From positions 3,903,227-3,967,226 of the forward strand of contig NC_019693.1 of assembly GCF_000317105.1 (NCBI RefSeq): a stretch of DNA of 64,000 bases. Reading direction: 5' to 3'. Of this stretch, positions 1 to 64,000 are shown piece by piece. The notes beneath the pieces are model-generated. The model had not been told where the DNA came from. It saw only the letters and a program-made list of their open reading frames with translations, and did no database searches. The stretch's first letter is position 1. Every line of letters begins with the position of its first letter. The translations under genes and the position numbers were made by a program. This DNA comes from Oscillatoria acuminata PCC 6304 (lineage in GTDB: Bacteria > Cyanobacteriota > Cyanobacteriia > Cyanobacteriales > Laspinemataceae).

Positions 1-200
1 CCCCCGATATGGCGATCGTTAATAAAAATCTGAGGCAGCGATCGACGCCCATTTGCACGGGTTGCCATCTGATCCCTGGCGTCTTCATCTCCATCGATGC
101 AGTATTCCGCATACTCTACACCTTTGCGATCTAACAGCGCTTTCGCCCGCAGACAGAAGGGACAACGACTCCAGGTGTAGATTTCTACGTTAGGTTTCAT
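1..200 (-). CDS. Glutaredoxin (GrxC-type, CPFC active site); C-terminal part runs off the window start
   Basis: Reverse-strand translation from ATG at 200-198: MKPNVEIYTWSRCPFCLRAKALLDRKGVEYAEYCIDGDEDARDQMATRANGRRSLPQIFINDRHIGG. The CPFC motif and the overall pattern are typical of glutaredoxin 3. Confidence 0.75.
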   Translation of the reverse strand, partial: MKPNVEIYTWSRCPFCLRAKALLDRKGVEYAEYCIDGDEDARDQMATRANGRRSLPQIFINDRHIG

Positions 201-444
201 AATTGGTTCACAAGTCTGAGCAATCGGATCTTTATTCAATTGTAACGGGACTGCTCACCCCCGTTAGTTTTCTGACGCGGACTGACTGTTAATCAGTGAT
301 TCAAACTGCCAAAATTTATCCCGAGAAGACCCCCTAAAGCGGGCTCATCCCACTAGCCCTGTCAAGGTGTGTAGATTGTAGGGGCGTATTGCATACGCCC
401 AAAAGAGGGCGTATGCAATACGCCCCTACAAGAAACCCTGATTT

Positions 445-2966
445 ATTAGGGGTCGAGAATGGAGTCACCTCCATCCCCTCCCATTCAGAACCGGACATGA
501 GACTTTCACCTCATCCGGCTCCTAGTTTAGACGCCCATTGTCATTGGTACGACTTGACGTTCTGCATATCTTCAGCCGTCTTTTTATCGTGACAGTGCCG
601 ATGCAATAACTGTAGATTTCGGTATTCATCTTTACCTCCCATTGAGAGTGGCTGGATGTGGTCAACCTCCATCAAGTCTTCCATTGCGAAATATTGTCCG
701 CAACGTGAACATCGGCCTGAGTGCTTTTTAAGCAATTTTGCTACTCGCATTGGAACTTCTAATGAGGTTCCTCTTCTAGTTGCCCAATAACTCCAATTTC
801 CGTCATACGGGGATGCTTCTGGCTTGACCAATGTATGCCTTGTAATTTGAGTATAGGAGTGTTTCCAGAGACTTAATCCGTCTTTTGCTTGAAACAGCCA
901 CTTCTCATTTCTTTCCTTTCCGTTTCCGATTTTAACCGTGACCTTATGGAAATATTTTCTCAGCTTTTCAAGGTTTGCCTGACCGCATCTTGATACTGTC
1001 CATGCCCTCAATTGTTGCCAAATGTTATAGTCCATTTGGCTGAAGGTTTCCGCTGAAACTACCCCTGAGTAGTAATTACTCCAACCTCTAATGATTGGGT
1101 TTAGTCTACTTATTAGGGCCGCTTGGGGTGCAGTTTTATGATTTTTGATGACACCCTTTAATGCTTCACTGTGGGCTTTGATTGCTTTGGCGCTTGGCTT
1201 GATATGGGTTTTATGCCCGATTAGTCTGCTGTTTGCGCCTCCTGTTTTCCCGGACTTGTATTTACCTACTGGATATTGCCTAATGGTAAATCCGAGGAAA
1301 TCAAATCCTGGGGTGACCTTTTCTCCATTTACTTCGATTTCTCTAAGTGTGTGGCATATTTTGGTCTTTTCAGGTTTAAGCTCAAGTCCTACGGGCTTTA
1401 GCCAGTTTTCCAAAGCTATCTTGCATTGATTGATGATTTCAATCTCTGGTGAGATTACTACGAAATCATCGGCATATCTGATTAAGGTGGCCTTGACTTT
1501 CTGACCTTGAATTAAAGGATACAGTTCTTCGATTAACCTGGCCATTCCATCCAATGCAATGTTGGCCAGGAGCGGACTTATCACTCCTCCTTGGGGTGTC
1601 CCGCTTGGGGTCTCCTCAAATACGCCATTATCCACTACCCCTGCCTTTAACCATTGTTTGATTTGGCGACGGTGTTGTGAACAACAATCTAATTTGGACA
1701 GTAGGTATTCATGGTTAATCTTGTCGAAGCATTTGGTTATATCTGCATCTAGGACATAATAACTGCCCTTATTTATAGATGCGTAGATGCGACCTATTGC
1801 GTCGTGGGCAGAGCGTCCTGGTCGGAAACCATAGCTCGTCCCTTCAAACCTAGCTTCCCATTCGGGTTCTAAGGCTTGTTTAACCAAGGCTTGCTCGGCT
1901 CTATCTCTAATAGTTGGGATACCCAATGGGCGCTTTTCATTACGTCCTGGTTTGGGAATCCAAACCCTTCTGAGTGCTTTGGCTAAGAATTGTTCACCAA
2001 GGTCCTTAACAAGTTCGAGGCGTTGTTCGGGTTTTAAGGATTTTACCCCATCTATCCCTGCCGTCCTCTTGCCTTGGTTGTCTTGGGTCACTTTCCTAAC
2101 CGCTAAGAGCCTCGCGTAATATGACGAGGTTAGAAGTTTTTGCAACCTTCTGGCTTTGGCATCCTGTCCCGATTTAGCCGCTTGGAAAATACGTTTTTGC
2201 AACTTAAATACTTTCCTTTGAACTTTTGCCCAAGGAATTGCATTCCATGTTTCCGTAGTCTTTAAACTCGTATTAACCTTGTTCATTGCTACTGTCATCT
2301 ATCCATTGCGTCTAAACCGTAACCTGTTAGCCTATCCATTCCATTACAGAATGGCGTTTGCTTCGGGTTACATCTCACCCCCTCAGTGCATCCGCTTACA
2401 CTTATTACTACTTAGGAAATCGACCAATTTCTAAGAGCATCTGAGGGGTTATAACGTTCCGTCTATGTGGGTGATTCACTTTTTGGCTTGTCCTATCTCC
2501 CGGTGGAATTGAGGGTCTGTGTAGAGGAAGACGAAAAGCCTCTACCTTTCCACGTATCCTTTTTGGATGCAGTGTTTCATCCCATTTCACTGCTAATTTT
2601 TTACGAGAGTTCAGGCCGGACATTCAGTTTCCTTAGCCGTGAGCGATTAGCAGTGGTCTCTATCCTAGGTTGGTCTACCTATTAGAGCCTTCCGTTCCCC
2701 GCTTCAATCCTAGGGTCGTGACTCCTAAAACTGGGGGTGGCTATCGCCGTTGCACCTGAAAAGTGTTGGCAACAAATTATTGCACTACTCATCAGAACCC
2801 TGTGCCGTCCTACCTTGAGTACCAAATTGGTAACTCATTTGGACACGCATAGACAGTTATGAGGTCATCTGGGACGAGTCCCTTTATCTAACCCAAGGGG
2901 GGTTAAAGCCTCACTGGGGGTTATTTCAGGCATTTCAGCCTTATTTCACTCCCAAACGTTTCGCAC
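445..2966 (-). mobile_element. Group II intron (about 2.5 kb) with an intron-encoded protein in domain IV
   Basis: The reverse-strand 5' end reads GTGCGAAACGTTTGGG (consensus GUGYG). Domain V at about 486-519 reads (rc) GAGCCGGATGAGGTGAAAGTCTCATGTCCGGTTC, matching the classic consensus. The 3' end is ...CCCCTAAT, ending in AY. The boundaries exactly restore the uninterrupted MITE sequence GACGAA|AAATCAGGG. Confidence 0.85.
541..2298 (-). CDS. Group II intron-encoded reverse transcriptase/maturase with C-terminal HNH endonuclease domain
   Basis: 585 aa. RT palm motif is present (...LIRYADDFVVIS...). A maturase X region is present (RGWSNYYS). A C-terminal HNH motif is present (CSRCG...VDHIQPLSMGGKDEYRNLQLLHRHCHDKKT). 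Confidence 0.9.
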   Translation of the reverse strand: MTVAMNKVNTSLKTTETWNAIPWAKVQRKVFKLQKRIFQAAKSGQDAKARRLQKLLTSSYYARLLAVRKVTQDNQGKRTAGIDGVKSLKPEQRLELVKDLGEQFLAKALRRVWIPKPGRNEKRPLGIPTIRDRAEQALVKQALEPEWEARFEGTSYGFRPGRSAHDAIGRIYASINKGSYYVLDADITKCFDKINHEYLLSKLDCCSQHRRQIKQWLKAGVVDNGVFEETPSGTPQGGVISPLLANIALDGMARLIEELYPLIQGQKVKATLIRYADDFVVISPEIEIINQCKIALENWLKPVGLELKPEKTKICHTLREIEVNGEKVTPGFDFLGFTIRQYPVGKYKSGKTGGANSRLIGHKTHIKPSAKAIKAHSEALKGVIKNHKTAPQAALISRLNPIIRGWSNYYSGVVSAETFSQMDYNIWQQLRAWTVSRCGQANLEKLRKYFHKVTVKIGNGKERNEKWLFQAKDGLSLWKHSYTQITRHTLVKPEASPYDGNWSYWATRRGTSLEVPMRVAKLLKKHSGRCSRCGQYFAMEDLMEVDHIQPLSMGGKDEYRNLQLLHRHCHDKKTAEDMQNVKSYQ

Positions 2967-3227
2967 TTCGTCATTAAATTTATCACCTTGACAGGGCTAG
3001 CTCATCCCACCCTTTGGTGATAAAAATTGCTTAATTCATTGATTAATAACTACAAAGCGATTCAAATAAAATTTAATCAAAATTAACCACTAGGGCAGAT
3101 TTAAACAAAAAACTCCCCACGATGCGGGGGAGCGCAAAATCACCCAGTTTGAAATTTATAGAGCTTCAAACAGCTCCCCTTATTCACAATTAATCTATTC
3201 CTTCATGGGAACTCATGATTCTAGGGT

Positions 3228-4046
3228 TTAACCTTCAGTTTGAATCAGAGTTTGCGGCTTTTTTTTACCATATCTAAGGACTCCAAATCCCACCAGTAAG
3301 AGTGCTGTCGTAGCTGTAGGTTCCGGAACCTGTCTCGGACTTTCTGAGGGAATGCCGATATCAATCGTACCCCGTCCCGTGCCGCTAGCGCCGGCAAAAG
3401 TCTGTCCGTTAATGCTTTGGTAGCGAACACCAAAGTTGTTCAGAGCAAAGCTTTGAACTTCACCAGAAAAGGCTAGAGTCGCCTTAAAGTTTCCAGTATT
3501 CCCGGTAGTGACGCCGCCATTGCCTCCCCCTTCGCAGGTATTCCCATTGGTAAAGCAGACATCAATTTCTTTAAACCCATTAGGAAAGGAGCCAGAGCGG
3601 TCCTTGCTAAATAAGCCTTCAACTCGGGTCTTGCCTGCACCATTAGTGTTGCCGAGGCCAACCAAGTTCATACTTGACCCGACACTGGAGCCATCAAAAT
3701 TCCAAACATCAAACCCTAACGCTGAGGTGCGAGAGGTGATGCCATTGCTGGAGTTGTTCTTGAGGAACACATCAAAAATTGCCTCGGTGTTGCTGCCAAC
3801 GCTGTTAAATCCGAGGAATTTAAAAATTGCTTCTGATGAGAGTCCCGTAACGGTTTTTTCCTTGACGACGCTTCCGTCAAAGTTAATGGTAAACTCTTTG
3901 CCAATATCGCTGGCAGAAATGCCAACAGTTTTACTGCTGTCAAAAAGAGTAAACGCTGAGGCAGAAGCGGCGACTGTCAAGGAGTAAACCCCGACGGAGC
4001 CAATGACTGATAGTCCTAAAGTAAGTGGTTTGAGCAATCTAAACAT
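3228..4046 (-). CDS. PEP-CTERM sorting-domain secreted protein (exosortase substrate), function unknown
   Basis: N-terminal signal peptide (MFRLLKPLTLGLSVIGSVGVYSLTVAASASA). C-terminal PEP-CTERM motif (VPEPTATTALLLVGFGVLRYGKKKPQ). Gly/Asn/Ser-rich mature part. Confidence 0.6.
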   Translation of the reverse strand: MFRLLKPLTLGLSVIGSVGVYSLTVAASASAFTLFDSSKTVGISASDIGKEFTINFDGSVVKEKTVTGLSSEAIFKFLGFNSVGSNTEAIFDVFLKNNSSNGITSRTSALGFDVWNFDGSSVGSSMNLVGLGNTNGAGKTRVEGLFSKDRSGSFPNGFKEIDVCFTNGNTCEGGGNGGVTTGNTGNFKATLAFSGEVQSFALNNFGVRYQSINGQTFAGASGTGRGTIDIGIPSESPRQVPEPTATTALLLVGFGVLRYGKKKPQTLIQTEG

Positions 4047-4516
4047 ATCTCTTTCCTGAATGCTACCAGCATAATGGGTGAAATTGAACCGACGGTTGTT
4101 GCACTCTTAGTTGGCTGTTCTAGTCAGAATATTTATGCCACCCTATTAAGCACTTGCACCAAGCGACGGAATTGGTTAATTCCTTCACTTTTTTAAAAAG
4201 TAGGCCTAACTCCCACTGGGCGGAGCCATCGCCGGTACTCCATTCAACTGTACCCAGACTGACTTAACTCTGTCCATAGTTTTGTGCCAGCTTTGTAAAA
4301 TCTTTATATAAATAAAATAAATACTAAAATTCAGACAGAGTTTGGCTCGGCACAAATACAAAGTTTTGATAAAGTCCGAGATTTTACGGAGCAACAAGTC
4401 CTCAATGAATGAATTGCGGACTTGTTGACTAAGAGGGTTTAACCTATTCTTACCTCATGGAACTGGGATTGTCCTCAGCAAAATCGCGTAACTTGGGCAA
4501 AAAAGGAATAAAGAGA

Positions 4517-6148
4517 TTACTGAGGAGCCACTGCATAATCGATAAGTTGAGCCAGTCGTTGGCGCAGGGTTTCGAGTCCGAGACGCTGACTAGCACAGAT
4601 AAAGACAGCCAGGGGAAACTCTTCCTTGGCGATCGCCAAGGTATCCCCATCCACCGCATCAATCTTATTAAAAGCAACCAGGGCCGGTCCTGGAGTAACC
4701 GGCATTTCCCCTAAAATCTTCATCACGGATCGAATCTGACTTTGCCATGCCGGATGGGATAAATCGACAACGTGCAGCAAGGCATCCGCTTCGGTGACTT
4801 CTTCTAAGGTGGCGCGGAAGGCATCCATCAAGGAGGGGGGCAGTTCGTGAATGAATCCTACCGTGTCAGTGACAACTATAGTCTGGGTACTGCCGAGCAC
4901 CGTGGGAATCACTAACCGGCGGGTGGTGGGGTCCAAGGTGGCAAATAGTTGATCTGCCGTATAAATTTCCGCATTGGTCAAGGCATTGAGCAGGGTGGAT
5001 TTACCGGCGTTGGTGTAACCCACGATCGCCACGGAAGGGACATCTTGATGTTGGCGTCGCAGACGCATCCGCGATCGATGGGCCTGCAATTCGTTCACTT
5101 CCTGTTGCAAACGGGCAATTCGCCGTTGAATGGCGCGGCGTTCGGTTTCCAGTTTGGTTTCTCCAGGGCCTCGGGTCCCAATTCCGCCCCCTAAGCGGGA
5201 CATCGCTTGACCGCGACCCGTGAGGCGGGGCAGCATATATTCCAGTTGGGCTAATTCCACTTGGAGTTTACCTGCCCCAGATTGAGCGCGTTGGGCAAAG
5301 ATATCCAGAATCACCTCAGTGCGATCGACTACGCGGACGCCGATTTGGACCTCCAGATTGCGGACTTGGGCCGGAGACAGTTCGCGATCGAAGACAATCA
5401 GATTGCTGCCGAGGGTTTGGGCCGTGAGGGCGATTTCTTCCACCTTACCCTTGCCGACCACAGTTTGGGGATGGAGTCGGGGACGTTTCTGGCGCATGGT
5501 TTGCAGGACGGTTCCCCCAGCAGTATCCACTAGACGGGCGAGTTCGGTGAGTCCATCTTCAAATTGCTCATCTTTGAGATTATGGGTCATCACCCCGACT
5601 AATAGGGCGCGATCGTGGTCCGCATCCACATCCCGGGCAATAAATTCGCGCTGAAACTCCGCTTCTAGGCCCTCGACGAGTTCTAGGAAGTCCTGTAGGG
5701 AGAGGGCATCCAGACTCATGGGGGGAGAAACAGTCCAGGTGGCGATCGGTCCATCGCCCTCACCCTCATCCATTCCCGTTTGGGGAATCAAATGTGCTAA
5801 ATAGGACTGACTCACATAACCCGTGGCCCCACCTCCACGCCGTTCAAACCCCTCCCCGGTTAAATTCAAGACGACTAACGCATCCAAGCGTTGAATCGCC
5901 ATTGCCGTCAGAGAAGACTCACTTGGCCCCTCTCCCTTCAACTGAGTCGTAATACAGCGAATCCCACTCAGACGCCCCTCACCATACCGGGGTAATTCCA
6001 TTGCTGGGATTTGGGTTTGACGCGGTGAACCCACCCCCACCCGGATCACTTGACCCCGACGATTGATATAAACACAAAGGGAATCGTTAATTTCCGTACT
6101 AATCGCCGCCAGACGCTGGGCAAATTCCGAGGTAGTAATCGCATCCAC
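4517..6148 (-). CDS. hflX: GTPase HflX
   Basis: 543 aa. G1 motif [15 protein letters not shown] and G3 motif DTVGF are present. The HflX N-terminal domain and coiled-coil linker ([15 protein letters not shown]) are present. Confidence 0.85.
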
Positions 6149-6606
6149 GGGGAGTTTTTGGTGGTACAGACGGTTAAGTTGCTTAAGCTGACTGGATTTA
6201 AGTCCTTGTAGCTGTCCATATATCGTTTCGATAGGCGTATTGACCAGGAAACTGGCCCTCCGAACTCTTTATTTCTTTATTTTATCGTGAGTTAAAGGGA
6301 TGTTAGGGAGTTTAGCTGTTTTAAAGGGCGCTGGATGATTTAAGGGGGGAATGGAGGCATTGGGATAGAAAGAAAAGAGGCAATCTGTCAAACATCCTGG
6401 GTAAGGGTTACTGCCAATCCCGCAGAGTCGCTATTGTTATTAGTTAGGCTGCTAATTTTGTTAATGCCTGCAATGTGTTCCCCTGCCAAGGCAGTTCGAG
6501 AACCCAGCCATTTTTACGGAGGTCGCGAGAGGTTCGGGTAGGGGCGATCGCCTCTCCATACCTTGAGGAGAAAGCAGTCTAGGTTTGGCCTGAACCAGAG
6601 ATTAAC

Positions 6607-6957
6607 TTATAGCGGAAGTATGTGAATGCGGTTAATCCATTCTTCCGCTTCACTGGCTTCCCAAATCAAAACGATATCCTCTACCGCCGCCCGGATCGAT
6701 ATGTTTTGGGGGATAATAATGACACCACTGCTACGGGTTTGAGTGATAAATTCACTAAAATTTAGAGGCATAGTTTTGCGATCGTGACTCACCAGTACCC
6801 GCCCTAAGCGCGCTGCAACTGCCAAAACTTCCAGATCACTCAAGGAATCTAAATTAGCAGTTTGTGCGGATTGAAAATCAATCAAACTTTCTCGCCGTAG
6901 GGTTGCCTTGACAATAATATGGTTTAGATCGACATCGGCTTGAAAACGAATTTTCAT
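6607..6957 (-). CDS. DUF5615-like (PIN-like) putative toxin, partner of the upstream DUF433 gene
   Basis: 116 aa. It overlaps the upstream 105-aa ORF by 4 bp (ATGA). The DUF433/DUF5615 pair architecture is common in cyanobacteria. Confidence 0.4.
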   Translation of the reverse strand: MKIRFQADVDLNHIIVKATLRRESLIDFQSAQTANLDSLSDLEVLAVAARLGRVLVSHDRKTMPLNFSEFITQTRSSGVIIIPQNISIRAAVEDIVLIWEASEAEEWINRIHILPL

Positions 6958-7271
6958 ACTTGGAGTGACTGTAACCGCCGTGCTTGAATCAGTTTTTGGT
7001 GAAACTCTGTGTCGGCACTGTGGTTTGATTGCCGTAATGCTTCAAATTCAGCATTTGTTTGTTTTAAGTAGGTATCGATTTCAGGACCATGAGCGAGATA
7101 ATAGGTAATTGCGCCATAAACTTGTTCCAGGGACAGAGTAGGGAAACACTCTGTCGCGATGGTTTCGGGGGATAACCCTTCAAGAAAGGCAAAAATGATG
7201 GAATCGAGGGAAACGCGAGTCCCCGCCACCCAATACCCTTCATTTCGTTTGTCTACATAGGGTTTGTTCAT
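6954..7271 (-). CDS. DUF433-family small protein (putative antitoxin-like)
   Basis: 105 aa. The fold is recognised from the sequence pattern (..GTRVSLDSIIFAFLEGLSPETIATECFPTLSLEQVYGAITYYLAH..). It is translationally coupled to 6607-6957. Confidence 0.45.
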   Translation of the reverse strand: MNKPYVDKRNEGYWVAGTRVSLDSIIFAFLEGLSPETIATECFPTLSLEQVYGAITYYLAHGPEIDTYLKQTNAEFEALRQSNHSADTEFHQKLIQARRLQSLQV

Positions 7272-7820
7272 AGTAAACTTCTTGATTTCAACTAACTCTA
7301 TCTATAATCATAGGATGATCGTTTCTGTAAATGTGTTGTCAAAACCGGACCCCATTCTCGACGTCTTTGTTGGACACGATTAGGGATGCTCCTGATAGAT
7401 TCCAGCACGACTCATGGTAGAGTCCGGTAGGGTAGGGACATCTGGTCCTAGAGAAGCTGTCAATTCATCCGCTAACTGATTGGCGATCGCCTCAAATTCA
7501 TCCTCCTGTTCAATGGGGTTCGGTGAGGGTTGTAGCAGTGCCTCTACCGTGGGTGCAAAAGCCTCCGCCAACAGTTGCTGAAGGGCGATCGCATCCCCAC
7601 TCGCGATCCTTTCTCAGCATTTTGCTTCAACTTCCGGCGACAAGTTCAAGGTAATCCTGATCATCGGTTTTCCTCTGAAATTTCGGTTTTTCTTGATGTT
7701 AAATTGCTCTTGACTTGAAAGTTAAGTTTTAGAGGGTGAGTCAGTGTAATGGCTGTTTAGCACTGCTAGATCAATCATCTTGGGTAATTGTGATAGGACG
7801 GAGGCGATCGCCTTCCTAGT

Positions 7821-8474
7821 TTAACTCCCCCCTTGCGCGATCGCTGCTTCAAATTCTGCTAATGCCTGAGAGGTCCCCACTTGCCAAGCGCGATCGACTA
7901 CCCTGGGAATAATTTGCGCGATCGCCTGATCCGGAAAAATCGGACTACTCTCAGTCGTGACATACTCTCCCTCTTGTAACAGATAGATAGTTAGTTTAGA
8001 CTGATTATATACCCAAACTTCTGGGCATTCAATCGCTTTATAGGCTTCGATGGTGGTTTTAGAAGTGACATCGGTTTCTATGGCCAAATCCGGCGGTGGG
8101 TCATCCGGTTCCAGGCGGCGACGTCCAATCATCCGTTGACAGTTTTGGATATAAAAACTAGCATCTGGTTCAATTCCTGCCATTCCTTCTCGTTTAAAGG
8201 TGGTCGATCCAAAAGGTTCATATTTTATGCCTTTTGCTTTTAGCAAAATTTTGACAATATCAGAAATGATGTCATTGGGTTTTTCATGTTCAGGTAAAGG
8301 AACCATAATTTGTAAAGTGTTATGACTGTAGGCAATGCGGGAAGCTCTTTTTTCTCCCAATTCTTGTAAGAGGGTCTCAAATTCCTGCCAACTGATGTTG
8401 GAAATGGTAACGGTACTCCCGGGTTCTAGCTTTATTTGACTAACGGGTTTAACAATGCTGGTGATCAGAGTCAT
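7821..8474 (-). CDS. Uma2-family (DUF820) restriction-endonuclease-like protein
   Basis: 217 aa. The family is very abundant in cyanobacteria and has PD-(D/E)xK-like organisation. Assignment is from overall similarity pattern. Confidence 0.55.
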   Translation of the reverse strand: MTLITSIVKPVSQIKLEPGSTVTISNISWQEFETLLQELGEKRASRIAYSHNTLQIMVPLPEHEKPNDIISDIVKILLKAKGIKYEPFGSTTFKREGMAGIEPDASFYIQNCQRMIGRRRLEPDDPPPDLAIETDVTSKTTIEAYKAIECPEVWVYNQSKLTIYLLQEGEYVTTESSPIFPDQAIAQIIPRVVDRAWQVGTSQALAEFEAAIAQGGS

Positions 8475-8508
8475 AATAAAAAGCAGTAAATTGTTATCAG
8501 ATTACCAT

Positions 8509-9072
8509 CTATTCTAACAGCCAGCCAAATATCTCTGCCACCGTTAACTGCAACTCGCTGGCAAAGGCAGGAACGGGAATTTGCTGTTCAGGTTCGTCAA
8601 AAAAATTCGTTTTCTGGTCAGGATAATACACCCAAATGGTCTGTTCCGTGGGGTCAATCAGCCAACCCATTTGAGTCCCATGTTTGAGAGCGTGCAGAAT
8701 TTTTTTTGTGACTTTGGTTTGACTCTGTGCGGGAGAGAGTATTTCTATCATCCAATCGGGAGAGTCGTTAAACACATTGGCTACTCTGCCATTTTCTGTC
8801 CTGGGGATTCTCTCCCAAGTAAAGACGGCGATATCTGGCACAAGGGTTCGTCCATCAAAGATACAGCGCAGTTCTGGGAAAGCTCTGGCTATTTTTTGCG
8901 GCTTCACAACGGCAGTAATTGCGATAATCAGTTCCGCTTGAATTGTGCTGTGTTCTCCTTGCAGCATTGGCTTTTAAATGATTTCGCCTTCAATATATTC
9001 ACTGGCGGGTTTGGTTTCAAGGAGGTTGAGAAACTCTGCTAAGGTTAAAGATTTGGATGGGGTTTGGATCAT
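8509..9072 (-). pseudogene. Uma2-family gene, tandem paralogue of 9118-9681 carrying a nonsense mutation (CAA to TAA at about 8979-8981); a residual 152-aa ORF spans 8509-8967
   Basis: Nucleotides 8968-9072 align with the coding N-terminus of the downstream paralogue (9568-9681). The Gln codon of the intact copy (ttg on + strand) is tta here, giving an in-frame stop. Confidence 0.5.
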
Positions 9073-9117
9073 GTTAGGGGTTCTCCAAAATGATAAAATT
9101 TTTTATTAAATTACTAT

Positions 9118-9681
9118 CTATTCTAACAGCCAACAAAATATCTCTGCCACCGTTAGCCGCAACTCGCTGGCAAAGGCAGGAACGGGTATTTGCTGTTCAG
9201 GTTCATCAAAGACTTCGATTTTTTGCTGAGAATGATATACAAAAACAGTCTTTTCTTGGGGATCAATTAACCAACCCATTTGAGTTCCCTGCTTGAGAGC
9301 GTTCAGAATTTTTTTTGTGACTTTGGTTTGACTCTGTTCGGGCGATAAAATTTCTATAAGCCAGTCTGGTGCTGATGTAAAAATATTAGCAATTTCGCCA
9401 TTTTCGTCCCGGGGAATTCTTTCCCAGATAAAGACTGAAACATCAGGGACAATCGATTGTCCTGCAAAACTGCATCTCAGTTCAGAAAAGGCTCGGGCAA
9501 TTTTAGGTCCTCTGAGAGTGGCATTGACTGTAGCCGCCAATTCGGTTTGAATTGAACTATGTTTTCCTTTCGGCATTGGCTTTTGAATGATTTCGCCTTC
9601 AATATATTCACTGGCGGGTTTGGTTTCGGGGAGGTTGAGAAACTCTTCTAAGGTTAAAGATTTGGATGGGGTTTGGATCAT
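9118..9681 (-). CDS. Uma2-family (DUF820) endonuclease-like protein, intact paralogue
   Basis: 187 aa. It is highly similar to the 8509-8967 product (..IARAF.ELRC.F.G....PD..VF.WERIPR.ENG..AN.F...PDW.IEILSP.QSQTKVTKKIL.ALK.GTQMGWLIDP..). Confidence 0.6.
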   Translation of the reverse strand: MIQTPSKSLTLEEFLNLPETKPASEYIEGEIIQKPMPKGKHSSIQTELAATVNATLRGPKIARAFSELRCSFAGQSIVPDVSVFIWERIPRDENGEIANIFTSAPDWLIEILSPEQSQTKVTKKILNALKQGTQMGWLIDPQEKTVFVYHSQQKIEVFDEPEQQIPVPAFASELRLTVAEIFCWLLE

Positions 9682-9979
9682 GTTAGGGGTTCTCCAAAAT
9701 GAGTGGGGTTGGGTGTGCGATCGCCTCTCTCAAATTCCCCCTATTATAGCGCTCAATCCTAGAGCGCATTCCGTTTTCCCAAAAAAGAAACCGGATTTCT
9801 GATTCAAGGTAAGGGTCTCTCCCTAATCCTTGTTCAGAAACCCGGTTTGTGGATTGTTTAGAGGGTCAGTATAGGATTAGTCCCAAGGGACAAGAAACCG
9901 GGTTTTTACAAAAATTTACTGTTAACTGGCAGAAGTTTTGTGAAAAAACCCGGTTTCTAACCTTTGTGCTAAACCCGGA

Positions 9980-11221
9980 CTAGAGTTTCAGATTTTCGGT
10001 AATCCGTTGCATCGCTTCCTCCACATTTTCTCGGCTATTAAAGGCAGAAATGCGGAAGTATCCTTCTCCAGCAGCGCCAAAACCAGAACCGGGAGTTCCA
10101 ACTACATTCACCACTTGCAGCAATTTATCAAAGAAATCCCAACTCGATAATCCATTGGGGGTTTTTACCCAAACGTAAGGTGCATTCACGCCCCCATAAA
10201 CAGACAATCCGGCAGCGGTTAGTTTCTCTCGGATAATTGTGGCATTTTCTAAATAGAAACTCACCAATTCTTTGACTTGTGCTTGTCCTTCTTCGGAGTA
10301 CACCGCTTCTGCACCGCGTTGGACGATGTAGGAGACGCCATTAAATTTGGTGGATTGGCGGCGATTCCAGAGTTTCCAAACTTCGACATCGGACCCATCA
10401 GAGGCTTTTGCCATTAAGGTTTTAGGAACTACTGTTAAGGCGCAACGAGTGCCGGTAAATCCCGCATTTTTGGAGAAGGAACGAAACTCGATCGCACAAT
10501 CTTTTGCTCCTTCTATTTCATAGATGGAGTGCGGCAAATTGGGGTCAGTGATGAAGGCTTCGTATGCCGCATCAAAGAATATAATTGAACCATTGGCTTT
10601 GGCATAATCCACCCACTTTTTTAGGTAGTCTTTGGTGGCAGTTGCACCCGTGGGATTATTGGGGAAACAGAGGTAAATTAAATCAACTTTCTCTGTGGGA
10701 AGTTCGGCGGTGAAATTATTTTCCGCATTAATGGGAAGATAGACTAATCCCTCATATTCTCCTTGTTCATTGGTGGGTCCGGTATGTCCTGCCATGACGT
10801 TTGTATCGACATACACGGGATAAACCGGGTCAGTAACGGCGATTTTGTTGTTGTTGCCGAAAATGTCGAGAATGTTGCCGGTATCGCACTTAGAACCATC
10901 GGAAATGAAGATTTCTGAGGCATCGATCGCGCATCCTCGGGATTGGAAGTCGTAGGTGGCAATTTTTTCGCGCAACCAGGCATACCCTTGTTCGGGTCCG
11001 TACCCTTTAAATAGGCTGCGATCGCCCATGTCTTCCACCGCTTTTACCATCGCTTTGCGGCAAGATTCGGGGAGGGGTTCTGTCACGTCACCAATCCCCA
11101 GTTTGATGATTTTGGCGTCCGGATTCGCCTCAGCAAAGGCATTCACCCGACGAGCAATTTCGGGAAACAGGTAACCCGCTTTGAGTTTGAGGTAGTTGTC
11201 GTTAATCGTTGCCATCGTCAA
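9980..11221 (-). CDS. dapL: LL-diaminopimelate aminotransferase
   Basis: 413 aa. The N-terminus [24 protein letters not shown]... and overall length match cyanobacterial/plant DapL (class I aminotransferase). Confidence 0.88.
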
Positions 11222-11346
11222 TCGTTAAAAACATCGTATTACAGTTTACTGCCAATGGTGGCATCCCGGATAGAGGTTGGCGTTGCTATTCTGGTTATGA
11301 GCAATTTCAAGTCTGCGGATACCCTAGTCAACCCAATTCTTGATTT

Positions 11347-12186
11347 TTAGGGGACGATGGGTTTGCGTCCGATCATATAATATATTGTCAGATCGTTCCA
11401 GATCCCTTGCTGGGTAACTAAGGTTTCTAATTCCGCCAAATATAGGGCTTTGGCGGCGTTTAATTGGTCGGAATTCAGGTGTTGGACAAAATTCATCTGA
11501 CTCAGAGGATTGTTTAAAATCATCTCCCACAAGTTTTCAGCCGACTCTAAGCTAAAATAGTCTCCAAATTGCTCCTCGGTGACTTGAATTTGTTCAAAAC
11601 CAGCGGTTTGCAGGAGGTTTCTACATTTTTCTGGTGTTCCGGTGACTTCGGACCAAATGGGCAATTCTAATCCATAGTTTTTGGCAATTTTTATTAAAAT
11701 ATTGCTGACAATCGAAGCGGTTTCAGCAATTCCAGTTAGGGCAATGATGCCACCGGGTTTTAGAAAATTATGCCACCGGCGTAAGTTGGTGGGAATGTTG
11801 GGAATATAAGGAATGCCACAACAGCAAAAAATCCGGTCAAAGCGGTTGGTGGGAAATTCAATGGTTTCGATATCTCCTTGTTTGAGTTCGATATTGGTTA
11901 ACCGGGCAGCAGCAATTTTGGAGTGCGATCTCCTTAACATTCCTTCAGACAAATCGACTCCCACTACTGACCCGCTATTTCCTACAATTTGGGCCGCTTC
12001 AATGGCGACTAAACCTGTTCCCGTGGCGATGTCTAAAATATGCTGTCCTGGTTGAATGTCGGCGTATTGGATGAGATGATGGGCTACAATGGGATGAAAA
12101 TCGCCTTCTTGGTCATAGTTGGTTCGGCGATTAAAGTAATCCGCAATTTGTTGTTTATAGTCATTATGATTCCCAGGATTATTCAT
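11347..12186 (-). CDS. Class I SAM-dependent methyltransferase
   Basis: 279 aa. Motif I is ILDIATGTGLVAIEAA. An alternative shorter ORF at 11324-11530 is a shadow. Confidence 0.6.
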   Translation of the reverse strand: MNNPGNHNDYKQQIADYFNRRTNYDQEGDFHPIVAHHLIQYADIQPGQHILDIATGTGLVAIEAAQIVGNSGSVVGVDLSEGMLRRSHSKIAAARLTNIELKQGDIETIEFPTNRFDRIFCCCGIPYIPNIPTNLRRWHNFLKPGGIIALTGIAETASIVSNILIKIAKNYGLELPIWSEVTGTPEKCRNLLQTAGFEQIQVTEEQFGDYFSLESAENLWEMILNNPLSQMNFVQHLNSDQLNAAKALYLAELETLVTQQGIWNDLTIYYMIGRKPIVP

Positions 12187-12294
12187 TGGTTTTGTCGGGT
12201 TTTTATGCTATTTACAGGCTTTTTCGTCGATGATTGCCGGAGGACAAGACATTGCCTTGTCTCTCCGGGATGAGGATTAAATCAGAGTTGTGCT

Positions 12295-13140
12295 TTAGGC
12301 AACGCCGTACTGTTCAAACCAAGTGAGAAGGCGATTCCAGGCGTCTGCTGCTGCTTCTGGGCGGTAGGTGGGGCGGTAGTCGGCATAGAATCCGTGGGGG
12401 GTGTCGGGATAGAGGATGATTTCGGAGTTGCTGTTACCGGAGGCGAGGCGATCGCGCATTTGTTCGACAGTATCATTGGGAATGTATTCATCGTCACCGC
12501 CGTATAATCCGAGGATGGGGACGGTTAATTCCTCGGCGATATCGATGGGATATTGGGGGGTCAGGGGGGTAGATTCACCGACTAATTGTCCATACCAGGC
12601 GACTCCTGCGGTGACTTGGGGGTTATGGGCGCTATACAACCACACAATTCGTCCTCCCCAGCAAAATCCGGTGATACCTAGCTTTTCGGGGTTGCCGTTA
12701 CTGCTAGTTTGCGCCCAAGCAACGGTAGCATCGAGGTCCGACATCACTTGTTCATCGGGGACTTGAGAGACGACTTCGGAGATGATTTTCTGGATGTCTT
12801 CCATTTGGGAGACATCTCCCTGTCGGGCAAACATTTCTGGGGCGATCGCCAGATAACCCTGTTTGGCAAATCTTCGGCAGACATCCTGGATATGTTCATG
12901 AACCCCGAAAATTTCCTGGATGACTAGCACAATCGGGAAGTTTTGTCCTGTGGCAGGCATGGCGCGATAGGCGGGAATTTCTCCATCGGCAACGTCTATG
13001 GCAACTTCACCGGCGACTAATCCTTCGCTGTCGGTGGTGATGACTTGTTGGGCGAAAATTGGATGGGCGGCAAGGGCAAATCCAGCGGCGATCGCACTCA
13101 CTTTGATGAATTGTCGGCGGGTTAAAGGTTTCATCGGCAA
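12295..13140 (-). CDS. Dienelactone hydrolase-family protein with Tat signal peptide
   Basis: 281 aa. Twin-arginine motif TRRQFIK in [28 protein letters not shown]-like core (..[10 protein letters not shown]..). Confidence 0.6.
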
Positions 13141-13233
13141 TGGATCCTATGGTTCAAATAAATGAGTCGGTCTAATTTTAATCTAAACCGAGAATTTATG
13201 TATTATTATCCCTATCCGGGAATGTTTAGCAAC

Positions 13234-14022
13234 CTAAAACCACAACAACCCTAAAAACAACATCCCAATTGCCACAATTCCTGCCACCAAGGTTGCGGTT
13301 TCATTGAGCTTTTTTCCCGACTGAAACGGTTCTTCAGAAGAATTGAGGGCATCTTGTCTCTCCCGAACAGGCGTCCAATCTTCCTCTTCCAAACTTTTGG
13401 ATAAACCCCGCCAGACTCTCGCTTGAATTAAACTATCTTTGCTTTTAATTCCGGTGACGACAACTAGGGGACCTTCTCTTTGGGGTAACCCATAGTATTC
13501 GAGTTGGGTGGCGAGGGTTTCTTTGGTGCGATCGCAATTTTTGGCGAGTTTATCCGTGGAATGTTCTTCTCGTTCTCGGTCCGATTTTTGGGGTTGACTG
13601 CTGAGGGTTGCACTCGATGATAATCCCTTTAACAGTTCCCAGTTGACGGTAAATCCATCTGGTCCTCCTAGGGGAATTGCCTGGTCAATTTCTGCATCTA
13701 ATCCATCTTGTTTTTCTTCTAAAAAGGTGCGTAAGGCGCGGATGGCGAGGGCCCGTAACTGTTGTTCATTCGCGGCGGAATCTTCGGCAACCCAGGCGAT
13801 GGAATTGCGAATGGCGCGATCGCGAAAATCGGTCCGTCCCCTCGCCTCTAACCCCGTAATCAGCAATAGCAACCTTCCACTATATCGCCCCAAAACCAGA
13901 GAGGGGGATTCGGTTTGAATGCAGTCAGCAACCCGATTTAAGGTAAGAATTGACGGGGTTTCGGGCAGCCAACAGTAGCCCTCCTCCTGAGAAAATCCCC
14001 GACTTTTTACATAAATTTCCAT
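13234..14022 (-). CDS. Hypothetical protein with C-terminal transmembrane anchor
   Basis: 262-aa ORF. Only the last about 25 aa are hydrophobic (TATLVAGIVAIGMLFLGLLWF). No recognisable domain. Confidence 0.35.
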   Translation of the reverse strand: MEIYVKSRGFSQEEGYCWLPETPSILTLNRVADCIQTESPSLVLGRYSGRLLLLITGLEARGRTDFRDRAIRNSIAWVAEDSAANEQQLRALAIRALRTFLEEKQDGLDAEIDQAIPLGGPDGFTVNWELLKGLSSSATLSSQPQKSDREREEHSTDKLAKNCDRTKETLATQLEYYGLPQREGPLVVVTGIKSKDSLIQARVWRGLSKSLEEEDWTPVRERQDALNSSEEPFQSGKKLNETATLVAGIVAIGMLFLGLLWF

Positions 14023-14380
14023 GACATCCTCCTATCTGGACAGTGAAAAGTTTTGTATAACCCCGAGTTAGTCACTCATGGGGGCCTCAAAAAAAATCGA
14101 CCGGCATAAAACCAGTCCATAAGTCATCCGGGTAAGTATTCTACGCTTAACCCCTGTTACTATTATGCACCCAAAAGAGAGACTTTAGCTTCTTTCTCCA
14201 AAGTTTACAGCCCACATTCAGCTTTTTAATCTAATAGGCTTTAGCTGAAGGAGATTTTACGAATCCTGACTCTATTTTAGCCGAAAGTCCCCCCAGCTTG
14301 CTTTGGAAAAAGTTGCTTGACGTCAAAGAATCATTCGGGAATGATACCCAATCCGGTTGTCAAAAGTCGATTTTCTCTTG

Positions 14381-14438
14381 AGCCCGCGCAGGCGGGCTTC
14401 GTCTGTGTAGCCTCCGGGCTACAGCCTGCGGGTTTTTA
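14381..14438 (+). terminator. Candidate Rho-independent terminator / end of a small transcript
   Basis: Nested GC hairpins (AGCCCGCGCAGGCGGGCT; GTAGCCTCCGGGCTAC; CCCGCGCAGGC...GCCTGCGGG) are followed by TTTTT. No plus-strand CDS lies upstream. Confidence 0.3.
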
Positions 14439-14674
14439 CAGACATATCACTTTTCACGGTCCAGATTATAATTAGGGTATTTTCAATCAATAATCGATAT
14501 AACAAATGAATTCTATCCGGTGGATTTCACGGTTAAATTAAATAGACATTTTTGGGGGAGTGGGAGAATTTTACTCCCACTCCTTCATCCTATGGTCAGC
14601 AGGATTGAGACGGGCTTATATCAGAACATCCATTAAGGGGTGAATGGGGCTGATACACCCGAACAATCTAGGAA

Positions 14675-15442
14675 TTAACTGGCTTGAGAAGCCGTTTCAA
14701 AGCGGCGGTTAACTTCTTCCCAATTGACGACATTCCACCAATTGTTTAAATATTCCCCGCGCTGATTTTGGTAGTTCAAGTAATAGGCGTGTTCCCAGAC
14801 ATCATTGCCCATGATAGGATATTGTCCATCTATCAGAGGACTATCTTGATTGGGGGTACTGGTAATTTCTAGTTGTCCTTGAGCATTGCGAACTAACCAC
14901 ACCCAACCACTGCCAAATTGACTGCTTCCTGCTTGATTAAATTGTTCTTTGAAGGTCTCAAAACTGCCAAAGTTTTCGGTAATGGCTTGGGCGATCGCCC
15001 CGGTGGGTTCTCCTCCGCCATTCGGACTCATAATTGCCCAAAACATGGAATGATTGACGTGACCTCCGCCATTATTTCTAATGGTTGTGCGGATATCTTC
15101 TGGCACCTGGTTTAAATTGCGGATTAAAGATTCAACGCTTTGATTGCGGAGATTCGCGTTATTTTCTAATGCCTCGTTCAAATTACTAACGTAACTGGCA
15201 TGATGCTTATCATGATGTAACTCCATCGTCCGCGCATCAATATGAGGTTCTAGGGCATTATAGGGATAAGGCAATGGGGGTAATTCAGCCGGTGAAGCAC
15301 TCAATTCATTTCCGGTAGGAGTGGTCGTTGTTGGGGTTTGAGAGAGGTTAGTTTGACCCATTCCCTGACAAGCAATCAGGAGGAATAATGCCATAAATCC
15401 GGCTAATATTGAACCAAAACGCCATTTTTTCTGATTTCTCAT
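14675..15442 (-). CDS. sodA: Fe/Mn superoxide dismutase with N-terminal lipoprotein-type membrane anchor (cyanobacterial MnSOD type)
   Basis: 255 aa. Motifs [10 protein letters not shown] and [10 protein letters not shown]-terminus has signal plus lipobox LLIAC. Confidence 0.8.
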
Positions 15443-15479
15443 GCTATTAAAATCTCCAATTGATTAATCTGATTAAACT

Positions 15480-16715
15480 TTAGCGAGTGACGCGAAGAAT
15501 TTTATCACCATCCGGGGGACAACCGCCACGACCATCACAATTGCTGGTGGTGATATAAAGCTCACCATCGGGTCCAACGATCGCCTCTCGAAGTCGTCCA
15601 TACTCCCCTTGCAAATACACTTCATGCTGTTGCACTTGTTGGGGAGATTGCGGGTCAAAAACCACTCGCTGCAAATGTTCCGATCGCAGAGTAGCGATGA
15701 TTAAATTCCCTTGCCATTCCGGAATCGCCGTTCCGGTATAAATCGCCGCACCTCCCGGGGGTAAGGCATCTCGCCAGACAATCGAAGGGGTGACTAATCC
15801 CTCCCCCGATTCACAGCGATAAATCGTCGGCCACCCGAGATTATCCCCCGCTTGGGCCACACTCACTTTATCATGGCCTCGTCTGCCTAATTCCCCACTC
15901 GGTCCATGATCCGTAACTTGTAAGGTTGTCTCATTCACCCAATCAAACCCTTGAGTATTGCGAATACCCAGAATATAGACCGGATTACCCGGAAATGGAT
16001 TATCTGAGGGGACATCGCCCTCGGGGGTGACCCGGAGAATTTTACCGGCGAGACTGCTGACATCTTGGGATAAGTCCGGTTCGCGGGCATCTCCGGTGCC
16101 AATATACAGCATCCCATCGGGTCCAAACCGAATCCGTCCACCATTGTGGAATTGTGCGACGGGAATATCATCCAAAATCATGCGATCGCGAGTCGCACTT
16201 AATCCATCTGGGGCAAGTTGCCATCGTTCCACTCGGTTAACGGATGAGCCATTCGTATCCGCAGTATAATAAATATAGAAGAATCGATTACTGGCAAAAT
16301 CCGGATGCATGGCAATTCCCAGCAGTCCCCCTTCACCCCTGGCCGTAACCGTAATATTGGCAACCGCCTCGGGCCGCAGTTGACCGTTTTGGACCAATCG
16401 CACCTGTCCGGGTCGTTCGGTTACTAGCATATCCCCATTGGGCAGAAACCCAATTCCCCAGGGAACATCCAGTCCATTCACGACTTCTTCTACCCGAACA
16501 TTGACTTGCCCTTGGGGACCAAAACTATTTTCTACCAAGATGCAAGCGGCCTCACCACCAGGGGTAGGAACCCCTTGGGCCTGTTCCTGGGGCCGGTTCC
16601 CCTGTCCGGTGGTGTTATTTTCCAGCAATGCGCCGGTGGGGGCGGTACAACTGACCACCCCGATCAGACTCACGATGGGAATGAAGGTGAGACTATGGGT
16701 TAACTTCATCATCAA
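15480..16715 (-). CDS. PQQ-dependent soluble sugar (aldose/sorbosone) dehydrogenase family lipoprotein
   Basis: 411 aa. Beta-propeller signature LLGIAMHPDFASNRFFYIYYT. Signal peptide with lipobox (VVSC). Confidence 0.6.
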   Translation of the reverse strand: MMMKLTHSLTFIPIVSLIGVVSCTAPTGALLENNTTGQGNRPQEQAQGVPTPGGEAACILVENSFGPQGQVNVRVEEVVNGLDVPWGIGFLPNGDMLVTERPGQVRLVQNGQLRPEAVANITVTARGEGGLLGIAMHPDFASNRFFYIYYTADTNGSSVNRVERWQLAPDGLSATRDRMILDDIPVAQFHNGGRIRFGPDGMLYIGTGDAREPDLSQDVSSLAGKILRVTPEGDVPSDNPFPGNPVYILGIRNTQGFDWVNETTLQVTDHGPSGELGRRGHDKVSVAQAGDNLGWPTIYRCESGEGLVTPSIVWRDALPPGGAAIYTGTAIPEWQGNLIIATLRSEHLQRVVFDPQSPQQVQQHEVYLQGEYGRLREAIVGPDGELYITTSNCDGRGGCPPDGDKILRVTR

Positions 16716-17292
16716 CTCTAAAACCTCAGTGATTGCATTCTACCGATTTAAGCGGGTAGATCGACCCCTTAATGTCAGAGAGTAAACCTCAAGAACTGCC
16801 CGGATTCGGTTATAACGGGTATGACTATTTTTGGCATACAAATTCCACACTATAGTAAGGGCGTGACAACTGACATCTGTCTTGGGGAAGAGTCACCCCG
16901 GATGCTAGACTGAAATAGGTAATGGGAAATCCCAGATGAAGCAATAATGATCAGAACGTCTTGACTCTAGCCGATCGCTATGATTCCCCTTGATTGATCA
17001 GACCAGTCGCCCGGAAAAAATCCTCTACAAACAAATATGAGATAAATCATAGAAATGACTTCTCTTTTTTCAGAGAAGGACTGCCAATCCGCGATTAACC
17101 TGGGGTTTCTGTAATTATAAATAAAAATACCGGACTGACGCTTGCTTTAGAGATGGAACCCGATCTTTTGGGCGATTCGCTTGGATGCCCCGAACAATTA
17201 TAGAGGTAATGCGTAAGTTTTAAAATAGTAGAGTCAGGAGTTGGCAAATTGTGATGAATTGGGGTCATTATTCTGGATCTATTTTTAGCTGA

Positions 17293-17580
17293 GTGAGTGC
17301 CTTGTTGTTCCTGGAAGGAGGTCTAGGGCCGCACTCCCTACAGGTACAAGTTATCCCGGATAATACCCTACCGAATCCTACCAGGGTGCAAATCAATGGC
17401 AATACCTTCACCATTAGGCGATCGCAGCAGAAACGGTCCAAGGGGACCAGGCGAATATTTTTATTGAATCTCGGGATATTCGCTTGCGGAATCAAGGGGG
17501 AATTACCACGAATGCCAGTGGCAGTGGGACGGGAGGGAATATTGCGATCGCCACGGATACCTTCAACGAATTGAATCATA
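17293..17580 (+). pseudogene. Remnant of a filamentous-haemagglutinin-like large exoprotein gene (frameshifted fragment)
   Basis: Frame A reads IPDNTLPNPTRVQINGNTFTI. Frame B reads ANIFIESRDIRLRNQGGITTNASGSGTGGNIAIATDTF. Both resemble cyanobacterial FhaB-type repeat sequence, but neither frame is continuous. No start is present and the stretch is only about 300 bp. Confidence 0.3.
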
Positions 17581-17733
17581 GCAGGTGTTAATATCTGTGA
17601 ATCAGTCTTGCGAGTCAGACCATCCCTGGATATGATAGGAACGAGAGAAAATGGCGATTCCTGTTCGCTGATCGGATGAGGATTAGCTTGCCCGATTTTT
17701 TAACAACCCGTCAATTTCTCTAGACCCATCAAA

Positions 17734-19527
17734 TTGGATTGCTCTATGTCTAAAACTCCTGACTTAACAGACCGCCTTCTTCGCCAAAAATCCGCCCCTG
17801 AATTATTTAGAAAAGGCCAGTCTTATTATGAATTGGGTAATGTAACCGCAGTGACTCAACGAGGCAATTTACTCAATGCCGAAGTCATTGGCAATGCAGT
17901 CCAACCCTATCGGGTTCGGGTCGGATTTGATGAGGGCGGGGTGAATTCGGCGACCTGTTCTTGTGCCTATGATGATGAGGAATGGTGTGAACATATTGTC
18001 GCCACCCTATTTGTAGTAATGCGGCAACCGGAAACCCTTCAAGAACGTCCGACTTTGGAGGAATTGCTTGATCAGCTTAACCAGTTACAAATCCAAGAAT
18101 TAGTGAAAGAGTTGGTCAAACAAAATCCGGAACTCATTGATGAAGTTGACTGTTACATTACGTTAAAAACTGAAATAAGAAGCACAATCCAATCCGTTAA
18201 TAATCAGCGCCCTTCCCCCATCAATCCGGATCCATTTCGGCAGCAGGCGCGGGATATTTTATATGAGGGGATGCGTTATTTTGAAAATTTAGATGGGGAA
18301 GACGACCCGGTAACAGAGGAGTTATTAGATTTAATTGATAATGTTCAAGGGTTAATAGAAATCGGAGAGACTTATAATGCTTTAATTGTGTTAGAAGCTA
18401 TTGCCTCAGCTTGTGCAGCAGATTGGGACCGGGTGGAACAGTATGGGATTGATTCGGATGACATTATCACTGCACTGGATGAGGCGATCGCCGAAGCGAT
18501 TCTCAGCGACTCCCTGAGTTCTAGTGAAGTGAAACAGTGGCGATCGCGACTAGAAATCCTCCAAGATAAGTGGAGTACGGAATTTGCCCTTAGCTTAGAA
18601 TCCCTCGCCCAAGGATGGGATAATCCGGATTTAGTAGCAGCCCTCAACGGAACCCTAGCCGAACCCGAAATTAAGGAAGAGTCGCTTGCCAATTATTCCC
18701 CGGATTTGGTATTAATTCGCCTAAGAATTCTGGATCGGCAAGAGCGATATGAGGAATATTTAAACCTGGCTAAAGTGAAAGGCCAAATGAAACAATATCT
18801 GACCATGTTGGGCAGTTTAGGACGAACTGCCGAAGCAATGGAAGCCGCCGCAACCCAGATGAAAACAATGGAAGAAGCGTTATCCCTGGGTCAAACCTTA
18901 CGCAGTAATGGGGAAGTCAGCAAGGCTCTGAAAGTCGGGGAAATGGGGTTAAAATTACCGGGGAATTGCCAATATGAACTCGCCAGTTGGACCGCTGATT
19001 TAGCCACAGGATTAGGAAAGACTGAGGTAGAACTGGAGGCGAGACAATCAGCCTTTTGCGCTCAACCTACTTCTCCGGATTATTTTAGAATCAAAGAATT
19101 AACTGGAGAAAATTGGTCTAAAATTCAGCCGGATTTATTAAAGGCTCTCAGGCAGCATACGAGTTGGGGTACGATAGAGGTTAAGGTTGATATTTTCCTC
19201 AGTGAAGGCTTAATTGATGAGGCGATCGCCTGCGTAACGGACTTAAGTGATTATCATTCAGCTTTGCTACATCGGGTCATGGAGGCGGCGATTCCTAAAC
19301 GTCCAGACTGGGTGATTGAAAATGCTCAACCCCGTGCAGAATCGATTCTTGATCGCAAAAAATCTGAATCCTATAATCACGCGATCAACTGGTTGAAAAA
19401 AGTCCGGGCCGCTTACATTCAAAAAGAACAGTTGGAGGAGTGGAGAACCTATCGTCAAGAATTGCTAAAAACCCACGCCCGCAAACACAAATTCCGGGGG
19501 ATGCTGGAAGATATGCGCTTGTACTAA
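17734..19527 (+). CDS. SWIM zinc-finger domain protein, function unknown
   Basis: 597 aa. SWIM CxC...CxH signature is CSCAYDDEEWCEHIVATL near the N-terminus. The rest is alpha-helical and acidic. Confidence 0.55.
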   Translation: MDCSMSKTPDLTDRLLRQKSAPELFRKGQSYYELGNVTAVTQRGNLLNAEVIGNAVQPYRVRVGFDEGGVNSATCSCAYDDEEWCEHIVATLFVVMRQPETLQERPTLEELLDQLNQLQIQELVKELVKQNPELIDEVDCYITLKTEIRSTIQSVNNQRPSPINPDPFRQQARDILYEGMRYFENLDGEDDPVTEELLDLIDNVQGLIEIGETYNALIVLEAIASACAADWDRVEQYGIDSDDIITALDEAIAEAILSDSLSSSEVKQWRSRLEILQDKWSTEFALSLESLAQGWDNPDLVAALNGTLAEPEIKEESLANYSPDLVLIRLRILDRQERYEEYLNLAKVKGQMKQYLTMLGSLGRTAEAMEAAATQMKTMEEALSLGQTLRSNGEVSKALKVGEMGLKLPGNCQYELASWTADLATGLGKTEVELEARQSAFCAQPTSPDYFRIKELTGENWSKIQPDLLKALRQHTSWGTIEVKVDIFLSEGLIDEAIACVTDLSDYHSALLHRVMEAAIPKRPDWVIENAQPRAESILDRKKSESYNHAINWLKKVRAAYIQKEQLEEWRTYRQELLKTHARKHKFRGMLEDMRLY

Positions 19528-19686
19528 GCATCATCACGTTTTGCCAGGGGGGGGAAGCATTTCCGGCATTAGGCATCCCCCCGCATTCCCTCACTGTTAA
19601 ATAGGTGAATATACTCTGAGAATTAATTCTCCCAATTGCTCTAATTTATGCCATAATTGTAGCACTAAACCCCTATAGGTGAGCGT

Positions 19687-20181
19687 ATGTTTCCCTCTCA
19701 AAGGTTTACGATTACAACGTATCTCAGTCCCGATGCCGTCCAGAAAAGATTAATGGAAGTGGTGGAACCTCCCCTCACCGGGATCCAGTTTCAGCGGAAA
19801 AGGTCGGACAAACTCTACCGGGGACAAATTGGTGAACACTCTTTTAAGATTGCCAGAATTATCTACTACCGCAATTCATTTTTGCCACAGATCGAAGGTC
19901 GAATAAAGGCCCACGGTAGAGGCAGTCAAATCGACATTGAAATGAAACTGCACACCGTTGTTATCATTTTTATGGGCGTTTGGCTGAGTATAATTGGACA
20001 AGTCGCATTGTTGAGTTTATTCGCCCTCTTTCAAGAGGACTTTGAACCGGCTTTCTTAATGCCTGTGGGAATGGTAATTTTTGGTCTAGCGTTACCCTGG
20101 ATTGGATTCCTTCCGCAAGCTAAGGGGTCTAAACAGTTTTTAATGGAGTTGTTTCAAGCCCAAGAAGAAAATTCCATTTAA
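19687..20181 (+). CDS. Small membrane protein, paralogue 1 (soluble about 85-aa N-domain plus 2 TM)
   Basis: 164 aa. Shares QRFTI.T.L.P..V...LM..VEP......YRG.I....F.I..IIY.R.SF.P...G.I..H..GSQIDI..K with the next ORF. Confidence 0.4.
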   Translation: MFPSQRFTITTYLSPDAVQKRLMEVVEPPLTGIQFQRKRSDKLYRGQIGEHSFKIARIIYYRNSFLPQIEGRIKAHGRGSQIDIEMKLHTVVIIFMGVWLSIIGQVALLSLFALFQEDFEPAFLMPVGMVIFGLALPWIGFLPQAKGSKQFLMELFQAQEENSI

Positions 20182-20220
20182 GAGAGATGGAGGGATAGTT
20201 TCCTGCCTTGCAGCAAAATA

Positions 20221-20733
20221 ATGTCACGGCATATTTTGGAGGGTTGCAAAATGTTGACTTGTCAAAGGTTTACCATTAAAACGGGGCTAAAACCCTACCA
20301 AGTTCGGGAAAAATTAATGGGAATTGTGGAACCTACTTGTCGGATAGGTGAAACAAGTTCCCCTCCACTCTATCGAGGAAAAATAAACAAAGACTCTTTT
20401 CAAATTTCCAAAATTATTTACCATAGACGTTCTGATCGCTATCGAGAATCTTTTCTCCCGGTCCTTGTGGGTCAAATCAGAGAACATGACAGCGGGAGTC
20501 AAATCGATATCCAAGTTAAAATGCCTCCACTGTTTCTCGTTGGTATAGGAATATGGCTAATGACTATGGGAAGAGAAGTTTGGGTTTCTTTGATGATGCT
20601 TCAAAACGGATTTTCTCCGACATTTGCAGGCTTCATTGGTATTTTTTTATTGGGTTTAGCCATCCAAATCATTATTTTTTTGAGCATCGCTCACAACTCC
20701 AAAAAATTTTTAATCAATTTCTTGAAAGACTGA
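20221..20733 (+). CDS. Small membrane protein, paralogue 2 (tandem duplicate of 19687-20181; start possibly at 20251)
   Basis: 170 aa. The conserved N-domain and two hydrophobic helices have the same arrangement as the upstream gene. Confidence 0.4.
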   Translation: MSRHILEGCKMLTCQRFTIKTGLKPYQVREKLMGIVEPTCRIGETSSPPLYRGKINKDSFQISKIIYHRRSDRYRESFLPVLVGQIREHDSGSQIDIQVKMPPLFLVGIGIWLMTMGREVWVSLMMLQNGFSPTFAGFIGIFLLGLAIQIIIFLSIAHNSKKFLINFLKD

Positions 20734-20870
20734 TAAACTCTAAGATTAGAAATTAGGCCAAGTAGAGGCAGGTCACTTGAGATTTAGGCGGATAACCCTG
20801 AAGTTTCTCCCTTCTTAATCAAAAGAATGCGTCAGTCCCGGAAATCAATCTATCTCCATTTTTTCCAAAT

Positions 20871-21797
20871 ATGAATATTGTTGTGTTCGGTAGTATTAAT
20901 CTCGATTTAGTCACCCGCACCCACCGCCTGCCGAAACCCGGTGAAACCTTGGCGGGAATTAGCTTTTTTACCGCATCCGGGGGCAAGGGTGCAAATCAAG
21001 CGGTTGCTGCGGCGAAATTGGGCATGACAACCTGGATGATTGGACGGGTGGGAGGGGATAGTTTTGGACAGGAACTGTTGGAGAGTTTGCAACAGTCTGG
21101 GGTGAAGTGCGATCGCATCTTAATCGATGAAAACACTACTTCCGGAATTGCCACGATCGCCGTCGAGGATACGGGAGAAAATACCATTGTGATTGTCCCC
21201 GGGGCCAACGATCGCGTCAATGAGTCAGACTGCGATCGCCTCACGGATTTGTTACCCGATGCAGCAGCATTATTATTACAATTGGAAATTCCCCTATCCG
21301 CAGTTTTGGCAGCGGCTAAAAAAGCTCAGGATGCCGGGGTTCCCGTTATTTTAGACCCAGCCCCCGCCCGCGAACTGCCCCCAGAATTGTATTCTTTAAT
21401 TGATATCATTACCCCGAATGAAACCGAACTGAGTCTCCTCACCGGACTTGCCGTGAGAGATGTAGAAACAGCCCGGGAAGCCATCACCGAATTGCAAAAA
21501 CGGGGAGTTAAAACAGCGATCGCCAAGTTAGGGGGAAAAGGGGTGCTTTGTGCCAGGGGAGAAGAACAGTTTTTTGTCCCCGCCTTTGAAGTGGAAGCGG
21601 TGGATACGGTAGCCGCAGGGGATGCCTTTAATGGCGCATTAGCCGTGGCGATCGCCCAGGGATTGTCCTTACCCGAGGCGGTAAGATGGGGGGCTGCTGC
21701 CGGTGCCTTGGCGGTGACGAAACCCGGTGCTCAATCTGCCTTACCCAGTCGCCTCACCTTTGAGGAATTTCTCCGGGAGGGGAAAATAAAGACTTGA
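20871..21797 (+). CDS. rbsK: Ribokinase
   Basis: 308 aa. PfkB signatures GGKGANQAVAAAKLG and DTVAAGDAFNGALAVA. Typical ribokinase N-terminus MNIVVFGSINLDLV. Confidence 0.8.
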   Translation: MNIVVFGSINLDLVTRTHRLPKPGETLAGISFFTASGGKGANQAVAAAKLGMTTWMIGRVGGDSFGQELLESLQQSGVKCDRILIDENTTSGIATIAVEDTGENTIVIVPGANDRVNESDCDRLTDLLPDAAALLLQLEIPLSAVLAAAKKAQDAGVPVILDPAPARELPPELYSLIDIITPNETELSLLTGLAVRDVETAREAITELQKRGVKTAIAKLGGKGVLCARGEEQFFVPAFEVEAVDTVAAGDAFNGALAVAIAQGLSLPEAVRWGAAAGALAVTKPGAQSALPSRLTFEEFLREGKIKT

Positions 21798-21837
21798 TGG
21801 GTTATTATCGTGTTTGTTTGATCATCCACGGGGACCT

Positions 21838-22075
21838 AACCCCCCAGCCCCCTTCCCTAAGAGGGAAGGGGAGAAGAGGGAAGGGGGTGAAGAGGGAAGG
21901 GGGTGAAGAGAGAAGGGGGTGAAGAGTAGGTTTTTTACGCTTAAGAACACCTCCGGTTCCCTCCCCTTGGCAAGGGGAGGGGACCGGAAGTCACAAACTA
22001 CTCCTGTAAGGAAGCGGGAAGCGGGAAGGGGAAGAAGAGGAAGAAATGGGTTTTTAGGTTAATTCACCAGAATTG
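21838..22075. repeat. Composite short-repeat block: palindromic CCCCCTTCCCTAAGAGGGAAGGGG, tandem GAAGAGGGAAGGGGGT units, palindrome CCTCCCCTTGGCAAGGGGAGG
   Basis: Direct visual repeats. The same palindromic motifs recur at 25395-25430, 25755-25895, 30630-30680 and 46490-46980. Confidence 0.7.
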
Positions 22076-22078
22076 ATA

Positions 22079-22759
22079 TTAATCCACAGGTTGAGTCGTG
22101 GCGATCGCCGCAATCCCATATACCGAAATCCCTTGTTTAGACAGGGTTCTGATGGCTTCTTGACAAGTTGACCCGGTGGTATAAATGTCATCGAGCAAAA
22201 TCACCCCCTGTTTCGGCTTGCTGCGGCAAAACCCGGCCCCCACCCGCATCGAATTGGCGAGGGTTTGCCTGCGTTGTTCCGGGGATAATTGATTTAACGC
22301 TTCGGTATCTCGTACTCGTTCTAAACCCCGAGGTTCTAAAGGGTATCCCGTCAATTCACAAAAACTTTTTGCCAGTAATTCTGCCTGATTAAATCCCCGT
22401 TTTCGTTGCTTGTCGGGATACATGGGAATGGGAACCACCGTGAGTCCCTGAGCTTTTGCCAAGGGAGACTGTAACCAAGTTTCAGCCAAAAAGTACCCCA
22501 GGGGTTGAGCGAGTTCCGGGCAGTTTTGGTACTTCATGACAGCGATCGCCCGTTTCATCACTCCCCCATAGCGACCCCAAATCAACACTGGAGGGGTTTC
22601 TTGTAATAACCGTTGCTTCACCGAGAATTTTTGGCGCTGCAACTGGCGATCGCAATTGGGACAGAGGAAGGGTTTTCCAGGGCGATCGCACAAAGGACAG
22701 GTGGGTTTTAAAAACAAATTCACCCACCCTTTTACCATTGCCGGCCAATTTCCCATCAT
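22079..22759 (-). CDS. ComF-family protein (double zinc-ribbon plus phosphoribosyltransferase domain)
   Basis: 226 aa. CPLCDRP...CPNCDRQL zinc ribbon. PRTase motif VILLDDIYTTGST. Confidence 0.65.
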   Translation of the reverse strand: MMGNWPAMVKGWVNLFLKPTCPLCDRPGKPFLCPNCDRQLQRQKFSVKQRLLQETPPVLIWGRYGGVMKRAIAVMKYQNCPELAQPLGYFLAETWLQSPLAKAQGLTVVPIPMYPDKQRKRGFNQAELLAKSFCELTGYPLEPRGLERVRDTEALNQLSPEQRRQTLANSMRVGAGFCRSKPKQGVILLDDIYTTGSTCQEAIRTLSKQGISVYGIAAIATTQPVD

Positions 22760-22884
22760 CTGCGAACCCCTCTTTCCTGCAATAAATTTTTATCTTAGCC
22801 CCCCACCTCCACCTTGACTAGGTTTTTTCAATTCATGCAAAAGGGAGCCACCCAGACTATGATAGAGGATGTCCGAATGGTTGC

Positions 22885-25350
22885 TTGATTGTGGATCACC
22901 TTTACTGGCTTGACCAAATTCAACCCTCACAACGGTATTTAGTGGGGGACAATCCATTTTATTTAAGTCAGATGGCGCAACAGGGTTATCCGGTGTTGCC
23001 CGGATTTGTGTTGGCAGCCCCTGCATTGCGAGAATTTTTAGAAACCTATCCTTGGGAAGAACCCCTGTTTGCCGAACTCCTGAGTTCGTCGGTGCATCTG
23101 AATGTGGACGATACCCGACAGCTAAAGGCGATCGCCCAACATATTCGGGAACAGATGATGGCGGCAGAGTTACCCCAGCAGTGGATCAATGACTTGGCGA
23201 TCGCCGCTGAAAAACTCAGTTCCCCGGGGTTAATCCTGTCCCTGAGTGTCACCCTCCCGCAAAATACCCCTAGTCCGGTCAAATTTTCGGGGTTAGTGGA
23301 AAGCTATGTTTGCCTGTGCGATCCAGAGGAAATTGCCCTAGGGGTACTGCAAACTTGGGCGGAGTTATTTAGAGCTCGCAGTTTATTGTATTGGCAGCGA
23401 TCGCAGATTGAACTGCGTGCACTGAATCTGGCGGTTTTGGTGCAACCCCTCCACAGTGCCATTACCTCCGGAACCCTCACCTATACCCCAGCGCATTGTG
23501 AAATTAAAGCCACCTGGGGATTGCCCCTATCGATTAAACTGGGACAAGCCATTCCCGATTGGTATCAAATCGAGTTAGAGAAGGGGAATGCGATCGCCCA
23601 AAGTCTGGGAAACAAACATCTCGGTTACGATTTGAGATGGAACTCCACCCCACCGGATGAGTTAACCGCAGAAACCAGCTTGCTGAGTCCCTACAGTTGT
23701 CTTCAACCCTATTTGGTAAGTGACGAACAACAACAGGAATTTTCCCTCAAACCCCGGGAACTGGAAACATTGGGGGCGATCGCCCGCAACCTCGGCAGTC
23801 ACTTAAACCGCCAGTTCAGCCTAGAATGGACCCTTGTAAAAGCTACAGAACAGTCCCCGGAACAGATCTATATCACCGGAGTGGAAGTGGGAAATCCCCT
23901 TCCCTCTTTGGAAATGACAGCCCCTGTAGACCCGCCATCTTCCCCCAAATCGGTTCCGGTAACGGCAATTGAGGGAGAAGAAATGCCACAGATTATCCTT
24001 GGAACTGGGGCCGCCAAAGGAGTCGCTGTCGGATTAGTATATTGCATCCCCTCCCCCACGGAAGTCTTGGAACATATTCCCCCAGGACGGATCTTGATTG
24101 CCAAAGAAATAGCCCCTCATTGGCTGCATATCGTCCGACAAGCTGCGGCAGTCGTCACCGAATCCGGGGGAATGACCAGTCATGCGGCGATTCTCGCCCG
24201 AGAATTTGGCATTCCTGCCGTCGTGGGGGCTGCTGGAGTGATGCAAGCGATCGCCACTGCGACGGAAATTTGTGTCAATGGGGATACCGGCGAAATCTTT
24301 ATACTCCCTGCCGGAACCGTCCCACCCAGTCCTGTGCGATCGCCGCAACCTGTTGCCACTGCTGTTTCCATACCTGAACCCATGCCTTCACCCGATTCTA
24401 ACCCTCTGTCTTCTCCCTTTCCCACCGCCACTCAGTTGTTGGTGAACCTGTCTCATCCGAGTTCTTTAGACCGAATTGCTGATGCCTACTTAGATGGTGT
24501 GGGTTTATTGCGATCGGAAATGATGGCCCTGGAAATTTTCCAATCGGAAGACCCTTACCAATGGTGCGATCACCACAAAAACCAGGAGTTTATCCACCGA
24601 ATTTCCGACCCGTTAAAGCGCGTCGCCGAATTTTTCTTTCCCCGTCCGGTGTTTTATCGGTCCTTAGATTTGCGCGGATACGATTTGCCGGGAATGCGAT
24701 CGCCGGGACAAACCAGCATCAACTCCAATCGCAGCGCCCAAACCTTGGGAGTGCATGGCGCATTTAGCTACCTCCTCGATCCGACATTATTTGATTTAGA
24801 ACTGGAAACCTTAGCCAAACTGCAACAGGAGGGGTTAACCAACCTCCGATTAATCATTCCCTTTGTGCGAACCGTCGAAGAATTTATATTTTGTCGCAGT
24901 CGAGTCCAACAATTCAAACTTGACCGCGTTCGGGATTTCCAACTCTGGATCATGGCGGAAGTACCTTCTGCCTTATTTTTAATCCCGGATTATGTGCAAG
25001 CAGGAGTCCAGGGAATTTCCATCGGCACCAATGATTTAACCCAGTTACTCCTCGCCGCAGACCGAGAAAATCAGCAAATGTCTCAGGTGTTTGACCCCCG
25101 TCATCCGGTGGTAATGAGGGCAATTCATCAACTGATTCAACAGGCAAAAGCAGCGGGAATTCCTTGTGCGATTTGTGGAGGTGCACCCACCCGCTATCCG
25201 GAAACCATTGATACTTTGGTGCGCTGGGGAATTGATGGAATTTCCGTCGAACCCGAGGCGATCGTCCGTACTCATCAGGCGATCGCCCGGTCCGAACAGC
25301 GCATCCTGTTAGAAACTGCCCGTCGTGACTCAGAAGACTGTCCGTTTTAA
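22885..25350 (+). CDS. PEP-utilising enzyme family protein (phosphoenolpyruvate synthase / pyruvate phosphate dikinase-like, substrate unknown)
   Basis: 821 aa. Phosphohistidine mobile domain GGMTSHAAILAREFGIPAVVG. C-terminal PEP-utilisers TIM-barrel motif ISIGTNDLTQLLLA. Confidence 0.65.
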   Translation: MIVDHLYWLDQIQPSQRYLVGDNPFYLSQMAQQGYPVLPGFVLAAPALREFLETYPWEEPLFAELLSSSVHLNVDDTRQLKAIAQHIREQMMAAELPQQWINDLAIAAEKLSSPGLILSLSVTLPQNTPSPVKFSGLVESYVCLCDPEEIALGVLQTWAELFRARSLLYWQRSQIELRALNLAVLVQPLHSAITSGTLTYTPAHCEIKATWGLPLSIKLGQAIPDWYQIELEKGNAIAQSLGNKHLGYDLRWNSTPPDELTAETSLLSPYSCLQPYLVSDEQQQEFSLKPRELETLGAIARNLGSHLNRQFSLEWTLVKATEQSPEQIYITGVEVGNPLPSLEMTAPVDPPSSPKSVPVTAIEGEEMPQIILGTGAAKGVAVGLVYCIPSPTEVLEHIPPGRILIAKEIAPHWLHIVRQAAAVVTESGGMTSHAAILAREFGIPAVVGAAGVMQAIATATEICVNGDTGEIFILPAGTVPPSPVRSPQPVATAVSIPEPMPSPDSNPLSSPFPTATQLLVNLSHPSSLDRIADAYLDGVGLLRSEMMALEIFQSEDPYQWCDHHKNQEFIHRISDPLKRVAEFFFPRPVFYRSLDLRGYDLPGMRSPGQTSINSNRSAQTLGVHGAFSYLLDPTLFDLELETLAKLQQEGLTNLRLIIPFVRTVEEFIFCRSRVQQFKLDRVRDFQLWIMAEVPSALFLIPDYVQAGVQGISIGTNDLTQLLLAADRENQQMSQVFDPRHPVVMRAIHQLIQQAKAAGIPCAICGGAPTRYPETIDTLVRWGIDGISVEPEAIVRTHQAIARSEQRILLETARRDSEDCPF

Positions 25351-25380
25351 CGCTTATATCAAGTTGCAACACCCTGCGGG

Positions 25381-25930
25381 GGTTCTCTCCGGTCCCCTCC
25401 CCTTGGCAAGGGGAGGGTTAGGGTGGGGTTCTTTTTGTGCGATTCCCTACGGGATAGCTCCGCTTACCGCACATCACGAAGAAAGAGGTTGGCACCCGGC
25501 TCCATACAGGCGCGATCGCCCTAGCCCTGTCAAGGTGATAAATTTAATGACGAAAAATCAGGGTTTCTTGGACAGGCGATCACTCTCGCGGCCCTACAAG
25601 AGGTAAATTTAATGACGAAAAATCAGGGTTTCTTGTAGGGGCGTATTGCATACGCCCAAAAGAGGGCGTATGCAATACGCCCCTACAATCTACACACCTT
25701 GACAGGGCTAGTGCGATCGCCCCCAAGAGTGCGTGACGTGGCGATCGGCAAAGAGGGACCCCACCCTAACCCTTCCCTTGCCAAGGGGAGGGAACCGGAG
25801 GTGCAGTTAAGCGTAAAAAACCTACTCTTGTATAAAGAATTAATCCCCCCCGGTTGTTTCCACTCTTGCTCCCCCTTCCCTCCCAGGGAAGGGGGTTGGG
25901 GGGTTAGGTCAATCTGGATGAGCAAGCAAA
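25381..25930. repeat. Nested repeat region: MITE copy B (25521-25711, with an internal partial tandem duplication) inserted into a larger palindromic element whose intact counterpart lies at about 46990-47170
   Basis: CTAGCCCTGTCAAGG...CCTTGACAGGGCTAG encloses the GGGGCGTATTGCATACGCCC hairpin. The flanks ...CACGAAGAAAGAGGTTGGCACCCGGCTCCATACAGGCG / GAGTGCGTGACGTGGCGATCGGCAAAGAGGGACCCCACCCTAACCC are contiguous in the 47040-47130 copy. Confidence 0.65.
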
Positions 25931-25940
25931 CATAATATGA

Positions 25941-26819
25941 TTAACCCTCCGAATCCGCTGCTGGAGACTCCACTGGAGCGACTGGACTCCAAGCACTTTT
26001 CGGCTGACTATTGCGGTGCATCAGCGCCAAAGTCAATTGTTTAAATAACCAGTATAAAACCGTAATCACCACAAACGTGACAATCATCACCAAAACCGGA
26101 CGACGACCAATCAAATCATTCATCACACTGCGGACTAAAATATCTGGGTCCGTCACAATATCCCAAGTATTAAACCGTTGAAAGCGACCCAGATAAATCC
26201 CAATTGCCGTCAACCCATGTATCACCAGTTCCGCCAACCCAGTCCAGCGACGTAACCCAGACCGTTCCATATACCAAGTTAAATAAATCAGGGACAGAAC
26301 ATAAGATTGAAACCCCACAATCATAAAGATTAGATACTGGGGAATCAAAGCTAACGTAATAATCCAGACCGAGTATCCGGCGCGAATATCAGTGATTAAA
26401 TGAATCACATCGGTTAACACATAAGGCGCATTCGGTAAAAAGGTGATAAACGCCACAAATCCCACCCACCATAACAGGGAACGCGAAACCGTCGAGCTAT
26501 TTTGACTGCGCCGCAACTGCCAAATTTCCGACGACATCAAAATCAGAGTCAGGATGAGAATCCAGATTAAGTAATCAGCACTGATTCGTTGCAGCAGGAA
26601 AATTCCCGTCCGGAAAACCCGGTGAGCAGACGGCAGAAAAGTGGCCCCTAAAATGAGAAACACTCCCCATCTTAACCATTGCGATCGGGGTTTATGAAAC
26701 AGCCAAAAACTCAACGCTAAGGGGACAACCGCTAAAAACGTATTCCACACCATAAAGACATGATTGCCTCGCATCGCCCCCCATGCAACAGTCATCCAGT
26801 CCATCAATTGAGCAGTCAT
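25941..26819 (-). CDS. Polytopic integral membrane protein (DUF1361-like), function unknown
   Basis: 292 aa. At least 6 hydrophobic helices. Confidence 0.4.
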   Translation of the reverse strand: MTAQLMDWMTVAWGAMRGNHVFMVWNTFLAVVPLALSFWLFHKPRSQWLRWGVFLILGATFLPSAHRVFRTGIFLLQRISADYLIWILILTLILMSSEIWQLRRSQNSSTVSRSLLWWVGFVAFITFLPNAPYVLTDVIHLITDIRAGYSVWIITLALIPQYLIFMIVGFQSYVLSLIYLTWYMERSGLRRWTGLAELVIHGLTAIGIYLGRFQRFNTWDIVTDPDILVRSVMNDLIGRRPVLVMIVTFVVITVLYWLFKQLTLALMHRNSQPKSAWSPVAPVESPAADSEG

Positions 26820-27258
26820 AGGCTTTTTCTTTCAGGGATTCTTTCAACAGAGCTTGTTTATTCCCTTACTATGATATTCACTCCATTCTGGGAGTTGCCA
26901 AATTGCTGAAATTCTTGACAATTTAGAGATTTTGTGGTATGTAAAAGACTAATCAAAGAGGCGCTCAAGCCAATACGCTATACATAACTTAATTCTCATC
27001 ATATCCCCTGTTCCTCCTGACTTGGATTAAGCCAGTCCCGCCCCATTGGAGGCTCTGCCTCCAGTCCCCAAAGGCGCTATTCTCGTGACGAAAGCTGAAG
27101 CCGAGTCCCGCCCCATTGGAGGCTCTGGCTTCTGTACTGTATCAGGCGGCAGAGCGGCTGATGCCCGTGACTCTGCTGAAGCAGAGTCACGGGCATCATG
27201 AAAAAGAGCTTTCGTCAGTCCGAATCCAAGCGAATTGTTTAGACAACAGGCAACAATA

Positions 27259-29253
27259 TCACGAACTGCTTCGACTAACTATTTCAACGGCTTTAGCATT
27301 TAATCCCTTTTCGTTTATTAAAAGTACAAATTCAACCACATCTCCAGCATTTAATCTTTGCTCATCACCACGAATATCGCGAAAATGAACAAAGATGTCT
27401 TGTTCGTGTTTCCCTCTAATAAAACCAAACCCTCTAATATTGCTAAACTTCGTCACTGTGCCCTGTTCTCGTTCAACTTGTGCAGCAACAAATGCAGATT
27501 GGGGACGTTTTAAAGCTGGTGATTCTGCTGGAGTTGTAACGAAATCCTCATTTAGTTGGGTAATGAGATCAGTTGTAAAGGCTTTGCGGCGAGTTGCCTC
27601 AAATTGAGAATAAGTCACTTTTGCCAGCACTTTATCAATTAAAAGAGTAGCCTTTTTAAAGGTTTCAAGGGCTTGATCGTCATCCCATAAAACCCCACGT
27701 AGACTATCACAGTATTTTTCAATCTTCTTGCTGTTCAAATAAGGGATTTGAGATGTCTCAACCAACATACGAAATAACATTAAAATATGAAAACGAAAAG
27801 CCCGATAGCTTTTGGCATTTAATGTTTTTTGCACAAAGAAGCGTTCAAGTAAGCTATATGCGTAACCACTACAGTAATAAGGGTAAGGATTATGTTCCTC
27901 TTGAAAAAGCTTCTCTTCATAAGCTTTTAACAACTCACCGTAATAACGATGCGTACTTTGTGGCTCATTCAAAAACATCCCCAGAAAACATTTGACTTGT
28001 GTTGCTAATGAAATGATCTGGGTAGGTTTTACAGGAAGTCCATCATATTGCTTAGAACGGCGCTCATAATAAAGTGGTCGCTCATTTTTTAAGGTAGTAT
28101 AAAATTCTTCAAGCTGTTTATGAAAAGGCTTGATTGATTAAAATGCTTCTACATAAACTTGAGTTTGCCTATTAGTTGCTCGAATAATTTGGTTCGTCAC
28201 TTCAGTATTGTTTGTGACTATCAGTTTTAATGGCACAAACAATTTGTCAGTGAGCGCATCCTTGTTAAGGAATATTACATGACTTGTCTGGCAGCCATTA
28301 ACGACCTGATAGTCTTGAATAGAAAAGCGTGAACCAACCTGCTGAACATTCTTAGCAACTACTGTAATTCCATTATTCAAAAGAGCAAATCTATCGCTTT
28401 GCTCTTGATCCTGTATCGTTACTTCAATTTCTTGGTTAACAAGATTATGTCCTTGAAAATCTCGTACATTGTCATAAAAAAGACTTCTAATAAGATTGCC
28501 CTCGGCATCTGTGATTAGCTTCAAATACTCTAAAGCCGGTAGAATTCCAATATAAGCTTGATGGACTTCACCAATAGTCGGCATAGCCGTGTGTTTTTCA
28601 AAATTGATTTCTTTAGTAACTTTCCGTCTCAACTCTAAATAAAGTCGCTTAATATACTCATTATCTACAGGAACAAACCGAACTTGACTAAAAAGCTTAG
28701 TTCCTTCAATTGCAGTTTTTTCAACTTGAATTCTACCCTCTAAGGTTGCATCTCCTAACCATGTTCCTGTCGTAACGTAGTACATCTCACAGACAGGGGC
28801 CTTACCCATGTCCATATCAATGCTAAATCTGTAAACATAATCTTTGAGAGTACGAAGGTTTGTTAACTGCGGATTCATAGGAATCGCAGGTTGCTCTTCA
28901 AAGAAACTACGAACACCAAACAAAAAGTTGCCTAAATCTCCCGAATCAAATTTTGGTGAAGTTTTTGATTGTATAAAAACAAATTTTACCTCAAATCGGC
29001 GTAGGGTTTTACGAAAAAAGTCTATTTCTTCTTGTGATGTGACAATGTGATCGTTGACAAGAACTGCTATTCCATCAAGAGCATTATCATGACTTCCACC
29101 AATTATTGTGGTTTCAACGTCAAAAGGATCAGGGTGAATTTTCGAGAGAACTGTGTGGTTGACAAAATATTCAAAAGCAGTTGCTTCATCAAGGTGATCA
29201 AGGCTACTCTCATCAACAAAATTTTTGACGTAACTCTTTAGAATCTGATCCAT
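27259..29253 (-). pseudogene. AIPR-like (abortive-infection phage-resistance family) gene with C-terminal cold-shock (CSD) domain, interrupted by a single in-frame TAA at 28138-28140
   Basis: ORFs 28138-29253 (371 aa, contains VVNGCQTSHVIF, an NGxQT-type motif) and 27259-27978 (239 aa) are in the same frame. The 159 nt between them translate without stops (SIKPFHKQLEEFYTTLKNERPLYYERRSKQYDGLPVKPTQIISLATQVKCFLG). The C-terminus GTVTKFSNIRGFGFIRGKHEQDIFVHFRDIRGDEQRLNAGDVVEFVLLINEKGLNAKAVEIV matches the CspA-type CSD pattern. Local GC is about 38% versus about 50% in flanks. Confidence 0.5.
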
Positions 29254-29535
29254 ACTTCAAATTAGGTAAGGAATTTTAATACAAGATTGGGTCTTGTTTT
29301 GAAGAGCAAGGCTACCGACTATTATTATAGCCCTAAAAATTTTGGAGGCTTTTCCCAAAAAACTCTTTAGGTTTTTATTTTAACACTATAACTGTCGAGG
29401 TGTCAAGAACAGCTAGAGGTTTGAGCTATAAATGTTTATAGTATGGTTGTAATCTTTGCTAGATAAGGCTTTTTGCTTCTAGTAAGTAGGAGTAAGGTGG
29501 GCAGTACCCACCCTACAATTGCTTGTTGGATGATA

Positions 29536-29550
29536 CCTTGACAGGGCTAG
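29536..29550. repeat. Solo terminal repeat of the MITE family (CCTTGACAGGGCTAG) at the right boundary of the low-GC island
   Basis: Exact 15-mer. GC content switches from about 38% to about 55% at this point. Confidence 0.5.
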
Positions 29551-29773
29551 GGGTTTGGGGTTGCCCGTAGTGAGAATCAGCAGTGTCGCGCAGGTTTAAA
29601 ATGCGAACCGTGGGAACCATTTTAAGGGTGTTCAATATGATTCAATGTTAATGGGTCGAGATAGAGAAACCGGCGGCGGGTCTAGAGGCGGGAGAGCAGG
29701 GTGGAGCCGAGGGGGTGTTGGCGGTGATCGCAGTTGAAAAACAAAACCATCGGGCGCGGGAGTCATTATTCCC

Positions 29774-30190
29774 CTAATCGACGGATATAATCTCAAAACT
29801 ATCACGGTTATGAATCCGGTAAAACAAAAAATCAGAGTCCAGGGTTAAAATTTGGCGCTGTCCGGTCTCTTCTGCTACCAATACAAGAGTTGCATCAGCA
29901 AAGTCCATCGGGCGATCGCGATATTGTTCCATCAATGCCAACAAACGGGTCATCTGTTGCGCTGTATCAATGGAATAGGTGATAAGTCCGCCCTGAACAA
30001 TTAGCTTGCCCAGTTGGTGTTGCATTGTCCAACCGCCTAGCCGATGAGTCAGATACATGGCTTCTGTGAGACAAGCCCAAGTCGTCAACAAGGGGCAGGC
30101 GTAACGGCTAATGGCTTGGCGGTAAGCGTAGTGTTTGGGCTGTCGGCGATCGACAATGGTAATCAAAATGCCGGTGTCACAGAGAATCAC
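29774..30190 (-). CDS. vapC: PIN-domain toxin (VapC-like)
   Basis: 138 aa. N-terminal MILCDTGILI with conserved acidic residues (D5, E, D..). Overlaps the upstream small ORF by 4 bp. Confidence 0.65.
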   Translation of the reverse strand: MILCDTGILITIVDRRQPKHYAYRQAISRYACPLLTTWACLTEAMYLTHRLGGWTMQHQLGKLIVQGGLITYSIDTAQQMTRLLALMEQYRDRPMDFADATLVLVAEETGQRQILTLDSDFLFYRIHNRDSFEIISVD

Positions 30191-30441
30191 AGATTCAGTC
30201 CTTGATCACGGTATTTTTCAACGAGGTAGTCGGTGTAGTTTAGCGGTGCGGTTTCTACGTTAGGGGGTTGGGAATCCAGAGGCAGGGTATCCACTTCAGC
30301 AAACCAGTTTTCCCAAAGGGTGGTGTAGTCGGTTTGGGGTTGAAGGGAGCGGGCAAAGGCGAGGATTTGGGTTAAGGATTCGGGGGGAAGGCGATCGAGT
30401 TCGCGATCAAGTTGTTGTCGGATTGGGGGAGGGTTTGACAT
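30187..30441 (-). CDS. Putative antitoxin (VapB-like partner of PIN toxin)
   Basis: 84 aa. Translationally coupled (ATGA overlap) to the PIN gene. Small acidic protein. Confidence 0.45.
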   Translation of the reverse strand: MSNPPPIRQQLDRELDRLPPESLTQILAFARSLQPQTDYTTLWENWFAEVDTLPLDSQPPNVETAPLNYTDYLVEKYRDQGLNL

Positions 30442-30673
30442 GGGTGGGGTTGATGGGGTAGTGGATTGCTTGGGCGGTTGAGAAACCGGGTTTCTTAGTA
30501 AACATTATGCCTTACAATTACGGTTATCGCAGAAACCCGGTTTCTGGGCTTTTTGGGACTAGAGGCAAGAGCGAATTTGGTCATGGCGGATTCATGTCCC
30601 AAAAAACACGAGGGAAGAGGACTTTCGCTCCCCTCTTGCTCCCCCTTCCCTCCCAGGGAAGGGGGCTGGGGGG

Positions 30674-40596: not shown

Positions 40597-41916
40597 TTAT
40601 CTTGTTGTCAACAGTTTGGCGAAACAGGTGTCGAGAATCTCTAACGCCACCTGAATTTGTTCAGCATCCACTACTAATGGCGGACAAAAGCGGATGGCGG
40701 ATTTGCCACAGCCGATCAGTAACAGTCCGTGATAGAACGCCTCATCGATCGCGCGATCGCGTAATGACGGGTTGAAAGCACCGGATTCATCGAGTAAATC
40801 CACAGCCACCATTAACCCTTTCCCTCTCGGTTGTGAGAGTTGGGGATAGCGGTGGGCTAATTTGCTCAACCCTGACTGTAATAACTCACCCATTTGGGTG
40901 GCATTGGCAATTACCCCTTGAGTGAGAAGCTGTAACGTTGCATTAGCTGCGGCACAAGCAACGGGATTCCCGCCAAAGGTGGTGGCGTGAGAACCCGGAG
41001 GCCATGTCATCAGTTCTGGACGAGCGAGAATTGCCCCGAGGGGTAATCCACTGGCAATCCCTTTCGCCAGGGTAATGATATCGGGCATGACATTCCAATG
41101 TTCCACAGCGAACAACTTGCCCGTGCGACCCATACCCGATTGTACTTCATCCACCACCATCAAACAGTGATGGCGAGTGCAAATCTCCCGAATTCGGGCC
41201 AGGAATCCATCTTCTGGAACCAGATATCCCCCTTCCCCTTGAATCGGTTCAACGACGACTGCCGCTAGTTCTTCTGGGGGTAACACCGTTTTAAACAGTT
41301 GAAACTCCAGATAATCTAAGCTGGCATGAGTGCCGTAGGGAATATGGGTGATTCCTGATAATAAGGGCCCAAATCCTTGACGTTGGACGGCTTTTGAGCC
41401 TGTCAGGGACATGGCCCCAAAGGTGCGCCCGTGGAAAGCCCCTAGAAAAGCCACAATTTGAGACCTACCTGTAGCATAGCGGGCTAATTTGAGTGCCCCT
41501 TCGTTGGATTCTGCCCCAGAATTGCTGAAAAAGACCTTGGCCCCTTGGGGAAATGGGGCGAGTTTGGCCAACTGTTCCGCCAGTTCCACCATGGGTTCAT
41601 AGTAAAAATCGGTCCCTGACATATGGAGTAACTGGGCCGCCTGAGCTTGAATCGCTTGCACTACCTGGGGATGAGCGTGTCCGGTGGCGGTGACGGCGAT
41701 ACCGGCGGTAAAGTCGAGGAAGACATTGCCATCCACGTCCTGGATTGAGCAGCCTTCGCCTCGGGCGACGACTAAGGGGTATCCCCGAGTATAGGAGGGA
41801 GAAGTCACGGCGCGATCGCGCTGGACCAGTTCTTGGGCGCGGGGTCCCGGTAAAGGGGTGACCAGATGGGGCCTCCGAGGTAAAGATTGGCCCGTTAAAA
41901 TTTCATCCATCGCCAT
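40597..41916 (-). CDS. Class III PLP-dependent aminotransferase (acetylornithine/GABA aminotransferase-like)
   Basis: 439 aa. Typical class III features (…GNVFLDFTAGIAVTATGHAHP…, the DEVQSGMGRTGK lysine-containing region). Confidence 0.8.
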   Translation of the reverse strand: MAMDEILTGQSLPRRPHLVTPLPGPRAQELVQRDRAVTSPSYTRGYPLVVARGEGCSIQDVDGNVFLDFTAGIAVTATGHAHPQVVQAIQAQAAQLLHMSGTDFYYEPMVELAEQLAKLAPFPQGAKVFFSNSGAESNEGALKLARYATGRSQIVAFLGAFHGRTFGAMSLTGSKAVQRQGFGPLLSGITHIPYGTHASLDYLEFQLFKTVLPPEELAAVVVEPIQGEGGYLVPEDGFLARIREICTRHHCLMVVDEVQSGMGRTGKLFAVEHWNVMPDIITLAKGIASGLPLGAILARPELMTWPPGSHATTFGGNPVACAAANATLQLLTQGVIANATQMGELLQSGLSKLAHRYPQLSQPRGKGLMVAVDLLDESGAFNPSLRDRAIDEAFYHGLLLIGCGKSAIRFCPPLVVDAEQIQVALEILDTCFAKLLTTR

Positions 41917-42255
41917 TCCACTCTTTCCGATTTACTAATGCCTACTCGACGCGATTCTAGTGTAATTACAGTTGACCTAGGAGCAATTTGAGGAGAAAAT
42001 AGGCACGAGTCACGATAAGTATATTTACGGATTGAATCCGGGATAACTTGGTTTTATCGGGTTTTTTCCCCAGAAATCAAGTCCAAATTCTAAAATGGTA
42101 GGAATAGAACGAACAAGAGGCTGAGGTTAAATCAAAACCTGGGGTTAGCACAAAAAAAGGAAAAAAGCACCTCTCTCTAGGATAAAGCGGTTTCTTAACG
42201 TTCTGCCGTTCCCACGTTGAAAGTGCCATCCCCAAGCTCCAGACTCCTCTGAATC

Positions 42256-45200
42256 ATGATAAAAATCAGTCCATCTGTCCTCCTGCGTCTATTGAGCAAA
42301 CTGTCTCAGCTTTGCTACCCCAAAAATCAGCCTTCAACGCCATTGCTACAATTCCTGCATTCCGTGGGAATTGCCCTCGTCAGTGTCACCCTTGCCACGG
42401 TGATTAAAAGTGCCCTAGCACCCTTAATCTTAGGGGAAAGCCCATTTTTGGTGTATTTTGCGGCGATTATGGTCAGTGCTTGGTTTGGGGGTCCGAAAGC
42501 GGGAGTGATGGCTACCCTGGGGGCCGGATTAGTCAGCAGTTACTTATTTTTATCTCCCGGTTATGCTCTGATAGAAAGCAGTCCGAGCCAAATATTTCGG
42601 TTAATTTTATTTTTAATCGAAGGGTCGGCAATTGTGATCGCCATTGGTTCATTGCAACATACGAAACAACAGTTCGCCCAGAGTGCTAGAACCGCTCAAC
42701 AACATTTTGAATCTTTTTTGCAAAGCGAACAGCGCTTTCATTTATTGGTGGATGGCATCGAAGATTATGGACTTTATATGCTTGCGCCCGATGGGCGGGT
42801 AAATAGCTGGAATCCGGGAGCAGAACGCCTCAAAGGGTATGCACCCGAGGAGATTATTGGTCAACATTTTTCCTGCTTTTATCCCCCAGAAGCAGTGGCG
42901 GAAGGGCAACCGGAACGAGACTTGAAACAGGCGGCAGAACAGGGACGATTGGAACAAGAAGCAGAACGACTGCGAAAGGACAGAACCCGCTTTTGGGTGC
43001 ATGAAGTGATTACACCGTTATTCGATAAGCAGGGTAATCTTTATGGGTTTTCTAAAATTAGCCGGGATATCACCGAAAGTAAGCAAACTGAGGCGGAACT
43101 CAGAGCCAGTGAACAACGATTTAAGACCCTCGCTGAATCGACAGTGGAAGGGATTTTATTTTATGAAGGCGACTGCATCATTGCCGTGAATCGCTCCCTG
43201 GAAAAGATATTTGGATATGACCCGGACGACCTGAATGGACTGCCCTTAGCCTCTATTTTTACCGAGGAGACGGTAGCATTAATGGTGAACGACTGCCAAT
43301 GGATGCAGGAGGGAGCATCGGAGGCAGTCGGGATCAAAAAAGAGGGGACAATGGTGAGCCTAGAAGCAGTAATTCAACCGACTCTCTATTTGGGTCGTTC
43401 CGTATGGATGGCATCAGTCCGGGACATCAGCGATCGCAAACGGGCAGAAGCCGACCTCCAACAAACCTTAAAAGAATTATCCGATTTCCAATGGGCTTTA
43501 GATAAATCAGCAATTGTTGCTACAACTGATGCTAAAGGAACGATTCAATATGTTAACGAAAAATTTATTGAAATTTCTAAATATTCCGAGTCTGAATTGA
43601 TTGGACAAGACCATCGGCTGATTAATTCCGGTTATCATCCTAAAGAATTTTTTATCAATCTTTGGGTGACCATCGGTCGCGGGGAAGTGTGGCGAGGTGA
43701 AATTAAAAATCGGGCCAAAGATGGGACTTATTATTGGGTCGATACAGTCATTGTGCCGTTTTTAGATAGTCATAAAAAGCCCTTTCAATATTTAGCCATC
43801 CGCTACGATATTAGCCAACGGAAACAGGCCGAAGAAGCCCTGCGCGACAGTGAAAAACGGTTCCGGGATATGGCAGATACTGCCCCGGTGCTGTTGTGGA
43901 TAGCCAATTGTCAGGGGCAGTGGACCTTTTTAAATAAATGGGGCTTAAACTTCATCGGCGCATTAATTGAAGCGGACCCGGACCTCAACCATCGGGACCG
44001 GATCCATCCCGAGGACCAGGTCCAATGCGTCTTGAGTTACCAACAAGCGGTGAGAGTCGGCCAACCCTTTACCCAGGAATACCGCCTACAACGATCGGAT
44101 GGAGCCTATCGTTGGATGCTAGAAACTGGGGTGCCCCGGTGGAATCCCGAGGGCAATTTAGTCGGGTTCATTGGGTCGGCGATCGATATTACCCCCCTCA
44201 AACAGGCGGACACGGAACGGATGAAACTGTTACAACGGGAACAATCTGCCCGAACTCAAGCCGAAGCCAGCGAGCAGTATTATCGATTCCTGAGCGAGGC
44301 GATTCCGCAAATGGTCTGGACCGCCCTACCGGATGGGACCCTAGATTACCTGAGTCACCGCTGGAGTGAGTACACCGGCTTAAGCGAGGCCGAACTTTTA
44401 GGCTGGGGATGGGAGCCCATCGTGCATCCTGACGACTTGGCCGAATGTAACCAACGGTGGGCCGCTTGCCTAGAAAACGGAGAACCTTATGAAATTGAAG
44501 CCAGAATGCGTCGGGGTTGCGATGGCGCTTATCGCTGGCATCTGGGATTAGCGGTGCCGATGCGGGATCATCAGGGGGCAATCGTCAAGTGGTTTGGGAC
44601 AAATACGGACATTCACGAACGCAAGCAGGTACAGCAAGAGCGCATGGAGTTGTTGGAACGGGAGAAAGCGGCCCGAATTTTGTCCGAACGGGCGACCACA
44701 ATGGTGCATCGGTTACAAGCGATTGTGGATGTGGCGATCGCCCCTTTATCTCTCGATGATCTGGTGCAAGAGTTGCTCGATCGCCTCACGGTGGTATTAG
44801 AAGTAGATGCTGCCGTCATTTTATTGGTCAACGAGGACCAAACCGCCTTAATTGTGACCGCCACAAAAGGCTTAGATTTAGAGCAACCCCTATCTCCGAA
44901 TATCCCGATCCCGATGGGTCTGGGATTTTCTGGACAAATTGCCCAGACTCGGCAACCGATGCGGATTGATCATGATGCTTATACTCAAGTGATTAGTCCG
45001 CTGTTCCGACATAAGAAAATTGAGTCCATTATGGGCGCACCGATGCTACTAGAAGACCGGGTGCTTGGGGTGCTCCATGTCAGTACCGAGTCACGACGAG
45101 AATTCATGGCAGAAGATGTCTATTTGCTGCAACTGGTGGCCGATCGCGTGGCCCTTGCTATTGACCGGGCCAACCTCTATGAGGCCCAGCAGCAAGCCCG

Positions 45201-46365
45201 CGATCGCGCCGAAAAAGCCAACCGACTCAAGGATGAATTTTTGGCGATCGTTTCTCATGAATTGCGGACTCCCCTCAACTCCATTCTCGGCTGGGCGCAA
45301 TTGCTCCGTGCGCGCACCCTGAAAGAAGAAACGCGAGACAAAGCCCTGGAAACCATCGAACGCAATGCCAAGCATCAGGTGACCCTGATTGACGATATCC
45401 TGGATGTCTCGCGGATTATGCGGGGGAAAATTCGCCTGACCCGAGTTCCCTTGTATCTGGAAACTCTCGTGGAACAGGCGATCTCCACCGTGACTCCGGC
45501 AGCGGAAGCTAAATCCATTGAAATTTACACCGAGTTCAACTCCCACGGACAGCCGATTTTAGGGGATACTAGCCGCCTGCATCAAATTGTCTGGAATCTG
45601 CTCTCTAATGCCGTAAAGTTCACCCCCAATGGCGGACGGCTGACGGTGGCGATCGAGCAGGTGGGAGATTACCTAGAATTTCGGGTCCAGGATACAGGGA
45701 TTGGAATCACTGGAGATTTTCTGCCTCACGTCTTTGAGGGCTTCCGCCAAGCCAATAGTTCCTCCACCCGGACTCACGGGGGGCTCGGTTTGGGCTTAAC
45801 CATTGTGCGCTACTTGGTCGAACTGCATGGGGGGACTGTCCATGCCTTCAGCCAGGGAGAAGGCACGGGTTCAACCTTTACCGTGGCACTCCCCATCGGA
45901 GTCTCCCAGAACTCTCCTTTAGACCTCGATTCCATGATTGGCGACGAGAAAGCCATCGCGAACTGTGCCTTGAACCTCGCCGGTTTACAGGTGCTAGTGG
46001 TGGATGACGATCGCGATACCGGAGAGCTAATTGCTCAGGTCCTCGCGGAATATGGGGTCCAGACGACGGTGGTTTTATCCGCTGCCGAAGCCTTAGCCGC
46101 CACCGAGCGATCGCGTCATGATATCTTGATTTCCGATATCGGAATGCCAGAGGAAGACGGCTATGTTTTGATCCGCAAAATTCGCCAGCGCGAGGCGGGA
46201 TACTCTAGGCCCATTCCGGCGATCGCCTTGACTGCTTTCGCTCGGGAAGAGGATCGCCAACAGGCACTTTTAGCCGGGTTTCACCTTCATGTTGCTAAAC
46301 CTGTGGAACCTTTAAAATTAGCCAAAGCTCTCGCGGACATTGCCCAACAAACAGGCTTAATCTAA
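42256..46365 (+). CDS. Hybrid sensor histidine kinase: KdpD-type membrane domain (DUF4118), multiple PAS/PAC, GAF, HisKA, HATPase_c, C-terminal receiver
   Basis: 1369 aa. N-terminal TM block LVSVTLATVIKS…FAAIMVSAWFGG. Repeated PAS-like segments. HisKA H-box LAIVSHELRTPLNSILGWAQLL. G-boxes GLGLGLTIV. Receiver VLVVDDDRDTGELIA…DIGMPEEDGY. Confidence 0.85.
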   Translation: MIKISPSVLLRLLSKLSQLCYPKNQPSTPLLQFLHSVGIALVSVTLATVIKSALAPLILGESPFLVYFAAIMVSAWFGGPKAGVMATLGAGLVSSYLFLSPGYALIESSPSQIFRLILFLIEGSAIVIAIGSLQHTKQQFAQSARTAQQHFESFLQSEQRFHLLVDGIEDYGLYMLAPDGRVNSWNPGAERLKGYAPEEIIGQHFSCFYPPEAVAEGQPERDLKQAAEQGRLEQEAERLRKDRTRFWVHEVITPLFDKQGNLYGFSKISRDITESKQTEAELRASEQRFKTLAESTVEGILFYEGDCIIAVNRSLEKIFGYDPDDLNGLPLASIFTEETVALMVNDCQWMQEGASEAVGIKKEGTMVSLEAVIQPTLYLGRSVWMASVRDISDRKRAEADLQQTLKELSDFQWALDKSAIVATTDAKGTIQYVNEKFIEISKYSESELIGQDHRLINSGYHPKEFFINLWVTIGRGEVWRGEIKNRAKDGTYYWVDTVIVPFLDSHKKPFQYLAIRYDISQRKQAEEALRDSEKRFRDMADTAPVLLWIANCQGQWTFLNKWGLNFIGALIEADPDLNHRDRIHPEDQVQCVLSYQQAVRVGQPFTQEYRLQRSDGAYRWMLETGVPRWNPEGNLVGFIGSAIDITPLKQADTERMKLLQREQSARTQAEASEQYYRFLSEAIPQMVWTALPDGTLDYLSHRWSEYTGLSEAELLGWGWEPIVHPDDLAECNQRWAACLENGEPYEIEARMRRGCDGAYRWHLGLAVPMRDHQGAIVKWFGTNTDIHERKQVQQERMELLEREKAARILSERATTMVHRLQAIVDVAIAPLSLDDLVQELLDRLTVVLEVDAAVILLVNEDQTALIVTATKGLDLEQPLSPNIPIPMGLGFSGQIAQTRQPMRIDHDAYTQVISPLFRHKKIESIMGAPMLLEDRVLGVLHVSTESRREFMAEDVYLLQLVADRVALAIDRANLYEAQQQARDRAEKANRLKDEFLAIVSHELRTPLNSILGWAQLLRARTLKEETRDKALETIERNAKHQVTLIDDILDVSRIMRGKIRLTRVPLYLETLVEQAISTVTPAAEAKSIEIYTEFNSHGQPILGDTSRLHQIVWNLLSNAVKFTPNGGRLTVAIEQVGDYLEFRVQDTGIGITGDFLPHVFEGFRQANSSSTRTHGGLGLGLTIVRYLVELHGGTVHAFSQGEGTGSTFTVALPIGVSQNSPLDLDSMIGDEKAIANCALNLAGLQVLVVDDDRDTGELIAQVLAEYGVQTTVVLSAAEALAATERSRHDILISDIGMPEEDGYVLIRKIRQREAGYSRPIPAIALTAFAREEDRQQALLAGFHLHVAKPVEPLKLAKALADIAQQTGLI

Positions 46366-46474
46366 TCCCTGAATTTCAGGTCCCCTCTGGATCCTGACGA
46401 AGTTTTGCCGGTTTCAAGGCTAAAATTGGAATTAGGGAAGCACCCGTTTGTTGTGAGGCGATTTTATTGGGATC

Positions 46475-46745
46475 ATCTTTGAAAAGAGACCTATCCCCCC
46501 GGCCCCCTTCCCTAAGAGGGAAGGGGGAGAAAGAGATTTGTTTTCCCCTTTCTTTAGTAATTGGGAGCATCTTTGAAAAGAGACCTATCCCCCCGGCCCC
46601 CTTCCCTCAGAGGGAAGGGGGAGAAAGAGATTTGTTTTCCCCTTTCTTTAGTAATTGGGAGCATCTTTGAAAAGAGACCTAACCCCCCGGCCCCCTTCCC
46701 TAGGAGGGAAGGGGGAGAAAGAGATTTGTTTTCCCCTCCCCTACA
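46475..46745. repeat. Tandem repeat, about 3 units of 94 bp, each containing the palindrome CCCCCTTCCCTAAGAGGGAAGGGGG
   Basis: Units start at 46475, 46569 and 46663 with exact 94-bp period. The ORFs over it (46467-46670, 46561-46854) are frame artefacts. Confidence 0.85.
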
Positions 46746-46790
46746 AAAGGCTTACAAGAGTATGTTTTTTACCCTCATGGTGATTGGCCG

Positions 46791-46990
46791 GACTTCCGGT
46801 CCCCTCCCCTTGGCAAGGGGAGGGTTAGGGTGGGGTCCTCCTGACTTGGCTTGACTTCCGGTTCCCTCCCCTTGGCAAGGGGAGGGTTAGGGTGGGGTCC
46901 TCCTGACTTGGCCTGATTTCCGGTCCCCTCCCCTTGGCAAGGGGAGGGTTAGGGTGGGGTCCTCCTGACTTGGCGCAGGCCAAGTCAGGA
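46791..46990. repeat. Tandem repeat, 3 units of 62 bp (GACTTCCGGTCCCCTCCCCTTGGCAAGGGGAGGGTTAGGGTGGGGTCCTCCTGACTTGGC...) ending in the palindrome GACTTGGCGCAGGCCAAGTC
   Basis: Units start at 46791, 46853 and 46915. Each contains the CCCCTTGGCAAGGGG palindrome. Confidence 0.85.
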
Positions 46991-47109
46991 AGAATTAGTA
47001 CGTTGAGGGTCCACTCGCAAGGGCGATCGCACGTCACGAAGAAGCAGGTTGGCACCCGGTTCCATACAGGCGATTAAGCCTCATGGGAGTGCGTGACATG
47101 GCGATCGAC

Positions 47110-47422
47110 CAAGAAGAACCCCACCCTAACCCGGACCTAGAATCAGGGGAGGGGACCGGAAGTCAGGCCAATTAGGGAATTCCAAAAAATAAAATCTCCA
47201 AAACGTTCGTAGTGACGGATCAACGGAGTAGCCCCTACAGATACCTTCCTTTCAGTTGAACGTTTGGAGGATTTATATTTTGCAATCCCCTTAGAAGAAC
47301 CCCACCCTAACCCGGACCTAGAATCAGGGGAGGGGACCGGAAGTCAGGCCAATCAATTAGAAGAACCCCACCCTAACCCGGACCTAGAATCAGGGGAGGG
47401 GACCGGAAATCAGGCCAATCAT
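47110..47422. repeat. Three copies (two tandem) of an about 66-bp unit AGAAGAACCCCACCCTAACCCGGACCTAGAATCAGGGGAGGGGACCGGAAGTCAGGCCAAT, in inverted orientation relative to the 46791-46990 array
   Basis: The CCCCACCCTAACCC core is the reverse complement of the GGGTTAGGGTGGGG core of the upstream array. ORF 47264-47467 is a translation artefact of the repeats. Confidence 0.8.
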
Positions 47423-47635
47423 GATGAGCTTGAAAACACTACTCTTGTAAGGGTAGGGCAAAATTGAGAGGCTCTTATCCAGGTCAGGCTTTCGTGATTT
47501 TCTCAGCATTAAAACCCATTCATCCCGTTTGGGTTCAAAGGACTATTTAGGTTTGACCCGGCTCCACAAATTCAACCCTTTTCACTGCTTAGACCGCTGC
47601 TAAAACAATTCATAATTTTAATGAATTAAACCCGT

Positions 47636-50600
47636 ATGAAACCATTTAATTTTAATCTGGCCACGCTCAGTCCAGAAGCTGATGGACAAAGATTAAAAAA
47701 ACCCCCCCAAACTAACAGTAACCAGCAACAAAAAATCCTATTAGCTAGCGGTATATTAGGGTTGCTTGCCCTCTTAGCCCTCCTGCTCTGGCCAGATCTG
47801 CTGGGTAATCTGTTGGCACAGGATGGGTTTATTCCCCACGGCCATTGTTATCTCTGGAAGCCTTCCTTAGTCTGGCTTCATGTCACCTCAGATACCTTGA
47901 TTGGCATCGCCTATGTTGCCATTTCCACTAGTCTTGCCTATTTTGTTTATAAAGCGCGAAAAAATATCCCCTTTGATTGGATGTTTTTGGCCTTTGGGGC
48001 CTTTATCATTGCTTGTGGCATGACCCATTTTTTAGCGGTCTGGACCTTGTGGAATCCCACCTACTGGTTATCGGGGGATGTCAAATTAATCACCGCGATC
48101 GCCTCCGTCACTACGGCAATTTCTTTACCCCCGTTAATCCCTAGAGCCTTGAGATTATTGGACTCGGCTCAGGTTTCGGAAGAACGTCGCTTGAATCTGG
48201 AGCGGGCCAATTTAGAACTGCAAGCCCTTTATGGTCAGCTTAAGCAACTCGATGAACTTAAAAGCCAATTTTTCGCCAATGTCAGTCACGAATTGCGAAC
48301 CCCTCTGGCTTTAATTTTAGGTCCGACTCAGAAGTTACTCGCCGATCGCCAACTCTTGGAGGAACAACACCGAGACTTGCTCGTAATCGAGCGCAATTCC
48401 CGAATGCTGCTCAAACAGGTTAATGATCTCCTGGATATCTCTAAGCTAGAAGCGGGTAAGATGGAACTCGAAGCAGTTCCCCTAAACTTAGCCAGTCTGA
48501 TCCGCCAAGTGGCGGCGAACTTTGACGCTTTAGCCCTCGAACGGGAAATTAACTTAACGGTCCAGACTCCTGAGTCTTTGGGGACCCAATTGGACCGCCA
48601 AAAAATCGAGCGGGTGGTTTTAAACTTACTCTCCAATGCATTTAAGTTCACACCCCCGGGAGGCCAAATTGACTGTTCTTTGTCTCTGGAAGAGGGCGAA
48701 GGAGAGAAAAACCCGGTAACGATCGCCATCCAAGATAGTGGTCCAGGAGTCCCGTTGGAACGGCGTGAAACCATCTTTGAGCGGTTTAGCCAAATTGAGG
48801 GAGGGAGTACCCGTCGCTTTGGCGGGACTGGGTTGGGATTGGCGATTGTCAAGGAATTTGTCGAACTCCATCAGGGAAGCATTACTGTCTCGGATGCCTC
48901 CCTAGGTGGGGCGATGTTTACGGTCCAACTTCCCATTGAGGTTTCCCCGGACCTCCCTCAGACGGATTCAGAAAGTTCCATCTGGGAGGATCTGGCTGAA
49001 TCGGCGATCGCTGAACTGAAGCCAGAAGCCGATACAACTCCCAGGGTTCTGCTTCCCAATGACCCTCGTCCCCTGGTTTTAGTGGTGGAAGATAACCCGG
49101 AAATGAATCGCTTTGTCTGCGATATCTTAGGACGGGACTATCAAATTGCGACAGCGTTTAACGGGGAGCAAGGATTGGAACAGGCACTCACCCTGCATCC
49201 GGATTTAATCTTGAGTGATGTGATGATGCCCGAAATTGGCGGCGATCGCCTGGTGTCTTTGTTACGCAGTAATCCGGATTTCGCCGATGTGTCCATTATC
49301 ATGCTGACGGCAAAAGATGATGATGATTTGCGGGTGCAGTTATTGCGTGAAGGGGTGCAAGATTATCTGATGAAACCCTTTTCTGTGGAAGAATTGCGGG
49401 CAAGGGTAGGCAATGCAGTCGCCATTAAACGGGTGCGAGATTTGTTACAGCAGGAGTTAGCCTCTCAAAGCTCCGATGTAGAAGTCCTCGCCTCGGAACT
49501 GGCTTTCCATAAGCGAGAACTGGAAGTCGCGCTGATCCTTCAACAGAAACAGTCGGAAGAATTAATCAAGGCGAATCAAATCAAGGATGAGTTTTTATCG
49601 ATTGTTTCCCATGAACTGCGCACGCCTCTCAATTCCATTCTGGGCTGGACTCAGTTGCTTCGCACTCGCAAGCTGAATGAAACCATGCAGAACAAAGCAT
49701 TGGAAACTATTGAGCGCAATGCTAAACAACAGGTGAATTTAATTGATGATATTCTGGATGTTTCTCGGATTATTCGGGGCAAAATTCGCTTAAAACTGCG
49801 TCCGGTGAATTTAATTCCGATTGTGGAAGCGGCCCTGGATACGATGCTTCCCACGGCGGAATCTAAGGGAATTGAGATTGATTTCAACTTTGACCCGGCA
49901 GTCGCCTTGGTTTCGGGAGATAGCGATCGCTTGCAGCAAGTGGCTTGGAATTTGTTTTCTAATGCGGTGAAGTTTACCCCCAATGGCGGCTCGATTTCCG
50001 TGGCGATCGCCCAGACGGATTCCTATATTACCCTCAAGGTTCAGGATACTGGAATTGGCATCAATCCAGACTTTCTGCCCCATATTTTTGAGGGATTCCG
50101 CCAAGCGGATAGTTCTACCACTCGCGCCTATGGCGGATTAGGGTTAGGATTGACCATCGTCCGTCACTTAGTGGAACTCCACGGGGGCAAAGTCCAGGCT
50201 TTGAGCGAGGGGGAAGGCCAAGGGGCCACGTTGATGGTCCAGTTACCGATTCTGCCCAAACCGCCACAAGAGCAAGCAGTCCAGACTTCCTACTCCCGGG
50301 AAGAAGGATTATCCAGTCAACTCTGGGCCCTGGATGGGTTGCAGGTGTTGGTGGTGGATGACGACCCGGATACCGGGGATTTAATGGAAGCGATGCTGAC
50401 CGATTATGGGGTGCGGGTTCAGGTAGTGACTTCGGTTTCCGAGGCGATCGCCCTGATGGACCAATGCAAATTTGATGTGTTAGTCAGCGATATTGGAATG
50501 CCCGGAGAAGACGGATATCATTTAATTCACCAAATCCGCCAGCATGAAGCTGACAGCAACAACCATATTCCTGCGATCGCCCTGACGGCTTTTTCCTCCG

Positions 50601-50710
50601 AGGAGGACCGCGCCCAATCCCTCCTAGCTGGCTTTCAAAAACACCTTTCTAAACCTGTAGAACCCGCCCAATTAGCCAGGGTTTTAGCTCAGTTGGCTTC
50701 AAATCTCTAA
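47636..50710 (+). CDS. Hybrid histidine kinase with N-terminal ethylene-binding-domain-like (ETR1-type) membrane sensor followed by HK-REC-HK-REC
   Basis: 1024 aa. TM region SDTLIGIAYVAISTSLAYFVYKARKNIPFDWMFLAFGAFIIACGMTHFLAVWTLW aligns with Arabidopsis ETR1 [53 protein letters not shown], including the Cu-ligand Cys and His (CGxTH). Two H-boxes are present (FANVSHELRTPLAL; LSIVSHELRTPLNSILGWTQLL). Two receiver domains are present (VLVVEDNPEMNRF…SDVMMPEIGGD; VLVVDDDPDTGDL…DIGMPGEDGY). Confidence 0.8.
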   Translation: MKPFNFNLATLSPEADGQRLKKPPQTNSNQQQKILLASGILGLLALLALLLWPDLLGNLLAQDGFIPHGHCYLWKPSLVWLHVTSDTLIGIAYVAISTSLAYFVYKARKNIPFDWMFLAFGAFIIACGMTHFLAVWTLWNPTYWLSGDVKLITAIASVTTAISLPPLIPRALRLLDSAQVSEERRLNLERANLELQALYGQLKQLDELKSQFFANVSHELRTPLALILGPTQKLLADRQLLEEQHRDLLVIERNSRMLLKQVNDLLDISKLEAGKMELEAVPLNLASLIRQVAANFDALALEREINLTVQTPESLGTQLDRQKIERVVLNLLSNAFKFTPPGGQIDCSLSLEEGEGEKNPVTIAIQDSGPGVPLERRETIFERFSQIEGGSTRRFGGTGLGLAIVKEFVELHQGSITVSDASLGGAMFTVQLPIEVSPDLPQTDSESSIWEDLAESAIAELKPEADTTPRVLLPNDPRPLVLVVEDNPEMNRFVCDILGRDYQIATAFNGEQGLEQALTLHPDLILSDVMMPEIGGDRLVSLLRSNPDFADVSIIMLTAKDDDDLRVQLLREGVQDYLMKPFSVEELRARVGNAVAIKRVRDLLQQELASQSSDVEVLASELAFHKRELEVALILQQKQSEELIKANQIKDEFLSIVSHELRTPLNSILGWTQLLRTRKLNETMQNKALETIERNAKQQVNLIDDILDVSRIIRGKIRLKLRPVNLIPIVEAALDTMLPTAESKGIEIDFNFDPAVALVSGDSDRLQQVAWNLFSNAVKFTPNGGSISVAIAQTDSYITLKVQDTGIGINPDFLPHIFEGFRQADSSTTRAYGGLGLGLTIVRHLVELHGGKVQALSEGEGQGATLMVQLPILPKPPQEQAVQTSYSREEGLSSQLWALDGLQVLVVDDDPDTGDLMEAMLTDYGVRVQVVTSVSEAIALMDQCKFDVLVSDIGMPGEDGYHLIHQIRQHEADSNNHIPAIALTAFSSEEDRAQSLLAGFQKHLSKPVEPAQLARVLAQLASNL

Positions 50711-50870
50711 ACTTGAAGTTTGAAGCGGACCCTATCCAGAGTTTCACTTCAGAGTTAAGATAAGGGCATGAACAAATTGGGGCTCAAAGGAAGCGGACCT
50801 ACGGTCAAGTTGGATCCTTCAATCTCAGGGTTAGAGCGTGACTGCCAATCCGATACAAGGACGCAAGGCG

Positions 50871-51248
50871 ATGGCCAAAATTTTGATTGTTGATGACTCT
50901 ACCCTTTCTCGCGGAATCCTACGACGCATCCTCCAGACAGAAGGCCATTCAATTATTGAGGCCAAAGATGGATTGATGGGCATTGAGAGTTACTATATAG
51001 AAAAACCCGACCTCGTTTTACTGGATATCGCCATGCCAGATATGCAGGGAACGGAAGTGCTGGAAAAATTACGCGCCTTCGACGATCGCGCCCGCATCGT
51101 GATGGCGACGGCTGACCTGCAAGAACTGACCCGCGCTGCGGTGATGGCTGCTGGAGCACTGGGTTATCTGACTAAACCCTATAATCCCGATGTGGTTCTG
51201 GACATCGTGAATCAGGTCCTCCGAGGAATTCCGGGAGGGGTAGGATGA
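50871..51248 (+). CDS. CheY-like single-domain response regulator (longer ORF from 50838)
   Basis: MAKILIVDDSTLSRGILRRIL…DIAMPDMQGTEVL…GALGYLTKP. Receiver Asp pocket is present and no output domain. Confidence 0.75.
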   Translation: MAKILIVDDSTLSRGILRRILQTEGHSIIEAKDGLMGIESYYIEKPDLVLLDIAMPDMQGTEVLEKLRAFDDRARIVMATADLQELTRAAVMAAGALGYLTKPYNPDVVLDIVNQVLRGIPGGVG

Positions 51249-51889
51249 AACTGACAGAAACCCAAAAGGATGCTTTAAGCGAACTGCTGAATATGGGTTT
51301 CTCGCGCACTGCATCGGCCCTCTCGGAACTCACGGGTCATCGTGTGTTACTAGAGGTTCCCCAGGTTTCCATTCATCCCATTGAAGAACTCAGCGCCAAA
51401 CTCGGGACCTTTGTCAAAGGGGAAATTGCCACAGTCCAGCAAATTTTTACGGGACGGGTTTCAGGAAATGCCCTGTTATTGTTGAACTATGACGGGGCTG
51501 TGCAACTGACAGAGTTGGTGACGCCGGAACAAAATATCCATCGCGATCGCCTCGATGCCTCTGCTGCCGAAGTGCTCACGGAAATTGGCAATATTTTACT
51601 CAATGCCTGTCTGAGCGTTTTTGGGAATTTGTTACAAATGCAAATTTCGTTTTCCGTTCCTCGGTTACATTTAGAAGCCTTAGATGGGTTACTCCATTCT
51701 CTAAGCATTGGGAAGGCGGAAATGCGCTATGCAATGGTGGTTTATACCGGATTTCGGATGAAGGAAAATTCAATTCACGGGTATTTAGTTATGGTCTTAA
51801 GTGTGGTTTCTTTAGAAAAATTGCTAGAAGAAATTGATAACTGGGTAAGGGAGGAAATAGCTCCACCTAACCTTTCCATTTCTTCATAA
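51245..51889 (+). CDS. CheC-family protein (CheY-P phosphatase-like)
   Basis: 214 aa. The N-terminus ..QKDALSELLNMGFSRTASALSELTGHRVLLEVPQVSI matches the CheC/CheX pattern. Its start codon overlaps the CheY stop (ATGA). Confidence 0.5.
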   Translation: MKLTETQKDALSELLNMGFSRTASALSELTGHRVLLEVPQVSIHPIEELSAKLGTFVKGEIATVQQIFTGRVSGNALLLLNYDGAVQLTELVTPEQNIHRDRLDASAAEVLTEIGNILLNACLSVFGNLLQMQISFSVPRLHLEALDGLLHSLSIGKAEMRYAMVVYTGFRMKENSIHGYLVMVLSVVSLEKLLEEIDNWVREEIAPPNLSISS

Positions 51890-51901
51890 TGGAATCATCT
51901 A

Positions 51902-54274
51902 TTGAGTTGTACAAAAGGGCTTAGTAAAATGAACAGGATTACCGACCCGTTCAACTATAATCAAGACCTCCTGCATTGGGTCAATGACTTAGCAGACCGA
52001 GGGATATTTACGACCGATGCCCAGTTGAATATCCAAAGTTGGAATCATTGGCTGGAACTTTATAGTGGGTTGAATGCGGACCGGGTAGTGGGGCAAAATT
52101 TACTAGAAATTTATCCCGAATTAAAGCATCGGCGATTAGATCGATTTTTTGATCAAGCTCTAGCGGGACAAGTGGCGGTTTTGTCTCAGCGTTTACATGG
52201 GTTTTTGTTACCGATGCTCCCAGCCGATGTTTATAAGGACGTGCCTTATATGCTACAAAGTGCGAAAATTGCGCCAATTGTGGAAGCGTCCCGGGTGATT
52301 GGCACGATCGCCACCCTTGAAGATGTCACAGAACGGGTGCTGCGGGAGTCGGAACTCCACCATCAAATTAAGGAATTAAAACGGACTGAATCGGCGCTGA
52401 TGGCGACTCAAAGCCAGCTTCAATATTTGTTGTCCTCTAGTCCAGCAGTCATTTATACTTGTCCTGCTAAGCAGCCCTATTCTCCAACTTTTGTGAGTGA
52501 GAATATTGTTGAACATCTGGGATATCGACCGGAAGAAATTGTCGGGGACTGCTCATTTTGGCGCGATCGCATTCATCCCGATGATGCACCCGAGCTATTC
52601 TCCAGCATCAAACTGTTATATCAGAGGGGTCATTCCCAGAGCGAGTATCGGTTCTGGCATCCAGAGGGCAGCTATCGATGGGTGCGGGATGAAATGAAGC
52701 TGATTTGCAAGGGAGAGCACCAGGTTGAAGAAATTGTCGGGGCATTATATGATATCACCGATCGCAAACGAGTCGAAGAACAAGTGCGCCAACAGGCAGC
52801 CCTTCTGGACATTGCCACCGATGCGATTTGGGTCAAGGACCTAAACCAAACGATTCAGTTTTGGAATAAAGGGGCGGAAAAATTATATGGATGGACTCGT
52901 GAGGAAGCAAGTGCTCAAAGTAGTAGCCGCCTGTTTGAGGTGAAAAGTGCCGAAGAACTCAACCGCATTGAGCAAACGGTCCTGACAACGGGGGAATGGC
53001 ATGGAGAGTTAGAGCAAATCACCAAAGCGGGTAAATCCATCACCGTTGCCAGTCGGCAGACCCTGGTGCGGGACGATCGAGATCGGCCCTGTTCCATTCT
53101 CTCAGTGAATACGGATATTACTGAGAAAAAACAGCTAGAAGCCCAGTTTTTGCGAGCGCAACGCCTCGAAAGTATCGGCACATTAGCGAGTGGCATTGCT
53201 CATGATTTGAACAACATTCTCACCCCCATTTTGGGGGCTGTGCAACTGTTGCAAATGTTTCCGTTAAATGCCCAGCAAATGCGCTTAATTTCTATGCTGG
53301 AAATTAATACGTTGCGCGGCGCGGACCTGCTCAAACAAGTGCTTTCATTTGCCAAAGGATTAGATGGCGATCGCACCCTGCTCCAAATCAAACACCTGAT
53401 TGATGAAACCACAGCGATCGCCCGAGAAACCTTTCCCAAATCCATTGAAATTACCACGGCGATCGACCCCCAACTCTGGTTAATTTCCGGGGACCCGACT
53501 CACCTGCATCAAATCCTGATGAATCTGTGCGTTAATGCTCGTGATGCCATGCCCAACGGCGGGATTTTATCCATTGAAGCTGAAAATTTGAACCTCACCC
53601 CATCGGATTTAATCCTAGACCCCGCAGCTCAAGTTGGCTCTTATATTAAACTCACAATTCGAGATACCGGAACCGGCATTTCTCCGGAAATTTTAGACCG
53701 ATTATTTGAACCGTTCTTTACCACCAAAGCCTTAGGACAAGGCACGGGATTAGGGTTGCCCACCGTTCGAGGCATCGTTAAAAATCATGGCGGTTTTTTA
53801 TTGATTTCTAGTCAACTTGGCCAAGGCACCGCCTTCACCGTGTATTTGCCTGCGATTCAGGGAACAGAAGCTCTAGCTTCGGAACCGCAAGAACTTCCTT
53901 TCGGAGCAGGTGAGCTAATTTTAGTCGTCGATGATGAAGTCGCTATCTGTGAAATTGCTCAAGCCCTGCTGCAAAAATTTGGCTATCATGTTCTAACGGC
54001 CAATGATGGGATGGAGGCTATTTCCCTTTACAGTCAACGATCCTCAGAAATTGCCGTAGTGATTCTGGATATGATGATGCCATTCATGGATGGAATGCTC
54101 ACTTTAAAAGCCCTTCAAAAAATTAACTCCTCGGTCAAAGTTATTGCCATTAGCGGACTTCTGAGCAATTTTCCCTTAGCTGAATTGGGCGATGATAATT
54201 CATTCACCTATTTATCCAAACCCTATAAAACCCGCGATTTATTATGCTTAATTCGCAAACAAATTGAGCAATAA
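51902..54274 (+). CDS. PAS/PAC-rich hybrid sensor histidine kinase with C-terminal receiver
   Basis: 790 aa. Three PAS-like blocks. H-box LASGIAHDLNNILTPILG. ATPase G-boxes GTGLGLPTV. Receiver LILVVDDEVAICEIA…ILDMMMPFMDG. Confidence 0.8.
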   Translation: MSCTKGLSKMNRITDPFNYNQDLLHWVNDLADRGIFTTDAQLNIQSWNHWLELYSGLNADRVVGQNLLEIYPELKHRRLDRFFDQALAGQVAVLSQRLHGFLLPMLPADVYKDVPYMLQSAKIAPIVEASRVIGTIATLEDVTERVLRESELHHQIKELKRTESALMATQSQLQYLLSSSPAVIYTCPAKQPYSPTFVSENIVEHLGYRPEEIVGDCSFWRDRIHPDDAPELFSSIKLLYQRGHSQSEYRFWHPEGSYRWVRDEMKLICKGEHQVEEIVGALYDITDRKRVEEQVRQQAALLDIATDAIWVKDLNQTIQFWNKGAEKLYGWTREEASAQSSSRLFEVKSAEELNRIEQTVLTTGEWHGELEQITKAGKSITVASRQTLVRDDRDRPCSILSVNTDITEKKQLEAQFLRAQRLESIGTLASGIAHDLNNILTPILGAVQLLQMFPLNAQQMRLISMLEINTLRGADLLKQVLSFAKGLDGDRTLLQIKHLIDETTAIARETFPKSIEITTAIDPQLWLISGDPTHLHQILMNLCVNARDAMPNGGILSIEAENLNLTPSDLILDPAAQVGSYIKLTIRDTGTGISPEILDRLFEPFFTTKALGQGTGLGLPTVRGIVKNHGGFLLISSQLGQGTAFTVYLPAIQGTEALASEPQELPFGAGELILVVDDEVAICEIAQALLQKFGYHVLTANDGMEAISLYSQRSSEIAVVILDMMMPFMDGMLTLKALQKINSSVKVIAISGLLSNFPLAELGDDNSFTYLSKPYKTRDLLCLIRKQIEQ

Positions 54275-54349
54275 AAATTCTGAATTTTAGATATCAAAAC
54301 CGGATTAACTCCGAGAAATGAATCCGGTTTTGATACCCTTTTTTTCAAC

Positions 54350-54931
54350 TTAAGCGTTCAACTTAGCTAACATTTGCGCCACTTTTGCGCCGATATTTTC
54401 CACCGCTTCTTGCTGGTTGGGGTCTTTTAACATCCCCGATTCCGTAAACGCTTCCATCGCTTGGGGGATGGCTTTTTGATTGGGCAAGACAATCATATTA
54501 ATATTCGCCAGCATTTCTCGGAGTTGAGCCAAACCCCGTAATCCCCCTAACGCACCGGGAGAGGTACTCATAATGGCCACCACTTTGCCGGAAAAAGCAG
54601 CCAGCATGGGTTCCCCAGGAGCCGGACGAGATACCCAATCGATCGCATTTTTGAGCAGGGGACTAATGGTGCTATTATACTCCGGAGATGCAATCAATAA
54701 GCCTTGATGAGCAAAGAAAAGCGATTTTAACTCCTGAGCATAGCTGGGCATTCCCTCTGCTGCTTCTAAGTCTTGGTCAAACAGGGGGATGGGAAAATCT
54801 CGCAGGTCAATATAGGTGACCTCTGCACCGGCTTTTCTAGCACCATTGGCCGCAATTTGGACCAGTTTTTTATTAAATGACCCTTCACGAGCACTGCCAG
54901 CAAAGGCGAGAATTTTGGGGGGATTAGACAT
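54350..54931 (-). CDS. NAD(P)H-dependent FMN reductase family protein (ChrR/YieF-like flavin reductase)
   Basis: 193 aa. The N-terminus PKILAFAGSAREGSFNKKLVQIAANGARKAGAEVTYIDL matches the family pattern. Confidence 0.7.
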   Translation of the reverse strand: MSNPPKILAFAGSAREGSFNKKLVQIAANGARKAGAEVTYIDLRDFPIPLFDQDLEAAEGMPSYAQELKSLFFAHQGLLIASPEYNSTISPLLKNAIDWVSRPAPGEPMLAAFSGKVVAIMSTSPGALGGLRGLAQLREMLANINMIVLPNQKAIPQAMEAFTESGMLKDPNQQEAVENIGAKVAQMLAKLNA

Positions 54932-55061
54932 TGTTACTCCTCTGGTTTTGAGTTCACAAATAACAGGACTTACGCATAAACTCCTGATGCGATAAGGTTG
55001 ATTCGCGAATCAACCCTACCTGAACAGGTGTGATTTTAAATAATGCGTAAGTCCTAAGTTA

Positions 55062-57560
55062 TCATAGCCCATTTGTGGGGTAACTCTGCCTGGGATTGAA
55101 TGATGATGACGGATCGGGTTGCCGAAATTCACCCTGAATCTGCACCCGCTTAAACTTATCCCCAGAGATACTCACTCCTGGGGCGATTCTCATAGCCGTT
55201 CGAGGTTGCTCTTGGGGTTGCTGAAACTCCACTTCCGTTCCATCCATCCATACCTGCTGCACCGCCATCCCATGAATCTGCAACTCCACCGATGAGTAGG
55301 GAAACGGATAATCTCCTTGAGATTCCCAGGCGATCGCCAACCCTTCTGGGGTTCGTTCCAGGTGAATCTGATCCAGACGCGACTCCCCATATCCATCGCC
55401 CGCATCGCTATACAAGAATCCTCTGCTGTTCCCCTCCGTCGGGGGATAGAGATGTAAGGTTAAATGCTCCCCTTGCTCCATCGGTAAGACAGTCCCCGCC
55501 TTGACAAACAGGGGAATTTCCTCTAAAGGAACCTCTAGCCGTAAGCGTTGCGACCCCTCAATGATGGTATCATCGGTGAATTTATACCACTGGCCCTGGG
55601 GAAACACAGCCAGTCGCGATCGCACCTTGTCCTTGACAATTGGATAAACTAACAGCCCATCTCCCAGGAAAAAGGCATCGTCCATCCCCCATAACTCAGA
55701 ATTCTCCGGTTCCGACCAAAACAACGGACGCACCGGAGGATATCCCTGGTGAGTGGCTTCCCAAGCTAAGGTATAAAAATAGGGGATGAGTTGGTAGCGC
55801 AGTTGCAGCAGCGATCGCACGCAATCTAAAACGTGCAGCCCATAACCCCAAGGTGTGCGAGGTTTAACGTTATTTGCCGAATGAGTGCGACAAAAGGGCA
55901 AAAAAGTCGAGAGTTGAAACCAGCGTAAATATAATTCCGCCGAAGGATTGCCCTTAAATCCGCCAATATCCGGCCCGGTATAGGGAATCCCAGATAATCC
56001 CATCCCCAACACCGTCGGCAGCGTCTGCCCCAACCCCCCCCAACTGGTTTCGATATCTCCAGTCCAAGTCCAGGCATAGCGCTGTAATCCGGCCCAACCG
56101 GACCGGGAGACGATGAAAGGACGACGACTGGGGCGAGAGTCCCGCAGGGCTTCATACCCGGCCCGCGCTTGCTGTAATCCGTAGATATTATGTGCTTCTA
56201 AATGGATGCCGCCTCGACCTTCCATAAAATGCTGGGTCGCTTTGGGGAGGGTGGCATCTCCCCAAAGGGCAAATACCCCCGGGTCATTCATATCATGCCA
56301 AAATCCGGCAATCCCCATATCTAGGAGATATTCATATTGCCGACTCCACCAATGACGGGCGAGGGGATGGGTAAAATCAGGAAAGGCTGACATTCCCGGC
56401 CAGACGGGAGCATGAACGATGTTACCATTGGGTAATTTACAAAAGATATCCTGGCTAACCCCTTCGCGATACAGTTGACTGCGGCGATCGCGCTTCACCC
56501 CGGGATTAACGATCGCCACCATGTTCACCCCTTCCTCGGCCATCTCTTGATTGAACTCCCTGAGCTTGGGAAAACGGTCCGGGTCGATGGTAAATGAGCG
56601 AAAGTTATCTTTGCAGTCAATATCCAGGTGAATCGCACTTAGGGGGAGATTATGCTTCTGGAATCCTTGGGCGGTTTCCCGGACTGCCTCTTCCGTTTCA
56701 TATCCCCACCGGGATTGATGATAGCCAAAAGCCCATCGCGGAGGCAGGGGCGGACGTCCGGTTAATTGGGTATAAAGGGCGATCGCTTTAGCCGGTTCTG
56801 CGGCAATCATATAATAGCGCAAGGCTCCCCCGGCAAAGGCGGCAATCGCCGAGTCTCCCAAGGTAAAGGTGGCAGAAAAGCTATTTTCATAAAATACCAA
56901 ATAACTGCCATTGTCATGCAATCCCATATATACCGGAATGCAGAGATACAAAGGGTCAGACCCGGGTCCATACTTTCCCCCGGCATCATAATGCCACATC
57001 TGATATCGGGGGTTTTGACTGGCGCGTAAATTGAACGGGGCCGCCCGTTCTCCTAATCCATAAATCTGCTCAGGCGATCGCAACAGGGCTTCTTGTTGCC
57101 ATGCTTCCCCCCGACGTTGGGGCGGTAATTCTTGGCGCAACACTCGCCCATTAGCATCTTGAAATTCGATGCCGCCTTCGGGTTTGACAATGACTTTGAG
57201 GCGATCGCTACGGATAATTTTTCCCTGTTCCGTGTCCTGCAATTGCAGATCCACTTCCGGCCAATCTTGTTGGACAATGCCATAAGGCACAGGTGCGAGT
57301 CCCGGTTGCCAATTCACCCGCACTAATTCCGGGGATAGAAATTCAATCTCTACCTGGGCTTTTTCAAAGCTAAACTGAGCACCTTGGCTGGTTTTTTCAA
57401 CGGTGAGCAACCGTCCCGGGGTGGTGAGAGGTTGCACTTTTTGGGAACTGTGATATTGGCGATCGGCCCAGTCTCGTTGAAAGGTATAAATTAAAGAAGC
57501 AATAAACCGTTCTAATCGAATGAATCGCAGTTTTAAAGAAATTTGTTTGAGAATATTCAT
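55062..57560 (-). CDS. Glycoside hydrolase family 31 alpha-glucosidase
   Basis: 832 aa. Catalytic-nucleophile region GFWHDMNDP. GH31-like length and motif spacing. Confidence 0.75.
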   Translation of the reverse strand: MNILKQISLKLRFIRLERFIASLIYTFQRDWADRQYHSSQKVQPLTTPGRLLTVEKTSQGAQFSFEKAQVEIEFLSPELVRVNWQPGLAPVPYGIVQQDWPEVDLQLQDTEQGKIIRSDRLKVIVKPEGGIEFQDANGRVLRQELPPQRRGEAWQQEALLRSPEQIYGLGERAAPFNLRASQNPRYQMWHYDAGGKYGPGSDPLYLCIPVYMGLHDNGSYLVFYENSFSATFTLGDSAIAAFAGGALRYYMIAAEPAKAIALYTQLTGRPPLPPRWAFGYHQSRWGYETEEAVRETAQGFQKHNLPLSAIHLDIDCKDNFRSFTIDPDRFPKLREFNQEMAEEGVNMVAIVNPGVKRDRRSQLYREGVSQDIFCKLPNGNIVHAPVWPGMSAFPDFTHPLARHWWSRQYEYLLDMGIAGFWHDMNDPGVFALWGDATLPKATQHFMEGRGGIHLEAHNIYGLQQARAGYEALRDSRPSRRPFIVSRSGWAGLQRYAWTWTGDIETSWGGLGQTLPTVLGMGLSGIPYTGPDIGGFKGNPSAELYLRWFQLSTFLPFCRTHSANNVKPRTPWGYGLHVLDCVRSLLQLRYQLIPYFYTLAWEATHQGYPPVRPLFWSEPENSELWGMDDAFFLGDGLLVYPIVKDKVRSRLAVFPQGQWYKFTDDTIIEGSQRLRLEVPLEEIPLFVKAGTVLPMEQGEHLTLHLYPPTEGNSRGFLYSDAGDGYGESRLDQIHLERTPEGLAIAWESQGDYPFPYSSVELQIHGMAVQQVWMDGTEVEFQQPQEQPRTAMRIAPGVSISGDKFKRVQIQGEFRQPDPSSSFNPRQSYPTNGL

Positions 57561-57672
57561 GAATTAGGGTTATATAATCAACAATTTGTAAAGGGTTCAA
57601 CTGTCTATTTCATCATGACCCACAGGATAAATCTAACAGACCGGCACCTGTGAGGATGCCGGTATTTTTCCT

Positions 57673-59169
57673 TTACGTTACCGGGCCGCGATTGTCGATT
57701 TGCGCCCGTTGTAAGCGTCCGGAAAAGTCTACATAGACTGTTTTCCATTCCGTAAACACATCCAACGCTGCTGTCCCCGCCTCACGATGGCCGTTGCCGG
57801 TTTGTTTGACGCCGCCAAAGGGTAAATGCACCTCGGCACCAATGGTCGGACCATTAATATAAGTGATTCCGGCTTCAATATCGCGCATGGCTTGAAACGC
57901 CCGATTCACATCGCGAGTATAAACGGAGGAGGATAACCCGTAGGAGGTATCATTGAGAATGGCGATCGCCTCTTCAAAGGAAGAAATTTCCATCAACGCC
58001 ACCACTGGGCCGAAAATCTCTTCCCGGGCGACCCGCATATGGGGCATCACCCCATCCAGGATAGTGGGTTCAAAAAAGAATCCTCCCGTGAGCGTTCCAG
58101 CCGTTGTGCGATTGCCCCCGATTAGAACCTTCGCTCCCTCTTGATGGGCAACTTCAATATACTCCTCAATCGTATTCAGTTGCGTAGCATTGACAATCGG
58201 TCCAATTTCAGTATTGGGGTCTGTTCCGGGTCCCAGACGAAGTTTCTGGGTGCGATCGACTAGCATTTCCGTAAATTTATCCTTAATATCCCGATGCAGC
58301 AAGAGACGACTGGTGGCGGTGCACCGTTGTCCACTCGTGCCAAAAGCGCCCCAGAGTGCGCCTTCCAGGGCTAATTCTAAATCCGCATCCTCCATCACCA
58401 CCTGGGCATTTTTCCCACCCAGTTCCAAACAAACCCGCTTGTGCTGTTTGGCGCAGATGGCCGCCACTTCTGCGCCGGTTTGTGAGGACCCGGTTAAGGA
58501 AATTAAATTGACGTCGCGATGTTCTACCAAGGCTTTTCCCGCTTCTTCTCCCAACCCATGCACCAGGTTGACGACCCCCGGGGGAAATCCGGCATCATGG
58601 AAAACCTGAAACAGCAAGTGAGTCACCGCCGGGGTGTCTTCGGACGGTTTCAGGACGAGGGTATTGCCACAGACTAAGGCAGGCATTGCTTTCCAACAGG
58701 GAACGGCAACGGGAAAATTCCAAGGGGTGATTAAACCGCAGACGCCGATCGGCATTCGCACCGTCATCGCAAATTTATTATCCATTTCCGAATTCGTGGT
58801 TTGCCCGAACAGACGGCGACCTTCTCCGGCATAATAAAAGGCGCAGTCAATGCCTTCTTGGACATCTCCATTGGCTTCAGTCAAGGGTTTCCCCATTTCC
58901 TGACTCATTAAATAGGCCAGTTCGGCTTTGCGATCGCGCAATAATTCCCCGAAGCGGTATAAAAATTCCGCCCGTTCTGGTGCCGGAACTCGTCGCCAAG
59001 TGCGATAGGCACGACGGGCGGCAGTGACGGCCATTTCTATATCAATGTCCCCCGATCGCGGAAAGGTTGCCACCAGTTCGCGCCAATGAGCGGGATTGCG
59101 ACTTTCCATCGTTTCCCCAGAGGCGGGGGCTAACCAGTGACCATCAATATAATTTAGACAACTATGCAT
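57673..59169 (-). CDS. NAD(P)+-dependent aldehyde dehydrogenase
   Basis: 498 aa. ALDH Glu active-site motif LELGGKNA. Cys motif (..GQRCTA..). Glycine-rich cofactor motif GSSQTG. Confidence 0.85.
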
Positions 59170-59201
59170 GGTTAATCCGGGCTAAGATAGATAGGGACAG
59201 C

Positions 59202-60335
59202 TTACAACCAATGATGAACAATCTCGATTCCCCGAGTTGTCATAATTGATTCAAACAATGAAGTAGATAAGGCTTGTTCTACGGGCCATACGCCCGGTTT
59301 GGTGAGCTTGCCATTGAGCATCAGTTCGGCGATGGTTCCGGTGCCAATTCCCGTGGCAACAGCGGCGCTATGATGAACCACAGCACTACAAACCGTGGCG
59401 GGTTCTCCCTCGGCATTCCTGCCGTTGACTTCCGATCGCACCGCCACCCCAGTCCCGCTAAATTTGTCCGTGACTCCTGTCATCCGGTAGCTGACTTGAG
59501 ATAAAAACTCGACTACGGCGGAATTTTTCAGGGCGGCGGCGGGCCATAAATTAGCCACCATCCAGGTTAAATGGTTGTAAAGGTCCGGGGAGGTCCCGAA
59601 TTTGGTAATGGCTGTTTTAACGGGGAAGGAGTCAGGTAAGGTAAAGGCTTCTGGCATATCAAACCAGTAAACTCCGACCTTTCCGTAGGGTTGGGGAAAT
59701 TCGATGATTTCGCGAGCAGTATAGGGTTGAACCTGTTGCCATTCACCATCAATCCAGACATCAAAGGGGTTTTGTAAGCCTAAAAAGGTGGTTCGCATGA
59801 CGGTGACTCCTGCACCTCCGGACCCGCCCACAACATAGCTTAAATGAATGCGATCGGCCTCTTGAAGTTGTTCGACCCCTTGGCGCACCATGCTGTTAGA
59901 AATTCCGGGAAAGATGCCAGTATTAATCACGGCGGTTACCCCCGCTTGAGCGGCGGATTCCTGTAATGCCAGGGCCCGGCGGGTGAATCCTCGATTATCG
60001 CTAACATCGGTATAGTTGACACCGCGATCGATGCAGAGTTGGAGGACTCGGGCATCCCGGTGATGGAAGGGTCCGGCACTATGAACGACCAAATCGCTGG
60101 CGGCGATCGCCTGTTCTAGTCCGGCGCGATCGTCTAAATGTAGCGCCCGAAACTTCAGGCGATCGCCCAGGGTCTCCTCCACTGATTTTCCCGATGTCGT
60201 GTCCCGTCCTGTTATCGTAATTTCTGCATCGGTATGGGTAATCAAATCTTGGGCAATGCTGCTGCCGATCCGTCCCCGTCCGCCAATAATCAAAACTCGT
60301 TGACTCATGTCTTTAATCCGTAACAATACCCCCAT
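59202..60335 (-). CDS. Saccharopine-dehydrogenase-like NAD(P)-binding oxidoreductase
   Basis: 377 aa. Rossmann N-terminus RVLIIGGRGRIGSSIAQDL. Sacchrp_dh-type length. It lies 33 bp upstream of the ALDH gene and is co-directional with it. Confidence 0.6.
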   Translation of the reverse strand: MGVLLRIKDMSQRVLIIGGRGRIGSSIAQDLITHTDAEITITGRDTTSGKSVEETLGDRLKFRALHLDDRAGLEQAIAASDLVVHSAGPFHHRDARVLQLCIDRGVNYTDVSDNRGFTRRALALQESAAQAGVTAVINTGIFPGISNSMVRQGVEQLQEADRIHLSYVVGGSGGAGVTVMRTTFLGLQNPFDVWIDGEWQQVQPYTAREIIEFPQPYGKVGVYWFDMPEAFTLPDSFPVKTAITKFGTSPDLYNHLTWMVANLWPAAALKNSAVVEFLSQVSYRMTGVTDKFSGTGVAVRSEVNGRNAEGEPATVCSAVVHHSAAVATGIGTGTIAELMLNGKLTKPGVWPVEQALSTSLFESIMTTRGIEIVHHWL

Positions 60336-60671
60336 TGCAGCATTTTTCTCTCAGTCTGGCATCTATACGAAGAAGGATCGCGAGGGACTGAGTACAGAAT
60401 GGGTTCTGGATTTGATTTTGGCCGGACTTTTTGTGAATCCCCAGAAACAGGACAATGTTCATTGTTCTTGCATGGATTGAGGGGAAAATTGTAGGGTTGG
60501 CAGTTCCCAGCAAGGGACTGAGGTTTTGTAATGTTGATCCGTTCAATTTCCCTAAATTGGACCGCCTTTTTTGAAGATTTAGTAAAGTGAGTCCATTTTG
60601 TTTGGAACAATTCCAGTTCAGGGAATAGAATCAGAGCGATCGGGATATCCAAATACTCAGGAACGACCGCC

Positions 60672-61382
60672 ATGAAACATTTTACTCAATTCTTATTAGC
60701 CCCCCTTGTGGCAACTGTAGGACTCGCCAGCTTCCCTGCTGTTGCTGGGGCTTTTGGCATCAGCTTTGTGAATGATGATCTTGATTTTAACGCCCTTAAC
60801 CCGAATTTAGCCTTTGTTGCTGAGGGGCGAATCGGTAACAATGCCCCGGACGTCACTCATGAATTAAATTTTCATGGGATTAATGACCCCACCGCCACTT
60901 CTGGTCAAGCGGATTATGTTTGGACCAATGGAGTTTCGACGGTGTTTAAGCTGATGTATGATGCGACGACTCGCAATATTAGCTATCAAGTCGGGGATAC
61001 CATTTTAAACTCGATCGCCAATGAAAATTTGGTTTCCGACATTTTTATCCGCGTTAGAGCAACCGTGTCCGAAAGCAGCATTGCGATCGCCAATTTAGTC
61101 TTCAATGGCACTCCCATCTCCCAATCCCTGGCGATCGCCGGAACCAGCAATTGGAGTGAAAGCATGGAATACTTGCGAATCAGTGGTTTCACCGACAGTT
61201 TCAGCCTAGAAGGGACCTCCCTCATGTCCTGGGGAAATACTCTTCCCAAGAACTCCAATCTCGCCTATCAAATTAAGGTAGGAAATGCCGAAGCAGTTCC
61301 TGAACCCTTAAGTATTTTAGGACTGGGGTTGGGTGCGAGTGGACTCGCCTTCATGAAAAAGCGTCGCCAGCGTTCAGCCTAA
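60672..61382 (+). CDS. PEP-CTERM sorting-domain secreted protein
   Basis: 236 aa. Signal peptide MKHFTQFLLAPLVATVGLASFPAVAGA. C-terminus VPEPLSILGLGLGASGLAFMKKRRQRSA is a PEP-CTERM motif. Confidence 0.6.
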   Translation: MKHFTQFLLAPLVATVGLASFPAVAGAFGISFVNDDLDFNALNPNLAFVAEGRIGNNAPDVTHELNFHGINDPTATSGQADYVWTNGVSTVFKLMYDATTRNISYQVGDTILNSIANENLVSDIFIRVRATVSESSIAIANLVFNGTPISQSLAIAGTSNWSESMEYLRISGFTDSFSLEGTSLMSWGNTLPKNSNLAYQIKVGNAEAVPEPLSILGLGLGASGLAFMKKRRQRSA

Positions 61383-61454
61383 GCCTATTTTAATTGGGCC
61401 AAATTGACATCTGATTTAGGTTGGAGTAAACCTAATGAATTCTAAATTTAATGC

Positions 61455-61503
61455 CGATTTTCGGTGTATAATTTTGACAATTATACACCGAAAATCGTTT
61501 TTA
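61455..61503. terminator. Bidirectional Rho-independent terminator between convergent genes
   Basis: Perfect inverted repeat CGATTTTCGGTGTATAATT-ttgaca-ATTATACACCGAAAATCG followed by TTTTT (+) and preceded by an A-run (for the minus strand). Confidence 0.55.
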
Positions 61504-61504
61504 A

Positions 61505-62434
61505 TTATACTGAAGATAAAACACTAGATTCAGTCAAATTCTCTTGAAACTCTTCAGCAATCTGGGCAAGAACCCGATATAAATCCTGGGTATGTTGCCA
61601 TCCCACAAACCCGCAAAATACACAAATCCCTAAAGGGTTTTCAATAAAAACATGGTGAACTTGAACGGGATTTTTCCACACTCTAATTTTCATCCCCGTA
61701 TTAAACGTTAGATAGGGTTTAGCCCGCACAAAATCCCGGCGATGTGCGGCAGTCATAGCACTCAGGGCTCGCAAATGCTGAATCACTGCATAAGTTAAAT
61801 CCGCTTCAGGCAGGGGAGAAATCACCGGATTGTCCCAAAAGTCGCGAATAATTTGGACTAACTGGGGATGATTGCTGAGGGCGGGATGAGATATTCCGGG
61901 CAAACAGATAAATTGAGCGCGGTCAAACTTAGTGGATTCAATACTAATCGTGCGATCGCTGCCATTATCGGTATCTCCGGCAATAATTAAAGTGGGGATA
62001 ATTTCCGCCAGAGATTCGGCAATTTTCCGCCGATTGATGCCCAAATCCCGACCCATCCCCAGTCCCCATTTAAACGGATCTAAAATCCGGGCTAAATCCG
62101 CCCCACCAACGGGAGAAGCCAACAAGACTAAGGAATGAATTTGCGATCGCCATTCCGGATGCCGATGCAGCACTTCTAACCAAATCAATCCCCCCATCGA
62201 ATGCCCGATAATTCGCATCGGAGTGGTGGGATAGGTGGCGAGGGTTTCTCCCACCAAAGTTTCCACAGTTTTAATTAACGGTTCAATCCGATAAAAGGTC
62301 CGCAACCAACCCAAATTCGGGGTAATAATCCGGCAGTTCGATGTCTTTAAAGCCTCAGCCAGTGTAGCAATTTTATGATGGGTATCCGCCCATCCATGTT
62401 GAGCATACAGAATAAAGTCCGGTGATTCGCTCAT
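61505..62434 (-). CDS. Alpha/beta-hydrolase fold protein (lipase/esterase-like)
   Basis: 309 aa. Nucleophile elbow IIGHSMGG. Confidence 0.6.
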   Translation of the reverse strand: MSESPDFILYAQHGWADTHHKIATLAEALKTSNCRIITPNLGWLRTFYRIEPLIKTVETLVGETLATYPTTPMRIIGHSMGGLIWLEVLHRHPEWRSQIHSLVLLASPVGGADLARILDPFKWGLGMGRDLGINRRKIAESLAEIIPTLIIAGDTDNGSDRTISIESTKFDRAQFICLPGISHPALSNHPQLVQIIRDFWDNPVISPLPEADLTYAVIQHLRALSAMTAAHRRDFVRAKPYLTFNTGMKIRVWKNPVQVHHVFIENPLGICVFCGFVGWQHTQDLYRVLAQIAEEFQENLTESSVLSSV

Positions 62435-62544
62435 TCTAGCTATAGCCCTCCCACAAACGCATCAGATCATTTCCCTTATTATAGAAACTCTCCCTCGTCC
62501 AGGGGTGCAGGACTAGGGAGAGGACAAAAACAGGGGTCTTTAGC

Positions 62545-62700
62545 CTAGCCCTGTCAAGGTGGTAAATTGAATGACGAAAAATCGTTATTTCTTGTAGGGG
62601 CGCAATGCGCAGGCCCTCCGGAGGGCCTGCGCATTGCGCCCCTACAGATACCTTCCTTTCAGTTGAACCGTTGCATGATTTATATTTTGCAATCCCCTTA
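62545..62700. repeat. MITE copy E (left TIR plus variant hairpin GGGGCGCAATGCGCAGGCCCTCCGGAGGGCCTGCGCATTGCGCCCC) fused to a 55-bp module (GATACCTTCCTTTCAGTTGAAC...TTTGCAATCCCCTTA) that also occurs at 47234-47292
   Basis: Direct comparison of the 62647-62700 and 47234-47292 stretches. The right TIR is replaced by the shared module. Confidence 0.6.
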
Positions 62701-62738
62701 TAACGAAAACATCCTCAAGGGACTGGAGATTTCCATCA

Positions 62739-63992
62739 TCAGGGGCGATCGCCTTTTAGGATTACCCTTCTTTTCTGCAACCTCGACTCATACCAATTCA
62801 TCAACGGAGTCGCACTAATTCCATGCAAAATCACCGAAATCACTAGGGTCAGAAACACAATCCAAGCGATTTTTTCCCCCGTTTCTCCTTCTAACCCTTT
62901 GCCCATCGCATAAGTGAGATAATAGACTGAACCCACGCCCCGAATCCCAAACCACCCCATCAATAACCGTTTTGAGGTATGAAAATTTGAGCCAATGGTA
63001 CTAATCCAAGTCCCCAGGGGACGAATAATCAACAACAAAAATCCCGCCACGATTAAAGTATCTCCGGCAAACCTTAAACTGGGTTCTATTCGCAGCAGAG
63101 AACCGAGTAACAAGATAGTTCCTACTTCTAGGAGTTTTTCCACCCGTTCCGTTAATCTCAGTTGAGACTCGGTTCGTTCCGAATCGCGGCTGTAACTTCT
63201 GCGGACGGTCATTCCGGCAACAAATACCGCGACAAACCCATATCCATTAATCACTTCCGTGAGGGAATAGGCCAATAAAATTATACTCAAGGCAATAAAA
63301 TCATGCATGAGTTCATCCACAGGACGAACGCGATGTAATTGTTTTTCAACCCAAACAATGGCCGAAGCAACGACAATTCCCATGCCGATACCAGCAGCGA
63401 TCGCCCAAATCAAATCAATCAGCAGCCAATCATAAATCCAGTTGTTGACATTGCTATCTTTTAACGCATATAACCCAAAATAAACAAACGGAAAAGCCAA
63501 GGCATCATTTAAACCTCCTTCAGAGGTTAAGCCAAAGCGGAGTTCATCCTTATCCTCAACATGGGACAGTTGAACTTCTGATGCCAAAACTGGATCGGTG
63601 GGGGCCAGAATGGCCCCGAGTAAAATTGCCGCACCCCAATCCAAGCCCAAAAATAGCTTCCCAACTATGGCGATTCCTACAATAGAAATTGGCATCAAAA
63701 ATCCAATTAATCGCGCCGTGGTCTGCCAAGCCCAAAACTTGAGCGGACGATTCATTTTTATTCCGCCACTAAACAACGAAATAATTACAACTAATTCCGT
63801 CAATCGCTCCAGAAAATTCGCATCCGGGCGCACCAAAACTAATTTCAGTCCATAAGGACCAATCAAAACACCAACGGCTAAATAAATCAGGGCATAAGAA
63901 AGTGGCAATCGCTTAATCCAGCCGGAAAACACAGTGACTGAAAGCAGTAATAAGCCGAGAGCCAGCATATCGAGAATGTAAATATCTAACAA
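62739..63992 (-). CDS. Cation:proton (Na+/H+) antiporter, CPA1 / NhaP-type
   Basis: 417 aa. 10-12 predicted TM helices. The Na_H_exchanger family pattern spans the whole protein (…GGLNDALAFPFV…). It is complete within the window. Confidence 0.7.
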   Translation of the reverse strand: MLDIYILDMLALGLLLLSVTVFSGWIKRLPLSYALIYLAVGVLIGPYGLKLVLVRPDANFLERLTELVVIISLFSGGIKMNRPLKFWAWQTTARLIGFLMPISIVGIAIVGKLFLGLDWGAAILLGAILAPTDPVLASEVQLSHVEDKDELRFGLTSEGGLNDALAFPFVYFGLYALKDSNVNNWIYDWLLIDLIWAIAAGIGMGIVVASAIVWVEKQLHRVRPVDELMHDFIALSIILLAYSLTEVINGYGFVAVFVAGMTVRRSYSRDSERTESQLRLTERVEKLLEVGTILLLGSLLRIEPSLRFAGDTLIVAGFLLLIIRPLGTWISTIGSNFHTSKRLLMGWFGIRGVGSVYYLTYAMGKGLEGETGEKIAWIVFLTLVISVILHGISATPLMNWYESRLQKRRVILKGDRP

Positions 63993-64000
63993 GGCGATCG

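Follow-up and report, generated by a model that had tools for sequence, protein, structure and literature searches.

The locus analysed here raises the question of how a group II intron came to lie inside a small repeat element, and how its target was selected. The window (the whole 64-kb stretch of Oscillatoria acuminata PCC 6304 DNA that was analysed) contains, at 445-2966, a group II intron with intact anatomy, located in the intergenic stretch that separates the genes of a PEP-CTERM protein and a glutaredoxin, and flanked by the two parts of a MITE (copy A; Table 1). We consider it highly probable that this 126-nt MITE was already in place when the intron retrohomed into its asymmetric left arm, and that base pairing determined the choice of target.

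Results

Intron boundaries, RNA domains and encoded protein

Direct reading of the minus strand gives ...GGTGATAAATTTAATGACGAA|GTGCGAAACG... at 2967|2966 (5' exon|intron) and ...CGACCCCTAAT|AAATCAGGGTTTCTTG... at 445|444 (intron|3' exon). The resulting ends, GUGCG at 2966..2962 and AU at 446..445, are also seen in relatives; the group II consensus ends are GUGYG on the 5' and AY on the 3' side. Homology with five full-length relatives runs from intron nucleotide 1 exactly to nucleotide 2522, and the Rfam model Intron_gpII (RF00029), covering domains V and VI (523..445, minus strand), stops exactly at 445. The GUGCG/AU boundaries proposed in a preliminary description of the sequence are thus borne out by direct reading, by the Rfam end point and by the limits of homology among relatives. 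Domain V, there called textbook, is indeed canonical: RF00029 matches with 58.2 bits over the full model (1-77) against a gathering score of 40, RF04357 matches as well (55 bits), the Rfam alignment of the domain is free of non-canonical pairs, and its sequence fits the plastid ndhA/ndhB model. The bulged GA of domain VI corresponds to 454-453 in the Rfam alignment. The covariance-model search suggested for delimiting the domains was successful for domains V and VI, whereas the Rfam D1-D4 models gave zero matches at a permissive E-value over 300-3100, so that domains I to III are assigned solely from a comparative fold of our own alignment. This fold (RNAalifold, 19 relatives) yields the domain I closing stem, inner domain I helices and domains II and III, with compensatory changes in 41 of the 56 pairs of D1-D3.

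The intron-encoded protein (IEP) is specified by an uninterrupted ORF at intron nucleotides 669-2426, between domains III and V, in which all catalytic motifs including YADD and HNH are kept. Profile matches to RVT_N, RVT_1, GIIM and HNH agree with the earlier statement that the RT, X and HNH domains are retained; the protein also passes TIGR04416 (338 bits; cut-off 300) and is 100% identical to O. acuminata protein P0001. In a comparison among solved structures, its best match is the T.el4h IEP (6ME0, E = 4e-105), with LtrA and the IIC RTs far behind. IIB introns read the 3' exon through an EBS3-IBS3 pairing, with EBS3 away from EBS1, as opposed to delta-delta' (PMC4424553); here, EBS3 is found just 3' of a D1 helix, at intron nucleotide 472. 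As part of the explanation that accounts best for the locus, we regard the intron as a IIB-type, probably chloroplast-like and mobile intron encoding an RT-maturase-HNH protein.

Table 1. Features of the intron-MITE locus and of further element copies in the window.
Feature	Coordinates	Strand	Basis or remark
Target-site duplication (9 bp) CTCATCCCA, low-coordinate copy	344..352	.	Identical to 3001-3009
TIR CTAGCCCTGTCAAGGTG, MITE end distal to the 3' exon	353..369	+	0 mismatches
Central perfect MITE hairpin, 25-bp stem (TTGTAGGGGCGTATTGCATACGCCC), 6-nt loop AAAAGA	376..431	.	
Proximal 3' exon (AAATCAGGGTTTC, minus strand); IBS3 = A at 444	432..444	-	
Complete group II intron, 2,522 nt	445..2966	-	5' GUGCG, 3' AU
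Domain VI, putative bulged branch-point A at 453	449..483	-	Rfam alignment; kept in relatives
Domain V (GAGCCGGAUGAGGUGAAAGUCUCAUGUCCGGUUC), including AGC triad	488..521	-	Rfam RF00029/RF04357
IEP, 585 aa, in domain IV: RVT_N, RT (YADD), maturase X, HNH endonuclease	541..2298	-	ORF and profile matches
Domain III	2319..2371	-	RNAalifold, 19 relatives, compensatory pairs
Domain II	2378..2448	-	RNAalifold comparative fold
Domain I; closing stem of intron nt 7-12 with nt 509-514	2453..2960	-	RNAalifold
EBS3 (U), intron nt 472	2495..2495	-	Alignment column 619 versus +1 exon base
EBS1 (UUCGUC), hairpin loop, intron nt 432-437	2530..2535	-	Covariation with exon -6..-1
EBS2 (AAAUU), intron nt 368-372	2595..2599	-	Covariation with exon around -14..-10
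IBS1 (GACGAA), final 6 nt of 5' exon, in MITE left arm	2967..2972	-	
IBS2 (AATTT), exon positions -14..-10, in MITE left arm	2976..2980	-	
TIR CTAGCCCTGTCAAGGTG, MITE end adjoining the 5' exon	2984..3000	-	Perfect
Target-site duplication (9 bp) CTCATCCCA, high-coordinate copy	3001..3009	.	Direct reading
Second MITE copy (B), 191 nt, duplicated left arm	25521..25711	+	Element alignment
Third MITE copy, rearranged, duplicated arm; two unoccupied targets, one IBS1 mismatch each	38703..38887	-	
MITE left end and variant hairpin, fused to a different repeat; unoccupied target, one IBS2 mismatch	62545..62646	+	

The interrupted element and its other copies

Once the intron is removed, the flanks read ...AATGACGAA|AAATCAGGG... 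and together make up a 126-nt element that has perfect 17-bp TIRs, a hairpin with a 25-bp stem and a 9-bp target duplication (CTCATCCCA). Both the restoration of the MITE by intron excision and its 9-bp direct repeats, as claimed before, were therefore recovered, the latter as a 9/9 match at two fixed positions for which the chance expectation is ~4e-6. Nine matches to the 17-nt TIR are present in the window, where 0.17 would be expected (~50-fold excess), and the element folds with -49.9 kcal/mol (z = -15.4). It is small, non-coding and multicopy, with five further full or partial copies in the 64 kb. We also considered that the flanks might be exon sequence carried along by the intron; this is ruled out because uninterrupted copies of the element exist.

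Copy B had been presented as the uninterrupted form of the MITE. Its junction is indeed intact and empty, but the copy measures 191 nt rather than 126, with a duplicated arm and a flipped loop: MITE positions 1-50 correspond to 25521-25570 at 100%, a 33-nt unrelated stretch follows, and the match resumes with MITE positions 19-128 at 25604-25713 (94.5%), where all six mismatches are due to the hairpin loop being in inverted orientation. As a consequence of the internal arm duplication, the junction AATGACGAA|AAATCAGGG occurs twice in copy B, intact in both instances, which provides two perfect unoccupied homing sites (25554/25555 and 25619/25620). The flanks of copy B match only at a 1-nt offset within a HIP1 site, leaving its target duplication ambiguous, and the copies other than A and B are truncated. 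Altogether, besides the intron site, the window contains two unoccupied targets matching at 12/12 and three at 11/12 positions. The idea that a multicopy repeat offers the intron many homing sites is thus only partly substantiated, as two perfect and three near-perfect additional targets are present but all of them are empty; homing is then either far from saturating, or this intron copy is poorly expressed.

Exon recognition

At the occupied site, EBS1 (TTCGTC) and IBS1 (GACGAA) form 6/6 pairs, EBS2 (AAATT) and IBS2 (AATTT) form 5/5 pairs, and the EBS3 U is paired with the +1 A, amounting to a perfect 6+5+1 match. Across 19 introns, EBS1 and EBS2 covary with their exons (permutation p < 5e-5 each), the EBS/exon diagonal exceeding every one of 20,000 permutations, and for EBS3, alignment column 619 can pair with the exon base at +1 in 14 of the 15 introns compared. 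All six EBS1/IBS1 positions pair not only in the window (TTCGTC/GACGAA) but also in relatives with other loop sequences, namely L004 (GTATGT/ACATAC), L008 (GCCTAT/ATAGGC) and L002, L003 and L040 (TTACCT/AGGTAA in each); the L001 copy scored in the covariation table has the exon AAGTAA and forms 5/6 pairs. The pairing analysis against the MITE target, which had been put forward as a check, was accordingly positive and is backed by covariation, and the perfect EBS1, EBS2 and EBS3 pairing combined with the covariation in relatives identifies the MITE junction as a cognate homing site.

Relatives of the intron

The identical 585-aa IEP is the product of at least four GenBank CDSs from PCC 6304, and eight or more others share 93-96% identity with it; the identical CDSs suggest recent mobility. 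In a scan of genome contigs, intron relatives in other organisms were at most 94% identical, and exact look-ups of the IEP, of its version with an alternative start and of the proteins P0001 and P0123 returned no entry. Those at 93-94% lie ~29 nt upstream of the start of an IS4-like (DUF4277 + DDE_Tnp_1) transposase, from which it follows that the lineage retargets between mobile-element hosts; this placement agrees with the strategy described for related introns of the cyanobacterium Thermosynechococcus (PMC2882425). No convincing TIRs of the IS4-like element were found beside the related intron in L039.

The intron-in-MITE arrangement was not found in any other genome or metagenome scanned. 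A metagenome scan with the portion of the MITE arm that ends at the insertion point (GGTGRTAAATTKAATGACGAA) returned two matches, both due to chance and in unrelated coding sequence; the plasmid collection, queried with intron and MITE, contained nothing relevant, the viral contigs gave no match to the TIR or the intron 5' end, and junction-spanning ORFs, taken as a proxy for copy number, were absent from the protein collection. Literature searches with the TIR and hairpin sequences returned unrelated matches only, and no paper on a MITE-borne group II intron came to light.

Discussion

Origin of the nested arrangement

In the course of events that we favor, EBS2 would pair with exon positions -14..-10, EBS1 with -6..-1 and EBS3 with +1, and the intron RNA would reverse-splice into the DNA strand bearing AATGACGAA|AAATC; the HNH domain would then nick the opposite strand, after which the RT would copy the intron. 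As the mobile element that holds the target is repeated and non-essential, insertion is expected to be harmless to the host, and each new MITE copy represents a potential site. We infer the order of events at this locus, with the MITE preceding the intron.

The designation MITE is fair for copy A, but the family as a whole is a mosaic, and an autonomous partner was not found in the window, the plasmid collection or the viral contigs. The repeat might instead be a module of a mosaic REP/BIME-like hairpin family that spread by recombination or replication slippage rather than being mobilised by a transposase, in which case the 9-bp flanking identity would be coincidental and the module would nonetheless have served the intron as a homing target. 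We regard this reading as unlikely, though it would be in line with copies B, C, D and E being rearranged, hybrid or fused to other repeats, with the internal arm duplications in two copies and the mismatched hairpin halves in one, with the offset flanks of copy B in the HIP1 site, and with the lack of an autonomous element and of the TIR in plasmids, viral contigs and literature. What speaks against it is that the perfect 17-bp TIRs of copy A directly abut a 9/9 direct repeat rarely expected by chance, and that the TIR is so strongly over-represented.

Intron and MITE might further constitute a co-spreading pair that includes a second, DNA-based transposition route, a proposal that we consider decidedly doubtful. 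If it held, amplification of the MITE and the frequent duplication of its target-bearing arm would keep making fresh homing sites, and the TIR-flanked, loaded MITE could be mobilised at the DNA level by a transposase supplied in trans, providing the retroelement with a second route. The adjacent IEP genes AFY82832/AFY82833 of PCC 6304 could then represent two introns in one duplicated-arm MITE resembling 25521-25711 with its two targets. A related sequence of events, in which the intron entered the MITE elsewhere and the loaded 2.65-kb MITE reached this locus as DNA through a transposase acting in trans, the 9-bp duplication arising upon this insertion, appears quite improbable. The perfect TIRs and target duplication around the composite would be compatible with it, the window data fit either order of the two events, and the 100% identity of the MITE arms to those of copy B suggests recent MITE activity; yet a second intron-loaded copy was not seen in the window, a transposase or autonomous IS with matching TIRs was found neither there nor in the plasmid collection or viral contigs, and the empty MITEs with perfect targets show that resident copies can receive the intron by homing and that this route suffices.

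Finally, persistence of the intron as an immobile relic, to which the unoccupied perfect targets nearby, an intrinsic terminator ~100 nt upstream on the same strand and the lack of a convincing promoter preceding the intron might point, has very little probability in view of the uninterrupted ORF with all catalytic motifs, the canonical domains V and VI, the perfect EBS/IBS pairing and the identical protein encoded by at least four CDSs, which implies very recent copying. Judged from these features, the intron may currently splice and move, and the identical IEP CDSs in the same genome strengthen the earlier suggestion that it is probably active.

Comparison with known systems

The intron-in-MITE is an example of an already known habit, that of group II introns living in other mobile DNA. 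RmInt1 of Sinorhizobium meliloti has its natural homing site in the insertion sequence ISRm2011-2. As in the present case, the cognate target lies in a multicopy transposable element whose spread supplies new sites, whereas RmInt1 has an En-less IEP of another class and an autonomous IS as host. The family context is given in PMC4615759. The TeI3/TeI4 introns of Thermosynechococcus elongatus belong to the IIB1, chloroplast-like lineage (Mohr, Ghanem & Lambowitz 2010, PMC2882425) and share with our intron the cyanobacterial background, an IEP with an En domain (the T.el4h IEP being the best solved-structure match), EBS1, EBS2 and EBS3 of 6, 5 and 1 nt, and an organization in multi-copy families with divergent EBS sequences. 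The present case differs in its host element, which is neither an IS nor an intron but a non-coding MITE of 126 nt, in its organism, a mesophilic Oscillatoria, and in that a twintron was not seen in the window. Class C (IIC) and attC-targeting bacterial introns (reviewed in PMC4424553) likewise insert beside repeated, hairpin-forming, non-coding motifs outside genes; they recognise the stem-loop structure, insert downstream of it and use only short EBS1/EBS3 pairing, whereas the Oscillatoria intron relies on complete sequence pairing by EBS1 and EBS2, and its insertion point lies 16 nt upstream of the hairpin. In the MITEtron of Candidatus Thiomargarita nelsonii (PMC4853749), intron and MITE are also nested in a bacterial genome, but in the opposite sense, with the MITE inside the intron, and the intron is of group I rather than group II.

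To the IS elements, other introns and attC or terminator motifs known so far as safe, self-multiplying landing pads for bacterial group II introns, a non-autonomous MITE can thus be added. The locus also provides an example of natural retargeting, in that ribozymes sharing 93-94% identity differ in their EBS1 and EBS2 loops and reside in a MITE arm in PCC 6304 versus the leader of an IS4-like transposase in related organisms. The practical value lies mainly in annotation, as the IEP is recorded in GenBank, whereas neither the ends of the intron nor the MITE nor the empty targets are evident there. With its EBS positions defined, the locus is also a possible scaffold for a mesophilic cyanobacterial targetron.

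Intron Boundaries, Domains and Encoded Protein

The preliminary description had placed a group II intron inside a miniature inverted-repeat element (MITE), and this first reading is correct, the intron-in-MITE arrangement being real. The window holds a single copy of the intron (2,522 nt), for which direct reading of the minus strand gives a 5' splice boundary between 2967 and 2966 (...CTAGCCCTGTCAAGGTGATAAATTTAATGACGAA/GTGCGAAACGTTTGGG...) and a 3' boundary between 445 and 444 (...TTCTCGACCCCTAAT/AAATCAGGGTTTCTTGTAGGGGCG...). The Rfam Intron_gpII match, covering domains V and VI with 58.2 bits (gathering score 40), ends precisely at position 445; the Rfam model for plastid group II domain V also scored above its own threshold here, and domain V comprises intron nt 2446-2479. 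As Rfam returned no match to domains I-IV within the intron, even at E <= 1, we built an alignment of our own (A1), gathering relatives via the intron-encoded protein (IEP), locating their GUGYG starts and aligning 19 introns over their first ~570-690 nt. RNAalifold recovered from these the closing stem of domain I (intron nt 7-12 paired with 509-514), its inner helices, domain II (519-589) and domain III (596-648), and 41 of the 56 predicted pairs were maintained through two-sided changes in at least one sequence. The IEP reading frame (intron nt 669-2426) lies between domains III and V and therefore in domain IV, so that a domain I-VI organization, whose absence the preliminary description had named as refuting its reading, is present.

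This frame is the only long one in the intron. Its 585-aa product bears out the reverse transcriptase, maturase (X) and HNH domains ascribed to it earlier (RVT_N, RVT_1, GIIM, HNH), shows YADD and HNH motifs in translation, and passes the NCBIfam equivalog model for group II reverse transcriptase/maturases with 338 bits (cut-off 300). It is 100% identical to an O. acuminata PCC 6304 protein encoded on a 7,689,443-bp replicon.

Exon Recognition

The intron differs from five close relatives (85-94% identity) mainly in two short loops. The EBS1 loop (nt 432-437, UUCGUC) pairs with the final six exon bases, GACGAA, and both partners change together in relatives (UUACCU/AGGUAA, GUAUGU/ACAUAC, GCCUAU/AUAGGC). 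Likewise, the EBS2 loop (nt 368-372, AAAUU) pairs with AATTT at exon positions -14 to -10, the corresponding combinations in relatives being GAAUG/CATTC or UCAUU/AATGA. Across 19 intron/exon pairs, the cognate EBS1 and EBS2 pairings outscored all 20,000 of 20,000 random re-pairings. At nt 472, 14 of 15 introns carry a base complementary to the one that opens the 3' exon, which identifies this alignment column as EBS3; this type of 3'-exon recognition is the IIB/IIC mode (PMC4424553). The pairing with the MITE target that the preliminary description proposed as a check is complete, with 12/12 EBS/IBS pairs formed, and the occupied site is a cognate homing site rather than an ectopic one.

The Host Element and Its Family

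Deletion of the intron leaves a 126-nt element with perfect 17-bp terminal inverted repeats (TIRs; CTAGCCCTGTCAAGGTG), a 30-nt left arm holding the intron target, a hairpin with a perfect 25-bp stem and a 6-nt right arm; its predicted fold has -49.9 kcal/mol (z = -15.4). The 9-bp direct repeats reported around it (CTCATCCCA) are indeed present on both sides. The window contains nine TIR occurrences where chance would give 0.17.

The copy at 25521-25711 had been taken for the uninterrupted MITE. Its target sequence is intact and empty, but it is not a plain equivalent: a first part of 50 nt (TIR and left arm, 100% identical to the restored element) is followed by an unrelated 33-nt stretch and then by a second left arm, hairpin and right TIR (94.5% identical), where the six mismatches correspond to the hairpin loop in opposite orientation. 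Because the left arm is duplicated, the target is present twice, both times perfect and empty. Read relative to the asymmetric arms, the 6-nt loop is AAAAGA in the restored element versus TCTTTT in this copy, which looks like a loop flip within a perfect inverted repeat. The copy at 38703 carries two targets with one IBS1 mismatch each, and that at 62545 one target with a single IBS2 mismatch. Judged from these duplicated arms, mismatched targets and the fusion to another repeat, the family is a mosaic; the clean signature of TIRs plus target-site duplication is confined to the restored element, and no transposase with these TIR ends was found in the 64-kb window.

The left arm was duplicated internally and independently in the 25521 and 38703 copies, doubling the intron targets per element; in the latter, the duplication join lies at GCCC, common to the hairpin top and the TIR. 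This copy occupies the loop of a long inverted repeat (GCAACAACCGCTGGGG...CCCCAGCGGTTGTTGC), apparently having inserted into a terminator-like hairpin. Elsewhere, a perfect 58-nt direct repeat brackets a ~141-nt insert that starts with a degenerate TIR copy (CTAGCCCTGTCCAAGTG) and whose hairpin combines halves of different variants; possible origins are a target duplication of unusual length and tandem duplication of the DNA around a repeat fragment.

Features of the window and of related contigs (L001-L003; contig positions)
Feature	Position	Strand	Remark
Glutaredoxin gene	starts at 200	minus	same direction as intron
9-bp direct repeats	344-352; 3001-3009
Hairpin loop, restored element	401-406
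Intron	445-2966	minus
Intron_gpII match	523..445	minus
IEP reading frame	541-2298	minus
Intrinsic terminator	3133-3112		about 100 nt upstream of MITE
Cistern-family PEP-CTERM protein gene	3228-4046	minus	same direction as intron
Related copy	25521-25711		191 nt
Hairpin loop in this copy	25658-25663
Solo end	29534
5_ureB_sRNA match	37094-37384	minus
Related copy	38703-38887		duplicated arm
Surrounding inverted repeat	38655-38702; 38888-38925
58-nt direct repeat	40319-40376; 40518-40575
Related copy	around 40376-40460
Related copy	around 62545-62646		fused to different repeat
G+C-rich hairpin repeats	21800-22040; 25377-25443; 25756-25937; 30626-30687; 46466-47451
18-nt 5' exon	L001 2315-2332; L002 1180-1197; L003 2315-2332		also in L040, L039

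Genomic Setting and Relatives

The intron-MITE composite sits between the PEP-CTERM protein and glutaredoxin genes with a terminator upstream; the intron therefore lies in non-coding DNA, and the host does not need its splicing. Four GenBank coding sequences of PCC 6304 are identical in sequence to the IEP (AFY82168, AFY82754, AFY82832, AFY83477), and at least eight more from this strain are 93-96% identical; the identical copies point to recent mobility. Three genes for IEPs of the family, all outside the window, fall within ten gene numbers (AFY82824, AFY82832, AFY82833; two adjacent), which could represent a tandem or nested intron cluster.

Introns with 93-94% identity were found in a cyanobacterial metagenome-assembled genome and in ENA and Logan contigs (L001-L003, L039, L040). 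The 5' exon CCTACATTCCGCA(G/A)GTAA is common to L001-L003 and L040 and has diverged in L039 (TTACATTTTATGAGTAA); AATA opens the 3' exon in all three readable flanks (L002, L003, L039), L001 and L040 stopping at the contig edge. Since the start codon of an IS4-like transposase gene (DUF4277 + DDE_Tnp_1) follows the intron end by ~29 nt in L002 and L039, these introns probably target an insertion sequence (IS), either in its leader or at its end. What these introns share is limited to 18 nt of 5' exon and 4 nt of 3' exon (CCTACATTCCGCAGGTAA/AATA), with no likeness further out, and the sequence downstream of the L003 intron differs from that in L002/L039. Other relatives, including L004/L041, L005 and L036, occupy unrelated sites matching their own EBS loops. 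None of the relatives found resides in this MITE, and searches of the metagenome collection, plasmids and viral contigs did not turn up the MITE arm.

Bacterial group II introns typically lie outside housekeeping genes, amid other mobile DNA (PMC4424553). Among characterised introns, the closest relatives are the Thermosynechococcus TeI3/TeI4 introns, which have the same EBS1/EBS2/EBS3 lengths of 6/5/1 nt and whose insertion at a conserved site in an insertion sequence or another intron was explicitly described as a means of proliferation (PMC2882425). The principle of introns in mobile elements is established, and the IEP was already annotated. Our literature search found no paper in which a MITE serves as the homing site of a group II intron; the nearest published case is a group I intron carrying a MITE (PMC4853749), whereas here a group II intron lies inside one. 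What is added is modest: a MITE as host element, internal duplication of its target-bearing arm, and natural retargeting between MITE arm and IS leader in a 93-94% identical lineage. That intron and MITE spread together as a pair, with the intron-loaded MITE also being mobilised as DNA, seems to us rather improbable.

The window also contains several other small G+C-rich hairpin repeat families (CCCCTTGGCAAGGGGAGGG; CCCCCTTCCCTnnGAGGGAAGGGGG), among them 62-nt and 94-nt units arrayed in tandem at 46.4-47.4 kb. One such repeat is found next to the related intron of L039 as well. The Rfam 5_ureB_sRNA match (85.9 bits) contains many non-canonical pairs and most likely merely mirrors conservation of the ureB coding sequence.

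Follow-up and report, generated by a model that had tools for sequence, protein, structure and literature searches.

Copies and remnants of a probable IS4-type MITE with exchangeable GTAG-tagged hairpins in Oscillatoria acuminata PCC 6304

The insertion sequence IS231A targets GGG(N)5CCC, and the cyanobacterial MITE Nezha favours A+T-rich targets. Nostoc punctiforme reportedly harbors the SDR of Elhai et al. 2008, repeats of 21-27 nt that are said to be nested in larger repeats, to have hairpin potential and to have been proposed as mobile. SDR is reported not to have been found outside Nostocaceae (PMC5861425). IS231 shows insertion specificity, and a target duplication of about one helical turn is a hallmark of the IS4 family (PMC2266710). 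Cyanobacterial MITEs such as Nezha (Zhou et al. 2008) are characterized, in the summary of PMC3184786, as about 130-170 bp long with direct repeats and a very stable fold, Nezha being tied to ISNpu3 in Nostocaceae. GTAG-tagged REPs have been described in cyanobacteria (Di Nocera et al. 2013, PMC3733652), and in Anabaena variabilis GTAG-15 dimers are reported inside longer conserved palindromes (PMC3733652). Insertion sequences targeting REP/BIME palindromes also exist, IS1397 being one of those cited in PMC3116915.

A 64-kb stretch of the Oscillatoria acuminata PCC 6304 genome (hereafter the window) contains repeats that are very probably copies and remnants of a non-coding, non-autonomous MITE, mobilised in trans by an IS4-family DDE transposase of about 455 amino acids. 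The MITE reading is supported by target duplications and by an autonomous partner with identical TIRs. The element is of an ordinary kind, with two additions: a swappable REP-like hairpin cassette, and an arm that has twice been hit by a group II intron.

The repeat family in the window

The canonical MITE is 126 bp long. Between its two 17-bp TIRs (CTAGCCCTGTCAAGGTG) lie a long arm, then a hairpin doublet tagged with 'GTAG', then a short arm; the hairpin cores are of the GTAGGGGCG type. The TIR 17-mer is found at nine window sites when up to 3 mismatches are allowed (0.17 expected), and the terminal 15-mer CTAGCCCTGTCAAGG with up to 2 mismatches recovers the identical set (0.09 expected). Hairpin arm v1 (GGGGCGTATTGCATACGCCC) occurs at seven sites and arm v2 (GGGGCGCAATGCGCAGGCCC) at four, with approximately zero expected for each. 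These counts, far above chance, bear out the preliminary description of a TIR-bearing MITE family with at least 6 copies or fragments in the window (Table 1). Its coordinates were right overall, except that copy C starts at 38703 (CTGTCAAGG) and not 38704, the TIR measures 17 bp and not 15, and the solo end spans 29534-29550. All copies are intergenic, and the single-strand fold is very stable (-50 kcal/mol, z = -13.8). The complete copies with target duplications are A (9 bp) and B (10 bp). Of the six window copies, the other four, namely C, D, E and the solo end, have no clean target duplications, their present form being due to recombination or deletion.

The intron noted before in copy A is a group II intron. 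Rfam domain V/VI of the intron is located at 445-523, and an ORF at 541-2298 encodes RVT_N, RVT_1, a maturase domain and an HNH domain. A different MITE copy in another genome (L038) carries, at this point of the arm, an intron 5' end with 98% identity. One HNH-encoding group II intron has inserted into the long arm of two independent copies, and the arm may serve as its homing site.

Copy B is 95% identical to a copy in a related MAG (L024), and its 65-bp tandem unit is made up of the long arm and a degenerate hairpin. It lies within a larger palindromic repeat whose 57-nt arms are 86% complementary, in agreement with the earlier observation that this copy, like others, is nested in another palindrome. 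Internal partial tandem duplications, likewise noted before, are 65 bp long in both B (repeat family D13) and C (D12). Copy C, whose short-arm TIR has lost its outer 6 bp, had been placed inside the ureC terminator hairpin. It does sit after ureC, between 24-nt inverted repeats (38680-38703 and 38889-38912, 96% complementary), but this hairpin has no T-run and gives no terminator-like call on the plus strand, so it is at most a putative terminator. A partner was looked for and not found for the solo TIR.

Copies D and E, previously listed as copies or fragments, do carry MITE halves, but as chimeras that combine these with another palindromic element (family 2) they are not simple fragments. 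Copy D is indeed a hybrid of both variants, its left arm being v1 and its right arm v2, and the second 58-bp direct repeat flanking it is at 40518-40575. The architecture of copy E with family 2 is also found in the MAG, both at the orthologous site (L115) and at an unrelated locus (L071), and all four types of MITE/family-2 chimera are seen. Family 2 is a second carrier of the MITE's hairpin cassettes. It occurs without a cassette in the window (47177-47296) and at L111, and as a complete copy with a cassette doublet at L084; the 'empty' and 'filled' junctions are not cleanly identical. The target-site duplications at A and B and the running of D and E into family-2 arms had escaped the preliminary description.

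Table 1. Coordinates of MITE copies, associated duplications and family-2 segments in the window
Start	End	Strand	Feature	Remarks
344	352	.	Left target-site duplication of copy A (CTCATCCCA), GGG before	Read directly; identical to 3001-3009
353	444	+	Short-arm half of copy A: TIR 353-369, short arm, GTAG...CTAC hairpin cassette 378-429 (v1 doublet), long-arm start	
445	2966	-	Group II intron, 2522 nt, 5' GTGCG, 3' ...CTAAT, in copy A long arm at AATGACGAA^AAATC	
2967	3000	-	Long-arm remainder of copy A and right TIR (2984-3000)	
3001	3009	.	Right target-site duplication of copy A (CTCATCCCA), then CCC	
25511	25520	.	Left target duplication of copy B (CGCGATCGCC, HIP1 inside)	9/10 positions match 25712-25721
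25521	25711	+	Copy B, complete, 191 bp (126-bp element plus 65-bp internal tandem unit); v1 cassette 25635-25686	
25712	25721	.	Right target duplication of copy B (TGCGATCGCC)	
29534	29550	-	Solo TIR, 1 mismatch; a small hairpin with tag (GGTGGGCAGTACCCACC-CTAC) lies about 20 nt inward	
38680	38702	.	Left arm of host palindrome, directly 3' of ureC stop codon; partner arm 38889-38912	24 nt, 96% complementary
38703	38887	-	Copy C; v1 cassette 38722-38773; 65-bp internal duplication with one v2 arm; intact TIR 38871-38887	
40319	40376	+	Left member of a perfect 58-bp direct-repeat pair around copy D; GTAGAGGCGATTCGC-type tagged hairpin inside	Repeat family D20, 100% identical
40376	40451	+	Copy D, half IS4-type MITE: degenerate TIR, short arm, hybrid cassette	
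40452	40517	-	Left arm of family 2, joined to copy D at cassette	98% identical to 47181-47235
47177	47296	+	Family-2 element, cassette-less form (centre ...GGAGTAGCCCCTACAG...)	
62545	62646	+	Copy E, half IS4-type MITE: TIR, long arm, v2 cassette doublet; other TIR missing	
62647	62703	+	Right arm of family 2, joined to copy E at cassette	Repeat family D19

Target sites, autonomous partners and related genomes

Y1 transposases (IS200/IS605-type chemistry) are not known to leave 9-10-bp direct target duplications. A scan of public genomes for the TIR returned at least 120 loci, nearly all of them in filamentous cyanobacteria, and related cyanobacterial genomes hold dozens of copies. Together, the listed loci and the window contain at least 51 paired-TIR elements, which are 94-451 bp long except for six insertion sequences of about 1.5 kb. 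Exact target duplications among the 51 paired elements listed measure 10 bp in 19 cases, 9 bp in five and 8 bp in two; in 24 of the 51 an exact duplication of at least 6 bp is missing, and some of these 24 have inverted rather than direct flanks. At the 26 distinct target sites listed, the three positions preceding the duplication are G in 14, 16 and 22 cases, its last position is C in 16, and the three positions after it are C in 20, 15 and 11. Palindromy at these 26 sites amounts to 5.35 of 13 positions, compared with 3.29 in controls. The target preference is for GGG-N10-CCC sites, with duplications mostly of 10 bp. Consistent termini were found, as were 9-10-bp duplications at the complete window copies and at about 30 related-genome copies among the matches listed; this argues against the REP-like structural repeats that the preliminary description had named as the alternative.

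That description had also advised a search for an autonomous partner with the same TIRs. Such partners are present in relatives as insertion sequences of 1456-1937 bp, with identical 17-bp TIRs and the duplication length of the MITE. Their ORF encodes the DDE transposase (DDE_Tnp_1 match, E = 1e-9; best NCBIfam model IS4_1, at 91 bits below the 115-bit cut-off), which has more than 3500 homologues; a solved structure of a related protein was not found. D134, Y305, R308 and E312 are invariant in six sequences, and the second D (204) is conserved in five of the six (E in L107). The catalytic D...D...E and Y-2-R-3-E signatures are thus conserved, and the canonical K of YREK is absent. Calothrix PCC 7716 has a full insertion sequence (10-bp duplication GTGGGCAGTG) alongside three identical 179-bp MITEs, and the 1937-bp insertion sequence common to two Laspinema strains occupies different loci in them, flanked by duplications of 9 and 10 bp. 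Laspinema is a related oscillatorian genus, in which the MITE TIR was found too. Since the 17-bp TIR is the sole sequence that the insertion sequences share with the MITE, the latter is not a simple deletion derivative, and its interior is not derived from the known full-length insertion sequences. No transposase gene is found in the 64-kb window. A resident partner in O. acuminata PCC 6304 is predicted from the sequences of its relatives, and the element may be transposing there at present.

By analogy with IS4-family chemistry, the transposase would recognise the 17-bp TIRs, and the element would be excised and inserted at cuts staggered by about one helical turn, giving rise to the 9-10-bp duplications. 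Insertion would prefer the symmetric GGG-N10-CCC, which is expected to be common at the tips of G+C-rich hairpins. Such a location would explain the nesting of copy B, of those copies that lie in tagged hairpins of Calothrix PCC 7716 and, probably, of copy C in its ureC-distal hairpin.

Orthologous sites were compared in related genomes at about 90% identity (Oscillatoria HE19RPO and the related MAG). HE19RPO has a filled site that is empty in the window, and the MAG lacks copy D. The window and the MAG have copies C and E in common, with different cassette variants, and at the MAG site orthologous to copy C the element is in the opposite orientation, with the truncation seen in copy C. Orthologous copies differ in orientation, cassette variant and internal unit number, and individual arms have been replaced.

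Hairpin cassettes and alternative explanations

Two hairpin-core variants had been recognised previously. The v1 and v2 arms are both present, but they belong to separable REP-like cassettes that also occur outside the MITE. The cassettes have the form of GTAG plus a palindrome, in tail-to-tail doublets. Their variants are shuffled against short-arm types, hybrid doublets exist, and tagged units are also found more than 400 nt from any TIR; MITEs with these TIRs that have no tagged hairpin occur in Calothrix. The cores resemble doublets of GTAG-tagged REPs; their variation is independent of the carrier, and they mark recombination junctions. The MITE interior consists of two short arms around one or two REP-like 'GTAG + palindrome' units, and the cassettes act as separable modules, being varied in similar carriers, differing in single arms within one doublet and appearing also in family 2. 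Recombination at the cassettes has generated chimeras repeatedly, copies D and E included, and the main route of exchange among dispersed cassettes may be homologous recombination or gene conversion. Recurrent chimeras lend indirect support to the earlier idea of recombination hotspots. A link between the cassettes and a REP-associated transposase was not found.

It is possible, though we consider it rather unlikely, that the cassettes of an IS4-type MITE form an independently mobile REPIN-like layer, moved by a putative Y1 (RAYT-type) enzyme beyond recombination alone. The GTAG...CTAC cassettes sit in two carriers without other homology, related-type tagged palindromes also stand alone, family 2 exists with and without a cassette, single units and doublets both occur, and individual arms are replaced between orthologous copies. 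However, neither a cognate RAYT nor the RAYT-flanking REP type was found in the window and the 123 TIR-derived loci listed, the family-2 junctions do not match cleanly, and plain recombination at the cassettes, evident in the abundant chimeras, could account for most of the shuffling.

Functional hairpins kept by host selection (terminators, mRNA stabilisers or protein-binding sites), as opposed to selfish insertions, would fit the intergenic position of all copies, their very stable folds and the retention of C and E at the orthologous positions of a genome that has diverged by about 10%, and some regulatory effect of the copies is conceivable. This explanation of the family is nevertheless very unlikely, as copy C shows no T-run or terminator-like call, presence varies between relatives, the differences among orthologous copies in orientation, variant and unit number are not expected of a selected structure, and target duplications plus an autonomous partner provide an origin without function.

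REP/BIME-like palindromes or REPINs spread by a RAYT, with the 'TIRs' as a conserved outer palindrome, are an extremely improbable source and, as an explanation of the whole element, largely refuted: the cores do resemble GTAG-tagged REPs (PMC3733652) and REPINs (PMC3116915) in their tagged palindromes and tail-to-tail doublets, RAYT genes flanked by GTAG-tagged REPs are common in cyanobacteria, and several window copies have no target duplications, but 9-10-bp direct duplications are unexpected from Y1 transposases, the outer 17 bp coincide exactly with the termini of DDE-transposase insertion sequences, the Calothrix MITEs have these TIRs without the tagged hairpin, and both the REP type flanking five cyanobacterial RAYTs (GTAGGRTGYGTT...) and any HUH/Y1 ORF are absent from the window and all 123 TIR-derived loci listed.

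Comparison with known systems

As a probable IS4-mobilised MITE, the element has much in common with the IS4 family (IS231 with its MIC231 cassettes, IS10 and IS50): a single-ORF DDE transposase with D...D...E and Y-2-R-3-E, insertion sequences in the IS4 size range (1.46-1.6 kb) and a target duplication of about one helical turn, here 9-10 bp. Its 5'-CT ends are like those of the IS10 and IS50 subgroups, and the symmetric GGG...CCC target preference recalls IS231A. Unlike the IS4 family, the MITE interior has no insertion-sequence homology beyond the 17-bp TIR, and the transposase is without the canonical K of YREK and below the NCBIfam IS4_1 cut-off.

Nezha, as described, is similar in size, in direct repeats, in the high stability of its fold, in having sites that are filled in one relative and empty in another, and in sharing its TIRs with a full insertion sequence in a related species. 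In contrast to Nezha, the targets here are GGG-N10-CCC and the hosts include many Oscillatoriales, the two being compared by description. The SDR of Nostoc punctiforme is likened here, again by description, as a very short repeat nested in larger elements.

The cassettes share with GTAG-tagged REPs and REPINs (PMC3733652; Bertels and Rainey 2011, PMC3116915) a GTAG ahead of a palindrome some 20 nt long, a frequent arrangement as tail-to-tail dimers and several variants per genome, and they are nested in longer palindromes like the GTAG-15 dimers of Anabaena variabilis. They differ in that no associated RAYT was found here, that the examined RAYT-flanking REP type is a different one, absent here, and that their carrier is a bona fide DDE-type MITE. 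Insertion of the MITE into the apical part of other palindromic repeats is reminiscent of IS1397, which belongs to a different insertion-sequence family; the symmetric GGG-N10-CCC motif would produce the palindrome preference without recognition of one specific REP, unlike IS1397.

The 126-bp element and its target sites

The repeats of the window are best explained as copies of an IS4-type MITE that is moved in trans and carries recombining REP-like cassettes. All of the copies marked in the preliminary description are present at their sites (see the table), and their parts occur far beyond the expected counts. The terminus CTAGCCCTGTCAAGG (at most 2 mismatches) is found at 9 sites against 0.09 expected, the TIR 17-mer CTAGCCCTGTCAAGGTG (at most 3 mismatches) at the same 9 sites against 0.17 expected, and hairpin arms v1 (GGGGCGTATTGCATACGCCC) and v2 (GGGGCGCAATGCGCAGGCCC) at 7 and 4 sites, respectively, against approximately zero. 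Three details are revised: the TIR is 17 bp long and not 15 bp, copy C starts at 38703 instead of 38704, and the solo TIR, placed at 29536-29550, occupies 29534-29550.

Positions and parts of the repeats and of the associated intron
Feature	Position	Strand	Description
Copy A	353-3000		interrupted by the intron; target duplication 9 bp, CTCATCCCA on both flanks
Copy B	25521-25711		target duplication 10 bp with 1 mismatch, CGCGATCGCC vs TGCGATCGCC
Solo TIR	29534-29550
Copy C	38703-38887
Copy D	40376-40451
Copy E	62545-62646
126-bp element			17-bp TIR, long arm, cassette, short arm, second TIR, in this order
Long arm			(A/G)TAAATTTAATGACGAAAAATC...TTTCTT
Long arm across the intron insertion point			GGTGATAAATTTAATGACGAA^AAATCAGGGTTTCTTG
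Cassette			GTAG-GGGCGTATTGCATACGCCC, 6-nt spacer, then the reverse complement with a CTAC end
Tagged cassette hairpin			type GTAGGGGCG
Short arm			AATCTACACA
Group II intron	445-2966	-	5' GTGCG at 2966; Rfam domain V/VI at 445-523
Family 2 (second palindromic element)	47177-47296		arms GGGAAyTCCAAAAAATAAAATCTCCAAAACGTTCG... and ...GAACGTTTGGAGGATTTATATTTTGCAATCCCC
Family 2 arm fused to copy D	40452-40517	-
Family 2 arm fused to copy E	62647-62703

Copy A without its intron and copy B without a 65-bp internal duplication are one and the same 126-bp element, which is short and non-coding, has perfect 17-bp TIRs in both copies and is flanked by target duplications of 9 bp (A) and 10 bp (B). Together with the autonomous partners described below, these features bear out the earlier view of a MITE family with TIRs. 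The internal partial tandem duplications noted before are likewise real, being 65-bp units in copies B and C (families D12 and D13). Folded as single-stranded DNA, the element reaches -50 kcal/mol (z = -13.8). The 25-28-nt cassette arms are 100% complementary as inverted doublets in copies A, B, C and E, and a single cassette arm forms a small hairpin of its own (stem 8 bp, loop 3 nt). A literature search with the TIR string returned irrelevant matches only, and a BLAST comparison of the 126-bp element with the PLSDB plasmids gave no match. No description of the TIR was found in the literature, and the element is new or at least undocumented; it may or may not be identical with Nezha, the MITE tied to ISNpu3.

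A scan with the TIR 17-mer, one genome per species, recovered at least 120 loci, almost all in filamentous cyanobacteria. Among the matches listed, the closest MAG (MFD01721.bin.1.50) and three related genomes each carry from at least 14 to at least 25 TIR-bearing loci: at least 25 in the MAG, 17 in Oscillatoria sp. HE19RPO, and 14 each in Oscillatoria S11.Bin022 and Phormidium pseudopriestleyi. Calothrix, Nostoc, Scytonema, Microcoleus, Laspinema and more are among the other hosts in these matches. The preliminary description had proposed a tally of target duplications. Pairing the TIRs in the listed loci and the window (copy A included) yields at least 51 elements, and exact duplications of 10 bp are the commonest (at least 19), followed by 9 bp (at least 5) and 8 bp (at least 2); in several further elements the duplication agrees at 9 of 10 positions.

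The target sequence was derived from 26 distinct reconstructed 10-bp sites. The three positions 5' of the duplication are G in 14, 16 and 22 of the 26 sites, the last position of the duplication is C in 16, and the three positions 3' of it are C in 20, 15 and 11. The sites also show raised palindromy, with 5.35 of 13 positions complementary against 3.29 of 13 in random 26-mers from the same DNA. We thus arrive at approximately GGG-N10-CCC as the target rule of the MITE. Sites of this kind typically occur at G+C-rich hairpin tips, which fits both the nesting of copy B in another palindromic repeat, as noted previously, and the Calothrix copies that sit in GGTGGGCAnTGCCCACC hairpins. The palindrome around copy B (25470-25760) reads CACGTCACGAAGAA...GGCACCCGG...CATACAGGCG ... 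GAGTGCGTGAC. It has a MITE-free paralogue at 47020-47130, an approximate empty site whose central 15 nt differ.

The same preference for hairpin tips probably accounts for copy C, which had been placed in the loop of a ureC terminator. The copy does lie inside a palindrome downstream of ureC; the terminator part of that claim is not upheld. No terminator-like site is called on the forward strand past ureC, the host hairpin consists of a stem followed by CGTAGAGTTTAAAAC with no T-run, and we reject it as a demonstrated terminator on both grounds. Upstream, Rfam matches the 5' ureB sRNA (RF02514, 85.9 bits) at 37094-37384 (-), antisense in the urease alpha-subunit gene (ORF 36943-38676); the match is most likely due to the conserved coding sequence rather than to an sRNA gene.

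IS4-family insertion sequences with the same TIRs

An autonomous partner with the same TIRs, whose search had also been proposed, exists in related genomes as insertion sequences that encode a transposase. In at least six listed loci, paired TIRs 1456-1598 bp apart surround a single ORF (457-471 aa where intact), and autonomous elements of 1456-1937 bp occur in Microcoleus, Calothrix, Rivularia, Microcystaceae and Laspinema. Within the 64-kb window, neither a transposase homologue nor an insertion sequence with these TIRs was found.

The proteins match Pfam DDE_Tnp_1 (E = 1e-9), and their best NCBIfam model is IS4_1 at 91 bits, under its cut-off of 115 bits. Among 8000 candidates scored, 3547 are homologues at E <=1e-20; a sequence search of the PDB found nothing. 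Six transposases (53-65% identity to the first) share invariant D134, Y305, R308 and E312, and position 204 is D in five of them and E in the sixth (L107). The spacings of D134, D204 and E312 (70 and 108 residues) give the IS4-family pattern D-70-D-108-E. The family is defined by a single ORF, D(60-110)D(100-150)E and a Y-(2)-R-(3)-E-(6)-K signature, and generates direct repeats of about one helical turn, 8-13 bp (PMC2266710). The partner has Y-2-R-3-E, whereas the canonical K six residues past the E is not conserved, and its duplications of 9-10 bp (full elements L063, L121, L122 and L123) fall within the range of the family.

Some partners share a genome with MITEs, and others are in hosts closely related to MITE carriers. 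Calothrix sp. PCC 7716 has a 1485-bp copy with perfect TIRs and the 10-bp duplication GTGGGCAGTG. In the same genome there are three identical MITEs of 179 bp, with an interior that shows no relation to that of the window MITE. Two strains of Laspinema carry a 1937-bp copy at two distinct loci, one flanked by the duplication TTACTCAAA and the other by CCCTTCAGGG. This element (941-2877 in L121 and L122) owes its length to an extra 198-bp unit at its left end, bounded by a degenerate inner TIR (CTAGCCCTGTCAATAGG), and the whole composite has moved as a single unit in the two strains. The 17-bp TIR is the sole sequence common to the insertion sequences and the MITE, and because of this we reject the possibility that the MITE is a deletion derivative of the insertion sequences sampled.

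Cassettes, chimeric elements and orthologous sites

Across about 50 copies, the cassette always consists of GTAG (rarely GTCG) followed by a palindrome, in at least six stem variants that are shuffled with respect to the two types of short arm. A single unit yields elements of 94-102 bp and a doublet elements of 123-126 bp. Copy D, earlier described as a hybrid of core variants, is indeed one of the hybrid doublets, which are also seen in three related loci (L008, L013 and L019). GTAG is the commonest tetranucleotide at the foot of perfect hairpins in the window (8 hairpin ends). The motif GTAG[GA]GG[CT] occurs at 374 sites in the window and loci, 142 of which are over 400 nt away from the nearest TIR core, and many of these distant sites lie inside a stand-alone palindrome, aaatGTAGAGGCGATTCGCGAATCGCCTCTACattt. 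At 54996-55015, a tagged hairpin (GGTTGATTCGCGAATCAACC, then CTAC) stands by itself, far from any TIR.

The same GTAG cassettes are carried by family 2, a MITE-like palindrome roughly 115 bp long. The window (47177-47296, with a possible 3-bp TTA duplication) and L111 have a form of it that lacks the cassette, and in L084 a cassette doublet lies between both arms. Copies D and E each consist of half an IS4-type MITE fused to a family 2 arm, with the cassette as the joint, and all four possible half-and-half combinations are seen in relatives (L071, L074, L084 and L115). Recombination has thus occurred repeatedly at the cassettes, which form the junctions.

The nearest relatives, the MAG and HE19RPO, are syntenic with the window at about 90% nucleotide identity. 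The comparison covers copies C, D and E and one HE19RPO site; copies A and B have no clean empty orthologue in it. The MAG also has an element at the site of copy C (38680-38912 in the window; L108, 3590-3880 in the MAG), within the same host hairpin but turned around. Its short-arm TIR has lost the same 6 bp as that of copy C, and its cassette is of another variant. The simplest reading is a single old insertion that was later inverted by way of the 24-nt inverted repeats forming the stem of the host hairpin. Copy E is common to the window and the MAG, where its cassette is v3 (GGGGCGCAATGCTTGCGCCC) and one more unit is present. The MAG lacks copy D and has an unrelated palindrome at that site. 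HE19RPO (L066) has a copy at a site near 57635 that is empty in the window; the contig stops before the far end of this copy.

The window contains several other repeats. Perfect 58-bp direct repeats (40319-40376 and 40518-40575, 199 bp apart) bracket copy D, each holding a GTAGAGGCGATTCGC-type tagged hairpin of a third dispersed family; their length greatly exceeds that of a target duplication, and they may stem from tandem duplication or a template switch. A dense tandem-repeat block at 46466-47419 (three 94-nt units, three 62-nt units and units of 66-181 nt) is composed of CCCCTTCCC/GGGAAGGGG and CCCCTCCCCTTGGCAAGGGGAGGG hairpins, and single related units lie at 21833, 21949, 25385, 25760, 25856 and 30626. 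About seven units of a 21-nt tandem repeat (34903-35047) in ORF 34752-36701 would encode a Pro/Asp/Thr-rich repeat. At 8488-9702, two neighbouring repeats of some 600 bp (80-92% identity over aligned stretches of 165-300 nt), covering ORFs 8509-8967 and 9118-9681, look like a tandem gene duplication. Beside the solo TIR, the region 28138-30190 has two ORFs, one with an AIPR (abortive-infection) domain of which the first third alone is present and one with a PIN domain, and could be a degraded defence or toxin locus.

The intron and the readings of the repeats

The sequence that interrupts copy A was correctly recognized as an intron. It has the 5' GUGYG, the domain V/VI (Rfam Intron_gpII, 58 bits) and the reverse transcriptase with maturase of a mobile group II intron, and its ORF (541-2298, -) contains RVT_N, RVT_1, maturase (GIIM) and HNH domains. 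Its insertion point in the long arm is AATGACGAA^AAATC. The same arm position (GATGATGAA^GTGCG) is joined to an intron 5' end with 98% identity over 91 nt in Oscillatoria S11.Bin022 (L038), where the arm is an internal unit of another MITE copy and the flanks of that copy differ. That the same arm sequence has been occupied twice independently suggests that the MITE arm is a homing site for the intron. A metagenome scan for relatives of the intron reverse transcriptase kept 80 loci (at most 67% identity). None of the 80 has an intron within a MITE, the introns being inserted elsewhere, and the support for homing into the MITE is thus limited to the window and L038. A single 11-nt match to the TIR core (at most 1 mismatch) in one of the 80 is taken as chance.

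In the explanation that we favor, the MITE would be mobilized in trans, by cut-and-paste judging by the chemistry of the IS4 family, and would insert at GGG-N10-CCC sites with a staggered duplication of 9-10 bp; its interior would be made up of REP-like cassettes exchanged mainly by recombination. A bolder alternative, which we consider possible and rather unlikely, treats the cassettes as an independent mobile layer. We are equally doubtful of its extension to a three-layer selfish nesting of REPIN-like mobile cassettes, a MITE that targets palindrome tips and an intron that homes to the MITE arm. Under this extension, the cassettes would colonize unrelated palindromic carriers, at least the two seen here (IS4-type MITE and family 2), and serve as recombination hubs yielding chimeric elements, and the MITE arm would offer the group II intron a multicopy, harmless homing site. 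Should a dedicated enzyme move the cassettes, they would represent a REPIN-type system outside the Proteobacteria whose natural habitat is the interior of a DDE-type MITE.

A purely REP/RAYT origin of the repeats is a weaker explanation. GTAG-tagged REPs have been described in cyanobacteria, and in Anabaena variabilis REP dimers are embedded in longer palindromes (PMC3733652). The cassettes are alike in form, with GTAG directly 5' of the palindrome, and they also resemble REPINs (PMC3116915) in form. A homologue search seeded with E. coli rayT gave a family of 6624 members at E <=1e-10, cyanobacterial ones included. The REPs on the flanks of five cyanobacterial RAYT genes are of the type GTAGGRTGYGTT...AACGCAYC; neither the window nor the 123 loci derived from TIRs or insertion sequences contain this type. 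The same window and loci contain no HUH/Y1 ORF, as searched with the regular expression HUH...Y..NP, which does match genuine cyanobacterial RAYTs. Within the window and these loci, the cassettes are thus REP-like in form only; in the lineage as a whole they may or may not belong to a RAYT system. Moreover, a purely REP/RAYT origin is contradicted by the target duplications and by element ends identical to those of DDE insertion sequences. Selection of the repeats by the host as functional structures is also a weaker reading, since orientation, cassette variant and unit number all vary at orthologous sites and the post-ureC hairpin is without terminator features.

The IS4-type MITE with its recombining cassettes provides a named mechanism (17-bp TIR, 9-10-bp duplication, GGG-N10-CCC target and IS4-family partner) for a widespread repeat of filamentous cyanobacteria. 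Annotators can mask it, and assemblers can expect contig breaks there. For genome dynamics, modular cassettes and recurrent chimeras represent short palindromic units joining different mobile elements by recombination, and the flip of copy C, if read as above, is a small case of inversion via inverted repeats. For intron biology, the arm insertions suggest a testable route by which group II introns could multiply without damage to genes.

Current concepts of transposition are unchanged by these results. MITEs, IS4-family elements and GTAG-tagged REPs are known kinds, as are introns in mobile DNA; the instructive details are the modular cassettes common to different carriers, the recurrent chimeras, the flip within a hairpin and the insertion of an intron twice into the same arm.

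Follow-up and report, generated by a model that had tools for sequence, protein, structure and literature searches.

In Myxococcus xanthus, the CheC homologue DifG dephosphorylates the receiver DifD in a non-motility pathway, the two proteins forming a phosphate sink and the sink's phosphatase (PMC4671073). A second system of the same organism, Che7, is encoded in the order CheY7-CheA7-CheW7-Mcp7-Cpc7-CheR7-CheB7, where Cpc7 is a HEAT protein to which CheY7 binds (Darnell et al. 2014, as cited in PMC11514114). In the Che3 cluster of R. centenum, it is the classical kinase CheS3 alone, and not CheA3, that phosphorylates the single-domain receiver CheY3 (PMC3868531, PMC4436063).

The locus compared here with these systems lies in a window of 64 kb, the whole stretch of DNA that was analysed, and the source genome is a Laspinema-like cyanobacterium of the Oscillatoriales. 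As originally predicted, it carries five co-directional open reading frames on the + strand, whose coordinates were confirmed. They encode a membrane-anchored hybrid histidine kinase (HK1, 42256-46365), a kinase with an ETR1_N domain and two kinase-receiver modules (HK2, 47636-50710), a CheY-like single-domain response regulator (50871-51248), a predicted CheC-type CheY~P phosphatase of 214 aa (51245-51889) and a soluble hybrid kinase (HK3, 51929-54274). Strong purifying selection, measured as dN/dS, acts on all five. The genes had been taken for one signalling island; however, among 80 related genomes only the succession of CheY, CheC and hybrid kinase is conserved and travels together, while HK1 and HK2 adjoin it in Laspinema alone. 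The preferred reading, with a probability of about 0.6, is that the functional unit is the cheY-cheC-HK3 cassette (50871-54274) and not the 12-kb block. The cassette would be a portable module of three parts: a PAS-sensing hybrid kinase, a CheY-type receiver, and a phosphatase of the CheC family that acts specifically on this receiver. The same estimate covers HK1 and HK2 being independent sensor kinases that are chance neighbours of the cassette in Laspinema, and a recent insertion of mobile repeats in the spacer between them.

The gene order of the trio is very constant. CheY lies immediately upstream of cheC in 77 of 77 testable loci, and a hybrid histidine kinase follows cheC in 70 of 71. 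In Acidobacteriota, Planctomycetota, Chloroflexota and some cyanobacteria, the trio ends a Che7-like operon (CheY-CheA-CheW-MCP-PAS/HEAT-CheR-CheB), the MCP being of the soluble type; with the cassette in this position, CheB is directly upstream in 47/47 non-cyanobacterial loci and CheA is found in 32/32. CheA, CheW and MCP accompany CheY in all 47 non-cyanobacterial relatives. Two loci (L020 and L023) have the cassette between cheR and cheB, and in L020 it is duplicated in tandem. As the full operons already possess a separate CheY upstream of CheA, like Che7, the CheY of the cassette is an extra receiver.

In 17 cyanobacterial loci the cassette stands alone. These copies form one clade in a neighbour-joining tree that carries no support values; the clade belongs to the Oscillatoriales and includes the source genome. 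The neighbours of the stand-alone cassettes differ between genera with none in common, and unrelated genes lie upstream in Arthrospira, Lyngbya, Phormidium and others. In the window, tblastn with CheA, CheW, MCP, PAS-HEAT, CheR and CheB queries from two phyla found none of these genes over about 42 kb upstream and 10 kb downstream, the sole matches being to generic REC, HATPase and PAS domains. Twenty flanking ORFs searched by Pfam included no che gene, and CheA, CheW, MCP, CheR and CheB are also missing within 10 kb on either side in those Laspinema loci that reach that far. The original prediction was thus right that CheA, CheW and MCP are absent locally, but not that the genes are separate from a chemotaxis system, since in most genomes a Che7-like operon built around CheA closes with the trio. 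That che genes are missing nearby is a derived state of one cyanobacterial clade. On the preferred reading, most lineages have the module joined downstream to a Che7-like operon, which belongs to the 'alternative cellular function' type, and in one Oscillatoriales clade it has been detached from this operon and kept intact.

The cheY reading frame (50838-51248) opens at GTG 50838, and Pfam finds a single REC domain in it (90.8 bits); the start is probably ATG 50871, as the homologues begin with MAKILIVDD. The best NCBIfam match is CheY_Halo, under that model's cut-off. In an alignment of 37 orthologues, the protein shows the DD pair, the phospho-acceptor Asp, the Thr, the Lys and the aromatic switch Tyr. 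In the stand-alone clade, the β3-α3 loop reads MPDMQG as against MTGMxG elsewhere, and the switch position holds Tyr as against Phe, Ile or Leu. The predicted coupling to cheC was borne out: in the sequence GGATGA, the ATG of cheC (51245) overlaps the TGA of cheY (51246-51248), and a Shine-Dalgarno-like run, GGAGGGG, lies upstream of this ATG. Of the 78 loci that show CheY, 76 have the stop and start either overlapping by 1, 4, 10, 11, 14 or 26 nt or separated by 12 nt at most. Against the four Laspinema genomes used as reference for the trio, dN/dS is about 0.1 for CheY, 0.04-0.09 for CheC, on which purifying selection is strongest, and 0.14-0.19 for HK3.

The assignment of CheC as a predicted phosphatase is solid, and the HMM check proposed with it agrees with structure, motifs and conservation. 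PF04509 scores 37.5 bits against a cut-off of 22, and CheX 25.9, just under its cut-off of 27. A phmmer match to PDB 1XKR/2F9Z (E 2.7e-14, residues 1-195) runs over the full length. For the AF2 model (pLDDT 79.9), Foldseek places the T. maritima CheC on top (TM 0.82/0.85), followed by FliY and then archaeal CheC, and the fold is the pseudo-twofold alpha/beta sandwich of about 200 aa. The catalytic motif [D/S]-x3-E-x2-N-x22-P was sought in two copies and is found in two active-site helices, D9-E13-N16...P39 and E109-E113-N116...P139; site 2 begins with Glu in place of Asp/Ser, and all eight motif residues are invariant in 22 sequences. The NCBIfam model for the Thermotogales-type CheY-P phosphatase CheC (NF041093) gives 80.9 bits against a cut-off of 250, and the protein belongs to a separate subfamily rather than to this equivalog. 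Class I CheC is the B. subtilis type and works with CheD. A general Pfam scan over genes from two full operons (L015 and L028) and over ORFs of the window turned up no CheD.

HK3 is the conserved kinase partner of the cassette. Its reading frame opens at TTG 51902; the start is probably ATG 51929, since the homologues are 781 aa long. Pfam finds two PAS domains followed by HisKA, HATPase and REC, and the H-box is AHDLNN. Orthologues with 50-88% identity lie directly 3' of cheC in all cyanobacterial loci with sufficient flanks but L026. The N-terminal PAS subtype, PAS_N (52001-52369), is common to the cassette kinases of other phyla and to the N-terminus of the PAS-HEAT protein of Che7-like operons, and the hybrid kinases that follow cheC in 70 of 71 loci carry it. 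Among cassette kinases its identity is 86-90% inside the Laspinema group and 45-62% when other genera and phyla are compared, and to the HEAT proteins it is 34-45% (40% in L028, 34% in L017); PAS_N is a wide family, mostly N-terminal in kinases. The kinase core changes subfamily, being BarA-like in Acidobacteriota and CckA-like in cyanobacteria.

HK1 consists of DUF4118, five PAS, GAF, HisKA, HATPase and REC domains, with its H-box at aa 1001 and a dN/dS of 0.17-0.22, and is found upstream of the cassette only in Laspinema-group loci. In HK2 (dN/dS 0.13-0.17; H-boxes at aa 218 and 659), ETR1_N is followed by two HisKA-HATPase-REC modules, the second of which is paralogous to the HK1 core (58-60% identity). 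The ETR1_N match (PF25487, aa 78-174, profile positions 2-97 of 97) scores 126 bits against a cut-off of 27, and the domain reads ...FIIACGMTHFLAVW... and ...SD..I.IAY..., where CGMTH is a Cys-x3-His. Judged from its sequence, HK2 thus combines the ETR1 transmembrane domain with the Cys/His copper site of an ethylene-receptor-type sensor. Synechocystis SynEtr1/UirS are cyanobacterial ethylene-binding-domain sensors, in which an ETR1-type three-helix membrane domain is joined to a histidine kinase. HK2 resembles them in its ETR1-type membrane domain, its Cys-x3-His copper/ethylene site and its attached histidine kinase, but lacks a phytochrome-type GAF and has two tandem kinase-receiver modules instead. 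The ETR1-type domain occurs widely among cyanobacteria, where it is joined to outputs of various kinds.

The gap of 1270 nt between HK1 and HK2 (46366-47635) contains three tandem-repeat families, as located by TRF and a repeat finder. Strain-specific repeat DNA of about 1.0 kb occupies 46466-47474. One part is a tandem array of three 94-nt units (46466-46747); the other is a MITE-like palindromic element of about 700 bp (46751-47451), which has terminal inverted repeats (CTTACAAGAGTA...) and, inside it, one array built of 62-nt units (+) and another of 66-nt units (-). The repeat unit recurs at 25389 and 25759 in the window, and the terminal repeat word at 25816. In five of eight related loci, homology stops at about 46437-46467 and restarts at 47475-47497, and in the coordinates of those loci the breakpoints are no more than about 40 nt apart; a sixth has about 137 nt of non-matching sequence in place of the block, and the remaining two end short of this junction. 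The repeats are therefore a strain-specific insertion, about 1 kb in size, of dispersed MITE-like repeats. A regulatory or recombinogenic role had been suggested for this gap; the repeats are real, but a conserved regulatory region is contradicted by their absence from five of the eight loci.

As for the working of the cassette, HK3 would sense a cytoplasmic signal through its PAS domains, autophosphorylate, and pass the phosphate on both to CheY and to the receiver that it carries itself. CheC would hydrolyse CheY~P at its two Glu/Asn sites, and the CheY/CheC pair would thereby set the lifetime of the signal or drain phosphate from the kinase. In the most likely mechanism, HK3 would phosphorylate CheY and CheC would drain CheY~P, an arrangement similar to DifD/DifG of M. 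xanthus and to CheS3/CheY3 of R. centenum. The idea that CheC is the phosphatase or sink partner of a kinase-fed receiver finds a direct experimental precedent in DifD/DifG (PMC4671073). The α1 signature of CheY, VDDSxLSRR, counts against HK3 as the donor, as it is kept across phyla though the cassette kinase core switches subfamily. It resembles the signatures seen in CheB and CheY proteins that CheA phosphorylates, and its conservation fits HK3 as donor no better than it fits CheA.

The cassette may still serve, for output or adaptation, a CheA-based chemosensory array whose genes lie at another place in the genome; the lack of che genes beside it would then reflect gene order only. CheA would phosphorylate CheY, CheC would end the signal, and HK3 would be controlled by CheY~P or by CheA through its receiver. 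This reading, possible though rather unlikely, draws on the α1 signature of CheA-substrate type (VDDSxLSR) and on the position of the cassette, which all 47 non-cyanobacterial loci, and several from cyanobacteria, have inside a CheA operon. The genome of Arthrospira, which belongs to the stand-alone clade, contains che clusters with cheB, cheR and cheC at other sites (PMC2853384), which would allow a CheA to act in trans, and CheA3 of R. centenum phosphorylates a receiver domain of the classical kinase CheS3 (PMC3868531). On the other hand, the full operons have their own CheY beside CheA, the cassette changes its place, becomes duplicated and is maintained as one unit with no CheA close by, and the β3-α3 and switch changes of the stand-alone CheY are compatible with a change of partner. 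The stricter proposal of an autonomous transferable module, whose CheC-family phosphatase acts for a classical HisKA kinase/receiver pair with CheA uninvolved, is itself tentative and falls somewhat short of even odds. If it is true, CheC phosphatases reach beyond chemosensory pathways, the cassette is a widespread add-on to Che7-like operons, appended to them, placed within them or released from them in different phyla, and the PAS_N shared by the kinase and the operon's PAS-HEAT protein would tie both to a single signal.

It is improbable that all five genes make up one phosphorelay island, with the receivers of HK1, HK2 and HK3 feeding CheY and CheC as the common drain. The genes are indeed co-directional, HisKA-HATPase-REC with intact H-box and receiver aspartate is present in HK1, HK2 (twice) and HK3, and only 160 nt without a clear terminator separate HK2 from cheY, a junction collinear in the Laspinema genomes covering it. 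But the adjacency of HK1 and HK2 is confined to one genus, other stand-alone loci having unrelated upstream genes, and the 1-kb repeat insertion parts HK1 from HK2 in the source strain. Moreover, receiver-to-receiver phosphotransfer needs an Hpt intermediate; Pfam detects no Hpt in the five proteins, and nothing in the window matches the Hpt region of CheA, small ORFs having been scanned in part. A multistep phosphorelay is therefore not supported. Still less credible is that the trio is a decaying, functionless remnant of a lost chemotaxis-like operon: the CheA-CheB genes that neighbour it in most relatives are missing, but all reading frames are intact, the dN/dS of 0.04-0.19 against the four Laspinema genomes contradicts decay, the catalytic residues are invariant and several genera retain the stand-alone form.

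Seen beside the described systems, the CheC of the cassette has the fold of the T. maritima/B. subtilis CheC of the CheC/CheX/FliY phosphatase family (PDB 1XKR, 2F9Z; TM 0.82-0.85). The two are alike in length, in their pseudo-twofold layout with a pair of active-site helices, and in the catalytic E-x2-N...P motifs. The CheC of the cassette is only 26% identical, however, the host is without flagella, and the gene paired with this cheC encodes a classical hybrid HisKA kinase. R. centenum Che3 (CheA3/CheS3/CheY3) is a cluster of the che type in which one gene encodes a classical PAS histidine kinase with receivers, but these are N-terminal in CheS3 and C-terminal in HK3; Che3 is without CheC, and CheA3 carries a receiver domain that the CheA of the relatives' cassette operons does not.

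To Che7, the relatives' operons correspond in the order of seven genes and, going by the tables of PMC3945109, in most sizes: a receiver-less CheA of about 670-720 aa, CheW of about 160, the HEAT-repeat protein, CheR of about 280 and CheB of about 348, with a more variable MCP (about 490-750 aa, against 821 aa for Mcp7). The likeness is drawn from gene order and sizes in these relatives, the window holding none of the seven genes, and Che7 as described has no CheY-CheC-kinase cassette at its end. The Dif pair of the exopolysaccharide pathway offers what is proposed for the cassette, a CheY-like single-domain receiver with a CheC homologue in a non-flagellar setting. It is fed by the CheA-type kinase DifE in an MCP/CheW/CheA cluster, whereas the cassette has a PAS hybrid HisKA kinase as partner and no CheA near it in the window, and the likeness drawn here is one of design. 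The stand-alone cassette is a variant of a known design, which elsewhere mostly ends a chemotaxis-like operon.

Five co-directional open reading frames, all on the + strand, are present at the predicted positions, and Pfam was used for assigning their domains. The hybrid kinase HK1 (42256-46365, +) carries DUF4118, five PAS domains, GAF, HisKA, HATPase and REC. The second kinase, HK2 (47636-50710, +), has an ethylene-receptor domain (ETR1_N) followed by two complete HisKA-HATPase-REC modules. CheY (50871-51248, +), a single receiver of 125 aa, likely begins at the ATG at 50871; CheC (51245-51889, +) is a CheC-family protein of 214 aa starting from the ATG at 51245. The third kinase, HK3 (51929-54274, +), likely starts from the ATG at 51929 and is composed of PAS, PAS, HisKA, HATPase and REC. 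Both of these likely starts were taken from homologue alignment. The TGA of cheY overlaps the cheC ATG (51245) as ATGA, which bears out the overlap proposed earlier, and GGAGGGG precedes this ATG. Comparison with four genomes of Laspinema gave dN/dS values of 0.04-0.09 (CheC), about 0.1 (CheY) and 0.13-0.22 (kinases); these low values show that all five genes are maintained. The nearest genomes are assemblies of Laspinema and 'Oscillatoria', with a CheC 92-96% identical to that of the window. Promoter and terminator scans of the five-gene island returned sites no more numerous than in shuffled sequence, and Rfam and tRNA scans gave no match inside it. The window is of cyanobacterial origin, with 91 copies of the HIP1 octamer GCGATCGC against 0.65 expected.

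Relatives were sampled at one genome per species. A close CheC relative is encoded in 346 loci, and the best 80 of these were analysed. Among these 80, a CheY-like gene lies directly upstream of cheC wherever there is enough flank (77/77), a hybrid kinase lies downstream in 70 of 71 loci with enough flank, and HK1 and HK2 adjoin the trio only in the Laspinema group. Thus, the conserved unit is cheY-cheC-HK3, hereafter the cassette, and the original prediction of one five-gene island has to be narrowed to it, with HK1 and HK2 being genus-specific neighbours. The CheY stop and the CheC start either overlap (by 1, 4, 10, 11, 14 or 26 nt) or are separated by 12 nt or less in 76 of the 78 loci showing CheY; translational coupling is, therefore, a family trait. 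The parts of the cassette are of known kinds.

The CheC assignment holds up in the HMM check proposed for it, with 37.5 bits for PF04509, whose cut-off is 22. Over its full length, the protein aligns with CheC of T. maritima (1XKR/2F9Z) at an E-value of 2.7e-14, and superposition of its AlphaFold model (pLDDT 79.9) on 1XKR gives TM scores of 0.82/0.85. The next structural matches of the model are FliY and then archaeal CheC. Both catalytic motifs are present, namely D9-E13-N16-x22-P39 and E109-E113-N116-x22-P139, and the eight motif residues are invariant in 22 of 22 family members from several phyla. Its score with the Thermotogales CheC equivalog model is 80.9 bits, below the cut-off of 250, and the window CheC thus belongs to a distinct subfamily. 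The existing database label of the gene is 'chemotaxis protein CheC'.

The cassette is found in more than one kind of genomic surrounding. Outside the cyanobacteria, the 47 loci with sufficient flank all have CheB directly upstream of it; they are mostly from Blastocatellia and Pyrinomonadaceae, along with a Gemmataceae and an Anaerolineales genome; the upstream flank of a single Syntrophobacterales locus is too short, and it is outside this count. CheA is present in each of the 32 loci with at least 9 kb of flank. In two full operons, Pfam identified CheA, CheW, a soluble MCP, a large HEAT-repeat protein, CheR and CheB, the CheA having Hpt, dimerisation, HATPase and CheW domains without a receiver. 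An additional CheY is encoded upstream of CheA in the full operons. The CheY-CheC-kinase cassette is an extra unit added onto such a Che7-like operon. The full operon with the cassette is also present in several cyanobacteria, including Aulosira, Allocoleopsis, a Coleofasciculaceae genome and others, where the kinase is an HK3 orthologue of 50-56% identity. In Oscillatoria princeps (locus L020, 9342-18983) and Oscillatoria PCC 10802 (locus L023), cheR and cheB flank the cassette on either side. In O. princeps, the locus whose downstream genes were scanned, CheB, CheY, a second set of CheY, CheC-like protein and PAS hybrid kinase, and a further CheC paralogue come next, which amounts to tandem cassettes within one operon. 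An Anaerolineales genome (L042, 2815-3777) and a Syntrophobacterales genome (L048, 1167-2204) encode a receiver-CheC fusion, placed after CheC and before the kinase.

In 17 cyanobacterial loci, nothing che-like is present nearby. These stand-alone cassettes are carried by Laspinema, Phormidium CCY1219, Arthrospira/Limnospira, Lyngbya CCY1209 and several Oscillatoriaceae MAGs. Their upstream neighbours vary by genus, with an FAD oxidoreductase and a DUF1667 protein in Arthrospira. In a neighbour-joining tree of CheC, built without support values, the stand-alone copies group in a single clade, and the sister group is made up of the operon-embedded copies of cyanobacteria. This suggests that the cassette was detached or duplicated once and then retained. 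Between Cyanobacteria and Blastocatellia, the CheB of Che7-like operons (e.g. L017, 8064-9152; protein matches P0121-P0240) is 70-72% identical and CheC 57-65%. Such unusually high identity between phyla suggests that the whole operon was horizontally transferred.

The absence of che genes near the island, as originally predicted, extends over 42 kb upstream and 10 kb downstream. Cyanobacterial and acidobacterial queries for CheA, CheW, MCP, PAS-HEAT, CheR and CheB, searched by tblastn over the whole window, gave only generic REC, HATPase and PAS matches, and 20 other window ORFs scanned with Pfam are metabolic and unrelated genes, with no che gene among them. A database search with CheB returned 120 matches of 70-94% identity. 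A minority of them are named, with no Laspinema or Arthrospira among the names, and their cluster members add only Oscillatoria, Kamptonema, Chloroflexota and Anaerolineae. A 'cheB_7' entry in a Laspinema population-genomics supplement is a Prokka label, probably based on receiver-domain similarity.

Several other genes of the window are worth recording. A Major Vault Protein homologue of 884 aa (30674-33328, -) matches Vault repeats at 226 bits, the MVP shoulder at 186 bits and Vault_2/3/4; proteins of this kind, typical of eukaryotes, are seldom seen in bacteria. A group II intron (445-2298, -) has an Rfam domain 5/6 at 445-523 and an intron-encoded protein with RT, maturase and HNH domains at 541-2298. 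A full-length Rfam match to the Helicobacter '5' ureB sRNA' (85.9 bits; 37094-37384, -) is antisense within the urease alpha-subunit gene (36943-38676, +) and may reflect only urease coding conservation. Upstream of the island, an AIPR (abortive-infection-type) protein (28138-29253, -) and a CHAT-domain protease-like protein (34752-36701, +) may be defence-related.

The membrane domain of HK2 matches the whole ethylene-receptor N-terminal profile (126 bits). It retains Cys-x3-His (CGMTH), the predicted copper/ethylene site, and the helix-1 motif SD..I.IAY, while His and Asp are retained in both kinase-receiver modules. Most proteins recovered in a search with the ethylene domain are short or partial; they show that the domain is widespread among cyanobacteria, where it is joined to various outputs. 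The second module of HK2 is paralogous to the HK1 core, with 58-60% amino acid identity and H-boxes differing at two positions, and 45214-46334 (HK1) is 65-68% identical to 49568-50676 (HK2) at the nucleotide level. This likeness suggests local duplication or fusion.

The spacer of 1270 nt between HK1 and HK2 contains three repeat features: a 94-nt x3 tandem array (46466-46747), a palindromic MITE-like element of ~700 bp (46751-47451) with inverted repeats CTTACAAGAGTA... at its ends, and, inside this element, arrays of 62-nt units together with others of 66-nt units in inverted orientation. In five of eight related Laspinema-group loci, homology ends at about 46437-46467 and restarts at 47475-47497, with at most about 40 nt of locus sequence in between. 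In a sixth (L044), about 137 nt of non-matching sequence replaces the repeat block; the remaining two end short of the junction. The block of about 1.0 kb, missing in five loci and replaced in the sixth, is thus a strain-specific insertion, which excludes a conserved regulatory role for the gap. A second copy of the element at 25387-25834 shares the unit CCGGTCCCCTCCCCTTGGCAAGGGGAGGGTTAGGGTGGGG and the CTTACAAGAGTA-type ends. The spacer repeats are dispersed, MITE-like DNA of the kind typical of filamentous cyanobacteria. In this strain, the insertion may affect the expression of HK2.

The catalytic core of the cassette kinase varies by phylum: Acidobacteriota have a BarA-like core, nearest to HK1/HK2, and cyanobacteria a CckA-like one. 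Its N-terminal PAS subtype, PAS_N (52001-52369 in HK3), is 45-62% identical to that of other genera and phyla and 86-90% inside the Laspinema group. The N-terminus of the operon HEAT protein carries the same subtype, at 34-45% identity. PAS_N was considered as a special docking domain of HK3 and the HEAT protein; a census of the protein database rejected this, as the subtype is a broad sensory one, found in 599 representative clusters at E < 1e-10. Its position is almost always at the N-terminus, usually of a histidine kinase and in some cases of a GGDEF protein. It might, speculatively, be a shared sensory input of the kinase and the HEAT protein; PAS-PAS contact between them is only a possibility. 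In one protein of 4799 aa (P0375), the N-terminal PAS of the HK3 type is repeated 32 times in tandem.

For the cassette, the identities of the parts, the intact catalytic residues, the coupling and the co-inheritance as a unit are established. The favoured reading of the phosphate flow is that HK3 would phosphorylate CheY and CheC would drain CheY~P. It is preferred because the cassette persists and moves without CheA, because Che7-like operons own a separate CheY beside CheA, and because pieces of this logic are known elsewhere. In a non-motility pathway, the CheC homologue DifG removes the phosphate from DifD, a sink receiver (PMC4671073). In the Che3 system of R. centenum, CheY3 is phosphorylated only by the classical kinase CheS3, not by CheA3 (PMC3868531). 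The original prediction instead ran a phosphorelay through all five genes; this is unlikely, since HK1 and HK2 are neighbours in one genus and Pfam found an Hpt domain in none of the five proteins.

The main rival to the HK3-driven flow is a CheA encoded elsewhere that acts on the cassette CheY in trans. The alpha-1 segment of CheY (VDDSxLSRR) resembles CheA substrates, including CheB of the same operons, and is conserved across phyla, unlike the kinase core. Moreover, che clusters containing cheB, cheR and cheC are present elsewhere in the genome of Arthrospira, which belongs to the stand-alone clade (PMC2853384). It is these two points that make CheA in trans the main rival. As a guide to whether CheA or HK3 is the donor, the comparison of alpha-1 residues is suggestive, not decisive.

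To our knowledge, CheC-family phosphatases are understood almost entirely inside CheA-driven chemotaxis. The cassette, kept as a unit in four genomic contexts and at least five phyla, provides a defined set of three proteins with which to ask if ordinary two-component kinases, too, are tuned by CheC enzymes. For the gliding Oscillatoriales (Laspinema, Arthrospira/Limnospira, Lyngbya and Phormidium), it points to a signalling module distinct from the studied Tax/Pix/Hmp systems. It also cautions annotators that co-directional kinase genes are not necessarily one system. In the literature searched, we found no functional study of the cassette and no description of the conserved CheY-CheC-PAS hybrid kinase arrangement, of its attachment to Che7-like operons across phyla, or of its detached, maintained form in Oscillatoriales. 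The 2010 Arthrospira genome paper noted cheC, cheB and cheR in some cyanobacterial che clusters (PMC2853384).

The cassette also bears on how Che7-type 'alternative function' chemosensory operons are linked to downstream kinases. M. xanthus Che7 (MXAN_6959-6965) has the same seven-gene order as the cassette-bearing operons, and most product sizes are alike (PMC3945109). The MCP of these operons is shorter and more variable, with about 490-750 aa against 821 aa for Mcp7 of M. xanthus. In Che7, according to a secondary account, CheY7 works via the HEAT protein Cpc7 (Darnell et al. 2014, as cited in PMC11514114).

Follow-up and report, generated by a model that had tools for sequence, protein, structure and literature searches.

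The window, by which we mean the whole stretch of 64,000 nucleotides of Oscillatoria acuminata DNA that was analysed, contains a gene for a 1024-aa sensor protein; at NCBI, an 'ATP-binding protein' of Oscillatoria acuminata (7.69-Mb contig) matches it with 100% identity. The features of the locus, with the evidence for each in brackets, were as follows.

42256..46365, plus strand: upstream partner kinase of 1369 aa with DUF4118, five PAS domains, GAF, HK and REC (Pfam)
46466..47421, no strand: hairpin repeat arrays in an enlarged intergenic region upstream of the sensor gene (TRF)
47636..50710, plus strand: sensor gene of 1024 aa encoding TM0, EBD, HK1, REC1, the alphaS linker, HK2 and REC2 (ORF, translation, Pfam)
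47720..47788, plus strand: TM0, an extra N-terminal hydrophobic helix, aa ~29-51 (Kyte-Doolittle, AF2 helix 29-51)
47834..47848, plus strand: P67-H68-G69-H70-C71 motif, directly before EBD helix 1 (invariant-column list)
47867..48157, plus strand: ethylene-binding domain (EBD) homologue, aa 78-174, with helices at 76-107, 113-139 and 143 onward (Pfam ETR1_N, residue mapping, AF2)
48248..48937, plus strand: LvrA-like HK1 (DHp+CA), aa 205-434, with phospho-His H218 at nt 48287-48289 (Pfam, NCBIfam LvrA)
49067..49429, plus strand: REC1, aa 478-598, with E485/D486, phospho-Asp D528 (nt 49217-49219), T558 and K580 (Pfam, invariant columns)
49430..49570, plus strand: alphaS, a long helical linker from REC1 alpha5 to DHp alpha1 of HK2 (AF2 helices 584-610 and 615-677)
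49571..50251, plus strand: HK2 (DHp+CA), aa 646-872, with phospho-His H659 at nt 49610-49612 (Pfam, paralogue background, tree)
50345..50683, plus strand: REC2, aa 904-1016, with D908-D910, phospho-Asp D952 (nt 50489-50491), T984 and K1006 (Pfam, motif positions)
50838..51248, plus strand: CheY-like single-domain receiver, likely start ATG 50871 (Pfam Response_reg, E=8e-26)
51245..51889, plus strand: CheC-type phosphatase homologue of 214 aa (Pfam CheC at 37.5 bits, cut-off 22)
51902..54274, plus strand: PAS-PAS-HK-REC kinase, likely start ATG 51929, 781 aa (Pfam, translation)

A Pfam scan of the 1024-aa protein found ETR1_N once and HisKA, HATPase_c and Response_reg twice each, in agreement with the original prediction of an EBD hybrid kinase with two HK-REC sets. 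The His, Asp, N, G1, F and G2 catalytic motifs were all intact, and the catalytic residues were invariant columns among 63 family members. The AF2 model was computed for the monomer and is of moderate confidence (pLDDT 72.7, pTM 0.33). It placed helices at aa 29-51, 76-107, 113-139, 143-235, 584-610 and 615-677, and the linker helix is broken at aa 611-616, where confidence is low. The same prediction had described the HK-REC output as duplicated; the kinases of modules 1 and 2 fall into separate subfamilies, with 33-38% identity between HK1 and the HK2-type module, and this ruled the modules out as duplicates of each other. Current databases name the protein just 'ATP-binding protein' or 'CikA'.

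The N-terminal region matched the Pfam profile ETR1_N (PF25487) with an E-value of 6.8e-37 and 126.1 bits against a cut-off of 27, aa 78-174 corresponding to profile positions 2-97 of 97. The residues were mapped on an AtETR1 reference sequence that agrees with 11 published residue numbers. The key residues of the EBD were D86, Y93, I96, S97, I124, C127, T130, H131, K150 and S157, and the helix-2 string AFGAFIIACGMTHF was located at aa 119-132. The putative Cu(I) ligands C127 and H131 aligned with C65 and H69 of ETR1 and were present without exception in the 120 homologues as well as in the 147 cluster representatives; ETR1 residues D25, Y32, I35, I62, C65, T68, H69, K91 and S98 were all conserved and invariant across the 120 homologues. 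D86 in helix 1 and K150 in helix 3, invariant throughout the family, correspond to the Asp25-Lys91 pair, for which a coupling role has been described in ETR1 (PMC10266040). Hydropathy analysis showed four N-terminal hydrophobic segments, which fits TM0 plus three EBD helices, and in the predicted topology the kinase would lie on the cytoplasmic side of the three membrane helices. Judged from the profile match and the residue mapping, the N-terminus is a genuine homologue of the ETR1-type ethylene-binding domain. An EBD with Cys/His ligands in helix 2 had been proposed for this region; the ligands are kept and the predicted helices fit the EBD topology, the two points on which that proposal depended.

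The Kyte-Doolittle peak for TM0 was centred at aa 40-53 and basic residues precede the helix, which recalls the extra N-terminal hydrophobic segment of subfamily-II plant receptors (PMC9603746); the loop after TM0 would lie outside the cytoplasm. In the motif that leads into helix 1, P67, H68, H70 and C71 were invariant in the 63 family members and G69 was at least 90% conserved. The motif has a single Cys, unlike ETR1 with its Cys4 and Cys6, and may serve as a dimer disulfide or a metal hand-off site. The putative cyanobacterial receptors GeiEtr1 and GeiEtr2 carry the same lead-in before helix 1, MPHG[HQ]CYLW.

Comparison with ETR1 of Arabidopsis (EBD-GAF-HK-REC) showed that the two proteins share the three-helix N-terminal EBD and a histidine kinase and receiver downstream of it. 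The 1024-aa protein differs by the lack of a GAF domain, helix 3 running directly into the DHp, and by having a second kinase, arranged in series with the first, and a second receiver; being bacterial, it has no CTR1/EIN2 pathway. The residues that AtETR1 is reported to need for binding ethylene, I35, P36 and I62 among them (P36 in PMC6586836), were not all kept: I96 and I124 match, whereas Ser97 takes the place of Pro36. Ethylene as the ligand stays a candidate because of this substitution. We found no ethylene-binding tests on any Ser-type EBD in the literature.

The same wiring could instead serve a sensor of Cu(I) availability, redox state or a small hydrophobic molecule, with a Ser36-type EBD, TM0 and the PHGHC motif as its sensing parts. 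This reading draws on the presence of Ser at position 36 in 120 of 120 homologues, on the absence of Pro from 19 of 19 dual-kinase EBD representatives (Ser, Ala or Gly), on the Pro retained in GeiEtr1 and GeiEtr2, on the occurrence of family members in Acidobacteriota, Polaromonas glacialis and Bacteriovoracaceae, and on the invariant H68, H70 and C71 that adjoin helix 1. However, the remaining residues of the binding pocket and both Cu ligands are all conserved, among the nearest EBD cluster representatives 95 of 147, of many architectures, also carried Ser at this position, and PHG[HQ]C extends beyond the Ser subfamily, since it occurs in the Pro-type GeiEtr1 and GeiEtr2. On these counts Ser at position 36 is a common natural variant, and we regard a sensor for something other than ethylene as rather unlikely. 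The invariant change from Pro36 to Ser marks a subfamily whose ligand needs checking before its members are given the name of ethylene receptors.

Bacterial EBDs fused with a two-component kinase are also found in SynEtr1 (Slr1212/UirS), GeiEtr1, GeiEtr2 and AzoEtr1. SynEtr1 and AzoEtr1 bind ethylene, and motility or biofilm formation is under their control. In these four proteins PAS, GAF or cyanobacteriochrome domains separate the EBD from one kinase, whereas in the family of the 1024-aa protein no domain intervenes, HK1-REC1 is LvrA-like and another kinase follows. EBD helix 3 and DHp alpha1 of HK1 were predicted to form one helix (aa 143-235 in the AF2 model), with no GAF between them, and the distance from K150 to the phospho-His of HK1 was 68 residues in 158 of 159 family proteins and 75 in the remaining one.

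The best NCBIfam match was LvrA, with 637 bits and aa 188-605 corresponding to profile positions 181-594. This falls short of the 1200 bits that the LvrA model (NF047465) sets as its cut-off, so that the 1024-aa protein is no LvrA orthologue; a bona fide LvrA (L040), adjoined downstream by LvrB, scored 1346 bits and was 40% identical to it over 715 columns. LvrA of Leptospira is a PAS-DHp-CA-REC-DHp-CA protein with H218, D524 and H616, and its preferred phosphate target is its own D524 (PMC5863495). The DHp-CA-REC-DHp-CA order was found in the 1024-aa protein with phosphorylatable H218, D528 and H659, at near-equal coordinates. The differences lie in the sensor, which is a cytoplasmic PAS in LvrA and a membrane EBD here, in the REC-to-DHp2 linker, which is 39 residues longer than in LvrA, and in the extra C-terminal receiver. 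HK2 also belongs to another kinase subfamily than the second kinase of LvrA, with weak similarity there, which counts against the LvrA analogy. In UniRef naming HK2 is of a CikA-like type that is common among cyanobacteria. Neither LvrB nor LvrC was found among the scanned neighbouring genes.

The second half of the architecture, with a receiver, then a helix, then DHp-CA, resembles LvrB. Foldseek returned full-length LvrB at ranks 2-7 (E~4e-20, about 415 aligned columns). Of 125 proteins, 123 had a spacing of 117, 124, 131 or 138 residues between the equivalents of D528 and H659, and in both helical linkers the length differences were constrained to seven-residue steps. Linkers with lengths in multiples of seven are favoured in Rec-HK proteins, and in LvrB phosphorylation of the REC makes the kinase active by letting alphaS form a coiled coil (PMC13269768). 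With its receiver joined to DHp-CA by a heptad-constrained signalling helix, as seen in the AF2 model and in the spacing, REC1-HK2 looks like a Rec-controlled kinase of the LvrB kind.

Because of the resemblance to LvrA and LvrB and the heptad-constrained linkers, a serial flow from the EBD to HK1, to REC1, to HK2 and to REC2 appears the likeliest, on sequence, model and analogy, and is favoured over the branched outputs of the original prediction. In a branched or parallel scheme both kinases would answer to the EBD and each would phosphorylate the receiver behind it, giving two independent outputs. Although the Pfam scan did place a receiver behind each kinase, the CA domain and REC1 stand between the EBD and HK2, and the sole rigid, length-constrained connection into DHp2 starts at REC1. 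REC2 was missing in family members of about 870 aa, the majority form, so that the conserved unit is HK1-REC1-HK2, and some variants place PAS or GAF domains between REC1 and HK2, as expected of inputs to HK2. In favour of branching, LvrA itself donates phosphate to LvrB as well as to the REC that it carries, in a pathway that its authors call branched (PMC5863495). Overall we regard branched outputs as improbable. The Pfam scan of 23 ORFs, spanning about 22.9-60.3 kb of the window, turned up neither an HPt protein nor an output regulator.

A membrane ETR1-like sensor kinase with a two-tier cascade within one polypeptide, with its proposed ligand and phosphate steps, is in our judgement the best explanation and a reasonably probable one. 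In this serial scheme a ligand, with ethylene as the leading candidate, would bind at the Cu(I) site, probably as an inverse agonist by analogy with ETR1 and AzoEtr1, and would shift the register of helix 3 and alter the autophosphorylation of H218. Phosphate would then pass from H218 to D528 of REC1, and phosphorylated REC1 would make the linker form a coiled coil, releasing the CA domain of HK2, as in LvrB, for autophosphorylation of H659. H659 would in turn hand the phosphate to D952 of REC2, from where it would reach a further partner. The upstream PAS/GAF kinase, whose DHp helix is nearly the same as that of HK2, probably feeds the same downstream node, and the CheY/CheC/kinase trio would be a lineage-specific add-on.

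The architecture had been called unusual, yet the EBD-HK-REC-HK core was present in 120 of the 120 best database homologues, and beyond cyanobacteria it was found in Spartobacteria, Acidobacteriota, Polaromonas and Bacteriovoracaceae. Our literature search found no study of any member of this EBD two-kinase family, and its wiring appears not to have been described before. We put forward, tentatively, that a large bacterial clade of Ser36, GAF-less ETR1-like proteins may relay the state of a Cu(I)/ethylene site through a fixed-length helix into an LvrA-type two-tier cascade; the hosts of this clade are filamentous cyanobacteria, Verrucomicrobiota, Acidobacteriota, Betaproteobacteria and Bdellovibrionota-like bacteria.

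We know of no experimental structure of an ethylene-receptor transmembrane sensor, and a PDB sequence search with the EBD of the 1024-aa protein gave no match. The coupling of ligand binding to the kinase in ethylene receptors has been modelled, not observed (PMC10266040, PMC6586836). The junction from helix 3 to the phospho-His, of invariant length and without a GAF, makes for a simpler bacterial system than the plant receptors for structural and biochemical work, and the family could serve as a simple model of ethylene-receptor signalling. It also bridges bacterial ethylene receptors and Rec-controlled kinases, fields that were unconnected in the literature searched; the activation mechanism of LvrB was solved in 2026 (PMC13269768), and specific predictions follow from this connection for mutants of H218, D528, H659 and D952. 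If the family binds ethylene, ethylene sensing would be wired to Rec-controlled kinases in many bacteria that are not plant-associated, and a minimal all-helical EBD-to-DHp junction would be at hand for solving receptor signalling. If it does not, the 'ethylene-binding domain' fold would have a second ligand class.

Module 2 was then compared with the HK-REC module of the upstream partner kinase (aa 978-1363, nt 45187-46344). The two share KALETIERNAK[HQ]QV[TN]LIDDILDVSRI[MI]RGKIRL, as had been noticed for the 1369-aa kinase, and the phospho-His with the next 12 residues, HELRTPLNSILGW, is the same in both. BLASTP gave 60% amino acid identity over 386 ungapped residues; compared part by part, identity was 67% for HK and 60% for REC. 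In a neighbour-joining tree of 60 HK+REC modules, the modules of the two neighbouring genes formed one clade with 98% bootstrap, and this held in two lineages. Each of the two modules thus has the other as its closest paralogue. The specific relationship that had been claimed thus stands, whereas its description as a near-copy does not: nucleotide identity was 62.5%, third-codon positions were 42.5% identical overall and 49.6% in codons for identical residues, the longest exact DNA run was 14 nt, with synonymous sites near saturation, and the DNA comparison revealed no gene-conversion tracts between the modules. In favour of a recent duplication of the neighbouring kinase gene, or of recombination with it, are this paralogy and locus L081, where the partner module clusters with that of the gene beside it (70% bootstrap), a grouping that hints at occasional conversion or independent duplications. 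Four lineages, two clades each of module 2 and of the partner module, were about equidistant (0.43-0.51 substitutions/site), which together with the third-codon divergence contradicts a recent origin of module 2, and both genes are kept as a pair in Laspinema and Phormidium, with 82-95% identity; such an event is highly improbable. The adjacency of the two genes was kept in 10 loci, 9 of the Laspinema clade and L081.

The sensor gene had been described as embedded in a three-kinase/CheY/CheC cluster. The neighbours are as stated, but the CheY/CheC/kinase trio was absent at three related loci (L008, L009 and L081), and by this distribution the cassette is accessory. The CheY-like and CheC genes overlap by 4 nt, and the CheC homologue carries both active-site motifs, D9-x3-E13-x2-N16-x22-P39 and a second E-x3-E-x2-N-x22-P; its NCBIfam CheC match (E=1e-22) was under the equivalog cut-off. 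A 214-aa protein with the CheC fold signature and both D/S-x3-E-x2-N-x22-P-type sites, next to a CheY-like gene, recalls the CheY/CheC pair of Bacillus and Thermotoga. The locus differs from these in that no CheA, CheW or MCP was found among the Pfam-scanned ORFs (about 22.9-60.3 kb of the window). Orthologues of the PAS-PAS-HK-REC kinase have 780-781 aa.

Upstream of the sensor gene, TRF identified repeats with units of 94 bp (2.9 copies), 62 bp (3.1 copies) and 66 bp (2 copies), further copies of which lie elsewhere within the window. At orthologous loci the corresponding gap is about 260-350 bp. These hairpin arrays are outside the signalling system, yet they are located within the promoter region of the sensor gene.

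Translation of the window gave the sensor ORF (1024 aa), which was 100% identical to an Oscillatoria acuminata database protein located on a 7.69-Mb contig. The current names of this protein are 'ATP-binding protein' (NCBI) and 'CikA' (UniRef), and it bears no more specific name. Pfam placed ETR1_N (PF25487, 'Ethylene receptor 1-like, N-terminal domain') at aa 78-174 (E=6.8e-37), and C-terminal to it HisKA, HATPase_c and Response_reg were each found twice (HK1-REC1, module 1; HK2-REC2, module 2). The neighbouring genes, as seen from Pfam and translations, were those of the original prediction, namely an upstream kinase, a CheY-like protein, a CheC-type protein and a third kinase.

42256..46365 (+), upstream kinase, 1369 aa, domain order DUF4118, five PAS, GAF, HK, REC
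47636..50710 (+), sensor
probable start 50871, CheY-like receiver, downstream of the sensor gene
4-nt overlap with the CheY-like receiver gene, CheC-type phosphatase, 214 aa
probable start 51929, PAS-PAS-HK-REC kinase, downstream of the sensor gene

The reference for the ethylene-binding domain (EBD) was residues 1-140 of the AtETR1 sequence, in agreement with 11 published residue numbers. In this alignment, D25, Y32, I35, I62 and C65 of AtETR1 corresponded to D86, Y93, I96, I124 and C127 of the sensor, and T68, H69, K91 and S98 to T130, H131, K150 and S157; all these sensor residues were invariant among the best 120 homologues. The predicted conservation of the Cys/His ligands relative to ETR1 was thus borne out (C65/H69 aligned with C127/H131). 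In ETR1, C65 and H69 are the Cu(I) ligands, while D25 and K91 are a proposed pair coupling binding to helix 3 (PMC10266040).

Pro36 of ETR1, counted with the residues essential for ethylene binding in a secondary source (PMC6586836), aligned with Ser97 of the sensor, and a serine was present there in 120/120 of the best homologues. GeiEtr1 and GeiEtr2, the putative Geitlerinema ethylene receptors, have a proline at this position. An exhaustive search with the EBD only gave 8381 clusters (50% identity) at E<=1e-3, and in the 147 nearest representatives serine predominated at position 36 (95 representatives), ahead of Pro (45), Ala (5) and Gly (2). Serine is therefore a common natural variant at this position. 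The open-access literature searched gave no example of a Ser36-type EBD tested for ethylene binding and no description of a Ser36 EBD subfamily, and a PDB sequence search with aa 1-207 returned no match at E<=1. The sensor family is a caution against automatic annotation as 'ethylene receptor'.

Hydropathy showed four hydrophobic segments in the N-terminus of the sensor, and the AlphaFold2 model (pLDDT 72.7) placed helices at 29-51, 76-107, 113-139 and 143-235. This predicted topology fits an EBD, the first helix (TM0, 29-51) being an addition to the EBD helices. The sensor has no GAF domain, and in the model helix 3 was a single predicted helix reaching the DHp helix with His218. A P-H-G-H-C loop (aa 67-71, nt 47834..47848) lies directly before EBD helix 1 and is common to the sensor family, GeiEtr1 and GeiEtr2; in 63 family members its P, H, H and C were invariant and its G was conserved in at least 90%. 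With TM0 present, the loop should face the periplasm, outside the cytoplasm, and may be a dimer disulfide or metal hand-off site.

The output had been described as a duplicated HK-REC, but the two modules were not copies of one another, since HK1 was 33-38% identical to the HK2-type module. Among NCBIfam models the sensor scored best with LvrA of Leptospira (637 bits, below the 1200-bit cut-off), with sensor aa 188-605 aligned to profile positions 181-594. In a Leptospira ellisii locus, LvrB came after a true LvrA that scored 1346 bits, and the sensor was 40% identical to this LvrA over 715 columns. LvrA has the order PAS-DHp-CA-REC-DHp-CA with His218, Asp524 and His616, where the corresponding sites of the sensor are His218, Asp528 and His659, and its preferred phosphate acceptor is its own Asp524 (PMC5863495). 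LvrB is the prototype of the 'Rec-controlled' kinases: upon receiver phosphorylation its linker helices assemble into a coiled coil and the catalytic domain is freed, and linker lengths in kinases of this kind favour multiples of seven (PMC13269768). Full-length LvrB occupied Foldseek ranks 2-7 for the sensor.

We measured junction lengths in 159 proteins of the sensor family. The distance from Lys150 to the His of HK1 was 68 residues in 158/159 proteins and 75 in the other one. Of the 125 proteins with no domain inserted, 123 had 117, 124, 131 or 138 residues from the Asp of REC1 to the His of HK2. The catalytic motifs of HK1, HK2 and REC1 were all invariant in the family, and those of REC2 were intact in the sensor. 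The most economical reading, which goes beyond the domain anatomy, is a serial cascade in which the signal would pass from the EBD to HK1 and on to REC1, phosphorylated REC1 would switch on HK2, and HK2 would phosphorylate REC2. LvrA-type and Rec-controlled kinases are already known, as are EBD-containing bacterial kinases, three of which have experimental support (SynEtr1, Geitlerinema cells and AzoEtr1); reviews mention 'a wide range of output domains' (PMC7700396). In the open-access literature searched, which does not imply absence elsewhere, we came upon no account of an EBD coupled to a two-tier kinase of the LvrA-like kind, and nothing relevant on tandem or dual histidine kinases or on EBD-LvrA or EBD-Rec-HK links. 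The family offers a minimal system for studies of EBD-to-kinase coupling.

ETR1_N with two kinases was present in 120/120 of the best homologues. The commonest form is about 870 aa long and lacks REC2, those of about 1000 aa share the architecture of the sensor, and forms of 1300-1780 aa have PAS and/or GAF inserted between REC1 and HK2. The same EBD two-kinase architecture was found in a Spartobacteria MAG (both receivers present), an Acidobacteriota MAG, Polaromonas glacialis and a Bacteriovoracaceae MAG. Of the 147 nearest EBD representatives, 19 had the two-kinase core, with a proline at position 36 in 0/19 and HK1 beginning about 30-40 residues past the EBD in 19/19. In the Pro-type proteins the EBD-to-kinase distance was about 290-400 residues, which is room enough for intervening domains.

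Family members of about 870 aa without REC2 are preceded by a separate receiver (about 130 aa, …VDDLSDNLFLLQTVLEAEGYEVDTAD…), which is well conserved and lies at the following positions in the loci:

L010:4592-4990, receiver gene
L013:11005-11466, receiver gene
L014:9986-10375, receiver gene
L015:9989-10369, receiver gene
L016:6543-6938, receiver gene
L028:10007-10405, receiver gene

These receivers were rejected as a split-off REC2, their identity to REC1, REC2 and other receivers being about equal (27-37%). They may be the cognate partners of HK2 in genomes with the 870-aa form. Six proteins of about 590 aa (P0289, P0301, P0302, P0306, P0307 and P0357; e.g. from Gloeocapsopsis dulcis and Gloeocapsa sp.) have ETR1_N joined directly to a single HK-REC of the module 2 type (56-57% identity). 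One possible origin of the two-kinase form is a protein of this type into which an LvrA-like HK1-REC1 was inserted; alternatively, the short form may have arisen through loss of HK1-REC1.

A recent module duplication or recombination between the sensor and upstream kinase genes had also been proposed. Module 2 (aa 636-1021) and the upstream-kinase module (aa 978-1363) aligned gap-free with 60% identity, and the phospho-His and the next 12 residues were identical, with the following DHp helix nearly so. Pairwise DNA comparison excluded a recent duplication or conversion, because DNA identity was 62.5%, the longest exact run was 14 nt, and third-codon identity was 42.5% (49.6% within identical-residue codons). 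A homologue search with module 2 only, which gives the paralogue background since the sensor and its orthologues were not among the scored candidates, showed that cyanobacteria are very rich in kinases of this type: every candidate scored was a match (at least 8000), and the best unrelated kinases among them were 50-58% identical. In a neighbour-joining tree (Kimura distances, HK+REC of 60 proteins, 356 columns), module 2 and the upstream-kinase modules, both from the Oscillatoria/Laspinema group and from the lineage of homologues P0013 and P0014, formed a clade with 98% bootstrap, its four groups being about equidistant (0.43-0.51 substitutions per site). Judged from these sequences, the relation between module 2 and the upstream kinase is specific.

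The two genes adjoin each other in 9/9 loci of the Laspinema clade and likewise in the P0013 locus, and we infer that their products address the same downstream partner. A Pfam scan of 23 ORFs, covering about 22.9-60.3 kb of the window, revealed no such partner. In the distant P0013 locus (L081, CAYOOD010000005.1), metabolic neighbours from window 36943..59169 recur in a different order: urease alpha, class-III aminotransferase, HGLS-family dioxygenase, FMN reductase and aldehyde dehydrogenase.

The CheY/CheC/kinase trio (window 50838..54274) was a presence/absence polymorphism, present in seven Laspinema-clade loci. It was absent from those of a Cyanophyceae MAG and Phormidium pseudopriestleyi (L008, L009), where the FMN reductase gene directly follows the sensor gene, and from L081, so that the trio is an accessory cassette outside the conserved unit. 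Both active-site motifs were present in the sequence of the CheC homologue. A promoter/terminator scan of 46.3-54.5 kb gave sites no more numerous than in shuffled sequence and is therefore silent on operon structure.

The stretch between the upstream kinase gene and the sensor gene (46366..47635) was full of hairpin-forming repeats, in which TRF found three tandem arrays:

46466-46737, 94-bp unit, 2.9 copies
46784-46974, 62-bp unit, 3.1 copies
47291-47421, 66-bp unit, 2 copies

Further copies of the repeat units were located at 25389, 25759(-) and 30633(-). This gap measured 1.27 kb, compared with about 260-350 bp in the orthologous Laspinema loci, which points to the insertion of dispersed MITE-like repeats amounting to about 1 kb. 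An ORF at 46561..46854 (97 aa) was rejected as a gene, being wholly inside the tandem repeats and without a Pfam match, and an Rfam scan of 40-56 kb (E<=0.1) gave nothing but a chance mir-634 match inside the repeats. Elsewhere in the window, an 884-aa protein (30674..33328 (-)) had the full eukaryote-type Major Vault Protein domain set (four Vault, E=3e-68; Vault_2, Vault_3, Vault_4; MVP_shoulder, E=2e-55). Its neighbours are a protein of 379 aa that lacks any Pfam match (33582..34721) and one with a CHAT domain (34752..36701), and an AIPR-domain protein is encoded at 28138..29253.
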